This document shows, one piece after another, positions 1 to 42,734 of a DNA stretch of 42,734 bases (its first letter is position 1; each line of letters begins with the position of its first letter). The stretch covers positions 1 through 42,734 of the forward strand of contig JBMFOB010000011.1 of the NCBI GenBank assembly GCA_049969855.1, written 5' to 3'. Made by a program: the position numbers and the translations under genes. This DNA comes from Candidatus Bathyarchaeia archaeon (GTDB taxonomy: Archaea; Thermoproteota; Bathyarchaeia; Bathyarchaeales; Bathycorpusculaceae). Under the pieces are notes generated by a model that made no database searches, was not told the DNA's origin, and saw only the letters and a list, made by a program, of their open reading frames with translations.

Positions 1-207
1 GTGAATAATGTCTGGAGAAACAACCTTCAAAACCACAGGAAAACCAATAGCCTCAGCAAACTTGACGGCTTCAGCCTCACTTTTCGCCACCTCAAACTTC
101 GTAACGGGAATCCCATACTCAACACAAACAGTTTTAGCCTCAGGCTCAAGCAAGAAATGCCTTCCCTCTTTGCGGACTTTTAGAATTAAGTTGGAAACTT
201 TTGTCAA
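1..207 (-). CDS. acdB: Acetate/acyl-CoA ligase (ADP-forming) beta subunit, 5' part only (runs off the window edge)
   Basis: Not in the ORF track. Manual translation from TTG at 207 gives (M)TKVSNLILKVRKEGRHFLLEPEAKTVCVEYGIPVTKFEVAKSEAEAVKFAEAIGFPVVLKVVSPDIIH, the typical ACD-beta ATP-grasp N-terminus. RBS-like GAGGCTG lies upstream. Confidence 0.9.
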   Translation of the reverse strand, partial: MTKVSNLILKVRKEGRHFLLEPEAKTVCVEYGIPVTKFEVAKSEAEAVKFAEAIGFPVVLKVVSPDIIH

Positions 208-296
208 TTTTTACAGCCTCATGCTGATTTATCATGTATAAGTGTGGCTTTTGTTTAAAATGATTTTGCTATGAATATCATTTTGTGCAATGGATT

Positions 297-746
297 TCAT
301 GGCGGAGGGTTGAAGGCGTTTTGATAGTACCACATGAAAGTTTCGCCGTTAGCGATGAGGTAACTATCTACGCTTTCCCAAACAATCTCCCAAGAGTTGC
401 CTGTACTATTCCATACCCAATAAGTCCATCCATAAGAATCTGCTTTGCCAACACCGTTTATTGATGTTATTTCTGTTCCGTATATGCCAACTTGATATGT
501 TATATTGGCAACCTGTTTTGTCACGTCAAAAAGCGTCATTCCAGTTAATGTCTTTGTGCTGTTATGCCAAATTCTTGTTGCGTTTCCGTAATCTATGCCG
601 ACGTTAACGTATATGAGTACGCCGCCTATCCTATTGTTTAAGTCTGTGTATTGAAGCCAGTAGTACCCAGCCGTCAGAGAGGCAGTTAAAGCCCACAAAG
701 CAAGGAGCATTGAAATGATGACCCACTTATTTTTTAGAAACGCCAA
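297..746 (-). CDS. Membrane-anchored DUF4430-like (transcobalamin C-terminal-like) protein, putative corrinoid-binding partner of an ECF transporter
   Basis: N-terminal TM helix; 'ITSINGV...GWTYWVWN...VDSYLIANGETFMWYY' pattern; overlaps the upstream ECF S-component gene. Confidence 0.7.
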   Translation of the reverse strand: MAFLKNKWVIISMLLALWALTASLTAGYYWLQYTDLNNRIGGVLIYVNVGIDYGNATRIWHNSTKTLTGMTLFDVTKQVANITYQVGIYGTEITSINGVGKADSYGWTYWVWNSTGNSWEIVWESVDSYLIANGETFMWYYQNAFNPPP

Positions 747-1288
747 TTGTTTTCACCTCCAACAATTTTTACTATGGCACTGATTACTGGGATGCATCCT
801 ACCCCAAAAAAGAAGGCGTTGCTTATAACGTGGACAACTCCGAAGGGGACAAAACCCACAATTACCGCAAAAAAGGGATTCCAGCCGGCTACCCAGCCGA
901 AAACAATGTTTGTGATGATATCATAAATAAATGTTAAAAATACTCCAGCAACCCCGAAAAAAATGTATAAACCAACTCCATTTTTGAGTTCATCAGGCTC
1001 ACTTAGTTTTAGGCTTTTCCTGACAAGGGCTCCGCCAATGCCGTATATTGCCTCTGAGAACATGGTTGAAATCCATATTGGAAAGGAAAAACCGAGAGGA
1101 TTCAGAGAACCATAAATCAACCATGAAAAAATTCCAATTAACGCTCCAGCGATGGGTCCGAAGCAGAAGCCTCCGACGAAGACTATGAAATCCATGAATT
1201 TTACATTGTAGAGGGATATCATAGCGTAATTGGTGCTTATGGAAAGGGCGACGAGAATTATTATTATGGCTAATTGTTTCGGTTTCAT
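734..1288 (-). CDS. ECF transporter S component, CbrT-like (probable cobalamin specificity)
   Basis: 184 aa and very hydrophobic; 'YNVKFMDFIVFVGGFCFGPIAGALIG' resembles the S-component FGP..G motif; linked to a DUF4430-like gene. Confidence 0.7.
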   Translation of the reverse strand: MKPKQLAIIIILVALSISTNYAMISLYNVKFMDFIVFVGGFCFGPIAGALIGIFSWLIYGSLNPLGFSFPIWISTMFSEAIYGIGGALVRKSLKLSEPDELKNGVGLYIFFGVAGVFLTFIYDIITNIVFGWVAGWNPFFAVIVGFVPFGVVHVISNAFFFGVGCIPVISAIVKIVGGENNWRF

Positions 1289-1338
1289 TGTATGGTTGGA
1301 TTATCCATCCAACTATAAAATTGTTTCGCTCATAAAAA

Positions 1339-2528
1339 CTAAGGCTGCTGCATCAGAAAAGCGTAGACTTTTGCATCTTCAACTAGGTTTTGTATTTTTG
1401 TGTATTCGTTTGGTTGGTGTGCTGTTTCGTCTATTGTGCTCCACACGACGGCTGGAATGCCTATTCTTCTGAAGAAGGCGGCACATGTTCCTCCGCCTAT
1501 TCCTCCAACTTTTGGTTCTATTCCTCTAATGGTTTTTATTGCATTTTTCAGCATAGTTACAATTTTTGAGTTTGGGTCTGTTGGTTTTGGTGCAGCGCTT
1601 TTCTGGATTATTTCAATTTTTATTTTGGCTCCTGTTTTCTTTTCAAATTCTTCCGCCAGCGCTTGGATATTGCCTAATACTTCTTCTATGTTGTAGTTTG
1701 GCAGTACTCTGCAGTCGAAGTGTGTTATGTCTTCTCCTGGAACAATGTTTACTGCATCCACGTTCCTATCCTTCTTTGTTGGTTCGAAGGTGCTTTCAGG
1801 CGGGTCGAAGTATGGGTCTTTAAGCGAATATTTCTCATGCAACATCTTGTCTAAAGCTAAGGCATATTCCATTCCTATTCGGTGGGCGTTTAAGCCCATG
1901 TGGGGTCTGCTGGCGTGGGTTTGTTTCCCAATTGTTCGAATTCTAAACCATAAAGCGCTTTTTTCAGCAATTTCTATGAAACTTCCATTGTCGTTTCCGC
2001 TGTCCGGCACGATTATTAAATCGTCTTTCCTGAAAAGCCCCTGATTTATTAAGTGTTGGATTCCATACTTGCTTCCTTGTTCCTCGTCGGCTACGAAGGC
2101 TAAGGCAACTGTTCTTTTCGGTTTTATGCCTAAACGCTTTAGGGCTTTCACGGCGAAAATTGAGGCAATCATGGAGTGTCCATTGTCTTCGCTTCCACGC
2201 CCATAAATTCGCTCATTTTTAATTGTTGGTTTGAAAGGTTTTGTAACCGTCCAAAGAGATTCTTCTCCAGAAGGGACAACGTCAAGATGGGTTATTATCC
2301 AAAGCCTTTCAGCGTTGCTTTCGCCTTTAACTGAAGCTATAATGTTTGGTCTTTTACCCGTTGGAACCCGCTTGTCTTCAGCATCCACACGTTCTATCTT
2401 ATCAAAGCCTATAGGCGCCAAAATTTGGCTTCTGGGGCAATAGCTGGAACGCTGATAAGCTCCATGAGGGCTTTGACCATTTCACTTTTTTGGTTTTCAA
2501 TTTCTGAAGAAACCTTTTGAAACTCCAT
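1339..2528 (-). pseudogene. M20 family metallo-hydrolase (ArgE/DapE-like), frameshifted near 2428
   Basis: Main ORF 1339-2421 has M20 motifs HLDVVP, YGRGSEDNG, DEEQGS, GKQTHAS and AHQPNE. The natural N-terminus (ATG 2528, MEFQKVSSEIENQKSEMVKALMELISVPAIAPE) is in a different frame. Confidence 0.75.
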
Positions 2529-2599
2529 ACTTACCGCATCCATTACTTTAGAGCGTAATGTGTTTGATGCCTTTAATGTTTTCCCAAAAAATAAAGGTT

Positions 2600-3565
2600 T
2601 TAGCTTAACTCTTGCAAAGCCCTAAGGCGCTTAATTATGTTTGGATGAGTTGAGAAAATCTCTGCAATTCTATCTGCCAAGGTTATTTGCTTTGATAGAA
2701 GTTCTTGAACCAGTTTTTGGTCGCTTGCCGCATTTACGGTTGAAATTGCCATAGAATCTGCTTCTGCATGGTCTGGATCTGTAATGAATAAGGCTTTGAA
2801 AGCATACATATTTTGGGTCTGCTTCTTCACGTATTTCATGTTTTTTGTCATTTGAACTATTTTTGCTAAACCTTCTGAAAGTTTTCTTGGACCGTCTTCA
2901 ACTATTGATGCACTGTGCCTATCCGCATAATATTCGCGTGTACGGCTCAGCATTGTGACACAGACATAGTTTAAGAAAAGTGAGAAAGCTAATAGAACCA
3001 TACCTATTATTGCGGTGCCTCCGCCTGCGTCATCTCTTCTTCTGCTGTACATGGATGAAAGCATAAGCGAATACCCTAAATAGTAGAATAGGGCTGGCAA
3101 AAGCGACACAAACATCATCACTTGCACGTCTCTGTGCTTCAGATGTCCAAGCTCATGACCAATAACGGCTTCCACTTCCTCGAAATCTAATGTTTTTAAA
3201 AGTCCAGTTGTGACGGCTACGCGGTTTCCAGCTATTGGTGAGCCATAGGCGAAGGCGTTTGGTATTGGAATTTGGGCAAGCATAAGCCTTGGCTTTTTTA
3301 TTCCACTTTTTCTGCTTAGGTTTTCAACAACTTCGTGGAGTTTTGGATTTTCGCTTTCTGGAATTGCTCTCACGCGGTAGAGGGCGTCAATGATGTATGG
3401 TGATATTAACCATTGGATAATGTTGAAGGCAACAACCAAGATGCCAAGAGTTACCAAATCTATAGGGCCGAGTAAGCTTAAAACTAATGTTAAGAAAAGC
3501 GTGGACAGGCTTATTATTATGGCTAAGGAACCAACCAATGATAGGCGAAGTTTCCAAATATTCAT
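2600..3565 (-). CDS. htpX: Zinc metalloprotease HtpX (peptidase M48)
   Basis: PNAFA, HELGH zincin motif, SRTREYYAD and FSTHP. Start placed at MNIWKL (3565) instead of 3628. Confidence 0.92.
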   Translation of the reverse strand: MNIWKLRLSLVGSLAIIISLSTLFLTLVLSLLGPIDLVTLGILVVAFNIIQWLISPYIIDALYRVRAIPESENPKLHEVVENLSRKSGIKKPRLMLAQIPIPNAFAYGSPIAGNRVAVTTGLLKTLDFEEVEAVIGHELGHLKHRDVQVMMFVSLLPALFYYLGYSLMLSSMYSRRRDDAGGGTAIIGMVLLAFSLFLNYVCVTMLSRTREYYADRHSASIVEDGPRKLSEGLAKIVQMTKNMKYVKKQTQNMYAFKALFITDPDHAEADSMAISTVNAASDQKLVQELLSKQITLADRIAEIFSTHPNIIKRLRALQELS

Positions 3566-3664
3566 CGTCCTACACCAATTAATGTTGACGGGTGAGCGGT
3601 GACTTATATTTTTTGCGGAAAAGAACAACTATTCTTAAATGATTCATAGAACAAAACTGTTTAT

Positions 3665-4687
3665 ATGGATACGCTGATTGACGATGTTGGAAGCTTCCCC
3701 TTACCCCAATCGATAGATAGGAAATTGTTTGACAGGGCATATGTTCTTGCAAGAGAAGCCATAACCAACGGAAAAGACATAAAGAAAGACGAATTCTTGC
3801 TAAACAACTTCCACAATGTCATAATGGAATCTTTTAAGAAAAAGTTGGAAACAGGCTTAGACATTGTCAATTATCCACAACATTATGACATGCACAAACA
3901 ATTCACAGAAACAATCCGAGAAGCCATGAATAAAGGCACATACGTGGTTGAAGAAAAAAACGCAATAATACCAGAAGTGCACATAATTAAAGAAGAAGCA
4001 GAAAGGCTTAGCAAGGAAATTGGGGAAAAAATTTCGCTCCGCATCTGCGTTACAGGGCCGATGGAACTCTACTTAAAAATGGTTGGAGTAGTTCCTTACA
4101 AGGAAGTTCTCCTAATGTTTGCAGAAACCGTAAAGCGTTTCGCAAAAAACTCAATTTTAAACTCCAAATACGTCAAAACAGAAATTGTTTCGCTGGATGA
4201 ACCAAGCTTCGGATTCCAAGAAGTAACAGCAGACAAAAACACCATATCAGAAGTGCTGGAAAAAGCCTTTGATTTTTCAGGCGTAACAAAACAGATTCAC
4301 CTCCACTCTTCATCACGAGTTGCAGACTTATTAGAGGTTAAGAACCTTAATGTGCTATCCTTTGAGTATGCTGCTTCCCCAAAAAACATTGAAGCAGTCT
4401 CCAAAAAAATGCTGGAAAAAGCAGACAAACAAATAAGAGTTGGCATATCAAGAACAGACATAAACAGCATAACAGCAGAACTTTACGAAAAAGGCATAAC
4501 CAAACCCAATGCTGAACAATTAGTTGAAAGCGAAGAGACTATACGAAAAAGGTTCTTAAAAGCCAAAGAAAAATATGAAGAAACAATGACTTTTACGGGT
4601 CCAGACTGCGGCCTAGGCGGATGGCCAACACAAGAAACTGCACAACTTCTCCTAAAAAGAACCGTTAAAGCCGTGAAAAAAGTATAA
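3665..4687 (+). CDS. Core (single-barrel, folate-independent) methionine synthase, MetE C-terminal-like / Mes family
   Basis: DDVGSFPLP, VTGP, SLDEPS, HLH, GPDCGL; 340 aa with no N-terminal MetE barrel. Confidence 0.75.
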   Translation: MDTLIDDVGSFPLPQSIDRKLFDRAYVLAREAITNGKDIKKDEFLLNNFHNVIMESFKKKLETGLDIVNYPQHYDMHKQFTETIREAMNKGTYVVEEKNAIIPEVHIIKEEAERLSKEIGEKISLRICVTGPMELYLKMVGVVPYKEVLLMFAETVKRFAKNSILNSKYVKTEIVSLDEPSFGFQEVTADKNTISEVLEKAFDFSGVTKQIHLHSSSRVADLLEVKNLNVLSFEYAASPKNIEAVSKKMLEKADKQIRVGISRTDINSITAELYEKGITKPNAEQLVESEETIRKRFLKAKEKYEETMTFTGPDCGLGGWPTQETAQLLLKRTVKAVKKV

Positions 4688-4719
4688 ACAAAAATCATAC
4701 GGAGCAAAAGCCTTGTGTA

Positions 4720-4826
4720 TGGCGGGCCCGCCGGGAATTGAACCCGGGACCTACGGGTTAAGAGCCTCAACCCAACCCCGTGCAGCGGTTTGGTCCGCCG
4801 CTCTAACCTTACTGAGCTACGGGCCC
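4720..4826 (-). tRNA. tRNA-Lys(CTT) with a 29-nt intron (4766-4794) at position 30/31; CCA encoded
   Basis: Minus strand reads GGGCCCG-TA-GCTC-AGTAAGGTTA-GAGC-G-GCGG^intron^G-CT-CTT-AA-CCCGT-AGGTC-CCGGG-TTCAATT-CCCGG-CGGGCCC-G-CCA. A bulge-helix-bulge forms at the junctions. Confidence 0.95.
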
Positions 4827-4925
4827 GTTTGTTAGGCTTTCTATTTATGCAGTTTAACAGCGCTTTAATAAATTTAGCTTTCTACAATAGTTTTTAAGAG
4901 TTACCAATAATATTTTGGTTGTTGA

Positions 4926-5738
4926 GTGGTGAAAGTGTTGGGTGAAATTGTCTTTGTTGGGCTTGGTTTGCATGACGAAAAAGGAATAAGTTTGCGTGGT
5001 TTAGAGGAGGTTAAAACTGCAGACAAAGTTTTCATAGAACTTTACACAAGTTTTATGCCAAATTTTTCAATAAAACGGTTCGAGGAGCTTTCTGGAAAAA
5101 GGGTTCAGAAAATTTCACGGAGAGAGCTTGAAGAGGAGAATGGAAAAATCATCATAGAAGCTGCTAAAAGGGGCAAGGCTGTTCTTCTTGTTCCAGGAGA
5201 CCCGCTGATTGCAACAACACATGTAGCCTTAAGAGTTTATGCTGAAAGGCTTGGAGTAAAAACGCGTGTGGTTCATGGAGCTTCCATAATTTCTGCTGTG
5301 GCGGGCTTGTCTGGTTTGCATAATTACAAGTTTGGAAAAAGCGTTACCATACCGTTCCAAAATGAAAATCCTTCAGAAACGCCTTATGAGGTTATTGCCA
5401 AAAACAAGGAAAATGGGCTTCACACCCTTTGCTTATTAGACATTAAAGCTGAGGAGAAACGTTACATGAGAATCCGTGAAAGTTTAGAAGTGCTTTTGAA
5501 AGTTGAAGAGAAAAGAAAAAAGAATGTTGCCACAATGGAAACTCTTGCCGTTGGAGTGGCAAGAGCTGGAAGTAGCAACCCCACAGTGAAAGCCGACTTC
5601 ATAAAAGAATTGTTAAACTATGATTTTGGAGAGCCACCATACAGCATTGTTTTTCCAGCAGCACTTCATTTTATGGAAGCTGAAGCCCTCATAACCTTGG
5701 CTGGAGCCCCAGAAAAAGTTAGGAGAATGATTGTATGA
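4926..5738 (+). CDS. dph5: Diphthine synthase
   Basis: VGLGL, ELYTS, PGDPLIATTH, HNYKFGKSVT, GLHTLCLLDI and LHFMEAEAL motifs. Confidence 0.95.
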   Translation: MVKVLGEIVFVGLGLHDEKGISLRGLEEVKTADKVFIELYTSFMPNFSIKRFEELSGKRVQKISRRELEEENGKIIIEAAKRGKAVLLVPGDPLIATTHVALRVYAERLGVKTRVVHGASIISAVAGLSGLHNYKFGKSVTIPFQNENPSETPYEVIAKNKENGLHTLCLLDIKAEEKRYMRIRESLEVLLKVEEKRKKNVATMETLAVGVARAGSSNPTVKADFIKELLNYDFGEPPYSIVFPAALHFMEAEALITLAGAPEKVRRMIV

Positions 5739-6007
5739 GTTTGGAAGCGCTTGTTGCGAAGTATATAGCTTCTGCAGAGCATGCTTTTAGGGAAATCCAA
5801 ATTTCTGAAACTCCTGTTAATATTGACGCTGAAGGCGTTAGAGAGGTTGTTGAATTTGCTAAAGCCTATTTGGAGGATGCAAAGTATTATATGGATAGAA
5901 AGAAATTTGAGGTAAGCTTGGCTTCTGTTGCCTACTGCGAAGGCTTACTGGACGCTTTAAAACTGTTGGGAGCCGTGAAGTTTGAATGGTCAATAAAAGA
6001 AAAATAG
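5735..6007 (+). CDS. DUF357 domain protein
   Basis: AKAYLEDAKYY...ASVAYCEGLLDAL; ATGA overlap with dph5, its usual neighbour. Confidence 0.85.
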   Translation: MSLEALVAKYIASAEHAFREIQISETPVNIDAEGVREVVEFAKAYLEDAKYYMDRKKFEVSLASVAYCEGLLDALKLLGAVKFEWSIKEK

Positions 6008-6438
6008 TTCTTGCGTCTGGCGTATTTGACTTACTGCATCTTGGGCATGTAAGATACCTTGAAGAAGCAAAAAAGGCTGGAGGAAAAAACTCTGAACTCA
6101 TAGTTATAATAGCAAGAGACAGCACGGTTGAAAAGCGGAAAGGAAAGAAACCCATAATGCCAGAACACCAAAGGCGGGCTCTTGTAGAATCCCTAAAGGT
6201 TGTGGATGAGGCAATTTTGGGCTTTGAAGAATTTGACATTGGAAAGGTTGTGGAAAAGATAAAGCCAGACGTCATTGTCGTAGGATATGACCAAGATAAT
6301 ATGGAGCAAGCTGTGAAAAACTATGTTAAAGAGAAGCGATTAAGGATTAAGATTGTGAAGATTGGAAAGTTCGGAGAAGACGAGTTGGACAGCTCCTCAA
6401 AAATTAAACAGAAAATTATTGAAGATTTTAAAAGATGA
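5986..6438 (+). CDS. ribL: Archaeal FAD synthase (cytidylyltransferase family)
   Basis: SGVFDLLHLGH (HxGH motif), IIARD, LKVVDEAILG, GYDQ, SSSKIK; lies next to the riboflavin kinase gene. Confidence 0.8.
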   Translation: MVNKRKIVLASGVFDLLHLGHVRYLEEAKKAGGKNSELIVIIARDSTVEKRKGKKPIMPEHQRRALVESLKVVDEAILGFEEFDIGKVVEKIKPDVIVVGYDQDNMEQAVKNYVKEKRLRIKIVKIGKFGEDELDSSSKIKQKIIEDFKR

Positions 6439-7052
6439 AAGCCATGTTTAAGGTTTCTAAAAGTTTCACGCCAACCTACCTAATCATCACATTAAACATT
6501 ATTGTTTACGCTTACACAGCTATCCTTAGCAACAACTTTCTCATGATAGACGACTCTGTTCTCAGCATTTATGGACAATTTAACCTGGAAGTTTTTAGGG
6601 GAGCCTACTGGCAACTTTTTACATCCATGTTTGTCCACGTAAGCATAATGCACATTTTAGGTAACATGTTCTTCCTCCTAATTTTCGGGTTGAGGGCAGA
6701 AGAAATCTTCTCAACCCCAGAATACTTGCTCATTTACTTCTTAAGCGGATTGGTTGGAAATCTTTTAACGCTGCTTTTTGGTCCATACATGCTTTCCGCT
6801 GGGGCTTCAGGCGCCATTTTCGGATTGTTCGGAGCGTGCACAATTTATTTTAGACGTGCAATTGGACAGTCGATTATGAGCGCTTTAGTTTATGCTTTCT
6901 TTCTGCTCATGCTTAGTGCAAGCCCCAACGTGAATTTTCTGGCTCATTTTGGCGGTTTAGCTGTTGGATTGTTGATGGGATATGGGCTGGCGGCAACACG
7001 CAAAACCAAAGCACGATATGAATATCATTATTCTTTTGCGGCAAGAAGTTGA
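6435..7052 (+). CDS. Rhomboid family intramembrane serine protease
   Basis: WQLFTSMFVH, HILGNM, GASGA (catalytic Ser), AHFGG (catalytic His). Confidence 0.93.
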   Translation: MKAMFKVSKSFTPTYLIITLNIIVYAYTAILSNNFLMIDDSVLSIYGQFNLEVFRGAYWQLFTSMFVHVSIMHILGNMFFLLIFGLRAEEIFSTPEYLLIYFLSGLVGNLLTLLFGPYMLSAGASGAIFGLFGACTIYFRRAIGQSIMSALVYAFFLLMLSASPNVNFLAHFGGLAVGLLMGYGLAATRKTKARYEYHYSFAARS

Positions 7053-7053
7053 G

Positions 7054-7746
7054 TTATGGAAGCGTTAAAACTTCCACCTTCACCTTATGCCCATCCTTAA
7101 GTTTAAGTTGTTTCCGCAGAAAAATTGGAGCAATAACCTCAATCACGGAAACATCATAATGGCTTCTTAAAGCCAAAACCAAAGCACCCTTCACTTTATT
7201 CTCTATTATCACTGGATAAGCCTTCACAGGTCCAAAAGTGCGATTTTCATTTTTGAAACCTTCAATTTCAATGGCTGGATAAGCCTCAAGCTCCGACCGC
7301 GTCTTAACATCGTAATCAGTTGTAAGCTTAAGATTAAGCGTGCCAGGATAGGGATCAAAACCCAATTTCTCTATAAACTGTTTTTTATATGGCTCTCGGG
7401 ATATGTAATAAGCGCCCTCACCCAAACCAGTGAAGACAACACCTTCCAAAGTTATTGAAGGAGGATATTCAGCCTCCATTAGAAAGCGCAGGTTTGAATA
7501 AAGCCTTTTCAACTCTTTAAGTCCCGCATCGGTGATTTTTATTAGGCAGCCATCTGGAGTTATGGTTCTCTTAATCCAACCTTTATTGTCCAACTCAATC
7601 AAGTAACGGGAAGCAGTTTGCTGAGAAGCGCTCAGCTTCCTAGCCAAATATTCTGAGGAAATTTTCGCAGTTCTACGGTGAGCTCCCATCTCAGCCAACT
7701 TTAAAAGAGTGAAAAGATTGCGCCACTCATGCTTTTCAGCAGCCAT
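7054..7746 (-). CDS. ribK: CTP-dependent riboflavin kinase with N-terminal winged-HTH (RbkR-type)
   Basis: SASQQTASRYL HTH; TGLGEGAYY, PYPGTLNL, LRKQLKLKDG. Confidence 0.92.
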   Translation of the reverse strand: MAAEKHEWRNLFTLLKLAEMGAHRRTAKISSEYLARKLSASQQTASRYLIELDNKGWIKRTITPDGCLIKITDAGLKELKRLYSNLRFLMEAEYPPSITLEGVVFTGLGEGAYYISREPYKKQFIEKLGFDPYPGTLNLKLTTDYDVKTRSELEAYPAIEIEGFKNENRTFGPVKAYPVIIENKVKGALVLALRSHYDVSVIEVIAPIFLRKQLKLKDGHKVKVEVLTLP

Positions 7747-7815
7747 TCTGGAACCTCACATGTCCAAAATAAAGGTGGAAACTGCGTATTTAAATGGCTC
7801 GAAAATCTTTAGGGT

Positions 7816-8586
7816 TTATGCTTTATAACATGTTGCGTTTGCTTGAACAAATATTTCGCGTAAATCGTTAACATGCGCTGAAACTTGTATCGTGTCAGAA
7901 ACCGTGATAACAGTGAAGGATATGGCGTATGTGCCGTTGCCGTAATCTGTTATGGAAAGATTGTTTGATGAATTAACGGGCAACCAGACTCCGAGGTTTT
8001 CATAGTATAGCGTTATGTTTTTGGCTAGGGCTGGTTCTCCATCATTGAAAACTTGACATATTAAACTAAAAGATTTCTCCTCATCACCAGTGCAGTAACC
8101 ATCTAGTGTAACGGCAGTTGTTACGTTGACGGCGTAGCTTGCTGTAATATTTGCGTTTAATCCATAAACAGCCAGTGAGAAGTTTGCGTAAGCACTTGAA
8201 ACTCCAAATCCGCTGGTATCACTCCAAGAAAGCCATATGCCATCTGCATAATTTGAATCATTTAGAACATTGAAGGATAAAATGCATATTCCATACTGGT
8301 TTAGGCTTCTATAAGCTTGAGAGAGGTTGTTCAAGTTTGCATCCAAAACCGATTTTTCTCCGCCTTTTGAGATGTTTGCCAGCGAGCTTATGACAGCATT
8401 TCTTGAGCCTTGTTTTATGGCTAGTGCTAATTCGGCTATCAACTGGTCTTGTGTTGCCGTTTTTTCCTTGCTGACTTCGTAAACATACATCGTTGTTGAG
8501 GATATAAGGATGGCTATGGCTAATGCTGCAACTATGAGAAGCTGCCCAGAACTGTTTCTCTTAGGCTTCTCTTCACACTTTTTCAT
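7816..8586 (-). CDS. Putative minor pilin / pilus-associated protein with class III signal peptide
   Basis: KPKRNSSG|QLLIVAALAIAILISS; start moved to MKKCEEK (ATGA overlap with the upstream gene); many N-x-S/T sequons. Confidence 0.7.
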   Translation of the reverse strand: MKKCEEKPKRNSSGQLLIVAALAIAILISSTTMYVYEVSKEKTATQDQLIAELALAIKQGSRNAVISSLANISKGGEKSVLDANLNNLSQAYRSLNQYGICILSFNVLNDSNYADGIWLSWSDTSGFGVSSAYANFSLAVYGLNANITASYAVNVTTAVTLDGYCTGDEEKSFSLICQVFNDGEPALAKNITLYYENLGVWLPVNSSNNLSITDYGNGTYAISFTVITVSDTIQVSAHVNDLREIFVQANATCYKA

Positions 8587-9011
8587 GTAACCACCGCCAA
8601 AAGCAAATGAATTATGTAACAATGAAAAGTTACGCCTTGACTTGCACAAACATACTCTACAAAGGCAATCTGTTGGCTGCCGAATCCTCCATTAGAAATC
8701 ACATCCGTGTTTATTTGCTGCATCTGCTCATCATAAACTGTCATGTTAAAGCATACGCCTGTTGGCAGAATAAGATTAAGGGCATCCCTTAAGCCATTCC
8801 AGTTTCCATCATCGATGTATTTGGCGAGGCTTCCATCAGAATCCAAAATTATAAGTGCTTGTAATCCAACAGATGCCAAATCATCATTTTTTGTTCTGTT
8901 TTGTGTTACTGTTAGATTTGCGGAAATTGTGAAAGCTGAGAAGATTATAAGCACTGATAAGAAGGCTTCAACAATTCTAATTTGTCCTTTATCACGCCCT
9001 TTCATTTTCAT
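8583..9011 (-). CDS. Putative minor pilin with class III signal peptide
   Basis: MKMKGRDKG|QIRIVEAFLSVLII; translationally coupled within the pilus operon. Confidence 0.72.
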   Translation of the reverse strand: MKMKGRDKGQIRIVEAFLSVLIIFSAFTISANLTVTQNRTKNDDLASVGLQALIILDSDGSLAKYIDDGNWNGLRDALNLILPTGVCFNMTVYDEQMQQINTDVISNGGFGSQQIAFVEYVCASQGVTFHCYIIHLLLAVVT

Positions 9012-10069
9012 GAACCCCCAAGCCAAACCCTACACTCGTAGAGAGCTGAATTTACCGTTACAACATACCTATAGGCAAAAACATTTGAAAGAGAATTGGA
9101 ATTCGCAAAGTCTGCGCCTATTTCAAGCGGCATCTGTGGATAGGCAACCCATTCGGCGAAGAAACTTGTGGAATTCAAACCAGTTATAACCATCAATGTT
9201 GGACTCGAATCAACGAAATTGGGTATGCCATATTCAACAGATTGACTGCTGTTCGCCGTTTGCGTTAAGGTTGAATAATAATTGAAGGCTAAAGCGTAAG
9301 CGTCCAACAATGTTATTTCTGGACATAAGTAAGAAGCGTTTAAAGTATAATTTAGTGGACTAAGCCTCAAAAAAGTGGCATTGGGATTTGGTTCGCCTGA
9401 ATTATGCGCAAAAACGTAAGTGCCAAAAGACACAATTTTAATGTTAGAAACGCTTCTTGCAATCACAATGAGAAGGGCGTGTCCCTCAACAGCGTTTGAA
9501 AGCGTTACGTTAATGTATGTGTCGCCACTAGAAACAAAGGCGTTTTTTGCTTCAAAATAGCTTCTTGCAACAACATAGCTTTTCAATTCTGCTTGAACTG
9601 GGATTCCCTGCTTTATTGTTGAGACTTCAAATTGATAAGTTGTCTCATTCGCTGATGGATATGTTGCTGACAGATTTATTGCAACCTCAAAGATTGGTTT
9701 CAACTCAATCCTAAAGGACACATCTGGCATTTTTAGGGCTGAAAATATGGTGGCATAGCTTAATGCATAACAATTTTCGCTGTTCAACCTTGACATTTTA
9801 TCTATATCCAACTCGTAAGGAGTATCAGAGTCAGCTTTGGCTAAGCCGAATGTTTCTGGAATTGTTTGGCTGTTTTGTCCCCAATCTTCTGGTTCCCCGA
9901 TGTTTAGAAGCAAATATTTTGAGATTTCCGCATACCTTTCAGAAATATTCTCGTTGCTAACACTATTTATGTGGGGGGACAAAATCAGTGAAGAGGCAGC
10001 CATGGCTGAAAGCACAAGAAGAACCATTAAGGAACATGCAAAGAAAGTGTCAACGGATATCGTGGGCAT
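9008..10069 (-). CDS. Pilus-operon membrane-anchored protein (pilin-like, no cleavable leader)
   Basis: N-terminal hydrophobic helix, 'LLLNIGEPEDW...FGLA' segment, many sequons; operon position. Confidence 0.6.
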   Translation of the reverse strand: MPTISVDTFFACSLMVLLVLSAMAASSLILSPHINSVSNENISERYAEISKYLLLNIGEPEDWGQNSQTIPETFGLAKADSDTPYELDIDKMSRLNSENCYALSYATIFSALKMPDVSFRIELKPIFEVAINLSATYPSANETTYQFEVSTIKQGIPVQAELKSYVVARSYFEAKNAFVSSGDTYINVTLSNAVEGHALLIVIARSVSNIKIVSFGTYVFAHNSGEPNPNATFLRLSPLNYTLNASYLCPEITLLDAYALAFNYYSTLTQTANSSQSVEYGIPNFVDSSPTLMVITGLNSTSFFAEWVAYPQMPLEIGADFANSNSLSNVFAYRYVVTVNSALYECRVWLGGS

Positions 10070-10092
10070 TTTAGGGTCAACCTCTATAGTGC

Positions 10093-11607
10093 TTATGTAA
10101 CGATGTTGTACATTCCACCCAGAAAGTTCTGCGAGAGAACAAGCGAAACATAAGCCGTAAGCACAAGCATTGCCGAATACTTAAAGCCAGCAGCAAAAGT
10201 TCCCTCGTTCACTTTGCCAACAAAGAAGCCTGAAAGCCAACACTGCAATATTATGCCCGTGGAAAAGAGGTTTATTTGGTTCTGCATAACTTCCAATGGC
10301 ATGGCTGCTGCTCCTGGAAGAGATATCTGCGTTAATGCGTAAACTGTCATGGCAACCATAGTTGTTGTTAAGGCTATGAGAACGCTCCAAACGAAAGCCA
10401 AAATGACATAGGGCTTCAAAAGCGACTTCTTGTTAGCTTCAACATCCTTGTGCTTTTCACCATAATCCGTCAAAATTTCAAGCGCGGCAGCAGAACCTCC
10501 ACCAATCTTTATTGTTTCGACAAGAATTAGGAAGTTTACAAGCACGGGCCATGTTTGAATTTTCTGTTTAACATTAACGAAAATTTTCTTTAGAGAAACT
10601 CCCCACTCCATTTGGCTTCTGATGAGGTTTAGTGTTTCTGAAAATTTTCCATAACCACTGCGTTTTGTGGCGTGGATTATGCTCTTCTCAGGCGAAAGTC
10701 CAATCTTTCTGGCTTCTGTCACGTCTCTTAGGAAGCTTGGCATGAAGTTTTCTGCATCATTGTTTATTTTAGCAATCTTCATGTAAACGATGCTTGGCGG
10801 AATGGAAATGGCTAGAAGACAAGCTGTGACAACGAAGGGAAACGTGAGTGGAGTTGTGAGATATTGGAGTTGGGGCAGAAAATATAAGGCTGCTATGAAA
10901 CTTGATGTAGCGATTAATGGCAATATTGTAGCATAATAGGGTTTAATGGGTCCTATCAAATTGCTTCGTCTCTCAGCATGGGCAACAATCATGAAAACCA
11001 TAGAAATTAGCGGAGTTACAAAGAATATGAGAATGCAAACTGTTGCCGTTGAAATGCCCGGCGTTCCACTGACTTTCATTGGCTCAAAAATTGATGTGGT
11101 TGCAAAAATTATGAAGAGTATGTAAGAACATAATGTTACGATTAGCATCACTGCGTAGGCTTCCACCAAAGTGCCAAGTCTCTCAATTGAGCGGATTGCC
11201 GCTGCACTTTGAACCTCAAAAATTGAACGCAACTTACTCTTGAGATAGCTTACTATGCTTCCTCCGCTTCTGACAGAGGAAACGTATCCGAGAAGGAATT
11301 CTCTGTAATTCTTTGACTTGGTTTTTGCAGCCCTTTTATACATGACAGTTAATGGGTCATAACCCAAAACTTCCACTTGCCTAACAATTTCTTTTGCCTC
11401 TTTCTGAAAAATTGGCAATAAGTCTATGCTGCACAGTTTTTTCCAACTTTCATAAATTGTTACTCCGCTTGCAGCCAGCAATGTGAAGAGGAGGGCGGCG
11501 AAGGGCAATTCACGGTCTATTTCGCCAGTTTCTTCCTTCTTGTAAAGGCTCAGCATCCACCCGAAAATTTTCGGCGTCTTAATTGGCATTTGCAATTTTT
11601 TCACCAC
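10093..11607 (-). CDS. Type II secretion system F family / TadC-like pilus platform protein
   Basis: Two repeated cytoplasmic domains (ELPFA...AASG; MPSFLRDV..A..G) separated by TM bundles; directly downstream of the ATPase. Confidence 0.9.
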   Translation of the reverse strand: MVKKLQMPIKTPKIFGWMLSLYKKEETGEIDRELPFAALLFTLLAASGVTIYESWKKLCSIDLLPIFQKEAKEIVRQVEVLGYDPLTVMYKRAAKTKSKNYREFLLGYVSSVRSGGSIVSYLKSKLRSIFEVQSAAAIRSIERLGTLVEAYAVMLIVTLCSYILFIIFATTSIFEPMKVSGTPGISTATVCILIFFVTPLISMVFMIVAHAERRSNLIGPIKPYYATILPLIATSSFIAALYFLPQLQYLTTPLTFPFVVTACLLAISIPPSIVYMKIAKINNDAENFMPSFLRDVTEARKIGLSPEKSIIHATKRSGYGKFSETLNLIRSQMEWGVSLKKIFVNVKQKIQTWPVLVNFLILVETIKIGGGSAAALEILTDYGEKHKDVEANKKSLLKPYVILAFVWSVLIALTTTMVAMTVYALTQISLPGAAAMPLEVMQNQINLFSTGIILQCWLSGFFVGKVNEGTFAAGFKYSAMLVLTAYVSLVLSQNFLGGMYNIVT

Positions 11608-13211
11608 TTGGGTTTTTCCAAAAATTCCCTTTGGAAAAGTTGAGGATTATTGTAGTATTTGCTTAGAACTTTGTTCACGCTTCTGTAATCGCGAATGCCA
11701 TGTTCAACCATGTGGATTAGCACTCTTTTACGATATTCAAGCTCATCCAAAAGTCTTTCAATTGGAATGTCAAGGCTTGTAGCCATTTTTTTAAGAAGGT
11801 AGCTTTCAGAAAGTTTCTCTTGAAACGTATCAGTGGAAGGGTTCCAACTGAAAACTTCTTGAAATGTGTTTGCATCTTTTATCTCTGAAATGCTTATGAA
11901 CTTCCTACTTGACAGTCGCTTTCCAGACTCTAAGAAAACTGGTGTTCTAACATGCTTCACATTTATTACGCAGTTCATGAGCGGAATTATTGATGGCGGA
12001 ATATTCATTGGAGGCTGAGTAAGCCTCTTAATGGCTGTGTCAACATCTTCAGCGTGTAAAGTGCATAAACCGCCATGTCCAGTGGCTAAAGCCTGAAATA
12101 GTACGTATGCTTCTTCGCCTCTTACTTCGCCTACTATTATTAGGTCTGGACGGTGTCGGACGGCTGATTTGATTAAGTCGTAAAGGGTAATTTCGCCTTC
12201 GCTTTCAACTCCGAAGCCTGAACGGGCGATTGTTGATGTCCAGTTTTCGTGTGGAAGGTTTATTTCTGCAACTTCTTCCACTGAAATCACTTTGTAATTT
12301 GGTTGTATTAGGCATGCTATTGCGTTTAGGGCTGTTGTTTTTCCAGCGCCCGTAGCGCCGATAATCATAAGCGACATTTTATTCTCCATCAGAAGCCAAA
12401 GGTATGCGGCTATGCTTTCGTCTATTGTTTCATTTTCAATCAAGTCTATTATTGTGAATGGGTCTTTGCGGAACTTTCTAACAGTGAAAGACGTTCCATA
12501 TGGGGTTGTTTCCTTTCCAAAAGAAACAGCTAATCTGTGCTTTTCGGGTAGGGTAACGTCAACTATGGGGAAGGCTATGCTAACGTGTTTTCCAGCCTTG
12601 TGGACAACGCGCATTACGAAGTCGTCGAGTTCCTGCTCGTCTCTGAAGATTATGTTGGTTTTTATGTTTTCATATTTTCTATGCCAAAGAAAAATTGGCT
12701 TGTTGATTCCGCTGCATCCGATGTCTTCAACATAATCATCATACATTAGTGGGTCTATTTTTCCATAGCCAACAATGTCTCTTTCCAAGTAATATAGGAC
12801 TTTGCGCATTCCAACCGGGGAGATTCCCTTGAAAAGTTTTTGGTGATTTGAGAGTATTATTGGCATCTGCCTTCTAAAAGATTCTGTTAGGGTTTCTTCG
12901 CCTTCTGGCGCTTGAAGTTCATATTCAAGAATATTCCTTAACCTAAAGTAGCCTTCTCTTTCGTCCCTATTTAATGGAAGTTCGTCTAAAACGTAAAGGT
13001 ATTCGAGGGTTTCCTCGTTTTGGACTATGGCAGCGTATGAGAATGGTGGTTTAAGCGGATAATATTCAACTTCTACGAAACCTTCTGGGACACTCCATTT
13101 TTTGACGTCTAAAAACTCAACAAGTTCTCCTTCGCCTTTAAGCATTTCTTGAACTTCTTCGCTTTTTTGCCCCTTATCTTTACGTAATTTGAGGTCAAAT
13201 TTCACTTTCAT
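11601..13211 (-). CDS. Type II/IV secretion system ATPase (VirB11/FlaI-like pilus assembly ATPase)
   Basis: Walker A GATGAGKT, SVEEVAEI, RHRPDLIIVGEVRG, ATGHGGLCTLHA. Confidence 0.95.
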   Translation of the reverse strand: MKVKFDLKLRKDKGQKSEEVQEMLKGEGELVEFLDVKKWSVPEGFVEVEYYPLKPPFSYAAIVQNEETLEYLYVLDELPLNRDEREGYFRLRNILEYELQAPEGEETLTESFRRQMPIILSNHQKLFKGISPVGMRKVLYYLERDIVGYGKIDPLMYDDYVEDIGCSGINKPIFLWHRKYENIKTNIIFRDEQELDDFVMRVVHKAGKHVSIAFPIVDVTLPEKHRLAVSFGKETTPYGTSFTVRKFRKDPFTIIDLIENETIDESIAAYLWLLMENKMSLMIIGATGAGKTTALNAIACLIQPNYKVISVEEVAEINLPHENWTSTIARSGFGVESEGEITLYDLIKSAVRHRPDLIIVGEVRGEEAYVLFQALATGHGGLCTLHAEDVDTAIKRLTQPPMNIPPSIIPLMNCVINVKHVRTPVFLESGKRLSSRKFISISEIKDANTFQEVFSWNPSTDTFQEKLSESYLLKKMATSLDIPIERLLDELEYRKRVLIHMVEHGIRDYRSVNKVLSKYYNNPQLFQREFLEKPKW

Positions 13212-13666
13212 TCACCTTCCCCTGAGCTTTTAAGCTGAATCCTCAAAAAGCCAGCCTCAGAATGGCATTCCAATTGTGCGGCTCCATATCCTCCAACATA
13301 ATAGCCCGTAGCCCAAACTTCTTTAGGAAGATAAACGTGCAGTTCTGCGCCTTCTATGGGCATAGTTCCGAAGCCTCCCTCTAACCATGCCTTTCCAGAA
13401 TCGTTGCGGAACTGAAGCCAATACTGTTTGTCGCCTATGGTTGTTGGCATTTGAAGATAGCTCTGAGTTGTGGCGTTTGCTGTTAGTGTGAGTGTTACCA
13501 GCTTTGTGGTTTCGGCAGCCACATAATCCATAAGGTTCTTTAGTTGTCTCACTTCTGATGAAAAACGTATGGCGTTGGCGTAAGCCATAAAGGAGAATAT
13601 GAGTAGGCTGCTAACGGCTATTAAGGCGATGAAAGTGTATAGGTAACTTGGTGTTATGGAAGGCAA
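13208..13666 (-). CDS. Pilus-operon membrane-anchored protein (pilin-like)
   Basis: N-terminal TM helix followed by an amphipathic helix and 'LQMPTTIGDKQY'; overlaps the ATPase start. Confidence 0.6.
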   Translation of the reverse strand: MPSITPSYLYTFIALIAVSSLLIFSFMAYANAIRFSSEVRQLKNLMDYVAAETTKLVTLTLTANATTQSYLQMPTTIGDKQYWLQFRNDSGKAWLEGGFGTMPIEGAELHVYLPKEVWATGYYVGGYGAAQLECHSEAGFLRIQLKSSGEGE

Positions 13667-13668
13667 AT

Positions 13669-14496
13669 TTACACCTCTGTCCTGCTAATTTTTAAGTTGC
13701 ATACTGTTACCTCAATGTTCACCAAAGCGCCTTCGGAACTGCTTGAAATTGGAAGCCAAACTGTGCCAGAATTTCCGTCAAATGTTACTTTTAATGCAAG
13801 AGAGGAAATCGCATAATCAAACGCATATTGGCTTGTGGTTGTTGTAACGTTTAGAGAAGCCACTTTTAAGTAAAACTTTTCTCTAAGCGTCAAAGTTTGT
13901 GAGGAATTAAGGTTTAAGATGTTTATGCGAATGATGTTTAATGGTTTTGCATTAACCGAGCCGATGACTGCTGCTGTTGCCAATGGACGATAGCATAGAA
14001 TCAATGTTTGGGCTTCTTCGCCTAATGTAACATAAAGCTGAGATATTGTGGATGAACTTGTGTTTATTATTGGTCGCTCATCGCCTCTTAGGAATGAGTT
14101 GTCGTAATAAAATTCTGCTGGTTCAAGTTCGTACAGAACTTTTCCAATGGAACTGTTGAACACTATGTCAGAAAAGGTTTGCTCGTCAGTGAAGTTTATG
14201 ATGAGGGCTTTGGCTGTGGGTTCTGTTTTGAAAACGCCTCCACAATCATCCATATAAACAATTTGCGAAGCGCCGAAACTCCAAGCCACAGAGCGAACTG
14301 CATCATCTAAAGTTTGCATGTTCTGTTTAGCCACAGAAGCCCTAAAGTAGGCGCCTCTAGCGCTAATTTTTACTATGGCTAGGCTGTAGGTTACGGAGAT
14401 TATTGCCATAAGCGAGACAAAGAGGATTAAGTATGTGACTGGTATGGCTAACGCCCTTTTTGACCGTAATAACTTTGTTAATCTTTTATGGCGCAA
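13669..14496 (-). CDS. Putative minor pilin with class III signal peptide
   Basis: LLRSKRA|LAIPVTYLILFVSLM. Start moved to TTG 14496 because GAGAGGAG (RBS) and a TATA box lie upstream, inside the track's longer ORF. Confidence 0.65.
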   Translation of the reverse strand: MRHKRLTKLLRSKRALAIPVTYLILFVSLMAIISVTYSLAIVKISARGAYFRASVAKQNMQTLDDAVRSVAWSFGASQIVYMDDCGGVFKTEPTAKALIINFTDEQTFSDIVFNSSIGKVLYELEPAEFYYDNSFLRGDERPIINTSSSTISQLYVTLGEEAQTLILCYRPLATAAVIGSVNAKPLNIIRINILNLNSSQTLTLREKFYLKVASLNVTTTTSQYAFDYAISSLALKVTFDGNSGTVWLPISSSSEGALVNIEVTVCNLKISRTEV

Positions 14497-14562
14497 TGGT
14501 TTCGCAGTCTCCTCTCTTGCATTCCAAAAAGAAGCTTTCCATTTTATAGTAAGATAAGAAGG

Positions 14563-14588
14563 TGTGCGTAGAACAAAACTACACATAA
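14563..14588. promoter_or_regulatory. Imperfect palindromic operator-like motif, copy 1, upstream of the pilus assembly operon
   Basis: TGTGCGTAGAACAAAACTACACATAA; 25/26 identical to 15876-15901; minus-strand TATA (CTATAAAA) at about 14542-14549. Confidence 0.7.
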
Positions 14589-14635
14589 GTATACAAAATC
14601 AATAATTTAAAAATCGATACAAAATTAGAACGCAT

Positions 14636-14668
14636 AAAAACAAGGGAACAAAAGAAAAAGAAGGATTT
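14636..14668 (-). terminator. Oligo-T archaeal terminator after the pilin pair
   Basis: Minus strand reads ...TCCTTCTTTTTCTTTTGTTCCCTTGTTTTT just after the stop at 14676. Confidence 0.5.
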
Positions 14669-14675
14669 AAGCTGC

Positions 14676-15236
14676 CTATTGAGCAGCCTCAACGTTTGTC
14701 TCTTTGTAGTATTGGGCATTTGATGTGAACACCGTTATGCCAACAGTCAACCCAACATCGTTCAAAGCAATACTATCAGGGTTCTTAATGTAGACAACCA
14801 TCGTATAACCAGAAATCAAAGTTAAATCGTCGGAAGCTTGTGTGAAGTTTCGCACTTGGCTCTGCACGGTTATGTTGAAACTTGGACCTGTAAGCTCAGT
14901 TGGTGTCACCGACAGATCCGTTGAAATTGTTTCAGTGTTTGTTCGCCAGTAGTAAACATTCTGCCATGAGCATTCTTGTCCTCTCACAGTTATCTTATCT
15001 AAGACCACATCTTTTCCGCCGGTGTTAACGATGATTATCGCAGCTTCAGCCCAACTGCCAGTTGTGTTGTACCAAATGTGCTGTTTTGTCAAGTGAAGTG
15101 ATTCCTCTTGCACCCTTGTCGTAGTCACGTTTATTGCGTAGAATGTGACAACCGTTGCTAGCAATACTGAAACCACTAGGATAATCAGCGTTGTTACCAC
15201 TGTGCTGAGCGCTCTCTTATTCTTTAATAGTTTCAT
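14676..15236 (-). CDS. Type IV pilin (archaellin-like N-terminus), major pilin candidate 2
   Basis: MKLLKNKRA|LSTVVTTLIILVVSVLLATVV class III signal peptide; paralog of 15253-15825. Confidence 0.85.
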   Translation of the reverse strand: MKLLKNKRALSTVVTTLIILVVSVLLATVVTFYAINVTTTRVQEESLHLTKQHIWYNTTGSWAEAAIIIVNTGGKDVVLDKITVRGQECSWQNVYYWRTNTETISTDLSVTPTELTGPSFNITVQSQVRNFTQASDDLTLISGYTMVVYIKNPDSIALNDVGLTVGITVFTSNAQYYKETNVEAAQ

Positions 15237-15252
15237 TTGACTTGTCCCTCCG

Positions 15253-15825
15253 CTACTGTGCAGCCTGGACGTTTGTCTCTTTGTAGTATTGGGCGTTTGA
15301 AGTGAACACCGTTATGCCGACGGTTATGCCAACATCGTTCAAAGCAATACTGTCGGGTTGATCAATGTATACAACCATAGTGTACCCTGATCTTATGGTC
15401 AGATCATCAGTGGCCCTTGTGAAAGTTCGTGGACTGACTTGAACGGTGATCGAAGTTGTGTTTGCTACGGTTATACCTGGCAATCTATCTGGAGTGACTG
15501 ACAAATCATTTGAAATTGTCACAGTGTTGTCTCTCCAATAAAATAGACTTGTCCATGAGCATTCTTGTCCTCTCACAGTGATTTTGTCTAGGACGACGTC
15601 TTTTCCGCCAGTGTTGATTATGACTATGGCTGCTTGAGCCCAACTGCCCGTAGTGTTGTACCATACATGTTGTTTTGTTAGGAACAGTGATTCTTCTTGT
15701 ACTCGTGTTGTTGTCACGTTTATGGCGTAGAAGGTTACAACCGTCGCCAGTAGCACTGAAACCACTAGGATAATGAGCGTTGTTACCACTGTGCTTAATG
15801 CTTTCTTATTCTTTAACAAGTTCAT
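15253..15825 (-). CDS. Type IV pilin (archaellin-like N-terminus), major pilin candidate 1
   Basis: MNLLKNKKA|LSTVVTTLIILVVSVLLATVV class III signal peptide; tandem paralog. Confidence 0.85.
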   Translation of the reverse strand: MNLLKNKKALSTVVTTLIILVVSVLLATVVTFYAINVTTTRVQEESLFLTKQHVWYNTTGSWAQAAIVIINTGGKDVVLDKITVRGQECSWTSLFYWRDNTVTISNDLSVTPDRLPGITVANTTSITVQVSPRTFTRATDDLTIRSGYTMVVYIDQPDSIALNDVGITVGITVFTSNAQYYKETNVQAAQ

Positions 15826-15875
15826 TTTTTTTCTCTCCGTGGAGCAGAATCAGTTTGGGTTTAAATATGATGGTT

Positions 15876-15901
15876 TGTGCGTAGAACAAAGCTACACATA
15901 A
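15876..15901. promoter_or_regulatory. Imperfect palindromic operator-like motif, copy 2, upstream of the pilin pair
   Basis: TGTGCGTAGAACAAAGCTACACATAA; minus-strand TATA-like ATATTTAAA at 15860-15868. Confidence 0.7.
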
Positions 15902-15989
15902 CTGTAGACTTGTAAAACAGTTAGCCAACCACAAAAGTTTAAACTTGTTTAAAGAAATCATACGGAATCTTTAATTATTCTCCACAATT

Positions 15990-16853
15990 GTGGAAATGAA
16001 CGGTGTAGTGAAGGTGGAGAAGGAACATAAGTTACCCACTTCGTTAATTGTTGTTTCAACTGCTCTTTGTGCTGCGTTATATTCTGTAGGTGCCTATGCG
16101 ACATCATATATTCAATCGCCTTGGGGAATGGGACAGTTTCGTCCAGCAGTGATTATTCCCGCGTTTTTCGCCACCATATTTGGTCCTTGGACGGGTGGAG
16201 TAGGAGCAGCATTGGGCACCTTAATTTGTGATTCAGTTAAACATGGCACTCTTCACATGGGCAGTCTTATAGCTGCTGTGCCAGGTAATTTTGTTGGTTT
16301 CTTTTTATTTGGCCATATTGTTAAAAAGAAGTTTACATGGGGAAGGTTTGTTTTAGCATCGAATGTAACTCTTGTCATTGGAAACTTAATTGTAGGCTTT
16401 CTTTACGTTTTTGCTTATAAATTGCTTTATGCCCAAGCTCTCCAAATGTCATTAGAAGCTTTAACTCTACTTTCTTTAGGCTTAACAATTTTCTGGTTTA
16501 TAACAATGCTTCCTTTTGTGCTTTTGGTGACTCCACCACTTATAAGGGCGGCTGCTATGGCTTTTCCTGGAATCGTGTCTGAAGAGATAAGAATGCACTC
16601 TTTGAAGAGTGAGATTCCAAAAAAGACCTTTGGTTTAGCATTAGCAGTTCCTGGAATAGTCATGCTTTTAGTTGGTTTAGCAACAACCTATTCGCCTTTT
16701 GGAAGCTATTTGGCAACCAATTTTGCAAGCACTTTTACACCCCTTGTCATGGATTTACTTCAACTTTTGTTCTATGGAAGTGGCATTATCCTCTCAATTT
16801 TAGGCTTCATAGTGTTGGGTGCAAAACCTTTCATGACTAAAAAGCAAAAATAA
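15990..16853 (+). CDS. ECF S-component-like membrane protein with extra C-terminal helices
   Basis: GQFRPAVIIPAFFATIFGPWTGGVGAALGTLICD S-component-like motif; multiple TM segments. Confidence 0.6.
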   Translation: MEMNGVVKVEKEHKLPTSLIVVSTALCAALYSVGAYATSYIQSPWGMGQFRPAVIIPAFFATIFGPWTGGVGAALGTLICDSVKHGTLHMGSLIAAVPGNFVGFFLFGHIVKKKFTWGRFVLASNVTLVIGNLIVGFLYVFAYKLLYAQALQMSLEALTLLSLGLTIFWFITMLPFVLLVTPPLIRAAAMAFPGIVSEEIRMHSLKSEIPKKTFGLALAVPGIVMLLVGLATTYSPFGSYLATNFASTFTPLVMDLLQLLFYGSGIILSILGFIVLGAKPFMTKKQK

Positions 16854-16888
16854 AAGTTAAGATAAAAGGCAATTGTAAGTGGCATAGA

Positions 16889-17374
16889 ATGAGAAAAAGT
16901 TTCAAAACCGTGGCTGTTGGCGGCACCTTTGACGAGCTTCATAAGGGACACAGAGCCTTACTAATGAAGGCTTTTGAGGTTGGCGAACGTGTTCTGATAG
17001 GTTTATGCTCTGACAGGCTTGTAGAAAGCCTAACAAAACCCCATGCGACAGCCACATACAATGAAAGGCTTAGGGAGCTTAAAGAGTTTCTACGCGAAAA
17101 GGGTTTTTTGGAAAGGGCTGAAATTATGCCGTTAAATGACCCTTTCGGCGTAACATTGTCTGAAGGCTGCGTTGAGGCTTTGGTTGTCAGCAGAGAAACA
17201 GAACCAATGGCTAATAGAATAAATGCAGAGCGTGCCAGAAGGGGTTTGAAGCCTTTGGAAATTGTTGTTATTGACATGGTTCCATCGGAGAATCATGCGC
17301 CAATCTCCACCACAAGAATTCGAAGGGGCGAAATAGACAGAGAAGGACACATAATAAAAAATTGGCATAATTAA
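16889..17374 (+). CDS. coaD: Archaeal phosphopantetheine adenylyltransferase
   Basis: VGGTFDELHKGH, LVVSRET, INAERARRGLKPL, ISTTRIRRGEID. Confidence 0.92.
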   Translation: MRKSFKTVAVGGTFDELHKGHRALLMKAFEVGERVLIGLCSDRLVESLTKPHATATYNERLRELKEFLREKGFLERAEIMPLNDPFGVTLSEGCVEALVVSRETEPMANRINAERARRGLKPLEIVVIDMVPSENHAPISTTRIRRGEIDREGHIIKNWHN

Positions 17375-17563
17375 TAGACCAAACCTTATAGGTTTGAAGA
17401 TGGGGCGAAAACTCTAGAGGGGGAGGGGGTAGAGAAAATAAGGTTGAAAACAACTCCATTTTCCAACATTGCCAAAACTATAGAAGAAATATCACAAAAT
17501 TGGGGTTTGGCAAGGTAAAAATAATGCTTAAAGCATAGCATATTGTTGGGTTTGACAGAGCTT

Positions 17564-18691
17564 ATGCAAAGAACAGGTGTCGCTAAGCTTCCACTTCATT
17601 ATGGAAAAGCCCCAAAATGGCTAGTTGTTCGTATGCAAAAATTAGCAAAAGAAATCGTCACAATAATCGTTGATGAGTATGGTTCTGACGAGTTCCTAAA
17701 ACGCTTATCAGACCCGTTTTGGTTTCAGGCTTTAGGCTGCGTTTTGGGTTATGACTGGCACTCTTCAGGCGTAACAACCGTCGTAACAGGAGTTTTAAAA
17801 CAAGCCATAATCCCAGAAGAGCATGGCATAGCTGTATGCGGCGGAAAAGGCAAAATTTCAAGACAAACCCCTCTAGAAATTGAGCGGGTAAGCGAAAAAT
17901 TCGGATTTTCAACAAGCAAAACAGAAGATCTACGCTATGCAAGCAAAATGAGCGCAAAGGTGGATAACACTGCCATCCAAGCAGGCTACCAACTATACCA
18001 TCACGCCTTCTTCTTAACCGAAAAGGGCGAGTGGGCTGTTATTCAGCAAGGCATGTGCCCCCAAGACAGAACAGCAAGACGTTACCATTGGCTTTCAGAA
18101 AAAATCCAAAACTTCGTGGTGGAACCGCACAACGCCATAGTTGGTGACGTAAAACGTGATATTGCCTTAGACATGACGGCGAAAGAAAGCGAAGGCTGCA
18201 GAAAAGCCTCAGTAGACATAGCAAAAGAAAAACCAAACAAAATTATGCGTTTAATCATGTCCGTAAGACCAGCCCACCAAAAATCGCTTCAAGAATGGCT
18301 TCCAAAAACCACAGAAACCGCATGGAAAGAATATCCAATAGAAGTTTTATCCATGCCAACAAACATAAACTGGAAAGCCCTTCAAGAAGTTTACGAGTTC
18401 CAACCAAGCAATTACGAAGAACTTTTAGCCTTTAAAGGCGTAGGACCAGCCACAGTAAGAGGCTTAGCATTAATAGCAGAACTCATTTACGGAGAAAAGG
18501 CATGCTGGAAAGACCCAGTGAAATACTCCTTCGCCTACGGCGGAAAAGACGGAGTCCCCCACCCCGTTGACCGAGAAGCCATGGACGAATCAATAAGGCT
18601 GTTAAAGCAAGCAATAGAACAAGCAAAAATAGGCAATAAAGAGCGGATACGCTCATTAGAGAGGCTTCGCCAGTTCGTTCCCAAACATTAA
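17564..18691 (+). CDS. DUF763 domain protein
   Basis: [60 protein letters not shown]. Start placed at MQRTG. Confidence 0.9.
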
Positions 18692-18741
18692 GAAGACATA
18701 AACTCTTTTATCACTATTCAATTATAGGAAAACGAAGAAAA

Positions 18742-19173
18742 ATGGAAAAAGAAGGCAACCGCTCCACCATTGAAGATTTAAGCAAAAAACTTGACTTAAT
18801 AATAAAAAGGCTTGAAGCCCTCGAAGCCCTAATAATGAATAACCCAGAATATTCTGGATTAGTTCCTTATCTGCGCCTAACACGTTTCGGCATGGGCTTA
18901 TACGGCGAACCATTAAAAGTTGCCGCACGCTTAAAAGCCGCTGAAAAACACTTAAAGAAAGAGTGGGTTGCCAAAGATGACATTTCACGATGCATAGTGC
19001 AAGTTTTAGCCCTACACGAAAAATTGAACATTTCAGCAATAACACGTCAAGTTCGAATAATGCGGGGAAAAGCCTCAAGAAGAATTATCCGAGAAAGAAT
19101 TAAACGCTTAGAAAAGGAAGGAATTGTCCGAAAAGTTAAAGGATACGAGCACATTTACGAACTAGCTGAATGA
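18742..19173 (+). CDS. Winged-HTH transcriptional regulator with N-terminal coiled coil
   Basis: [16 protein letters not shown] coil; [11 protein letters not shown]...[22 protein letters not shown]. Confidence 0.75.
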
Positions 19174-19249
19174 ACGCTTACTTGACCACTTTTTACCACA
19201 ATAAATAATTGCAATATCCAGACCTTTAGTTCTTTCAGGAGGAATATAA

Positions 19250-19654
19250 ATGAGTCAAGAAAAGGAAAAGAAAAAAGAAGAAAAAGAAGAAGATGTTGAA
19301 GAACTTAAAGAATTTCTCAGCGTAGTTTCAAAAGAAGTCCCAAGCCTAATAAAATCAATAATCGGAAGCGTATTCTCCGAAGAAGCTGGAAGAGACATGG
19401 GAAAGGCAGCAGCCGCCTTCTACAAAGAGTTAAAAGAGGCAGGTATGCCAGAAGAAACAGCCGTCAAAATGACAGAAAACTACATATCAGTATTCACAAG
19501 CCTCGGAGACGTCATTAAACATGCTGGCGGCAAGAAGAAGATTCTGGTTGCTACTGGAGAAGGCAAGGACATAGGCGAAGAGATTTCGAGAAAAATCAAA
19601 GAGAAACTGGCTGAGAAACGCGAAGAAGAAGAGGAAGAAGAAGACGAAGACTAA
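19250..19654 (+). CDS. Hypothetical acidic protein
   Basis: GGAGG RBS; clean ORF with charged termini; contains FYKELKEAGMPEETA. Confidence 0.8.
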   Translation: MSQEKEKKKEEKEEDVEELKEFLSVVSKEVPSLIKSIIGSVFSEEAGRDMGKAAAAFYKELKEAGMPEETAVKMTENYISVFTSLGDVIKHAGGKKKILVATGEGKDIGEEISRKIKEKLAEKREEEEEEEDED

Positions 19655-19660
19655 AAAGGC

Positions 19661-19909
19661 GTGTATCACCGCATGAAGATTAGCAGCGTATTCAGCATAG
19701 CCCTTCATTTAACTCGCCTTTCACTCATCCTTTTTGTTTTTTGGCTTACTTTTGGTTGGAATGTACGGAAGGCAAGAAAAGCCTTCGAAAAACAACTGAT
19801 TCGGCAAGGCATGACGAAAAAAGATGCAAAAAGACTGAGCGCCAATTATGTGAAGCTGAAAAATGATATTATGAACATTTTGAAAAGCTCATTTCTAAAG
19901 AGAGTCTGA
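19661..19909 (+). CDS. Small hypothetical membrane-anchored basic protein
   Basis: Starts 6 nt after the previous stop; N-terminal hydrophobic helix; shares a 26-aa motif with the upstream protein. Confidence 0.7.
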   Translation: MYHRMKISSVFSIALHLTRLSLILFVFWLTFGWNVRKARKAFEKQLIRQGMTKKDAKRLSANYVKLKNDIMNILKSSFLKRV

Positions 19910-20893
19910 GTAAAAATCTATGTAAATTTGTGAACAACAGAAGGATGAAAAGAAGATTTTGTTTCCTTGACTTTCAGCAAATTTTATGGCTTCCTCCGTT
20001 GGAAATGCGATGGCATTTACTCCAGCTTTCAATGCCAAAACATCAGTTTCCGTGCGGTGCTTGCCTTTTGGACGCATGCATCCAAGGACTATGGGTTTTT
20101 TTGGGAAAATGAGCCTTGCCGCTGTTATGACTCTTGCGATATCTATTGGTTTTGGCGGTTCAACTTTCTCCATTTCTGTTCCGTGAATTGGCATAAACGC
20201 TATAATGACTACGGCTGAAGGCTTGTATTTGGATATAATCTCCAAAGCATGCAATTCGCCTTTTAATTTTCCATAATGAAGCCCAACAATCACATGAGGA
20301 ACAAAAGCAATGTCAGCCTCGCTTAGGGCTTTCAAAGAATTTTCATAGTCCATAGTTGTTATGTTTAAATTGTAAATTTCCTTTATTGTTTCGTCTGAGC
20401 CGATAATGTCTATTAATGCAGCGTCAACCCCAGCCTCCTTAAGCCTCTTAGCCATAGAAAAATCAATTATGCCCGTGTGAACAAAAACTGTTAAACCCAA
20501 ATCCCTCTTAATCTTCCAAATAATGTCAACGAAATTTTCAAGAGGAACAGAACCGTTAGGCAGGCATCCACCACTTATAAGACATCCAGATGCACCTTCA
20601 CGTTTAAGCTTTGAACAGAGTGCAAAAAGTTCTTCGGGCGTTACAGCGGAATACATTGTTTCTAAAACTTTTCCACCACAATGCTTACACTTAAGTGTAC
20701 AGCCCTTGCCAGTTACAGATATTGTTGGAAAATTCGTAGGCGAAGAAGAGTAATGGCTTGTTTTGTAATACATGAAGCTTGGAGCGTAAAAATGGATTTT
20801 CCTTACTTTTGAGGATAACAGGTTAGCATCCAATAGGCTTGCAAGTTCTTTTTCGCTCATCTGCCAGACAGTTTCTGGTGAAATTTGCGCCAT
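19895..20893 (-). CDS. lipS1: Radical SAM protein, archaeal lipoyl synthase subunit LipS1
   Basis: CTLKCKHC radical SAM motif plus GCMR and C-terminal CC motifs, as recalled for Thermococcus LipS1. Confidence 0.8.
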   Translation of the reverse strand: MAQISPETVWQMSEKELASLLDANLLSSKVRKIHFYAPSFMYYKTSHYSSSPTNFPTISVTGKGCTLKCKHCGGKVLETMYSAVTPEELFALCSKLKREGASGCLISGGCLPNGSVPLENFVDIIWKIKRDLGLTVFVHTGIIDFSMAKRLKEAGVDAALIDIIGSDETIKEIYNLNITTMDYENSLKALSEADIAFVPHVIVGLHYGKLKGELHALEIISKYKPSAVVIIAFMPIHGTEMEKVEPPKPIDIARVITAARLIFPKKPIVLGCMRPKGKHRTETDVLALKAGVNAIAFPTEEAIKFAESQGNKIFFSSFCCSQIYIDFYSDSL

Positions 20894-20925
20894 GACATTC
20901 TCTTAGGAAAGCATCCGCCATTTCT

Positions 20926-21270
20926 TTAATAGTTTTCGTTTTCTCCAGCTTTTCTCCGCTGCCCCTCTGAAATTGTTGGGATGATATGCACGGCTTCGTC
21001 CATAATTCTAATGGTGCTAACGACCTTTTCAAGATACTTTTGAAAGTTGAGTGTTTTAAAAACGGCTACGCCACGCTCTGTTATTGCATAAAGCGTTTTT
21101 CTGCCAGAATCCCGCTCTTCAACGAGACCATTTTTTATTAGGAATTCCAGTCTTCGCCCAAGAACGCTGCATTCCGTGTTGGTTTCATAGGCTATGGCAT
21201 CTATGGCTAAAGGTTTCTTAATTAATGCTTCTAAAATTTCCTCGTAGGATTCAAGTTTAGACTTTCGCAT
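20926..21270 (-). CDS. Winged-HTH domain protein
   Basis: MRKSKLESYEEIL...LEFLIKNGLVEE...YAITERG. Start moved to MRKSK. Confidence 0.8.
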   Translation of the reverse strand: MRKSKLESYEEILEALIKKPLAIDAIAYETNTECSVLGRRLEFLIKNGLVEERDSGRKTLYAITERGVAVFKTLNFQKYLEKVVSTIRIMDEAVHIIPTISEGQRRKAGENENY

Positions 21271-21350
21271 TTGCGACACTGAAATTTTTATTTCATTTAA
21301 TTTAGATAAAATATTTATGAATTCAAAATCTTTAGCCAACCGAAATTGGG

Positions 21351-22199
21351 CTACTGAGTGTTTTGAAGTAGGGCTGATATGCCGCTTGCTGCAAGAACCA
21401 ATAACTCGAACATTTTATAAGCTTCAGCCATGCTGCTTGCAGTATACTCCACATTTAATCCATCAATCCTCTTGACTGTTGGCAGCAGTTCAGCAGCATC
21501 AGCAAAATGGCTTGCCAGAAAGGTTACTCCAATTTTTACTGGTTTTTCCGCTACAAGGGGCTTAACAGTCTTTTGTTTAAAGTTGGCTGCCGCCCTTTTA
21601 GTGGCTTCTCTCAACTCCTTCTCAATTTTCACCATGCTAGAGCTTTTAGCTGAAAGTCTTCCAAAAGAATGTTTTAGGGCTACGGTTTCAGCCCATGGCG
21701 CATATTTTTTAACATCATCTTTTAAGAGTTGAGCTTCCCCAGCGACTAAGGCAACTGGCACTTTAAAGTCTCCAGCCGCATAAGCATTCAAAAGAAATTC
21801 GCTAGCCTCAACGCCATTAACTTTAACCTTGTTAATGCTTCCGCCACTGTAAGTGTGGTCAAACGTGGATTTGGAAGTGCCAAATTTGGCGTGATATCCA
21901 AGAAATAGGGCAATGTCGCATCCTTCCACGCCCGTAACCATGCTTAATGGTCTTGGAAAACCCCTGACAATCTCAACATATTCAGGCAAATCCTCAACCA
22001 AAAGGTTAACCATTGGACCGTGACTGTCAGCAACAACAATTTCGTCAAACCCATTCTTGTTTAGCTCCTCAGCCACAGTTAAAGTGACCTTTGTGGCAAT
22101 TTTCCTAGCCTCAGAATACAATGTTCCTTTTAGGCTTAAGTGCCCCGGAATGACCACGTAGGGCATTCCTTCCATATCAACTGAAATGAAAGCTTTCAT
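21351..22199 (-). CDS. dppA: M55 family D-aminopeptidase (DppA-like)
   Basis: MKAFISVDMEG, VADSHG, LGYHAK, DHTYS. Start moved to MKAFI. Confidence 0.9.
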   Translation of the reverse strand: MKAFISVDMEGMPYVVIPGHLSLKGTLYSEARKIATKVTLTVAEELNKNGFDEIVVADSHGPMVNLLVEDLPEYVEIVRGFPRPLSMVTGVEGCDIALFLGYHAKFGTSKSTFDHTYSGGSINKVKVNGVEASEFLLNAYAAGDFKVPVALVAGEAQLLKDDVKKYAPWAETVALKHSFGRLSAKSSSMVKIEKELREATKRAAANFKQKTVKPLVAEKPVKIGVTFLASHFADAAELLPTVKRIDGLNVEYTASSMAEAYKMFELLVLAASGISALLQNTQ

Positions 22200-22310
22200 G
22201 AGATTTCGCCCATTATGGGTTTGCAAAACTGCATTTAAGAATTTCGATTGCAATGTGAAGTTCCAAATAGTTTTTAGCCTTAACAGAGAATTCACTAATG
22301 AAGAATTGCC

Positions 22311-23312
22311 ATGAAAAAGTCCACCATCCCAGAGAAAATTCGGGTTTCATTAGGCTCAGCCTTTGTCGTCGGACTCTTAAGTGGAAGACTTGAAGCAGCG
22401 CCAACAACTGCTTATCTTATGACGTATAGAAAGGGCAAATGCACAGCAAACTGTGGCTTTTGTCCCCAAGCAAGAGAAAGCAGCGCCAGGGGTGACATGC
22501 TTTCAAGGGTTTCTTGGCCAGTTTTTTCCACAGAAAAAGTTTTTGACGGAATAGATAAGGCTGTTAAGGATGAGAAAATAAAGCGTGTTTGTTTTCAAGC
22601 GTTAAATTATCAAGAGGTTTTCACGCATCTATTAGCACTTATAAAGGCAATTAGGCAAAAAGTCAACGTTCCCATATCAGTATCATGCCAACCTCAAAAC
22701 AGCATAAGAATAAGAGAGTTAGCTGATGCTGGAGCAGAAAGAATAGGCATACCATTAGATGTTGCCTCAGAAGAGCTTTTTGAAAAGATTAAAGGGTCTA
22801 TTGCGGGAGGACCATACAACTGGAAAACTCAATTTAAACTCTTAAGCGAAGCCGTTCACATTTTCGGAAAAGGTAAAGTCAGCACACACTTAATTGTGGG
22901 TTTGGGAGAAACTGAAAGACAAATGGTTGAAACCATCCAAAAATGCGTAGACATGGGTGTTCTGCCAGCACTTTTTGCTTTCACGCCAATTGCTGGAACA
23001 GCCTTGGAAAGCGTCCCTCAACCGCCAATTCAAAGTTATAGACGAATCCAAATTGCCAGACATTTAATATTTAATGGAATCGTTAGATGTGAGGATATGT
23101 GCTTTGATGAGGAAGGCTGCATAATTGATTTCAGTGTTGAAAAGCAAAATTTAATGTCTATTATTCAAACGGGTGCGCCTTTCCTTACATCAGGATGCCC
23201 AAACTGTAACCGTCCATACTACAACGAGAAGCCAAGCGGACCCATTTACAATTACCCAAGAAAAATAAGCGAAGAAGAATTGCATGAAATAAGAAAACAA
23301 CTGAGCTTATAA
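22311..23312 (+). CDS. lipS2: Radical SAM protein, archaeal lipoyl synthase subunit LipS2
   Basis: CTANCGFC radical SAM motif plus TSGCPNCNRP (TxGCPxC[ND]RP) motif. Confidence 0.82.
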   Translation: MKKSTIPEKIRVSLGSAFVVGLLSGRLEAAPTTAYLMTYRKGKCTANCGFCPQARESSARGDMLSRVSWPVFSTEKVFDGIDKAVKDEKIKRVCFQALNYQEVFTHLLALIKAIRQKVNVPISVSCQPQNSIRIRELADAGAERIGIPLDVASEELFEKIKGSIAGGPYNWKTQFKLLSEAVHIFGKGKVSTHLIVGLGETERQMVETIQKCVDMGVLPALFAFTPIAGTALESVPQPPIQSYRRIQIARHLIFNGIVRCEDMCFDEEGCIIDFSVEKQNLMSIIQTGAPFLTSGCPNCNRPYYNEKPSGPIYNYPRKISEEELHEIRKQLSL

Positions 23313-23333
23313 CATTGAACCATTAGAAGCAAG

Positions 23334-24209
23334 TCATGGCTTGTTGGCTGCAATCCCCAAAAATTCTCTGATAAATTTCGATACACTGCAGAAAGTTACG
23401 CCCATACAATCATAGTCTGGATTTGCCTCAACAACATCAAAAGCCCTCATTTTTAACCCTTTCAAGTTATGCATTACCTCTATAAGATTTCGCAACGTGA
23501 TTCCTCCGCCTTCTGGATTGCCAACTCCTGGAGCGAATGCAGGATCTAAAACATCAATGTCAAAGGATACATACACGTTATTGACGTTATTCAAAGCTTC
23601 ATTGATGATGGAAGCTGCTTTCTTCGCGTTTTTGTAAACTTCAGATGTGCTTACAATATTTATGCTGTGGTTTTTGGCGTAAGTTGCCTGTTCAGCCGTG
23701 GATGCTCTTATGCCAATTTGAAATATGTGCTTAGGGTTAACAGCGCCATCTTCAACTATTCTTCTCACAGTGCAAGCGTGGGAATACGGATTTCCTTCAT
23801 AACTCTCATATAAGTCGGGATGAGCATCGAAGTAAATTAAACCCCAAGAGCCGCTTAAAACTTCCTTCAGAGCCTTTAATGTGGCGTATGTTATGCTGTG
23901 GTCCCCTCCGAGAAAAATGTATAATTTGGAATTTGCGTTTTCGCTAACTGCTTCTTTAACTGTTTGAAAAATGTTTAAAAATGAAGTGGGAGTTACGTCG
24001 CCTAAATCGTAAATTTTCCAACACTCTTTAATGTTAACATTGGTCTCCGTATACGGGTTATAAATTTTTGAACTTGTATATTCTCTGATGATTTTTGGAG
24101 CTTTGGCTGAACCTTTTCTGAATGATGAGCTTTTATCCCAACACAAACCAAGGACGCATGCGTTTGCTTCGTTTTTGCTTTTGGTTTCAGCTCCAAAAAA
24201 TAAACTCAC
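23334..24209 (-). CDS. speB: Agmatinase / ureohydrolase family protein
   Basis: GGDHSIT, FDAHPDL, SHA, SFDIDVLDP, PGVGNPEGGG, DVVEANP. Substrate not certain. Confidence 0.8.
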   Translation of the reverse strand: MSLFFGAETKSKNEANACVLGLCWDKSSSFRKGSAKAPKIIREYTSSKIYNPYTETNVNIKECWKIYDLGDVTPTSFLNIFQTVKEAVSENANSKLYIFLGGDHSITYATLKALKEVLSGSWGLIYFDAHPDLYESYEGNPYSHACTVRRIVEDGAVNPKHIFQIGIRASTAEQATYAKNHSINIVSTSEVYKNAKKAASIINEALNNVNNVYVSFDIDVLDPAFAPGVGNPEGGGITLRNLIEVMHNLKGLKMRAFDVVEANPDYDCMGVTFCSVSKFIREFLGIAANKP

Positions 24210-24230
24210 ACTTCTTCCTTCTTAACATGG

Positions 24231-25484
24231 TTATTCCAAAAACTTTTTCATTGCATCCACATTAAGCGGCACATTAACTGGATTTTCAGATATTCTTCTC
24301 CCACTTCTAGGATCTTTAAGTCCATTCCCAGTTATTAGGCATACAACTTCATCTTTCCTATCAATTATGCCGGCTTCCAAAAGTTTTGGAAGAGCTGCAA
24401 CACATGCTGAACCTGAGGGTTCTGCAAATATTCCTTCAAAGCGTGCCAATAAACTCATGGCTTTCAAAATTCCCTTATCTGAAACGTACTCCGCATTTCC
24501 CTTTGATTCTTTTAATGCTTTAATGGCTAAGGGAGCATCATAACTCCATCTTCCAACCAAACCTTCAGCTATTGACTCCTCACAACTTTCCAAAGGTGCG
24601 ACTTTCCCATTTTTAAAACCGTCAACTATGGGTGCGCCACCAACTGGTCCTGTAGCAACAATCTTTGGCAAATTGTCTATGAAGCCTAAATCATTTAACT
24701 CTTTGAAGCCTTTCCACATTCCATATAAATGGGTGCCATTACCAACGTTGTCTATAACCCATTCAGGCGCCTTCCACCCTAACTGTTCGCATATTTCATA
24801 AGCAATTGTTTTGTCGCCCTCCACCCTAAACCTGTTATGACCTGGACAAGACTCGAAAATGTCCAGATCTTTAACTGCCTCCAAGTAAACTTCAAAGATT
24901 TCCTCATAAATTCCATCTACCAGAAAGGTTTTGGCACCATGAACTGAACACTGGGAAACCTTTCCTCTAGAAGCAGTTGCAGGCATAAAAACGAAACAGC
25001 CTAAGCCAGCTCGGGCTGCATAAGCCGCCAGCGAAGCAGCAGCATTTCCAGACGACACGCATGAGACGCTCTTTTTTCCAAATTGCAGTGCTTTATTTAC
25101 GGCTAAAACGCTTTCGCGATCCTTAAAAGAGCCCGTTGGGTTTTGAGCCTCATTTTTTAATAGTAAATTTTTAATTTTGAGCTTTTCAGCTAGTCTTTCA
25201 CTTTTTAGCAGGGTGGTTCCACCCTCACCCAATGTTAATAATTGCTCTTCTTTTTGAAATCCAAGCAGTTCCTTGTATCTTAAGGCGTTAAAAGGTCTTT
25301 TAGAAAACAATTTTTTACTCACTAATTTTCCGATTTCTTCATAGTTATATGTGACTTCCGTTATGCCTTTGAAAACTGTTACTCCCCTTATTTTTTCCGA
25401 ACCACATTTTGGACAAACAAAAAATTTTGGATCAGAAGGGAAGATTTCCCCGCAGTTTACACATTTTAAACCTTTGATAAGCAT
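24231..25484 (-). CDS. thrC: Threonine synthase-like PLP enzyme with N-terminal Zn ribbon
   Basis: CVNC...CPKC, LGEGGT, NPTGSFKDR (PLP Lys), SSGNAAASL, EGDKT, ITGNGLKD. Start moved to MLIKG. Confidence 0.8.
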   Translation of the reverse strand: MLIKGLKCVNCGEIFPSDPKFFVCPKCGSEKIRGVTVFKGITEVTYNYEEIGKLVSKKLFSKRPFNALRYKELLGFQKEEQLLTLGEGGTTLLKSERLAEKLKIKNLLLKNEAQNPTGSFKDRESVLAVNKALQFGKKSVSCVSSGNAAASLAAYAARAGLGCFVFMPATASRGKVSQCSVHGAKTFLVDGIYEEIFEVYLEAVKDLDIFESCPGHNRFRVEGDKTIAYEICEQLGWKAPEWVIDNVGNGTHLYGMWKGFKELNDLGFIDNLPKIVATGPVGGAPIVDGFKNGKVAPLESCEESIAEGLVGRWSYDAPLAIKALKESKGNAEYVSDKGILKAMSLLARFEGIFAEPSGSACVAALPKLLEAGIIDRKDEVVCLITGNGLKDPRSGRRISENPVNVPLNVDAMKKFLE

Positions 25485-25666
25485 GGTTTTACGCCTACTC
25501 TTTTCATGTGGAATATACATACTCCACTTTAGGTTTTAAATGTTTAACGCCAATTCTCAAATTTTCCCATAATGTCTATTGATGAAATTTTTATAGAGAA
25601 AAGATAAACATTATTAGGTACAAATTTAATGATTTCCTTCTTTACATAAGGAATGGTGAAAGCATA

Positions 25667-27091
25667 ATGCCTTCACTTAATTTACTTTCCAAAAAAGACA
25701 TGTACACCGTACATTTGGCAAGCTTGGATGTGCTGCAAGAAGTTGGGGTTATAGTTCCATACGAAGAAGTTCTTCGAAAACTTGACGAGGCAGGCGCTGA
25801 AGTTAACTATAAGAGTCAACATGTGCTAATTCCACAACATCTCGCAGAGGAAGCCATTCGGAAGACACCCCACAGATTCAGCGTTTACAATAGAGATTTG
25901 AAAACAAGGAAAATTTTAGGCGGAGATGAAACGCATTTTGGCACTGTAGGGTTTGCAACTAACTTTTACGATGTAACATCAAGAACCTACCGTAGGGTTA
26001 CAGTGCAAGACTTAGCAAACGCAACGAAGATTGCGGATGCGCTGGAAAATGTTGAGTTTTACATGTGTATGGGTTCTCCAATGGATGTACCACACGAGAT
26101 TGTAGATAGGTATATGTGGGCAACAGCCCTCGAAAACACAAGCAAACCCATAATTAATGAGGCTATGAGAAAGGAAGGCGCCTTAGACGCTATAGAAATG
26201 GCTTCAACCATCATTGGCGGAGTGGAAGAGCTTAGAAAAAAGCCAATAATGCTTCTCCTAATATCAATTACGAGCCCACTCACATTTGATAGGGCTACCC
26301 TCGAAGCGTTTATTGAAGCATCTAAACTTGGTATTCCAGTTTTCGTGAATTCAGGGCCTATGGCTGGAGCGACAAGCCCAGTGACTTTGGCTGGAACTTT
26401 AACCTTAAACATGGCTGAATTCATAAGCGCTCTGGTAATCCGTTACGTGGTTAACAAAGATGCCCCGCTTATAATTGGAAGCTGGGCTAGGGCTATGGAT
26501 GTAAGAGAAGCCTCAGCAGTGCTTGGAGGACCAGAATTCGCTTTGCTCCACGCGTGTGTCGCTCAGATGGCTCATTATTATGGAATTCCAAGCGCTGGTG
26601 GTGGCGTTTTGTCTGATGCTAAAACTTTAGATGCCCAGATGGGCTACGAAAAAGCTTTGACTGGTGTGCTTCCAGCCCTTGCACGTCTTAACTTAATATG
26701 TGGTATGGGTTTGATAGCGTCAGAAAACACCATGAGCCTCGAAGGACTTGTCATAGACAACGAAATTGTCAGCATGATAAAGAAAATTGCGAATGGAATC
26801 GAAATTACAGATGAAACTTTAGCATTGGACATTATAAAAAAAGTTGGGCCGAAAAGCAGTTTCATAAGAGAGCGCCACACTCTTGAACACTTTAGGAAAG
26901 AAATTTGGATACCGAAAATAACTAACAGAACATTCCCTGAAATTTGGGTTAAATCAGGCGCCAAAGATTTATGGGTTAAAGCTAAAGAAGAAGCTGATAA
27001 AATATTGAAGGAACATGAGGTTCTCCCACTATCAAAAGATGCTAAAGATAAAATTATGAAAATCGTCAAAGGAGTAAAAGGAAGGGCTTAA
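25667..27091 (+). CDS. mttB: Trimethylamine methyltransferase (MttB) superfamily protein 1, non-pyrrolysine
   Basis: ITSPL, MAGATSPVTLAG, GGPE, SDAKTLDAQMGYE, DNEI, KVGP...HT; no internal TAG. Confidence 0.9.
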   Translation: MPSLNLLSKKDMYTVHLASLDVLQEVGVIVPYEEVLRKLDEAGAEVNYKSQHVLIPQHLAEEAIRKTPHRFSVYNRDLKTRKILGGDETHFGTVGFATNFYDVTSRTYRRVTVQDLANATKIADALENVEFYMCMGSPMDVPHEIVDRYMWATALENTSKPIINEAMRKEGALDAIEMASTIIGGVEELRKKPIMLLLISITSPLTFDRATLEAFIEASKLGIPVFVNSGPMAGATSPVTLAGTLTLNMAEFISALVIRYVVNKDAPLIIGSWARAMDVREASAVLGGPEFALLHACVAQMAHYYGIPSAGGGVLSDAKTLDAQMGYEKALTGVLPALARLNLICGMGLIASENTMSLEGLVIDNEIVSMIKKIANGIEITDETLALDIIKKVGPKSSFIRERHTLEHFRKEIWIPKITNRTFPEIWVKSGAKDLWVKAKEEADKILKEHEVLPLSKDAKDKIMKIVKGVKGRA

Positions 27092-27092
27092 T

Positions 27093-27749
27093 ATGAGTGC
27101 AGAAAACGTTATAGAAAAGCTGAAACTTGCAGTTTTAGACTACAACATAGAAGAAGCAGCATCCACCGCCAAAGAAGTCATTAAAATGGGAATTGACCCC
27201 CTTAAGGCTATAGAAGAAGGCTTAGCTCAAGGTATAAGAGAAGTTGGAAACAAATTCGCAAACGGAGAAGTATTCCTTCCAGAACTAATAATGGCCGCCG
27301 AAACCATGAAGAAAGCCTTAGAAATTTTGGAGCCTGAACTGAAGAAGAAAAAGAAAGAGCGCAAGACTCTTGGAAAAGTGCTTTTAGGCACAGTGGCAGG
27401 GGACATCCACAGCATAGGAAAAACCATAGTTGCCTCCATGCTAAGTGCAAATGGATTCGAAATCTACGACATTGGAGAGGATGTACCAGCAGAAAAATTT
27501 GTAGAAAAGGTTAAGGAGCTAAAACCAGACATACTCGGACTTTCGGCACTCCTAACTACAACCTTGCCGGAGCAAAAAGTAGTCATTGAAACTTTAAAGA
27601 AAGAGGGCTTAAGAGATAAAGTTAAGGTTATCGTAGGCGGAGCTCCAACAAGCAGGGAATGGGCTAAAGAGATAGGCGCTGACGGTTATGGGGCTGATGC
27701 CACCGAAGCCGTTGAAGTAGTTAAGAAGCTTCTGGAACATTCAAAATGA
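27093..27749 (+). CDS. mttC: Methyltransferase cognate corrinoid protein 1
   Basis: B12 cap FLPELIMAA; GDIHSIGK (DxHxxG); SALLTTT; VGGAP. Confidence 0.9.
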   Translation: MSAENVIEKLKLAVLDYNIEEAASTAKEVIKMGIDPLKAIEEGLAQGIREVGNKFANGEVFLPELIMAAETMKKALEILEPELKKKKKERKTLGKVLLGTVAGDIHSIGKTIVASMLSANGFEIYDIGEDVPAEKFVEKVKELKPDILGLSALLTTTLPEQKVVIETLKKEGLRDKVKVIVGGAPTSREWAKEIGADGYGADATEAVEVVKKLLEHSK

Positions 27750-28936
27750 GTGGAAGGGTCAATATGGCTAGATTGTTAAAACTTTCAAAGCGTTCAGAGA
27801 AAATTCCAAAATCTGGAATCAGAAAAATGTTCGACCTTGCCCAAAAATACACAGACGTAATAAACTTATCCATAGGGGAACCAGATTTTGACACTCCGCC
27901 TCACATAATTGAAGCCGCTATCAAAGCTATGAAGACTGGCTATACCCATTACACTGTAAACGCTGGTTTCTCAGAATTTAGAAAAGCAGTTTCAGAAAAA
28001 CTGAGAAAAGAAAACGGCATAGACGCTGACCCAGAAGAAGAGATCATGGCGACAGCTGGGGGGATGGGAGGCCTATCACTAGCAATGTTGACTATGATAG
28101 ATCCTGGCGACGAGGTTCTGATTCCAAATCCGGGCTTCCCAAATTATGCTGCACAAGTTGTTTTGGCTGGCGGTAAACCAGTTTCTTACCCCCTTAAGGA
28201 GGAGAACAATTTTCGCGTGGATGTCAATGATATAGTTAAAAGAATAACAAAGAAAACAAAAGCCATCTTGATTAATTCGCCATCCAACCCAACAGGATCC
28301 GTGTTGAAAGAGAAGGAACTAAAAAACATAGCAGACATAGCATTAGAAAATAAGTTACTAGTTATATCTGACGAGGCGTATGAGGCTATTCTCTACGATG
28401 GAACAAAGCACATAAGCATAGCATCCCTTCCAGAAATGAAAGAGAAAACAATAAGCGTATTCACATTTTCAAAAACATATGCCATGACAGGGTGGCGCAT
28501 AGGATTTGCAGTAGCCCAAAAAGAGATAATAGAAGGAATGCTTGAGCTTCAAGAACACATATTAGTTCATCCAAGCTCCATTTCACAGATGGCTGCAATC
28601 GCAGCTTTGCGCGGCTCAAAAGATTATACCCAAATGATGCTTAAGGAGTATGCGGAGAGAAGGGAAATTATAACTAAAGAGTTAAACAACATGCCTAGAG
28701 TAACATGCTTGAAGCCGGAAGGCGCCTTCTACGTGTTTCCAAACATAAAGAAAACTGGCATGTCGTCAACCGAAATGGCGATGCACCTTCTTGAGAAAGC
28801 AAAAATAATAACAGTGCCTGGAACAGCCTTTGGGGAATATGGCGAAGGATACATAAGAATTTCATATTCGACATCGAAAGAGAAAATAAGAGAAGCCACG
28901 GATAGAATGCGTGTAGCCCTTGAAAAGTTAGCTTAA
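27746..28936 (+). CDS. PLP-dependent aminotransferase class I/II
   Basis: GEPDF, NSPSNPTG, DEAY, FSKTYAMTGWRIG, PEGAFY. Confidence 0.93.
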   Translation: MSGRVNMARLLKLSKRSEKIPKSGIRKMFDLAQKYTDVINLSIGEPDFDTPPHIIEAAIKAMKTGYTHYTVNAGFSEFRKAVSEKLRKENGIDADPEEEIMATAGGMGGLSLAMLTMIDPGDEVLIPNPGFPNYAAQVVLAGGKPVSYPLKEENNFRVDVNDIVKRITKKTKAILINSPSNPTGSVLKEKELKNIADIALENKLLVISDEAYEAILYDGTKHISIASLPEMKEKTISVFTFSKTYAMTGWRIGFAVAQKEIIEGMLELQEHILVHPSSISQMAAIAALRGSKDYTQMMLKEYAERREIITKELNNMPRVTCLKPEGAFYVFPNIKKTGMSSTEMAMHLLEKAKIITVPGTAFGEYGEGYIRISYSTSKEKIREATDRMRVALEKLA

Positions 28937-29935
28937 TAAGAATCCATATTTTATTGGGTCATCTTTTTCTAAAATGCAGTGTTGCAGACCTATTATGTAA
29001 GCTTTTGCTGAAAGCTTTGGTATTATTGCTTTGTATCCGCCAACTTTGGTTTCTCTGCAGATTTCGCCAACCATTGTTAAGTCTGGATGAACGAGGCTCT
29101 CAACTGTTAGGCGATTTCCAGCTTTAAATTCTCCCTTAGCCCACAATGTAGCTAGTTTGGCACTGACGGAAGTTCCAGCTGGGGAAACGCATATTGTGTC
29201 AGAGTAAACATTTGCGTGTCTACAATTATGCGCAGATTTTATGGGTTTGGCTGAAAACGTTACAAGTTCGATTTTGTTCAACTCTGGATTTTCTGGATGG
29301 CAGACTTTGACTTGCTTGTTTGCAGCATTAAGTATTTTCATGCCAACTCGGATTAACTCTTTCGCATTTTCAGGTTTCACTTGTATGCCAATTTCATCTG
29401 GATTAACAAATACGTAGTAGAGTCCTCCAAAAGCTATGTCTACATTAATTTCGCCGATTTCTGGAACCTTAACTTTTTTTGATTCTTGGTAGAAGGATGG
29501 GACGCCTTCGAAGGATATTTCTTGAACCTCGCCATCTTTAACCTTTGCCTCTACTTTAACCAGTCCTGCAGCAGTGTCGAGATTCACTTCGGTTATGGGT
29601 TCCTTAACTTCAACCATGCCCTGCTCGATTAACACCTTGGTCACACTGAATGTGCTGTCTCCGCAAGAGTTGAAGTAGCCACCAGTATACGGAAAGACTA
29701 CTCCATAATCTGCCTTCGGATTGGCTGGTTCAGTAATTATAGCCCCCAATATGCCTGAAAAACCTCTAGGCTGCATCATTAGGGCTTTTCTCCAACTATC
29801 AAAGTGTTCTTGGCAATACTTCGTTTTCTCCCACATGGTTTTGCCCGGAATCCGAGGAAAGCCGCTTACAACAACTTTAGTTGTTTCTCCCGAAGAGTGG
29901 GTTTCAACAACCGTAATTGTTCTTTCAACTTTCAT
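28928..29935 (-). CDS. Proline racemase family protein with atypical active site
   Basis: HSSGE, PRG, SCGD (for MCGH), DIAFGG, HPENP, CVSPAGT (for DRSPCGT), DDPIKYGF. Confidence 0.85.
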   Translation of the reverse strand: MKVERTITVVETHSSGETTKVVVSGFPRIPGKTMWEKTKYCQEHFDSWRKALMMQPRGFSGILGAIITEPANPKADYGVVFPYTGGYFNSCGDSTFSVTKVLIEQGMVEVKEPITEVNLDTAAGLVKVEAKVKDGEVQEISFEGVPSFYQESKKVKVPEIGEINVDIAFGGLYYVFVNPDEIGIQVKPENAKELIRVGMKILNAANKQVKVCHPENPELNKIELVTFSAKPIKSAHNCRHANVYSDTICVSPAGTSVSAKLATLWAKGEFKAGNRLTVESLVHPDLTMVGEICRETKVGGYKAIIPKLSAKAYIIGLQHCILEKDDPIKYGFLLS

Positions 29936-29968
29936 AACCTCACCGAAGTAGCCTAAAACTTATTTCTT

Positions 29969-29984
29969 ATATAAAATTTTATAT
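29969..29984. promoter_or_regulatory. Perfect 16-bp AT palindrome / back-to-back TATA boxes of a divergent promoter
   Basis: ATATAAAATTTTATAT, centred in the 83-nt gap between the racemase-like gene and the AOR gene. Confidence 0.6.
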
Positions 29985-30018
29985 CCAGAAACCTTCGAAA
30001 AGGATGTGTGTGATTAAA

Positions 30019-31857
30019 ATGTATGGTTGGAATGGCAAAATATTACGAGTTAACCTTTCAAGGATGGAAGCAGCAGCACAAAATTACAATTTGGATTTCG
30101 CAAAAAAATACATGGGTGGAAGAGGTTTTGCAATAAAAATTCTATGGGATGAACTAAAGCCTGGAACCGAACCGTTAGGTCCAGAAAACAAACTGGTTAT
30201 AGCTGCAGGACCATTAACAGGACTTCCAGGTCCAAGTCTTGGCAAACTTGTTATAGCATCCAAAAGTCCACTAACTGGAGGCTACGGAGACGGAAACATC
30301 GGCACAATGGCTTCAGTGCATATGCGTAAAGCTGGAGTTGACGCCTTAGTAATAGAGGGAAAAGCCCAAAAACCAGTTTATCTTTACGTGGAAGAGGAGA
30401 AAGGCTACATTTTAAGCGCCGACGGCATATGGGGCAAAACAACCTTCGAAGCGGAAAAAGAACTCAAAGAAATTCATGGAAAAGACGTGGGAATACTTGC
30501 GATTGGTCCAGGCGGCGAGAATATGGTTAGATACGCCACAGTTATTTCACAGGAGGGAAGGGCTGGCGGAAGACCTGGAATGGGTGCAGTTATGGGTTCT
30601 AAAAAACTTAAGGCTGTTGTATTTAAGGGAACTAAGGAAATACCTTTAGCAGACCCTGAAGGCTATAAGAAGCTTGTAAGCGATGCTTATGCAGACATTA
30701 AATCTAGGGATTATTATGGCTTCTGGATTAGGCAGGGTACAATGGCAACTATAGACTGGGCTAACGAAAATAGCGTTTTACCCACCTACAACTTTAAGGA
30801 GGGAATTTTTGAATTCGGCAACATTATTAACGGTTACGCAATGGAAGCAGCGAAGATTAACCGCAGAGGATGCCCCTACTGCAACATGGCATGTGGAAAC
30901 GTGGTTCTTGACAGTGAAGGAAGAGAATCCGAACTTGACTACGAGAATGTCGCCATGCTTGGCTCAAACATTGGACTTGGACATCTAGGGAAAGTTTCCG
31001 TGCTAAATAGGATGGCAGACGAACTTGGCATAGACACAATATCTTTAGGCAACACAATAGCCTTCGCCATGGAAGCCACAGAGAAGGGACTACTCAAAGA
31101 CGGAATAGAATGGGGAAACTTCGAAAAGATAAAAACGCTAATCCAAGACATTGCATACCGCAAAGGAGAAATCGGAGACTTATTGGCAGAAGGCGTCATG
31201 AGAGTAAGCCAAAAACTCGGCGGAAACTCCCAAAACTGGGCAATACACGTTAAAGGACTTGAAGCTTCAGCCTACGATTGCCACACTGTTCCAGGAATGG
31301 CCCTAGCTTTCGCAACATCCTCTATAGGCGCCCACCACAAGGAAGCATGGGTTATATCATGGGAAATAAAAACCGATAGAGCCGGATATACGGAAGCCAA
31401 AGTGGACAAAGTCATAGAATTTCAACGCATAAGGGGAGGAATGTTTGAATCTCTAGTGGCATGTAGACTTCCATGGATAGAATTGGGCTTCGACCTTGAA
31501 TGGTATCCAAGACTGTTAAAAGCAGCCACTGGAATAGAAATTCCACTATACGAAATGCTTTACATGTTAGCTGACAGAATATACGCCCTAATAAGAGCCT
31601 TCTGGATGCGCGAACACGGCAAAGAATGGAGCCGCTTAATGGATTATCCGCCAGCACGATGGTTCACAGAACCAATAACCAAAGGACCACAAAAGGGCAC
31701 AGCCCTTGACAAAACAAAATTTGACACACTATTGGATATGTATTATGTCAAACGCGGATGGGACAAAAGAGGGATACCAACGCAAACTATGCTGGAAAAA
31801 CTTGGATTAAAAGACGTGGCAGAGCAGCTTTCAAGAAGCATAGCGTTGACTCCGTGA
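30019..31857 (+). CDS. aor: Tungsten-containing aldehyde:ferredoxin oxidoreductase family protein
   Basis: [60 protein letters not shown]. Start placed at MYGW. Confidence 0.92.
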
Positions 31858-31934
31858 ATATTCCTCAAAAATTAACAAATCAACCATTTTATTTTTTAAC
31901 TAATTTTTATGTAAAAATGATGAGTCGGACAAGG

Positions 31935-32840
31935 TCATTTGAACATTTTAAATAATGGGTGATCTTTCGTTAGCGGTCTTGTTCTAAATTCTTGCATTAC
32001 AGAATAAGCAACGTAAGCATCAGCTAACCCACAGTAAAAGTATGCGTAGGTTGCGTTCTCAACAGGTCCATATAAAACGAAGTTGGCTCCAACAGTTATC
32101 GGAAAAATGTTGGCTACGCTGCTTGCAAGCAAATATTCTGTTCTATCAAGCTTGCGTCTATCATTCCACCTTTCAACTGCATTATGCGTTCCAGCCCCCG
32201 CAGGCAACCCATACTTTTCCTTAACCAAGTATATGGCTCTACTAACAGGTCCAGGATCTGGCAAGTCAAGAACTGTTGTGTCTACCAGAATGTTTTCTAT
32301 GCCTGCTTTCTGGGCTATGGCTAAAAGCTCATCGAGGACTTGTAATCTTCCAGAAATTGTGGGGTTTTTGGTGTTAAGTGTCAAAAGTATTGCGGATTTA
32401 ATTTTAGCCTCTTTAATCGCTAAGATTTCCTCCTCTTTAACATGCGGCGTTATAGAATTATAAATCACCCTTTGAGATGCGCCTATTTCCATAGCATGTT
32501 TTGCCCCAGCAATTCTCACTTCAGCTGTTGCTCCATCTACGGCAAAGGGTCCCTTTATTGCGTCTGCCACAAAGTCTATGAATTTTCCGAAAGCCTCAGG
32601 CCATGAACAGCAAACATCAACTATACTTGGATTCCCAGTTTTTTCCGATATTTCATGTTCCTTCTTTAGCAGTTCCTCAGCTTTTTCTTTATCAAACTCG
32701 CCTTTTTTCTCATCCCTTACTATTTTATGCTTATGATAGAATATGCTTCCAATCATTGCCGTGGGAAGCTGACCCGGTTGTCCTCCAACTTTTACACCCG
32801 CAATATCGAAAATTTTCTGTTCCTTCTCAAACTTGAACAT
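31935..32840 (-). CDS. mtrH: Stand-alone MtrH-like methyl-corrinoid:pterin methyltransferase
   Basis: MFKFEKEQKIFDIAGVKVGGQPG..PT, GSIFY, YNSI, GAGTHN, LYGPVENA, HPL; no other mtr subunit genes nearby. Confidence 0.88.
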   Translation of the reverse strand: MFKFEKEQKIFDIAGVKVGGQPGQLPTAMIGSIFYHKHKIVRDEKKGEFDKEKAEELLKKEHEISEKTGNPSIVDVCCSWPEAFGKFIDFVADAIKGPFAVDGATAEVRIAGAKHAMEIGASQRVIYNSITPHVKEEEILAIKEAKIKSAILLTLNTKNPTISGRLQVLDELLAIAQKAGIENILVDTTVLDLPDPGPVSRAIYLVKEKYGLPAGAGTHNAVERWNDRRKLDRTEYLLASSVANIFPITVGANFVLYGPVENATYAYFYCGLADAYVAYSVMQEFRTRPLTKDHPLFKMFK

Positions 32841-32842
32841 TC

Positions 32843-34735
32843 CTAAGCACTCCTTAGAACATTCATTAACGATGAAAATTTATTTAAATCTTGATGTGGA
32901 ATTAACGTTGCCTTCAAAAATTCCTCGTTGAAATTCGGATCTGCAGCTAACTCTAAGTAGCGCACTTTTTTTGATATTTTATCAGCCTTTTTTCTGGCAT
33001 CTTCAGAAATTAGAGCCATTTTGGCGCCTACTATGGCAGCATTGCCTATAAATTCAACTTTCTCTACTGGAACATCTGGTATTAAGCCAATAATCCTTGC
33101 ATTTTCAGGGTTTATGTAGTTTCCAAAGGCTCCTGCAATAAAGACTTTGTTTATGTCCTTCTCTTTCAGTTTCTTCCTCCTCATCAGAATGGAACATCCC
33201 GTGTATATGGCTGCTTTTGCAAGTTGTATTTCCCTAATGTCCTTTTGTGTTACTGTAATTTCCTCTCCTGTTTTTGTTTCATGTCCCCAAGCAATAACGA
33301 ATTCCACTTCACCGTTGCGTTCTCTTAACTTTCGAGTTTTTATATTATGATTAATTTTTCCTCTGGAATCTATTATTTTATGCTTGAACATTTCCGCAAT
33401 TATGTCAATCATGGCTGATCCGCATAGTCCAGCAGGTTTTTCATTTCCTACCGTTTCGTATTTAACCTCAAAATTTGAGTTCATTTTGACCTTCTCTATT
33501 GCGCCAGTTACAGCTTTCATTCCATGCTTAATATGGAAGCCTTCAAATGCTGGACCGGAAGCGCATGAGCATGAAAGCATATCTTTTGAACTGCCAAGAA
33601 AAATTTCCGTGTTTGTTCCTATGTCAATTAACAGAGAAACATCCTCTGAATCGCATATTCCAGATGCTAAAACATCTGCAACAGCATCAGCTCCAACAAA
33701 TCCAGCAATAACTGGTAAAACTGTTATGATTCCAGAAGGATTTATGTTGACGCTTAATTCGCAAGCTTTAACATTTATCTGCTTTTTTATGGCTGGCGTA
33801 AAAGGCGACAAAGCCATGTATTTTGGCTGAATCCCAAGAAACAAGTGATGCATGGCAGTGTTGCCCACAACCACGACTTCGTATATTTTGTTTGAATCTA
33901 TTTTCCTTCTTCCACATATCGCATTTATAATTTTGTTTAAAGCATCCACAACGATGTTCTGCAGCGTTCTTAAATTTTCAGAATTTGCCGTTGCAAAAGT
34001 TATTCTTGTTATTATATCTTCTCCGTAGGCAAGTTGTGGGTTCTCTAAGGATTCTACATCTAAAGTTTCGCCAGTCGCCAAATTCACCAAGTAACCAACA
34101 ATCTTTGAGGTTCCTATATCTATGGCTAAACCGAAAAATTCCTTTGTTGTATCTCCAGGTTCCACAGAGATTATTTTGCGTCCACCCCAAATGGTTATGG
34201 TTGTCTTGAAATTTGAATGACGAAGAATGCTTGGAAGCCTCTTTAGAACGTCATAATCTATCTCCACATGATTAAACTTGATTATCTGCGACAGTTCATC
34301 AATAAGCCTTTCATAGTCTGGTCTTATATCATGCAGTGTGGGTTTTTGAAGGGCAACGTAAATTTTTTTCACGGTTGGTTTTGGTTCCAAAAATCTTTCT
34401 ATTCCAGCGGTTTGAATTTTTCGAAATTCCAAACTACTTTCAGGCGGAATTATAATCACAGTATCCTTCAACACTTTAGTTTGACAAGCCAACCTATAAC
34501 CATGGTCAATTTCAGATTTAGACAAATGTTTCTTTTCAGGCTCCGTTAGTTCACTTAAGTCTTCTGGTTTTTTAATGATTATTCTGCATTTTCCACACAA
34601 ACCTTTTCCGCCACATTCGGATCTGAGACTAATGCCCGCATCTTTAACTGCTTGGAAAACCGTGATTCCTTTGGGCACTTGAACTTTTCTTGCTTCAGGC
34701 TCAAATAGAATTTTTACATTTTCACGTAAAGCCAT
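32843..34735 (-). CDS. Reductive activator of corrinoid enzymes (RACE; ASKHA ATPase with N-terminal 2Fe-2S ferredoxin)
   Basis: CGGKGLCGKC...RLAC, DIGTS, GNTAMHH, FVGAD, DIGTNTE, SCASGPAFEG, QLAKAAI, AGAFG. Confidence 0.92.
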   Translation of the reverse strand: MALRENVKILFEPEARKVQVPKGITVFQAVKDAGISLRSECGGKGLCGKCRIIIKKPEDLSELTEPEKKHLSKSEIDHGYRLACQTKVLKDTVIIIPPESSLEFRKIQTAGIERFLEPKPTVKKIYVALQKPTLHDIRPDYERLIDELSQIIKFNHVEIDYDVLKRLPSILRHSNFKTTITIWGGRKIISVEPGDTTKEFFGLAIDIGTSKIVGYLVNLATGETLDVESLENPQLAYGEDIITRITFATANSENLRTLQNIVVDALNKIINAICGRRKIDSNKIYEVVVVGNTAMHHLFLGIQPKYMALSPFTPAIKKQINVKACELSVNINPSGIITVLPVIAGFVGADAVADVLASGICDSEDVSLLIDIGTNTEIFLGSSKDMLSCSCASGPAFEGFHIKHGMKAVTGAIEKVKMNSNFEVKYETVGNEKPAGLCGSAMIDIIAEMFKHKIIDSRGKINHNIKTRKLRERNGEVEFVIAWGHETKTGEEITVTQKDIREIQLAKAAIYTGCSILMRRKKLKEKDINKVFIAGAFGNYINPENARIIGLIPDVPVEKVEFIGNAAIVGAKMALISEDARKKADKISKKVRYLELAADPNFNEEFLKATLIPHQDLNKFSSLMNVLRSA

Positions 34736-34775
34736 TTTTATTGCCTATCCAGAAACAATTACGGCTATGAGACTT

Positions 34776-36212
34776 TTAGTGTTTCTTCTTAATGTCCTCC
34801 ATGACCCGTTCAAGATCTTCTTGAACATCTTTTGGTAGGGGTTCAGGCTCATGTTCTTTTAATTTTCTCTCAACGATTTCGTGTGCTCGTTTAACAATAT
34901 CCTTTTTTCCAGAATCTTTCCAAACATTCCATTCCTTTCTGTCAATAACTTCAGATGGTATAAATTGTTCTTTTCTAATCCATTCCAAAGTGTGCTTCTC
35001 CGCTAAATATACTCCGCCAGGTCCCACCTTTCTTATTAAGTCAAAAGCAAGCGTTTCATCTTCAACCCTTACACCCTTCGCAAGTCTTAATGCAATGCCG
35101 CAAATTTCATTGTCGACAACAAGTTTTTCTAAGCTTTGACAGTTTTCAAAATCTAACATTCCAGGTCCCGATATCACGTTTATTCCTGCAAGCGCTCCTA
35201 AAACTATGCCAATCCCAGATTCAAAACCACACTGGGCATCAATAATTTTTGCATCGCTAAGCCCAATATACATGTGGGTTGGCAATCCATAACTTTTTGC
35301 AATTTGAGTATACGCGCAACCAAGCATCATAGCTTCTATCGCCCCAAGACAAGCCGTGGCATATCTCTGGTCTAAGACTGTTGGCGAACCACCATAAATC
35401 ACCGGCGCACCAGGGTTTGTCAACTGAACCATTACTAAGCCGCTTAAAAATTCAGCGTTATGTTGAACGAGGGATCCAGCTATTGTTGCAGGACCCGTTG
35501 CGCCTAATTGAGGTACTGGAATAATCTCAGCGGGCAGGCGGAACTTGGCGCAGTCAATTAGATTTTGAGCGTCAAGTTCACTCCATTTCAATGGAGCAGA
35601 GGGGCAAACGTCAAATATTGCCATGGGTTTTCTGGCTAACTCTTTTTCTCCGCCAACGACGACTTCAAGCATCCGCTTCATATCGTAAAGCCCATCAACG
35701 CTAAAAGCGCCTGTGATTATCGTTTTTGAAGAATTTTTCAGGACTATGTAAAGGCGGTATCGGTCAACAATTGTTTGTGGAACGTCAGAGACAACTAAAG
35801 CTGTGCTTTGAGCATGGATATAATCAAGAGCGTCAGTCAATCTGACCAGTTCTGCTAAATCTTTTGAAACTGGTTTTCTAATCTCGTTTTTTTCGTAATC
35901 CAAAATGTATAGCGCTGATGAGCCTGGATTGAAAGTAACTTTATCTCCTTCCAGAGTTCTGTCATGCTTTTTGTTTCGACCGTAAAGCTTGATTGTTGAT
36001 GGAGCCTTAGACAAAGCTTCTTTAACCAAATATTGTGGGATGTAGGCGAGTTTCTTGTCAAAGTCAACTTCGGCTCCACCGTCAGCAAGCAATTTCAACG
36101 CAGCTTCACTGTATATTTTTACGCCAACCTCTTCCAAAATTCTCATGGAAGCAAGATGGATGGATTCAATTTGCTCCTCAGACAATGGCTTAAACTGTGA
36201 AGATTTGGACAT
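34776..36212 (-). CDS. mttB: MttB superfamily methyltransferase 2, non-pyrrolysine
   Basis: PSAPL, GATGPATIAG, SDAKIIDAQCGFE, GPGMLDFE, DNEI, KVGPGG. Confidence 0.9.
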   Translation of the reverse strand: MSKSSQFKPLSEEQIESIHLASMRILEEVGVKIYSEAALKLLADGGAEVDFDKKLAYIPQYLVKEALSKAPSTIKLYGRNKKHDRTLEGDKVTFNPGSSALYILDYEKNEIRKPVSKDLAELVRLTDALDYIHAQSTALVVSDVPQTIVDRYRLYIVLKNSSKTIITGAFSVDGLYDMKRMLEVVVGGEKELARKPMAIFDVCPSAPLKWSELDAQNLIDCAKFRLPAEIIPVPQLGATGPATIAGSLVQHNAEFLSGLVMVQLTNPGAPVIYGGSPTVLDQRYATACLGAIEAMMLGCAYTQIAKSYGLPTHMYIGLSDAKIIDAQCGFESGIGIVLGALAGINVISGPGMLDFENCQSLEKLVVDNEICGIALRLAKGVRVEDETLAFDLIRKVGPGGVYLAEKHTLEWIRKEQFIPSEVIDRKEWNVWKDSGKKDIVKRAHEIVERKLKEHEPEPLPKDVQEDLERVMEDIKKKH

Positions 36213-36262
36213 AAAGTTCCTCCTTTTGAACTTCTTAACAAGCGAAGTTTTTAATAAGCTTT

Positions 36263-37723
36263 TTAGTGCTCAACTAAATCTTTTTTCGCTATTTCAATTA
36301 TGTTTTTAATCTCTTTTTGAACTTCAACTTCTAAGGGTTGGACTTGGTGTCTTTGAAGGATTATTTTGACTTTTTCCCTCGCCATCTTCACTATGTCTTT
36401 TGCGCCGTCCCTAAGCCATGTTTCAAAGGATCGCCTATCGGTTAATTGTGGAATGAAATGTTCCTTTCGTATATGCTCAAGAGTGTGCCTCTCACCTAGG
36501 AAATTACCGCCAGGACCAACCTTACGAATAACGTTAAGAGCTAATGTATCATTGCTAACTTCTATTCCTTGAGCAATTCGAAAAATTATTCTCACAATCT
36601 CGGCGTCAATTAAAATCTCTTCAAACGCAAGGGTTGTACAGTCATCCAGCAACCCTATCCCAGCAATCATGCCGCAGCCAGATAAAACTGGCGGAAAACC
36701 ACTTGTAAACTTCTCATAACAGGCTTGTGCTCCAGGAGCCTTTGCCGTCGAAACAAAACCCCCTACAATAGAAGGCATACCATAATACCTTGCCAGTTCA
36801 CCAGCAGCAGCACCAGTCAGTCCATGTTCAGGACCGCCTCCGGCGCGTTTTAAAGTTCTCATATCAAAAGCCGCAATGCCTGCACCATAAACAACCGATG
36901 CGCCAGGGCATGCAAGTTGAGTGATTACAAGACAACCCAGCACTTCCGCGTTATTCACAACCATGGAACCCGCCAGCGTCGCAGGACCCGTTGCTCCAAG
37001 TTGGGGCATTCCAAAAAACATCACTGGAACGCCAGCTTTTGAAAATTCTAAGGCGGCTTCCATACTGTTTCCATCCATCTGGAGAGGCGCACTTGTACAA
37101 TGCAGTGAAGAAATTATTGGTTTTTTCCTTAGTTTCTTTTCGCCCCCGACAACCACTGAAGCCATTTCTATCTGATATCTGGCTTCTTTAGACGACATGG
37201 TGGTTTCGAAGGTTACATGCTTCTCCGTGTTAGACAAAGATGCCTCAAGATCGTGGAGGTGCCGAACATGTGCTGGATAATCCTGTGCGCTCACCAAGGG
37301 CCAATATATGTCCACAACGTCAATGGCGTCTGAGATTATGGCTGATTTGGCTATATCCTCTTTTGTTGAGGCTCTTCGTTCTCCAGTTTCCATGTCAATT
37401 GTTTGGGTTCCGTTTCCATCAGTTGTTATATAGACGTGCCTTTGATCCAGGTTCACGTCATATTTTGGGTTTCGAGCGCACAGGGTTATGCTCTTTCGAT
37501 TCTTTCTTAAGGCTTCTTCAACAAGGTAGGAAGGCATTAACGCTACTTGGTTTTTATAGTCAACTTCGCAGTCTCCTTCTTCTAAAATTGTGAGACATTT
37601 TTTGCTGTTTATTTTGAAGCCTGTTGTTGCCAAAACTTCAAGGGTGGTTTGGTGAATTGCCTCTAAATCTTCTTTTGATAACACGGAGAAGGTTATTCTT
37701 TGGTTTTCCCTAGAGAAGCCCAT
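36263..37723 (-). CDS. mttB: MttB superfamily methyltransferase 3, non-pyrrolysine
   Basis: ARNPKYD, TSAPL, GATGPATLAG, GGPE, AQACYEK, GIGLLD, KVGPGGNFLGERHT. Confidence 0.9.
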   Translation of the reverse strand: MGFSRENQRITFSVLSKEDLEAIHQTTLEVLATTGFKINSKKCLTILEEGDCEVDYKNQVALMPSYLVEEALRKNRKSITLCARNPKYDVNLDQRHVYITTDGNGTQTIDMETGERRASTKEDIAKSAIISDAIDVVDIYWPLVSAQDYPAHVRHLHDLEASLSNTEKHVTFETTMSSKEARYQIEMASVVVGGEKKLRKKPIISSLHCTSAPLQMDGNSMEAALEFSKAGVPVMFFGMPQLGATGPATLAGSMVVNNAEVLGCLVITQLACPGASVVYGAGIAAFDMRTLKRAGGGPEHGLTGAAAGELARYYGMPSIVGGFVSTAKAPGAQACYEKFTSGFPPVLSGCGMIAGIGLLDDCTTLAFEEILIDAEIVRIIFRIAQGIEVSNDTLALNVIRKVGPGGNFLGERHTLEHIRKEHFIPQLTDRRSFETWLRDGAKDIVKMAREKVKIILQRHQVQPLEVEVQKEIKNIIEIAKKDLVEH

Positions 37724-37766
37724 TTTAAGAGTTTACCCCAGTCCACTGCGTATAACAATTTTTGAC

Positions 37767-38417
37767 TTAGGAAGCTTCAACTAGTTTCTTTGCAACTTCA
37801 ACAGCTTCTATTGCGTCTCCGCCATGTCCATCAGCGCCTATTTCTTCAGCCCATTTCTTGGATGTTGGCGCTCCGCCGATTATCACTTTAACTTTTTCTC
37901 TTAATCCTTCACGTTTAAGCGCATCTATGACATCTGCCATTTTAGCCATTGTTGTTGTCATTAGGGCAGACATGCCGACTATTTCTGGTTTAACCTCCTT
38001 AATTTTCTCGACGAATTTTTCGGTTGGTACATCAACGCCTATGTCGATCACTTCAAAACCTGCCACCATGAGTAGAGTGCCCACAATGTTTTTTCCAATG
38101 TCATGGATATCTCCTTCCACAGTGCCTATAAGAACTTTGCCCAAAGTTTTCTTCTCTCTAGTGCTTTTCAGTATTGCTGGTTCTAACACCTTCAAAGCTT
38201 GCTTCATGGCTTCTGCTGCTATTACAAGCTCTGTCAAAAAAGCTTCCCCTGCACCGAAACGTTCCCCAACAATTCTTACTCCCTTAGCTAAACCGCCTTC
38301 AATAGCTTCAACAGGGTCCACGCCTTTTTGAAGGGCTTCTTCAGCAGCCTTCACAGCTGCTTCTGGATCATAATTTAGGACGGCGTTCGTTAGTTTGTTT
38401 AAAACTTCTTCTTTCAT
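37767..38417 (-). CDS. mttC: Methyltransferase cognate corrinoid protein 2
   Basis: FLTELVIAA, GTVEGDIHDIGKN, SALMTTT, IGGAP. Start moved to MKEEV, with GGGTGA RBS upstream. Confidence 0.9.
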   Translation of the reverse strand: MKEEVLNKLTNAVLNYDPEAAVKAAEEALQKGVDPVEAIEGGLAKGVRIVGERFGAGEAFLTELVIAAEAMKQALKVLEPAILKSTREKKTLGKVLIGTVEGDIHDIGKNIVGTLLMVAGFEVIDIGVDVPTEKFVEKIKEVKPEIVGMSALMTTTMAKMADVIDALKREGLREKVKVIIGGAPTSKKWAEEIGADGHGGDAIEAVEVAKKLVEAS

Positions 38418-38541
38418 TAATTCACCCGCATTTTCCAAACTACTTGGATTATATATAAATTTATTGAGAACATTTAGGTATCAATTTTCATAAAAAAATA
38501 AATATGTTAAGGCATAGTAATAGTTCTGAAGTGCAACAACA

Positions 38542-39501
38542 ATGGCGGATAAAGTTAGGTTATTTCATGCTGTAGATGTGCATGGAAGCGAAATTGTCTG
38601 GCGAAAGTGGCTTTCAATTCCTAAAGTGCATAAGGCAGACATTTTATTGTTGTGTGGTGATTTGACAGGGAAACTTATAATTCCCATCATTGAAGAAGCT
38701 CCTGGCAAATATAAAACTATGGTTTATGGGCGGTGGATTAACGCCAGCGGCGAAGATGAGCTTAAAAAATTGGTAGATAAAATTACCTTCAGCGGGTTTT
38801 ACACGCATGTTTGCAGCCAAGATGAGTATGATGCACTTATGAAGAACCCCAAAAAAGTTGACGAATTGTTCCGTGATTACATGAAGGAGAGGCTTCAAAG
38901 ATGGCTCGGCATGATTGATGAGAAATTACCCAAAAATATTACTGTTGTAATGATGCCGGGAAACGACGACTCCTTTGAAATTGATGAATTAATAAAGGCT
39001 CATGAGGACCGCGTTATTTATCCCCTAGGAAAAGTTGTGGACCTTTGCTTTGATTATAAAATGTTAAGTTTTGAGTGGGTTAATCCAACGCCTTGGGACA
39101 CTCCAAGGGAAGCCGCAGAGGATGAGTTGTGGAAAAAATTAGAAAAGATAAAGGATATGTTTTCTGGCGACTGGAAAAAGGTTATTCTAAACTTTCATTG
39201 TCCCCCATATGGCACGAAACTGGATTTGGCTCCAAAACTGGATAAGAATTTAAAACCAGTTGTCTTCTTGGGAAGAATTATTTATGATAACGTTGGCAGC
39301 AAATCAATACGCCGATTCATTGAGGAAAATCAGCCCATTTTAAGCCTGCACGGTCATATCCATGAGTCTTATGCTTCAGATTATGTAGGCAAAACCTTAG
39401 CAATCAACCCTGGATCCGAATACAGCGAAGGAGTGTTGAGGGGATTTATCATCGACCTTACCAAAAATGGCGTTGAGAAATGGTGGAAAATAGAGGGATA
39501 A
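38542..39501 (+). CDS. Icc-related metallophosphoesterase (calcineurin-like)
   Basis: DVHGS, GDLTGK, PGNDD, HCPP, LHGHIHES, NPGSEY. Confidence 0.88.
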   Translation: MADKVRLFHAVDVHGSEIVWRKWLSIPKVHKADILLLCGDLTGKLIIPIIEEAPGKYKTMVYGRWINASGEDELKKLVDKITFSGFYTHVCSQDEYDALMKNPKKVDELFRDYMKERLQRWLGMIDEKLPKNITVVMMPGNDDSFEIDELIKAHEDRVIYPLGKVVDLCFDYKMLSFEWVNPTPWDTPREAAEDELWKKLEKIKDMFSGDWKKVILNFHCPPYGTKLDLAPKLDKNLKPVVFLGRIIYDNVGSKSIRRFIEENQPILSLHGHIHESYASDYVGKTLAINPGSEYSEGVLRGFIIDLTKNGVEKWWKIEG

Positions 39502-39503
39502 AA

Positions 39504-40295
39504 ATGGAAGAAAAGGAAAAGAAACAAGTGTCATCAGAAGAAATCGTAAAAATCGCCTTAGACCTCATAGAAGAATCCAAAAAAGAAGGCATCACGTTAA
39601 GGCTGATAGGTGGTCCAGCAGTCAGAATACATTCTTCCCCAATGGCGGTTGAACTTCACAAAAAATTGAAAAGAATTGAAGGACAAGAATTTCCAGATAT
39701 CGATTTCGTAGCTCCAGATAAAGAGAGGGCGAAAATAAGAAAATTCTTTGAGACGAGGGGTTGGAAGTTCGATTCCTACATCTTTTTCTTTACAAGCGGT
39801 GTGGGAACAAGAAATCGCCAAGTATACAGAGGAAAAGTGGACTTGGACATATTTTACGACGAGTTAGATTTATGCCATAAAATAGATTTTCGAAACCGAT
39901 TTAACATAGACTTTCCAACAGCATCATTAGTAGACTTGCTGCTAACCAAATTGGAAATTGTTGAATTTACAGAGAAAGACGCCAAAGACGTCATAGTCCT
40001 AATAAGAGACCACAAAATCGGAGACACTGATGCGCCTGAAACAATTAATGCAAAATATATGGCTAAACTGTTTGCAAACGACTGGGGATTCTGGTACACA
40101 GCCACAAACAACCTAAAAAAGGTTAGAGCCGCTTGTCCAATGTACAAGCAACTTTCTGAAGAGGACGTTGCCGATGTGACTTCTAAAATTGATCAGATAT
40201 TAAAGTACATAGACGAGGAGCCTAAAACTAAGGATTGGATGAAGAGGGCAGAGGTTGGAACAAAGAAGAAATGGTACAAGGAAGTTAGGCTGTAA
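39504..40295 (+). CDS. Hypothetical protein with nucleotidyltransferase (Pol beta superfamily)-like motifs
   Basis: LRLIGGPAV..H, PDIDF, DLDIF, KDAKD. Start at ATG 39504, 2 nt after the upstream stop. Confidence 0.7.
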   Translation: MEEKEKKQVSSEEIVKIALDLIEESKKEGITLRLIGGPAVRIHSSPMAVELHKKLKRIEGQEFPDIDFVAPDKERAKIRKFFETRGWKFDSYIFFFTSGVGTRNRQVYRGKVDLDIFYDELDLCHKIDFRNRFNIDFPTASLVDLLLTKLEIVEFTEKDAKDVIVLIRDHKIGDTDAPETINAKYMAKLFANDWGFWYTATNNLKKVRAACPMYKQLSEEDVADVTSKIDQILKYIDEEPKTKDWMKRAEVGTKKKWYKEVRL

Positions 40296-40364
40296 ATTCT
40301 AACTTAAGTCTTATAATCTTATGCCCCTATATTATTTGCATTAAGAGTTAAGTTAAAGTTTATA

Positions 40365-41060
40365 GTGGGTAAGATTTTGAAGAGAACTAGCGACGACGTG
40401 AAAAAGGCTGAAAAGGCATCGAACGATTTGGCTTACTTAATTAGCTATTATGATGGGTTGAGAAGTGCAGTGATATCTGACCCAAAAGATGTCTTAAAGA
40501 AGACCAAAACTGCAGGGGTTGACCAAGCTTATTGGAAATATTTCAGCAAAGAAACTCAGAAGGTTTTAAGGAAAATGGGACGGTCAAGTAAAGTTAGGAC
40601 TATGATAAGGGTTAACAAGGTTCTAAAATTTGTCAGCATGGCTTACTTTATGATTGTTGTTGCCTTAGCTGTTTCATGGCAAAGAAACGTAATTCTTCCT
40701 TCCAATTTGGAGTGGTTGTGGTGGCTTCTATCATGGCCAAGCGTAATTTTGCTTTTTATCATAGCAGACGTATCATTGCTCATGTTAAGCTTAACAAAAT
40801 ATGAAATGAAAAAACTTGCCGATGAAGGCGGCGTCAAAGATGAGGAAACCGCAAAGGAAAGATTAAAGGAAGCCGTCCAATATCACATTGACAAGTTAAG
40901 AGCAAACATTGAAAAGTATAAACTGAAACCTGAAAATTACAAAATTAAGTTGCATAAAACAGATTATAAAGGGATAAAAATAGTCAAAAAACCTGGCATC
41001 ATGCGTGGATATTACATTGCAATAGTAGATGTGAAGTTTAAAGAAAAAATGGGTGTTTAA
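40365..41060 (+). CDS. Hypothetical basic membrane protein (two central TM helices)
   Basis: Two hydrophobic segments flanked by Lys-rich soluble regions. Confidence 0.7.
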   Translation: MGKILKRTSDDVKKAEKASNDLAYLISYYDGLRSAVISDPKDVLKKTKTAGVDQAYWKYFSKETQKVLRKMGRSSKVRTMIRVNKVLKFVSMAYFMIVVALAVSWQRNVILPSNLEWLWWLLSWPSVILLFIIADVSLLMLSLTKYEMKKLADEGGVKDEETAKERLKEAVQYHIDKLRANIEKYKLKPENYKIKLHKTDYKGIKIVKKPGIMRGYYIAIVDVKFKEKMGV

Positions 41061-41065
41061 AGGAT

Positions 41066-42661
41066 TTATGCTGGTGGTATTTCGCCGTAAATGTCCTGTA
41101 AAGCGATGCCCATTCTTCTGTTACGTTCTGCATAGGCAAACCATATGAGTGAACCCACGAAAACCCAGAAAGCCAAGTACAGCATGCCCCAGAACTCTAG
41201 CCATGACGCACTTATCGCCATTCCCCACACCCAGAATAATACTGCACAAGCTCCAACTATGGATATTAATGGTATACCAGCAAGTGTAGCCTTAAAACCT
41301 CTCTCCCAAATGTCCGGGCGCTTATATGGCACTGCGACTCCTGCTAAGGCAATGAAGAGTTGGCTTATTATGAATATGAAAGTTGCGTCTACAGTAGCCA
41401 CAAATGTTCTTGGAGGAAGACTGAGAGGGACAAACGTGTAGGCAATTAATGCTGTCAATATAACTGACCAATGCGGCGAATGGAAGCGTTCATTCACACG
41501 GTTAAATGCGTCTGGGAAGAACTTGTCAAAGGACCATGCAAAGGGTTGTCTTGGACCTACAAGCAATGTTGCGCCTGCACAGTTGGAAATCCAAAGGGCT
41601 GGAATGAAAGCGAATATAGCTTGAAGCCAAACCATTCCATGAGCTAATGGCACAGTAAATAACGGTAAACTTGGGTCCATAACCCTCATCGCCGTTACTT
41701 GATCGCCATAACCTTCGCCATAGACATAACAGTATTGACTGACAAAGTCACCGTAAGCAGTGTATAACCCAATTGCAGTTAAGACATACCAAATCATTAT
41801 GAATAGCGTAGCAATAAAGACGCCAAGTATGAAGCCTCTCTTCGGCGATTTCATTTCTCCACCAAAATAACACGCTGCTGTAGATCCCCAGTAAGCCCAG
41901 AACGTATCTGCGAAATTACCTATAGTTGCCCCTCCAACACCGCCAGCCGAAGCGGTATGTTCTTCTACAAATGTCGCCCATCCATTTGTTGTTGCCACCT
42001 GCTGCACTTGCTCCCATGACCCATTGCCATACGTTAAATTCCAAGCTTCCTTCACGTAACTTGGATTAGCAACTCCATAGAACGTTGCAAATATTCCCAA
42101 AAAGCTTCCCACTATGCCTATAGCAACTAACCCTGCAACATACCACCTGAAAACCCGTATGCCCAACAAAGACAACAATGTATAAAGCGTAATTATGACA
42201 CAAGCAATTAAAGCCAACCCCATATTATCCAACGCAAAAGCAGCCCAAGCCTCATTTTCCGTAGCCACCCCCAACAGATTGATCACCTTCTCCCAGAAAC
42301 CAGCGCCAATAACAGCTAACAGTCCAGTGGCAAAGTTGTTGGCAACAAAATAGAGCCAGTCTCCAAGAAAACCAATATGCGGATCTAACACTCGCGACAC
42401 GTAAATGTAGCTTCCTCCAGACCTCGGCATCATTATTCCCATTTCTGTAATCACATAAGCCACGAATATGGCTGGCAAAGCTCCAATGATATAAGCAACT
42501 GGGATTAATGATCCAGGATGCCAATAAGAAGCTTGCACCACCCAGTAGTTTATTCCGCTGCCAATGGTGTAGCTAAGCGATATAGAAAATGCAGACCACC
42601 AGCCTAACTCCCTGACCAGTCCAGTTGCCTTTCTTGGAAAAGCAAACTTAACTTCGGCCAA
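41066..42661 (-). CDS. APC family amino acid/polyamine permease
   Basis: RKATGLVRELG, MPRSGGSYIYVSR, GGEMKSP, FAWSFD, SPH, C-terminal EIPP; many TM segments. Confidence 0.9.
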   Translation of the reverse strand: MAEVKFAFPRKATGLVRELGWWSAFSISLSYTIGSGINYWVVQASYWHPGSLIPVAYIIGALPAIFVAYVITEMGIMMPRSGGSYIYVSRVLDPHIGFLGDWLYFVANNFATGLLAVIGAGFWEKVINLLGVATENEAWAAFALDNMGLALIACVIITLYTLLSLLGIRVFRWYVAGLVAIGIVGSFLGIFATFYGVANPSYVKEAWNLTYGNGSWEQVQQVATTNGWATFVEEHTASAGGVGGATIGNFADTFWAYWGSTAACYFGGEMKSPKRGFILGVFIATLFIMIWYVLTAIGLYTAYGDFVSQYCYVYGEGYGDQVTAMRVMDPSLPLFTVPLAHGMVWLQAIFAFIPALWISNCAGATLLVGPRQPFAWSFDKFFPDAFNRVNERFHSPHWSVILTALIAYTFVPLSLPPRTFVATVDATFIFIISQLFIALAGVAVPYKRPDIWERGFKATLAGIPLISIVGACAVLFWVWGMAISASWLEFWGMLYLAFWVFVGSLIWFAYAERNRRMGIALQDIYGEIPPA

Positions 42662-42734
42662 AGCCTTCCCTTCTTTCGTTTTTAAATACTTATGGATTTC
42701 TTTTTAAGCTTTGTTATTCAGCCAAGAATCAAAG

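Follow-up and report, generated by a model that had tools for sequence, protein, structure and literature searches.

A cluster of pyrrolysine-free MttB-type methyltransferases, corrinoid proteins and MtrH as a candidate methyl supply for acetyl-CoA synthase in a Bathyarchaeon

Introduction

The pyrrolysine-free members of the MttB superfamily characterised so far demethylate acidic quaternary amines, removing a single methyl group, and all retain Arg312 as the binding residue for the acidic group (MtgB, MtcB, MtpB, MtyB, and MthB); arguments from this residue are based on these five enzymes (excerpt of PMC13080624). For Mer-less, Cdh-complete termite-gut Bathyarchaeia with pairs of a corrinoid protein (CoP) and MtrH, part of PMC7886697 proposed that such pairs supply methyl groups to acetyl-CoA synthase, and raised the alternative that they are anabolic, with the methyl group leaving tetrahydromethanopterin (H4MPT). 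Here we describe a Bathyarchaeal locus in which CoP and MtrH genes are accompanied by three MttB genes and genes related to amino acid metabolism.

Results and discussion

Composition of the cluster

The window, i.e., the whole stretch of DNA analysed, is contig JBMFOB010000011.1 (42,734 nt) in its entirety, from a 1.28-Mb Bathyarchaeia assembly of hot spring origin (93% complete). Pfam and NCBIfam profile searches confirmed every gene named in the preliminary description at its coordinates (Table 1). M20, M48, and M55 peptidases are encoded in the left half of the window.

Table 1 Features of the cluster and their profile matches.
Feature	Position	Strand	Profile match
Arginase-family ureohydrolase, agmatinase-like	23334..24209	-	Pfam Arginase, 246 bits
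ThrC-family PLP enzyme, N-terminal CxxC...CxxC extension	24231..25520	-	PALP, 241.7 bits
MttB_a, non-Pyl MttB-superfamily MT1	25667..27091	+	MTTB, 309.7 bits
CoP_a, corrinoid protein cognate to MttB_a	27093..27749	+	B12-binding, 99.9 bits; B12-binding_2, 73.5 bits
Class I aminotransferase	27746..28936	+	Aminotran_1_2, 278.7 bits
Proline-racemase-family protein	28928..29935	-	Pro_racemase, 320.6 bits
Aldehyde:ferredoxin oxidoreductase (AOR) family	30004..31857	+	AFOR_C, 389.4 bits; AFOR_N, 246 bits
Stand-alone MtrH-type methyl-corrinoid:pterin methyltransferase (MT2)	31935..32840	-	MtrH, 298.3 bits
RACo-type reductive activase	32843..34735	-	Fer2, RACo_linker, Raco_middle, RACo_C_ter
MttB_b, non-Pyl MttB-superfamily MT1	34776..36212	-	MTTB, 333.8 bits
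MttB_c, non-Pyl MttB-superfamily MT1	36263..37723	-	MTTB, 319.7 bits
CoP_b, corrinoid protein	37767..38438	-	B12-binding, 104.5 bits; B12-binding_2, 77.2 bits
Calcineurin-like metallophosphoesterase	38542..39501	+	Metallophos, 32.2 bits
Hypothetical protein, 271 aa	39480..40295	+	No Pfam or NCBIfam match
Hypothetical protein, 231 aa, hydrophobic middle	40365..41060	+	No family match
APC-superfamily permease	41066..42661	-	AA_permease_2, 89.2 bits

The three MttBs are the only MTTB matches (cut-off, 25 bits) in the whole assembly and lie within 13 kb, and tblastn of the full 1.28-Mb assembly found no copy of CoP, RACo, or MtrH outside the cluster; therefore, the clustering is not due to chance. 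No other corrinoid-dependent system for methyl transfer was detected in this Bathyarchaeon. In the five genomes of the genus, searches for MtaB, MtmB, and URO-D found nothing, PylS did not exceed its cut-off in any, and MtrH was present in four. With three MT1s, two corrinoid proteins, an MT2, and an activase, all passing family thresholds, the methyl-transfer system is complete, as had been proposed. The preliminary description was also right to see no methyl-coenzyme M reductase gene, since mcrA was not found in the whole assembly. The term "island" holds for the clustering of the genes but not for their composition (GC 0.39–0.43 inside vs 0.40–0.42 in the rest of the window).

CoP_b is the first gene of the operon CoP_b–MttB_c–MttB_b–RACo–MtrH. 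CoP_a (TIGR02370, 237 bits; cut-off, 215.3) and CoP_b (231.4 bits) share a D-x-H-x-x-G motif, as DIHSIG at residue 104 and DIHDIG at residue 110, respectively. MtrH passed NF002142 (308.5 bits; cut-off, 287) and TIGR01114 (278.2 bits; cut-off, 271.4) and stayed below the cut-off of the MtgA model NF047990 (269.5 bits; cut-off, 550). RACo scored 559.1 bits with the AcsV model, below its cut-off of 800.

Three MttBs from three clades

All three MttB open reading frames are full-length and free of in-frame stops, and they score below the cut-off of TIGR02369 (525 bits) with 475.5 (MttB_a), 467.7 (MttB_b), and 512.3 bits (MttB_c). In the alignment, the pyrrolysine position is occupied by L, L, and V, respectively; judged by sequence, none of the three is a pyrrolysine enzyme. 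MttB_c is the nearest of them to the pyrrolysine enzymes (284 bits with Methanosarcina barkeri MttB, 7xcl; 224 bits with MtgB, 9yce). The Arg312 column contains A in MttB_a, H in MttB_b, and I in MttB_c, the Phe356 column E, E, and C, and the Tyr97 column F in MttB_a. The paralogues are 37–39% identical pairwise and fell into three deep clades of a tree from a quick search with midpoint rooting and SH-aLRT support only, in which the only named references were rows recognised from an in-frame TAG or from the residue in the Arg column. The MttB_a clade comprises 5 rows (SH-aLRT 99), the MttB_b clade 13 Bathyarchaeia rows (SH-aLRT 100; H in the Arg312 column in 12 and Q in 1), and the MttB_c clade 17 rows (SH-aLRT 97), including 3 genuine pyrrolysine enzymes with TAG at the pyrrolysine column. 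Elsewhere the three types occur singly or in different combinations; the order CoP_b–MttB_c–MttB_b is retained in locus L007 at 74/71/68% identity.

These results bear on the pathway first proposed for this locus. According to that proposal, the cell takes up a single N-methylated amino acid or betaine, from which the three MttBs strip the methyl groups one after another, and the ureohydrolase, ThrC-like enzyme, aminotransferase, proline-racemase homologue, and AOR then break down the backbone. The MttB_a-like gene of a genome of the same family (L034) adjoins a Liv-type amino acid ABC importer and a DAO-family oxidoreductase, as such a pathway would have it. However, the characterised enzymes remove one methyl group each and keep Arg312 (PMC13080624, excerpt), which is replaced in MttB_a, MttB_b, and MttB_c, and the three belong to other, deeply separated clades and occur apart in other genomes. 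A threefold demethylation of one compound is thus unsupported, and the analogy with betaine demethylation is weakened. Each of the three MttBs probably acts on a compound of its own, and these compounds are probably other than classical carboxylate betaines.

Conservation of the neighbouring genes

The same pathway would lead one to expect the accessory genes to be conserved beside mttB. Among relatives with 76–98% identity, the ureohydrolase–ThrC-like and MttB_a–CoP_a–aminotransferase block is retained wherever the contig permits. The aminotransferase start overlaps the CoP_a stop by 4 nt (ATGA), a coupling claimed earlier that the junction confirmed and that indicates co-translation. Moreover, the accessory genes of the cluster are extra paralogues with other copies in the genome. 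Against these points, AOR and the proline-racemase homologue, together with RACo, are missing from the cluster of four close relatives (L004, L005, L006, and L009), and beside distant mttB loci all the accessory genes are missing. The predicted conservation therefore largely fails, and AOR (paralogues: one of 64% identity on contig C8 and two of 31–32%) and the proline-racemase homologue are variable passenger genes. Beyond the close clade (at least 76% identity), a methyltransferase gene adjoined the aminotransferase in 0 of 39 loci and the ureohydrolase in 0 of 75; what stands of the claimed synteny at depth is the link of the ThrC-like gene. The proline-racemase homologue belongs to its family as described, but every NCBIfam equivalog stayed below cut-off, and SCGD is kept at the first site while the second reads SPAGT (T in 6r76 and C in 7pb3). 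With a Cys/Ala catalytic pair, it was rejected as a two-cysteine racemase, which also counts against the backbone degradation. Taken together, we consider the single-substrate pathway unlikely.

Alternatively, the ureohydrolase, ThrC-like enzyme, aminotransferase, proline-racemase homologue, AOR, phosphoesterase module, and permease may be mere neighbours, serving ordinary amino acid and peptide metabolism and lying close by in one shallow lineage, with the methyl-transfer genes alone forming a functional unit. The restriction of synteny to relatives with 76–98% identity fits this reading, as do the peptidase genes in the left half of the window. The aminotransferase, whose top solved matches are the aspartate (1gd9, 395 bits) and aromatic (1dju, 393 bits) enzymes of Pyrococcus horikoshii, adjoins CoP_a/MttB_a in all seven loci of at least 80% identity but not in the two at 59–60%; these nearest homologues outside the clade lie near AOR-like, not methyltransferase, genes. 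The ureohydrolase passed TIGR01230 agmatinase (192.2 bits; cut-off, 174.3), and the stretches GGDHS, DAHPD, and DIDVLDP in its alignment to 6vsu are presumably Mn ligands; its gene follows that of the ThrC-like enzyme in a unit of two genes. It has a paralogue (33% identity) on contig C3, and its homologues of 43–52% identity are common in thermophilic archaea with no methyltransferase gene nearby.

The metallophosphoesterase gene is divergent from CoP_b and adjoins it in L001–L006 and L008. The 271-aa protein gave a weak nucleotidyltransferase lead only (protein atlas); it contains LIGGPAV...PDIDFV, which we take to be a nucleotidyltransferase signature, and is possibly a Pol-beta-type nucleotidyltransferase. 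In L032, a homologue with 40% identity is encoded close to the ThrC-like gene. The 231-aa protein is kept in L001–L006 and L008 (61–95% identity). The APC permease, a candidate importer with weak NCBIfam matches only, holds the same position in L001–L006, and its promoter side reaches the contig end. A second phosphoesterase/271-aa protein/permease module without any methyltransferase gene is found on contig C2 (metallophosphoesterase, 39%; permease, 30%), again in favour of mere proximity. However, the ATGA overlap and the distribution of the ThrC-like gene described below argue for a closer connection, so that this reading is possible but doubtful.

The ThrC-like enzyme

The ThrC-like enzyme passed TIGR00260 (211.5 bits; cut-off, 167.1), scored below the cut-off of PRK08197 (291.3 bits; cut-off, 303), and matched Aquifex ThrC (2zsj, 237 bits) best among solved structures, with the SFKDR lysine conserved. 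The genome encodes three paralogues (35–39% identity). Its orthologues adjoin methyltransferase genes in L026, L030, and L032, and their neighbours are of four kinds: MttB_a, MttB_c-like, MttB_b-like, and URO-D with CoP. Outside the close clade, methyltransferase genes were near the ThrC-like gene in two of five loci, and MttB was present in four of the five host genomes vs 96 of 301 in a sample of the class. This is the sole accessory gene tied to corrinoid methyltransferases in distant lineages.

Four kinds of neighbouring methyltransferase fit a role on the acceptor side, not one tied to a single substrate. An anabolic relay is thus conceivable, in which the ThrC-like enzyme, like MetM, makes homocysteine from O-phosphohomoserine, the corrinoid methyl group is passed to homocysteine, and the ureohydrolase serves SAM-dependent polyamine synthesis. 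MetM, listed in part of PMC13759103 and described in part of PMC12172450, is a ThrC homologue acting as a homocysteine synthase; CoP–MtrH pairs adjoin metE in another archaeon (PMC7886697, in part), and in one member of the genus (G301) the cdh operon is immediately preceded by two MetE-like genes. However, the G301 genes were not found in this genome by tblastn, a MetE-like or sulfur-carrier gene is absent from the window, and three MT1 paralogues with two corrinoid proteins would be a large outlay for methionine alone. We regard this relay as quite improbable. The aminotransferase, the ThrC-like enzyme, and the ureohydrolase may nonetheless have some part in the methyl pathway.

Acetyl-CoA synthase as the likely methyl sink

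The likely destination of the methyl groups, CODH/ACS in a genus where Mer was not detected, was overlooked in the preliminary description. In the five genomes of the genus (87–93% complete), Mer above cut-off, MetF (MTHFR), and FolD were each found in none, Mtd in two but not in this one, and CdhC in four. In the genome studied, cdhA–C coincide exactly with the assembly gap between contigs C42, which ends with cooC, and C24, which starts with the last 78 residues of CdhD followed by CdhE (91% identity). Ftr (two copies) and Mch are present. ATP-grasp_5, a type of domain that occurs in acyl-CoA synthetases, gave six matches, five above cut-off. The scores of MtrH above its NCBIfam cut-offs, the presence of Ftr and Mch, and the failure to detect FolD and MetF make H4MPT the likely acceptor, in line with the pterin carrier suggested earlier.

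With CODH/ACS and neither Mer nor MetF, the genus would be unable to interconvert methylene and methyl groups; the likeliest role of the cluster is therefore to provide methyl-H4MPT for acetyl-CoA synthase. Each MttB would transfer an N-methyl group from a methylated amine to the Co(I) of one of the two corrinoid proteins, and the soluble MtrH-type enzyme would pass it on to H4MPT, with RACo re-reducing accidentally oxidised corrinoid. Methyl-H4MPT would enter acetyl-CoA synthesis via CODH/ACS, and ADP-forming acyl-CoA synthetases would convert acetyl-CoA into acetate and ATP. The reduction of CO2 to CO would need another source of electrons, plausibly the ferredoxin reduced when amino acids and aldehydes are oxidised. 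We infer the direction of methyl flow, the acceptor, and the sink from gene content, and assign the model as a whole a probability of about 0.55. At the completeness of these genomes Mer could have been missed, or an unrecognised enzyme could take its place, and the MtrH–CoP pairs could instead be anabolic, drawing methyl groups off H4MPT.

This design of methyl supply has already been predicted for Mer-less Bathyarchaeia (PMC7886697, in part). The three MttBs, however, come from branches other than those of the characterised pyrrolysine-free enzymes.

Organization of the methyltransferase gene cluster

The genome harboring the window consists of 49 contigs (1.28 Mb; 93% complete), one of which (C11) is the complete window, and the window's relatives carry the label Bathyarchaeia. 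ORF listing and family scans detected every gene that the preliminary description had named, including three MttB-family methyltransferases (MT1; MttB_a, MttB_b, and MttB_c), two corrinoid proteins (CoP_a and CoP_b), MtrH (MT2), and the activase RACo. The spacing of the genes suggests that the ThrC-like gene and the ureohydrolase gene, which follows it after a 21-nt gap, form one transcription unit divergent from MttB_a-CoP_a-AT, in which the start of the aminotransferase (AT) gene overlaps the stop of the CoP_a gene as ATGA. It likewise suggests that CoP_b-MttB_c-MttB_b-RACo-MtrH (gaps of 2-50 nt) and, divergent from CoP_b, phosphoesterase-hyp271-hyp231 form units, and that the genes for the Pro_racemase-family protein (ProR homologue), the aldehyde:ferredoxin oxidoreductase (AOR), and the APC permease are each transcribed separately.

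Table. Genes of the methyltransferase region, with positions in the window.
Gene	Position	Strand	Evidence
Ureohydrolase	23334-24209	-	ORF listing, family scans
ThrC-like enzyme	24231-25520	-	ORF listing, family scans
MttB_a	25667-27091	+	ORF listing, family scans
CoP_a	27093-27749	+	ORF listing, family scans
Aminotransferase (AT)	27746-28936	+	ORF listing, family scans
Pro_racemase-family protein	28928-29935	-	ORF listing, family scans
AOR	30004-31857	+	ORF listing, family scans
MtrH	31935-32840	-	ORF listing, family scans
RACo	32843-34735	-	ORF listing, family scans
MttB_b	34776-36212	-	ORF listing, family scans
MttB_c	36263-37723	-	ORF listing, family scans
CoP_b	37767-38438	-	ORF listing, family scans
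Metallophosphoesterase	38542-39501	+	ORF listing, family scans
hyp271	39480-40295	+	without family match
hyp231	40365-41060	+	without family match
APC permease	41066-42661	-	ORF listing, family scans

The three MttB genes were the only MTTB matches of the genome, and tblastn detected no further corrinoid protein, RACo, or MtrH gene elsewhere in it. Since the genome's only copies of these genes sit together, their clustering is not due to chance. An MT1, corrinoid proteins with the D-x-H-x-x-G cobalamin-binding motif (DIHSIG in CoP_a and DIHDIG in CoP_b), an MT2, and a reductive activase are all encoded within 25667-38438. The methyl-transfer core is a real and complete system, and the only one found in this genome; MCR_alpha had no match in the assembly. 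MtrH exceeded the cut-offs of two models (NF002142, 308.5 bits against 287; TIGR01114, 278.2 bits against 271.4) and fell below that of the THF-specific MtgA model; its gene stands alone, with no other mtr genes among the window's ORFs. The methyl acceptor is probably H4MPT, not THF.

A compositional island was ruled out because the GC content of the region is not deviant. TTAGGTA-like elements occur in both divergent promoter regions (25521-25666 and 38439-38541); a shared regulatory site was nevertheless dropped as an explanation because the elements are not conserved in the counterparts of 38439-38541 in the related loci L002 and L003 and no 9-mer is common to all four promoter regions. No RNA run was among those listed for 25667-35600. 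This stretch was wholly covered by contigs of the metagenome runs X2, X3, X5, and X9 (four studies; hot-spring or sediment), and the metagenome matches, carried by relatives, were mostly 90-99% alike. Word depth was near 280 in one metagenome run, so close relatives with the cluster can be abundant.

Pyrrolysine and substrate-binding residues of the three MttB proteins

MttB_a, MttB_b, and MttB_c scored 309.7, 333.8, and 319.7 bits, respectively, with the MTTB profile (PF06253; cut-off, 25), each spanning about positions 28-494 of its 500. All three are uninterrupted ORFs with no internal stop and no TAG codon, and the pyrrolysine position (residue 334 of Methanosarcina barkeri MttB; X in 7xcl) is occupied by L in MttB_a and MttB_b and by V in MttB_c. 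With TIGR02369, they scored 475.5, 467.7, and 512.3 bits, respectively, all below the cut-off of 525. None of the genus's five genomes gave a PylS_Cterm score over the cut-off of 178 bits (highest, 33.6); the positive control, another Bathyarchaeia genome (G064), gave 279 bits. The lack of UAG, the sub-cut-off TIGR02369 scores, and the lack of PylS in the genus rule out a pyrrolysine-dependent trimethylamine (TMA) methyltransferase.

According to the accessible part of PMC13080624 (2026), Y97, R312, H348, and F356 bind glycine betaine in MtgB, and R312, which pairs with the acidic group (carboxylate or phosphate) of the substrate, is kept in all characterized pyrrolysine-free members (MtgB, MtcB, MtpB, MtyB, and MthB). 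These residues were mapped by alignment to 9yce, in which the chain index runs 2 behind the numbering of the paper. In MttB_a, MttB_b, and MttB_c, respectively, the R312 position is A, H, and I, the Tyr97 position F, S, and N, and the Phe356 position E, E, and C. At the His348 position, the pairwise PDB alignments place G, S, and a gap, and an 81-row MAFFT alignment places G in all three. In that MAFFT alignment, Arg occupies the Arg312 column in eight rows, all from outside the window. The absence of Arg312 from all three proteins argues against an identity as acidic quaternary-amine methyltransferases, and that of the glycine betaine methyltransferase MtgB was rejected because neither the Tyr97/Phe356 aromatic pair nor His348 is kept. 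The best solved match of all three was Methanosarcina MttB/MttC (7xcl), the MttB of which has pyrrolysine where those of the window have V or L; the scores to it (258, 260, and 284 bits for MttB_a, MttB_b, and MttB_c) were higher than those to MtgB (9yce; 249, 247, and 224 bits). On residue evidence, classical acidic betaines are unlikely to be the substrates of these three enzymes.

Phylogeny and distribution of the MttB family

For the MttB tree, 81 homologous rows were extracted from the fetched loci, 18 close duplicates were removed, and the remaining 63 were analyzed with IQ-TREE (quick mode, LG+C20, SH-aLRT support only) and rooted at the midpoint. Two kinds of row served as internal references: those whose pyrrolysine column reads TAG (one validated by an adjacent pylS) and those whose Arg312 column reads R. 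MttB_c fell into a 17-row clade (support 97) holding the only three TAG rows; pylS lies 1.3 kb from one of them. MttB_b belonged to a 13-row Bathyarchaeia clade (support 100) with H at the R312 column in 12 rows and Q in one, and MttB_a to one of five rows (support 99). No enzyme of the window fell into a further, separate clade of eight rows (support 99), 7/8 of which have R at the R312 column. Pairwise identity among the three paralogues is 37-39%. By sequence, they are old paralogues representing uncharacterized branches. The analogy with betaine demethylation, on which the preliminary description had drawn, does not carry over to these enzymes, since R312 is absent and their clades lie apart from the R-bearing one.

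MTTB-family genes were present in 96 of 301 sampled Bathyarchaeia genomes (43/108 genera) and in 2 of 48 other genomes of the window's own family; their distribution in Bathyarchaeia is patchy. In G064, an MttB gene (L060, C1:347100-349100) has an in-frame TAG at the pyrrolysine column, and pylS (C1:350087-350806; 279 bits, cut-off 178) lies about 1.3 kb from it. Given this TAG-bearing MttB together with a bona fide pylS, a pyrrolysine-type MttB therefore exists within Bathyarchaeia.

Conservation of the accessory genes

The preliminary description had coupled the cluster to amino-acid catabolism. In close relatives (76-98% protein identity; L001-L006, L008/L009, L023-L027, L076-L078, L083, L155-L161, and L198), gene order is kept wherever the contig allows. 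The common order is APC-hyp231-hyp271-phosphoesterase-CoP_b-MttB_c-MttB_b-(RACo)-MtrH-(AOR-ProR)-AT-CoP_a-MttB_a-ThrC-like-ureohydrolase, with variable genes in parentheses; RACo, AOR, and the ProR homologue are missing from the cluster in L004, L005, L006, and L009 and are therefore variable even among close relatives. Two contigs labelled as one MAG (L024 and L027) carry two copies of the MttB_a/ThrC-like/ureohydrolase block. At 71% identity, L007, a short contig, retains CoP_b-MttB_c-MttB_b alone. In L010, L013, and L014 and the bacterial loci L011, L012, and L015-L022, MttB and in some cases a corrinoid protein were present, with no accessory gene in the flanks fetched. In L034 (G211:C17), from the same family as the window, an MttB_a-like gene (50%) and a URO-D-type methyltransferase are accompanied by RACo, two corrinoid proteins, a Liv-type ABC importer, a DAO-family FAD oxidoreductase, DUF2284, and an AAA/VWA protein, and by none of the window's accessory genes.

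Scans centered on single accessory genes gave a similar picture. Among 46 AT loci, methyltransferase genes adjoin AT in the seven with at least 80% identity. The other 39 have none beside it, and the two closest of these (59-60%) instead carry an AOR-like gene at a distance of about 3 kb. For the ureohydrolase, 80 loci were covered (79 in the main scan, L024 separately), and methyltransferase genes adjoin it in close-clade loci only (4/79, plus L024). Ureohydrolase homologues at 43-52% identity from Thermococci, Desulfurococcales, Culexarchaeia, Korarchaeia, and Asgard archaea have no methyltransferase gene nearby. The genome has further paralogues of the accessory genes (one ureohydrolase, three of the ThrC family, at least three AT, and three AOR). 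Judged by the criterion that the preliminary description itself had set (conservation of the accessory genes beside mttB in relatives), the coupling to amino-acid catabolism is weakened. The more specific proposal that a single N-methylated substrate is demethylated stepwise and its backbone then fermented found no support as a whole; what remains of it is the tight coupling of AT and a recurrent ThrC-like partner.

The ThrC-like gene

The ThrC-like gene was found at 12 loci, 11 of them at orthologue level (63-94% identity). An MttB gene adjoins it in all six close-clade loci; in one of these, L026, the neighbor is an extra MttB_c-like gene (64%), not MttB_a. Of the five loci beyond the clade, L030 has its copy immediately downstream of an MttB_b-like gene (69%) and also contains another MttB fragment. 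In L032, the ThrC-like gene is flanked by genes for a corrinoid protein and a URO-D-family methyltransferase, and both another URO-D gene and a hyp271-like gene are close by. No methyltransferase gene was present on the contigs of L028 (labelled Culexarchaeum), L029, and L031, which are 6.7, 5.7, and 8.1 kb long. Four of the five genomes with outside-clade loci carry MttB (2, 0, 12, 4, and 14 matches) versus 96/301 in the class sample, but these genomes are few and related, so the enrichment is only an indication. In the class sample, orthologue-level matches (64%) occurred in two MttB-bearing genomes only, and all others were paralogues at 40-48%.

Active-site stretches are strongly conserved in the orthologue group. 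The protein scored 211.5 bits with TIGR00260 (cut-off, 167.1) and 291.3 bits, below the cut-off of 303, with PRK08197; the SFKDR lysine is kept, and the Aquifex ThrC loop STGNTSAS reads SSGNAAAS. This loop makes a weak case against threonine synthesis because none of the genome's four ThrC-family paralogues has the Aquifex-type STGNTS; any of the four may be the true ThrC. The partner methyltransferase varies (MttB_a, MttB_b-like, MttB_c-like, or URO-D), and the ThrC-like enzyme may therefore act on the side of the acceptor or product instead of being tied to one substrate. One possibility, by analogy, is a MetM-like homocysteine synthase. The accessible text of PMC13759103 and PMC12172450 describes MetM of Streptomyces as a ThrC-family PLP enzyme with a non-threonine function tied to methyl-group metabolism; the likeness is at family level, and no MetO-like carrier gene lies near the ThrC-like gene of the window. 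A targeted literature search found no printed description of a ThrC-like partner in MttB clusters.

In L079, L081, L085, L087, and L090 (five of six Thermococci-labelled loci), an agmatinase-family gene (about 50% to that of the window) is directly followed by a ThrC-family gene. This pair was rejected as the same module because its ThrC is nearest to the paralogue on contig C15 (218 bits) rather than to the cluster copy (154 bits).

Other genes of the window

The ureohydrolase scored 192.2 bits with the agmatinase model TIGR01230 (cut-off, 174.3), in line with a predicted agmatinase. Alignment to 6vsu showed the ligand stretches to be present, which we take to be those of a binuclear Mn site; plant arginase, guanidinopropionase, and guanidinobutyrase are among the best-matching solved structures. 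AT was most similar, among solved structures, to the aspartate and aromatic aminotransferases of P. horikoshii. In the ProR homologue, the first catalytic Cys is kept (SCGD) and the second site is Ala (SPAGT), where the solved relatives 7pb3 and 6r76 have C and T, respectively; elsewhere in the family, this site is Cys in racemases and Thr in hydroxyproline dehydratases. With Ala at this position, the protein lacks the pair of catalytic cysteines of proline racemase and 4-hydroxyproline epimerase and cannot be a two-base racemase. Every NCBIfam equivalog was below its cut-off, and the protein may be an unusual single-base family member.

Neither hyp271 nor hyp231 matched Pfam or NCBIfam. The protein atlas offered no lead for hyp231 and a weak one, to nucleotidyltransferases, for hyp271. 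In hyp271, a stretch LIGGPAV...PDIDFV is similar to the signature G-[GS]...D-x-D by which Pol-beta-type nucleotidyltransferases are recognized. The phosphoesterase/hyp271/APC set occurs twice in the genome, at 38542-42661 of the window and at about 1757-5572 of contig C2, where the copies (39%, 24%, and 30% identity, respectively) are without methyltransferase genes, so the module may work independently of methyl transfer.

In the rest of the window, 19895-23312 holds an archaeal lipoyl synthase pair, LipS1 (19895-20893) and LipS2 (22311-23312), split by genes for a winged-helix regulator and an M55 D-aminopeptidase-family protein. A type IV pilus-like set at 9008-15825 (-) comprises a T2SSE ATPase and a T2SSF membrane protein, along with two proteins that match the archaeal pilin N-terminal domain weakly and below its cut-off and several family-less proteins. 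Flavin cofactor genes are dispersed in the left half (5986-7746 and 15990-17374); they encode an HTH-containing, CTP-dependent riboflavin kinase, two proteins resembling cytidylyltransferases (FAD synthetase-like), and an ECF S component of the riboflavin type.

Candidate sink of the methyl groups

We surveyed C1-pathway genes in the five genomes of the genus. The genome of the window has two copies of Ftr and a partial Mch, and no match to Mer, Mtd, MTHFR, or CdhC. Mer was over its cut-off in none of the five (weak luciferase-like matches in one), and MTHFR and FolD were each found in 0/5; Mtd was present in two, SHMT in all five, MtrH in four, and CdhC in four, being missing only from the genome of the window. 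The cdh locus of another genus member, G301, has the order MetE-like (two), CooC (two), CdhA, CdhB, CdhC, CdhD, and CdhE. In the genome of the window, contig C42 terminates in the cooC region, and contig C24 opens within CdhD, of which the final 78 residues remain, and continues into CdhE (91% identity); therefore, the missing cdhA-C fall in an assembly gap. The two MetE-like genes (cobalamin-independent methionine synthase family) directly upstream of cooC-cdhABCDE in G301 (L035, C3:2674-4813) were not found in the genome of the window by tblastn. Other corrinoid MT1/MT2 families (MtaB, MtmB, and URO-D) were each found in none of the five genomes. ATP-grasp_5 domains of ADP-forming acyl-CoA synthetases gave six matches. 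A gene with such a domain, cut by the contig end, occupies positions 1-177 (-) of the window.

The simplest reading of this gene content is that the lineage can neither make methyl-H4MPT from CO2 nor oxidize it. In the proposed route, the MttB/CoP/MtrH relay would deliver the methyl group to acetyl-CoA synthase. The function of the core is thus most likely the harvest of N-methyl groups for acetyl-CoA synthase in a Mer-less and mcr-less archaeon.

Discussion

The general idea is already in print, as the accessible parts of PMC10321748 and PMC9723716 show: mttB in seven Bathyarchaeia orders was interpreted as non-methanogenic methylotrophy (PMC10321748), and mtrH-mttB-corrinoid-activase clusters without pyl genes were described in Culexarchaeia (PMC9723716). 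As far as these accounts and PMC8407382 (Bathyarchaeia) describe them, the mcr-less archaeal clusters have the same component set as the window, lack pyl and mcr as it does, and were likewise taken to serve non-methanogenic use of methylated amines. The window adds three deep paralogues and two corrinoid proteins in one locus, the demonstrated absence of the Arg312 site, and an attached ThrC-like/ureohydrolase/AT block.

For termite-gut Bathyarchaeia that are Mer-less and Cdh-complete and carry CoP-MtrH pairs, Loh et al. proposed methyl-fed acetogenesis, with "unidentified methylated compound(s)" as the source and ferredoxin from amino-acid oxidation, and, in the accessible part of that paper, named an anabolically working CoP-MtrH pair as the alternative (PMC7886697). 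In gene content, the genus of the window shares the features of this model (Cdh present, Mer absent, and CoP-MtrH present) with Ca. Termiticorpusculum. The substrate-specific MT1 of Ca. Termiticorpusculum is unidentified in that account, whereas the window has three MttB-family MT1 genes in the locus, and the habitats differ (gut versus hot spring).

The bacterial quaternary-amine:THF systems, namely MtgB/MtgC/MtgA of Desulfitobacterium hafniense and MtpB, MtcB, MtyB, and MthB of Eubacterium limosum with MtqC/MthC, MtqA/MthA, and RamQ, resemble the window, as far as PMC13080624 and PMC12155760 present them, in MT1 superfamily, corrinoid protein type, MtrH/MtgA-like MT2, and ATP-dependent activase. 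The three-step methyl relay is the same. In contrast, the window does not keep the bacterial site Arg312/Tyr97/His348/Phe356, except that MttB_a has F at Tyr97; its activase belongs to the RACo type rather than RamA/RamQ (TIGR04270, 146.5 bits; cut-off, 500), and the acceptor is probably H4MPT instead of THF.

A more far-reaching joint reading is that the three MttBs represent new substrate classes of the superfamily, the ThrC-like enzyme is a dedicated PLP partner, and the cluster is the obligatory methyl supply of acetyl-CoA synthase in this Mer-less archaeon; we consider it improbable that all of this holds together. Under it, the pockets, which have a neutral residue or His in place of the conserved Arg and, in two of the enzymes, Glu in place of an aromatic residue, could fit non-acidic or net-cationic N-methyl compounds. 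Candidate substrates could be side-chain-methylated amino acids (trimethyllysine and methylarginines) and methylated polyamine or agmatine derivatives, and the MttB_c clade could handle simple methylamines without pyrrolysine.

Few uncultured archaea are as abundant as Bathyarchaeia, whose use of methylated compounds has been inferred from the annotation "trimethylamine methyltransferase." This locus shows that both this annotation and the betaine analogy can mislead, as its MttBs have neither pyrrolysine nor the carboxylate-binding arginine. Its value lies in three uncharacterized MttB branches and one unexplained PLP partner within a compact gene set, complete and expressible with three MT1s, two corrinoid proteins, an activase, and an MT2. 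The ThrC-like enzyme, as a recurrent partner, could point to the substrate or the acceptor. In a genus with CODH/ACS and without Mer or MetF, the MttBs may be the sole route to methyl-H4MPT.

Follow-up and report, generated by a model that had tools for sequence, protein, structure and literature searches.

The window (the whole stretch of DNA that was analysed, 42,734 nucleotides of contig JBMFOB010000011.1 of a Candidatus Bathyarchaeia archaeon) carries a gene of the proline racemase superfamily (PRS) that is read on the minus strand from an ATG at 29935-29933 to a stop codon at 28930-28928, while the plus-strand frame over the same interval contains many stop codons. The PRS gene is convergent with the aminotransferase gene that ends the neighbouring operon, the 3′ ends of the two genes overlapping by 9 bp, and is divergent from a gene for an aldehyde:ferredoxin oxidoreductase (AOR), which also adjoins the PRS gene in the seven closest loci (L002-L008). 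The region between the two divergent genes, as read from the sequence, contains an A/T-rich palindromic TATA-like stretch and a Shine-Dalgarno-like site, GGTGAGG, 4 nt ahead of the ATG. All features are listed in Table 1.

Table 1 Features at the PRS locus (positions in the window).
Feature	Positions	Strand	Basis or remark
MttB-family methyltransferase	25667-27091	+	Pfam/NCBIfam profiles
Corrinoid protein paired with that MttB	27093-27749	+	Pfam/NCBIfam profiles
Class I/II aminotransferase, last gene of the MttB-corrinoid-aminotransferase operon	27746..28936	+	Pfam profiles
PRS gene, 335-aa product, 'F59/C91/D93/C249/A253' clade	28928..29935	-	ORF and translation, PF05544, 6r76/6r77
CVSPAGT (vs DRSPCGT), residues 249-255	29171..29191	-	Asp to Cys249, Arg to Val250, second catalytic Cys to Ala253
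SCGD (vs MCGH), residues 90-93	29657..29668	-	Catalytic Cys91 kept; N-binding His to Asp93
QPRGF (vs EPRGH), residues 55-59	29759..29773	-	Translation and alignment; Phe59 clade-specific
Divergent intergenic region, 68 bp, between the PRS and AOR genes	29936..30003		Sequence reading
AOR, divergent neighbour	30004..31857	+	Pfam AFOR_N/AFOR_C
MtrH/MtgA-like methyltransferase, RACo activase, two MttB paralogues, second corrinoid protein	31935..38438	-	Pfam/NCBIfam

The genome, 1.28 Mb in size, has three MttB genes, and all of them lie within 8 kb of the PRS gene, on either side. The three paralogues are about equally distant from the solved MttB and MtgB structures, and none of them reached a betaine-specific NCBIfam model. 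At 93% completeness, the genome is devoid of an OCD-family gene (PF02423), an Ldh_2-type reductase (PF02615), ProC and ProA.

Judged by its sequence, the 335-aa product is a full-length member of the proline racemase superfamily, matching Pfam PF05544 over profile positions 1-324 of 325 (E 1.4e-95, 320.6 bits). In a HMMER alignment to solved structures its best relative is 6r76/6r77 (E 1.9e-90), the T. litoralis dehydratase tlT3LHypD (PMC9309405). The protein stays under every NCBIfam equivalog cut-off tested: the proline racemase model NF010576 (333 bits vs a cut-off of 556), the T3LHyp dehydratase models NF045511 (269.5 vs 540) and NF047722 (238.2 vs 550), the 4-Hyp epimerase model NF010578 (238.8 vs 376) and the 4-Hyp 2-epimerase models NF052296 (147 vs 450) and NF010577 (117 vs 442), the 4-Hyp epimerase scores being the lowest among the three functions. 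The ESM Atlas returned generic 'proline racemase family' clusters only.

The QPRGF, SCGD and CVSPAGT motifs align exactly opposite EPRGH, MCGH and DRSPTGT of 6r76, and CVSPAGT aligns opposite DRSPCGT of 7pb3 and 6j7c. Translation and structure alignment confirmed the motif substitutions and the residue numbering given in the original prediction, and revealed two further motif changes, Met90 to Ser and Arg250 to Val; moreover, the site-1 aromatic residue of proline racemase is replaced by Leu63. Cys91 and the carboxylate loop S251-P252-A253-G254-T255 align with the canonical motifs, and C91, S251, P252, G254 and T255 are common to this protein's clade and the canonical set. According to the available parts of the structural literature, the motif residues lie within hydrogen-bond distance of the carboxyl group or the pyrrolidine nitrogen (PMC4364671), and the ligand is contacted by the MCGH histidine and the DRSPCGT aspartate (PMC4364671, PMC1964878), which backs a premise of the original prediction.

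The clade has the PF05544 fold, the first-motif Cys and the SP-x-GT loop in common with proline racemases (Acetoanaerobium sticklandii 7PB3, Trypanosoma cruzi 1W61 and the archaeal TlProR-type 6J7C). It differs from them in the absence of the second catalytic Cys, so that Ala253 takes the place of the second member of the Cys/Cys pair of EC 5.1.1.4, and in the His/Asp nitrogen assistance and the site-1 aromatic, which are replaced by Asp93, Cys249 and Leu63, both nitrogen ligands thus being changed. The Cys/Thr pair of T3LHyp dehydratase is Cys/Ala here, and Ala253 is likewise at variance with the two proton-transfer residues (Cys/Cys or Ser/Cys) of 4-Hyp 2-epimerase.

These substitutions are not peculiar to the genome in which they were first seen. 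Of 120 listed homologues (47-95% identity), 117 keep CGD together with C-x-SPAGT, the other three being two fragments and one sequence with Gly/Gly, and the clade signature recurs in 74 of 80 genome loci, the 74 being species-level and almost all from Bathyarchaeia. Within one Bathyarchaeia family, f18, a PF05544 match was detected in 48 of the 50 sampled genomes, and 46 were typed as the clade. Across 19 aligned sequences, the most distant at 42% identity, 53 columns are invariant, including F59, C91, G92, D93, S94, C249, S251, P252, A253, G254 and T255; against 120 canonical sequences, F59, L63, D93, S94, I140, L172, H240, N242, C249, A253 and A310 are clade-specific. The pattern far exceeds chance and is invariant across a clade. 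Purifying selection was observed on the PRS gene, with a dN/dS of 0.04-0.07 in comparison with the close relatives L002-L008; this value and the recurrence of the signature in homologues and loci rule out decay or a pseudogene, the outcome that uniqueness of SCGD/CVSPAGT to this genome would have indicated. The rewiring of the active site described in the original prediction is thus real.

Function prediction from active-site pairs and genome context has a textbook example in the proline racemase superfamily. The available parts of the literature describe Cys-Cys, Cys-Thr and Ser-Cys/Ser-Thr types, and a Cys/Ala type was not found in the literature searched. By its residues, the clade is a large fourth type, with a Cys/Ala pair, a new Cys that is invariant and a putative N-binding carboxylate that has moved to the opposite lobe.

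In a FastTree phylogeny the Cys/Ala clade is monophyletic and its nearest branches are Cys/Cys enzymes, as proline racemases are. A split with a support of 0.958 places it with Cys/Cys sequences and separates it from the known Cys/Thr dehydratases and every Cys/Thr representative in the tree; the relative of 6r76 in this tree is P0149, a member of the Cys/Thr group that has 6r76 as its best solved match. Descent from the Cys/Thr dehydratase clade was rejected on this topology.

The sister of the clade is a branch with MCGDS...GRTPSGTG (signature H/C/D/G/S; support of the joint clade 0.94), hosted by Alphaproteobacteria, Chloroflexota, Actinomycetota and Desulfobacterales. Like the Cys/Ala clade, this branch has swapped His for Asp and lost both the Asp and the second Cys; unlike the Cys/Ala clade, it is bacterial, keeps His59 and has Gly249 and Ser253 in place of Cys249 and Ala253. 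One sequence, P0127, combines the CGD form with Cys253 (signature H/C/D/G/C), which implies that the nitrogen-site swap preceded the loss of the second Cys.

That the protein is itself a T3LHyp dehydratase is quite unlikely. It resembles 6r76, its best solved relative, in fold and length, in the kept first Cys and the lost second one and in the one-base design, Thr being thought not to be a catalytic base (available text of PMC4113996). The Cys-Thr pair, however, defines T3LHyp dehydratase in the available part of PMC4141209, and the clade has Ala in place of the Thr, as well as Asp for His, Cys for Asp, Val for Arg and Phe for His59, whereas both His and Asp are retained in each of the 15 Cys/Thr representatives of the examined set. 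An LhpI-like reductase gene, whose best solved match is a Δ1-pyrroline-2-carboxylate (Pyr2C) reductase, lies directly downstream in clade relatives, as expected for this activity, but this genome lacks such a partner. The scores far below both NCBIfam cut-offs, the position outside the Cys/Thr clade and the eleven positions fixed differently from canonical sequences also speak against a dehydratase of this kind.

The usual partners of the clade are class I/II aminotransferase, LhpI-like pyrroline-2-carboxylate reductase, 2-oxoacid:ferredoxin oxidoreductase and AOR. Among the 60 loci with at least 1.5 kb of downstream sequence available, an aminotransferase gene of this class lies downstream on the same strand in 34 and an OCD/mu-crystallin gene in 13, the PRS-OCD gaps being 34-91 bp in L003, L004, L024 and L072. 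The OCD-like neighbour in L004 matches PDB 6t3e, deposited as Pyr2C reductase, with an E-value of 2.4e-89 (vs 9.6e-62 for alanine dehydrogenase); the archaeal T3LHyp cluster described in the available part of PMC4141209 pairs a dehydratase of the PRS family with a Pyr2C reductase of the OCD type. This clustering with an LhpI (Pyr2C reductase) gene at 13 of 60 relatives' loci stands beside a genome with no PF02423 or PF02615 match, and because the OCD-family gene is lacking, the best-supported partner of the clade is missing exactly here.

Within 5 kb, 54 of the 64 loci have at least one gene for an enzyme of 2-oxo or 2-imino acids. At the loci with complete 10-kb flanks (n=23), such a gene was observed in the inner 5 kb in 23/23 and in the outer 5-10 kb in 6/23. 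Because the loci share ancestry, the neighbourhood counts as a whole overstate independence. The PRS and aminotransferase genes are separated in 13 loci by an opposite-strand wHTH regulator. Aminotransferases and OFORs are common genes.

The original prediction had suggested an N-substituted substrate, fitting the neighbouring demethylases. As the usual context of the clade, demethylases did not hold up: methyltransferase parts occur within 5 kb in just 5 of 64 loci. MttB (E <= 1e-20, genomes with a completeness of at least 80%) is absent from 25 of the 47 sampled Bathyarchaeia genomes with the clade and present in 22 of the 47 vs 50 of 154 others, G157, whose PRS has a canonical N-terminal half, being left out of the 47; in family f18 it is present in 22 of the 50 sampled genomes. 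An MttB link as an obligate clade-wide rule was rejected on these counts. An N-substituted substrate is weakly supported by the local association, all three MttB genes flanking the PRS gene and two other lineages repeating the link on a single strand (L053, where PRS follows MttB and a corrinoid protein with a 40-bp gap, and L072, with MtrH, corrinoid protein, PRS and an OCD-like gene), while the low counts and the other, clade-wide partners weigh against it.

A specialisation for N-methylated prolines (N-methylproline, proline betaine or hydroxyproline betaines) consumed or produced by the flanking MttB/corrinoid system is unlikely. Without the Asp/His pair the pocket would have space for N-methyl groups, and the methylated ring might be epimerised or eliminated from, before or after demethylation. 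The gathering of three MttB, two corrinoid proteins, an MtrH-like methyltransferase and RACo in one island is consistent with this, as is the predicted pocket, which the clade-specific changes make more hydrophobic and aromatic. Two other groups point the same way: a bacterial PRS-like variant beside MttB in which the Asp is replaced by Ser (4 loci), and a divergent MCGG/ACGTG family beside MttB in 3 Bathyarchaeia genomes that has lost the N-binding Asp. On the other hand, in G157 a PRS with canonical EPRGH and GCGH lies right behind a corrinoid protein and MttB, and therefore the MttB link does not require rewiring; Ala253 leaves no obvious second base for epimerisation, and N-methylproline is without a β leaving group. 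The functional analogue, should N-methylated prolines be the substrates, is HpbD, a proline betaine / 4-hydroxyproline betaine 2-epimerase of the enolase superfamily that inverts Cα of N-methylated prolines (available part of PMC3950512); HpbD differs by its unrelated fold, its metal dependence and its aerobic Rieske-type demethylation pathway. The bacterial variant with Ser for Asp also adjoins betaine transporters and a glycyl-radical enzyme.

Taking motifs and neighbours together, we propose that the PRS protein is an active, cofactor-free one-base lyase of the dehydratase type, generating a cyclic ketimine or a 2-oxo acid, and we give this reaction type about an even chance of being correct. 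The rewiring most likely results in a chemistry different from two-base racemisation, in agreement with the different chemistry anticipated in the original prediction: racemisation of proline is unlikely, and the protein probably converts a proline-like amino acid to a keto or imino acid. The residue roles that we infer are as follows. Cys91, at the position whose cysteine handles the L-isomer in this family, would remove the α-proton of a proline-like cyclic amino acid; with Ala253, which leaves no proton donor on the opposite face, the carbanion would not be reprotonated to the D-isomer and would instead expel a substituent of the β-carbon. The enamine product would tautomerise to a cyclic 2-imino acid of the Δ1-pyrroline-2-carboxylate type, in equilibrium with the open 2-oxo-ω-amino acid, and might be used by the neighbours found in relatives (LhpI-like ketimine reductase, aminotransferase, 2-oxoacid:ferredoxin oxidoreductase or ThDP enzyme), with the AOR taking an aldehyde side product. 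Asp93 may serve as the single counter-charge for the ring nitrogen, with Cys249 at the position where the canonical Asp held it. Phe59, Leu63, Leu172 and Ser/Ala90, together with the Asp93 and Cys249 changes, would produce a roomier and less polar nitrogen pocket, which argues for a substrate other than plain 3-hydroxyproline. For the lineages with a methyltransferase island, this one included, an N-methylated or otherwise bulkier ring is a possible substrate.

The one-base lyase is plausible because one base suffices for a dehydratase: in the available text of PMC4113996, t3HypD needs one general base, the conjugate acid of which probably helps the 3-OH to leave. The sister clade (HCDGS) is also without the second Cys and likewise borders genes for 2-oxoacid:ferredoxin oxidoreductase or RidA-type proteins, points in favour of the proposed lyase. 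Characterised dehydratases keep His and Asp, a point against the analogy with them, which would be convergence and not descent because the clade sits among Cys/Cys enzymes in the tree. Further points count against the lyase: the OCD-type partner is missing from this genome, the neighbourhood counts carry the limits given above, the invariant Cys249 has no necessary role in the model, and no β-substituted substrate can be named.

A role for Cys249 would be provided by a two-base racemase or epimerase in which it acts as the relocated acid/base for the lost Cys253, possibly on a substrate with a differently placed α-carbon such as a six-membered or N-substituted ring, which we regard as very unlikely. 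Cys249 is invariant in the clade, P0127 with its CGD form keeps Cys253, and the sister clade has Gly249/Ser253, so that the thiol at 249 goes together with a residue 253 that has lost its hydroxyl or thiol. The canonical Asp, however, to judge from the hydrogen-bond distances of the motif residues in PMC4364671, would bind the ring nitrogen in the ring plane, and Cys249 would for this reason be poorly placed to replace Cys253 on the face of Cα opposite Cys91; moreover, the product of a racemase needs no neighbours acting on 2-oxo or 2-imino acids. The 4-hydroxyproline 2-epimerases, which include the Ser/Cys form B9K4G4, show that the catalytic pair can vary within the superfamily (available text of PMC4113996). 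These enzymes keep a proton donor/acceptor on both faces, whereas the clade has Ala on one.

Highly improbable, in our estimate, is a cofactor-free cyclic imino acid isomerase that shifts the double bond between Δ1-pyrroline-5-carboxylate and Δ1-pyrroline-2-carboxylate, in which Cys91 would act at Cα, and the imine nitrogen and C5 would fall to Cys249 and Asp93. Change of both nitrogen ligands is what would be expected for an sp2 imine and not an ammonium, a second Cα base would be dispensable, the ketimine reductase and aminotransferase neighbours act on pyrroline-2-carboxylate or its open form, and the genome is without ProC, ProA and OCD. The proposal is, however, pure deduction, we know of no isomerase of this kind in the proline racemase family, and the pathway logic is incomplete in this genome because there is no reductase.

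A reaction new to the proline racemase fold, with Cys91, Cys249 and Asp93 as a catalytic constellation of its own, is a distinctly unlikely prospect; two candidates would fit it, a cofactor-free 1,3-proton shift between P5C and Pyr2C or an elimination on an N-methylated hydroxyproline released by MttB. In sediments and hot springs, Bathyarchaeia rank with the most abundant uncultured archaea. Either reaction, if true, would supply their 2-oxoacid:ferredoxin fermentation with cyclic amino acids or compatible-solute betaines, with no need of oxygen or flavin dehydrogenases. The protein is small, soluble and cofactor-free, therefore the question is directly testable by expression and a substrate screen.

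Together with its bacterial sister, the clade may mark a step in the degradation of amino acids or compatible solutes to 2-oxo acids. The sister-clade gene lies directly upstream of 2-oxoacid:ferredoxin oxidoreductase in Chloroflexota. Other neighbours of the sister-clade genes are Dpp-type ABC transporters, GntR regulators and FAD oxidoreductases, and in Rhizobium the gene adjoins a homologue of the RidA/YjgF enamine-imine deaminase.

The proline-racemase-superfamily (PRS) protein of the window, P0001, matches the whole Pfam proline racemase profile (PF05544) with an E value of 1.4e-95 and is the single family member in this genome (G000). The plus strand over the gene carries stops throughout. 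HMMER alignment to solved structures, with the coordinates checked by translation, confirmed the original observation that the active-site motifs are rewired: the substitutions are real, and the motifs contain two further ones, Met90 to Ser and Arg250 to Val. A GGTGAGG site lies 4 nt 5' of the PRS ATG, with an A/T-rich TATA-like sequence further upstream. The gene is divergent from an aldehyde:ferredoxin oxidoreductase (AOR) gene, 68 bp separating the two starts, and its 3' end (28928-28936) forms a 9-bp tail-to-tail overlap with the stop of a convergent aminotransferase gene.

Coordinates and placement of the PRS genes, their motifs and associated features
Feature	Locus	Position	Remarks
PRS gene (P0001, 335 aa)	window	28928-29935	minus strand; ORF and translation
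QPRGF	P0001	residues 55-59	opposite EPRGH of solved structures (HMMER alignment)
SCGD	P0001	residues 90-93	opposite MCGH of solved structures (HMMER alignment)
CVSPAGT	P0001	residues 249-255	opposite DRSP[C/T]GT of solved structures (HMMER alignment)
Methyltransferase island	window	25667-38438	3 MttB, 2 corrinoid proteins, MtrH/MtgA-like methyltransferase, RACo activase
LipS1/LipS2 pair	window	19895-20893; 22311-23312	
OCD-like gene	L004	11009-11988	
AOR	seven closest loci		neighbour
D-2-hydroxyacid dehydrogenase	9 loci		neighbour
ThDP enzyme	3 loci		directly downstream
Liv-type amino-acid ABC transporters	L005, L053		neighbours
Hydantoinase/oxoprolinase	L024, L033		neighbour
Lactam-opening enzymes	L024	15611-19413	
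Lactam-opening enzymes	L033	19701-20999	
Lactam-opening enzymes	L080	11757-15899	
Asp-to-Ser PRS variant	L067 (=L088)	10001-11011	
Asp-to-Ser PRS variant	L089		
Asp-to-Ser PRS variant	L073 (=L090)	10001-11029	
Asp-to-Ser PRS variant	L071	6740-7759	
PRS/DapF-like family	L084 (G094:C5)	7382-8350	
PRS/DapF-like family	L082 (G106:C92)	4188-5129	minus strand
PRS/DapF-like family	L083 (G137:C60)	978-1982	minus strand
Corrinoid protein, MttB, PRS	L087 (G157:C103)	3267-6225	one strand; contig ends within PRS gene
Second PRS copy	L109 (G046:C20)	56465-57430	

A search over 5.8 billion proteins returned 273 matches; among the best 120 of these, whose source records name Bathyarchaeia proteins, CGD and C-x-SPAGT are both present in 117, at identities down to 47%. 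The other three are two fragments with the second motif only and the homologue P0091, which has CGD but Gly/Gly. An alignment of 19 members (identity down to 42%) has 53 invariant columns, F59, C91, G92, D93, S94, C249, S251, P252, A253, G254 and T255 among them, and eleven positions are fixed differently from 120 canonical sequences (F59, L63, D93, S94, I140, L172, H240, N242, C249, A253 and A310). In a collection of species-representative genomes a relative was encoded on 112 stretches, of which 80 loci were kept. The signature is present in 74 (63 F/C/D/C/A and 3 S/C/D/C/A at positions 59/91/93/249/253, and 8 cut by contig ends), all labelled Bathyarchaeia/Bathyarchaeota or 'uncultured archaeon' except L066, L074 and L079, which carry bacterial MAG labels; since L066 and L079 share archaeal neighbours with other clade loci, mis-binning is likely. 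The substitutions are thus not confined to G000, and this clade-wide conservation, together with a dN/dS of 0.04-0.07 between the window gene and its seven closest loci, rules out decay of the gene.

Published accounts divide the superfamily into Cys-Cys (racemase, epimerase), Cys-Thr (dehydratase) and Ser-Cys/Ser-Thr (function unknown) types (PMC4141209, PMC4364671), and a Ser/Cys epimerase is described in PMC4113996. PMC4364671 describes hydrogen bonds from residues in the MCGH and DRSPCGTG motifs to the carboxyl or to the nitrogen of the pyrrolidine ring, and PMC1964878 assigns an assisting role to His132 and Asp296 and a role in specificity to Phe102. When the best 150 representatives of 50%-identity clusters were typed at the same five positions, the commonest patterns were H/C/H/D/C (60), H/C/H/D/T (15), H/C/H/D/G (7) and H/C/D/G/S (6). 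A FastTree phylogeny recovers the clade as monophyletic (support 0.94), with the H/C/D/G/S group (MCGDS...GRTPSGTG) as its sister (joint support 0.94). Just outside both, P0127 has Asp93 and Gly249 with Cys253 still present, which suggests that the nitrogen site was swapped before the second cysteine was lost. The clade, its sister and P0127 are placed with Cys/Cys proteins by a split (support 0.958) that leaves every Cys/Thr representative outside, hence the one-cysteine state has an origin separate from that of the known dehydratases. Despite this, the solved structure that scores best for P0001 is the Thermococcus litoralis dehydratase 6r76/6r77 (6R77 being named tlT3LHypD in PMC9309405); P0149, which among solved structures matches 6r76 best, falls on the excluded Cys/Thr side, and that the clade is an ordinary T3LHyp dehydratase we regard as distinctly unlikely. 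A full-text literature search retrieved no Cys/Ala type and no tie of the proline racemase family to MttB or Bathyarchaeia. The P0001 gene represents a conserved fourth active-site type of the superfamily, widespread within an abundant archaeal class.

For the analysis of gene context, ORFs were called in the 80 loci and clustered, the clusters being named by Pfam and NCBIfam; at least 1.5 kb is available upstream in 57 and downstream in 60 of the 74 clade loci. Downstream and on the same strand, a class I/II aminotransferase occurs in 34 of these 60 and an OCD/mu-crystallin gene in 13, with PRS-OCD gaps of 34-91 bp (L003, L004, L024, L072). The gene order is PRS, aminotransferase, OCD, 2-oxoacid:ferredoxin oxidoreductase (OFOR) alpha-beta-gamma in L033 and PRS, OCD, OFOR in L024. 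The OCD-like protein of L004, the PRS of which is 91% identical to P0001, matches PDB 6t3e ('delta1-pyrroline-2-carboxylate reductase') with an E value of 2.4e-89, against 9.6e-62 for alanine dehydrogenase; PMC4141209 describes an archaeal dehydratase gene clustered with an OCD-like pyrroline-2-carboxylate reductase that shows N-methyl-L-alanine dehydrogenase activity as well. Of the 64 loci whose flanks reach 3 kb or more, 54 encode one or more enzymes acting on 2-oxo or 2-imino acids within 5 kb, and 5 encode methyltransferase parts there; where 10-kb flanks are complete (23 loci), the inner 5 kb contain a gene for such an enzyme in 23/23 and the outer 5-10 kb in 6/23. As the loci are related to one another, none of these neighbourhood counts is independent.

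The bacterial sister clade (H/C/D/G/S in 22 of the 27 loci typed) is surrounded by Dpp-type ABC transporters, GntR regulators, FAD oxidoreductases, an SDR and an aldehyde dehydrogenase. OFOR is directly downstream in Chloroflexota, and a Rhizobium gene adjoins a RidA/YjgF homologue and PxpA-like genes, with carboxyltransferase/biotin carboxylase genes also flanking it. Genes for lactam-opening enzymes turn up repeatedly around both sister clades: besides the PxpA-like and carboxyltransferase/biotin carboxylase genes in Rhizobium, hydantoinase/oxoprolinase A and B follow PRS-OCD-OFOR in two Bathyarchaeia loci. In 5 loci the PRS gene has a creatininase-family gene next to it.

On the grounds of conservation, gene context and the published reasoning on t3HypD, for which PMC4113996 states that one general base is needed and that its conjugate acid probably assists hydroxyl departure, we give roughly even chances to the proposal that the clade is a one-base lyase. 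Cys91 would take the alpha-proton, Ala253 would return none on the opposite face, and a beta-substituent would depart; the resulting enamine would give a cyclic 2-imino acid that equilibrates with a 2-oxo-omega-amino acid, a product usable by the neighbouring aminotransferase, LhpI-like reductase, OFOR, ThDP enzyme, 2-hydroxyacid dehydrogenase or RidA. Asp93 would be the remaining counter-charge for the nitrogen, and Phe59, Leu63, Leu172, Ser/Ala90, Cys249 and Ala253 would make the pocket larger and less polar. A racemase with a relocated base, a role that the original prediction had offered for Cys249, we hold to be very unlikely, and an imino-acid isomerase highly improbable.

The original interpretation of the altered site stood in part: a different chemistry is the most likely consequence, and the other suggestion, an N-substituted substrate fitting neighbouring demethylases, is weakly supported. 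The PRS gene is in the middle of the methyltransferase island, with MttB, a corrinoid protein and the aminotransferase on one side and MtrH-like, RACo, MttB, MttB and a corrinoid protein on the other. This placement is unlikely to be accidental in G000, as the 1.28-Mb genome has no MttB genes besides the three in the island; these are of the non-pyrrolysine type, since no stop codon lies within any frame. The link with methyltransferases is seen again in L002-L004, L053 and L072. Against it stand the counts in 201 sampled Bathyarchaeia genomes (completeness at least 80%; 60 family matches fetched and typed; 47 clade-bearing genomes left with G000, the source of the window, and the canonical G157 set apart): MttB is matched in 22 of the 47 clade-bearing genomes, in none of the other 25, and in 50 of the 154 others. 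In one Bathyarchaeia family, f18, PF05544 is matched in 48 of 50 genomes (46 clade, G036 canonical, G116 unreadable), MttB in 22 and OCD in all 50; in the window's own family G000 has the only real PF05544 match among 30 genomes. Given these MttB counts, the function of the clade cannot depend on MttB generally. Lineage-specific recruitment to a methylated substrate is possible, and an N-methyl-proline-specific enzyme is an unlikely description of the clade. Several f18 MttB matches have exactly one in-frame TAG (G041:C62, G089:C50, G083:C31, G182:C31, G194:C28, G164:C7) and could be pyrrolysine-type trimethylamine methyltransferases in Bathyarchaeia.

An LhpI-like OCD gene directly follows PRS in the close relatives L003-L006 (in L004 a convergent aminotransferase comes next); in the window and L002 it is gone, and PRS abuts the aminotransferase gene. 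Purifying selection on the window gene is the same despite the missing OCD (dN/dS 0.06, window versus L002). A profile search of G000 (93% completeness) found no OCD (PF02423), Ldh_2 (PF02615), ProC (PF14748) or ProA (TIGR00407), so that a recognisable route to proline is absent, and the gene content fits a peptide-dependent lifestyle. The window also encodes M20, M48 and M55 peptidases and an amino-acid permease; the genes of LipS1/LipS2, the archaeal two-protein lipoyl synthase (NCBIfam scores above cut-off), flank two genes, one for the M55 D-aminopeptidase and a small one encoding a wHTH protein.

Other PRS types also occur beside MttB. In a bacterial variant (PRGN / MCGH / S-x-S-R-SPCGT) the Cys/Cys pair is intact and Ser replaces the nitrogen-binding Asp; its hosts are Desulfobacterales and one Thermotogae MAG, and MttB adjoins it in every locus. 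Transporters of the BCCT betaine type (L073/L090) and OpuAC type (L071) accompany it, as do a glycyl-radical enzyme and its activase at the three Desulfobacterales loci, and the arrangement looks like a hydroxyproline-betaine route. No MttB flanks the gene in L091, the sole relative with Asp kept. Three other Bathyarchaeia genomes carry a very divergent PRS/DapF-like family with two cysteines (MCGG ... ACGTG; 313-334 aa; PF05544 match weak and N-terminal only), next to genes for MttB, corrinoid protein, a pterin-binding methyltransferase, Ldh_2, and arginase-family and creatininase proteins. In L087 the N-terminal half of the PRS is canonical (EPRGH, GCGH), a further independent PRS-MttB pairing. 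Finally, G046 holds a canonical-type second copy beside its clade-type one; this match has two in-frame TGA codons and may be a pseudogene.
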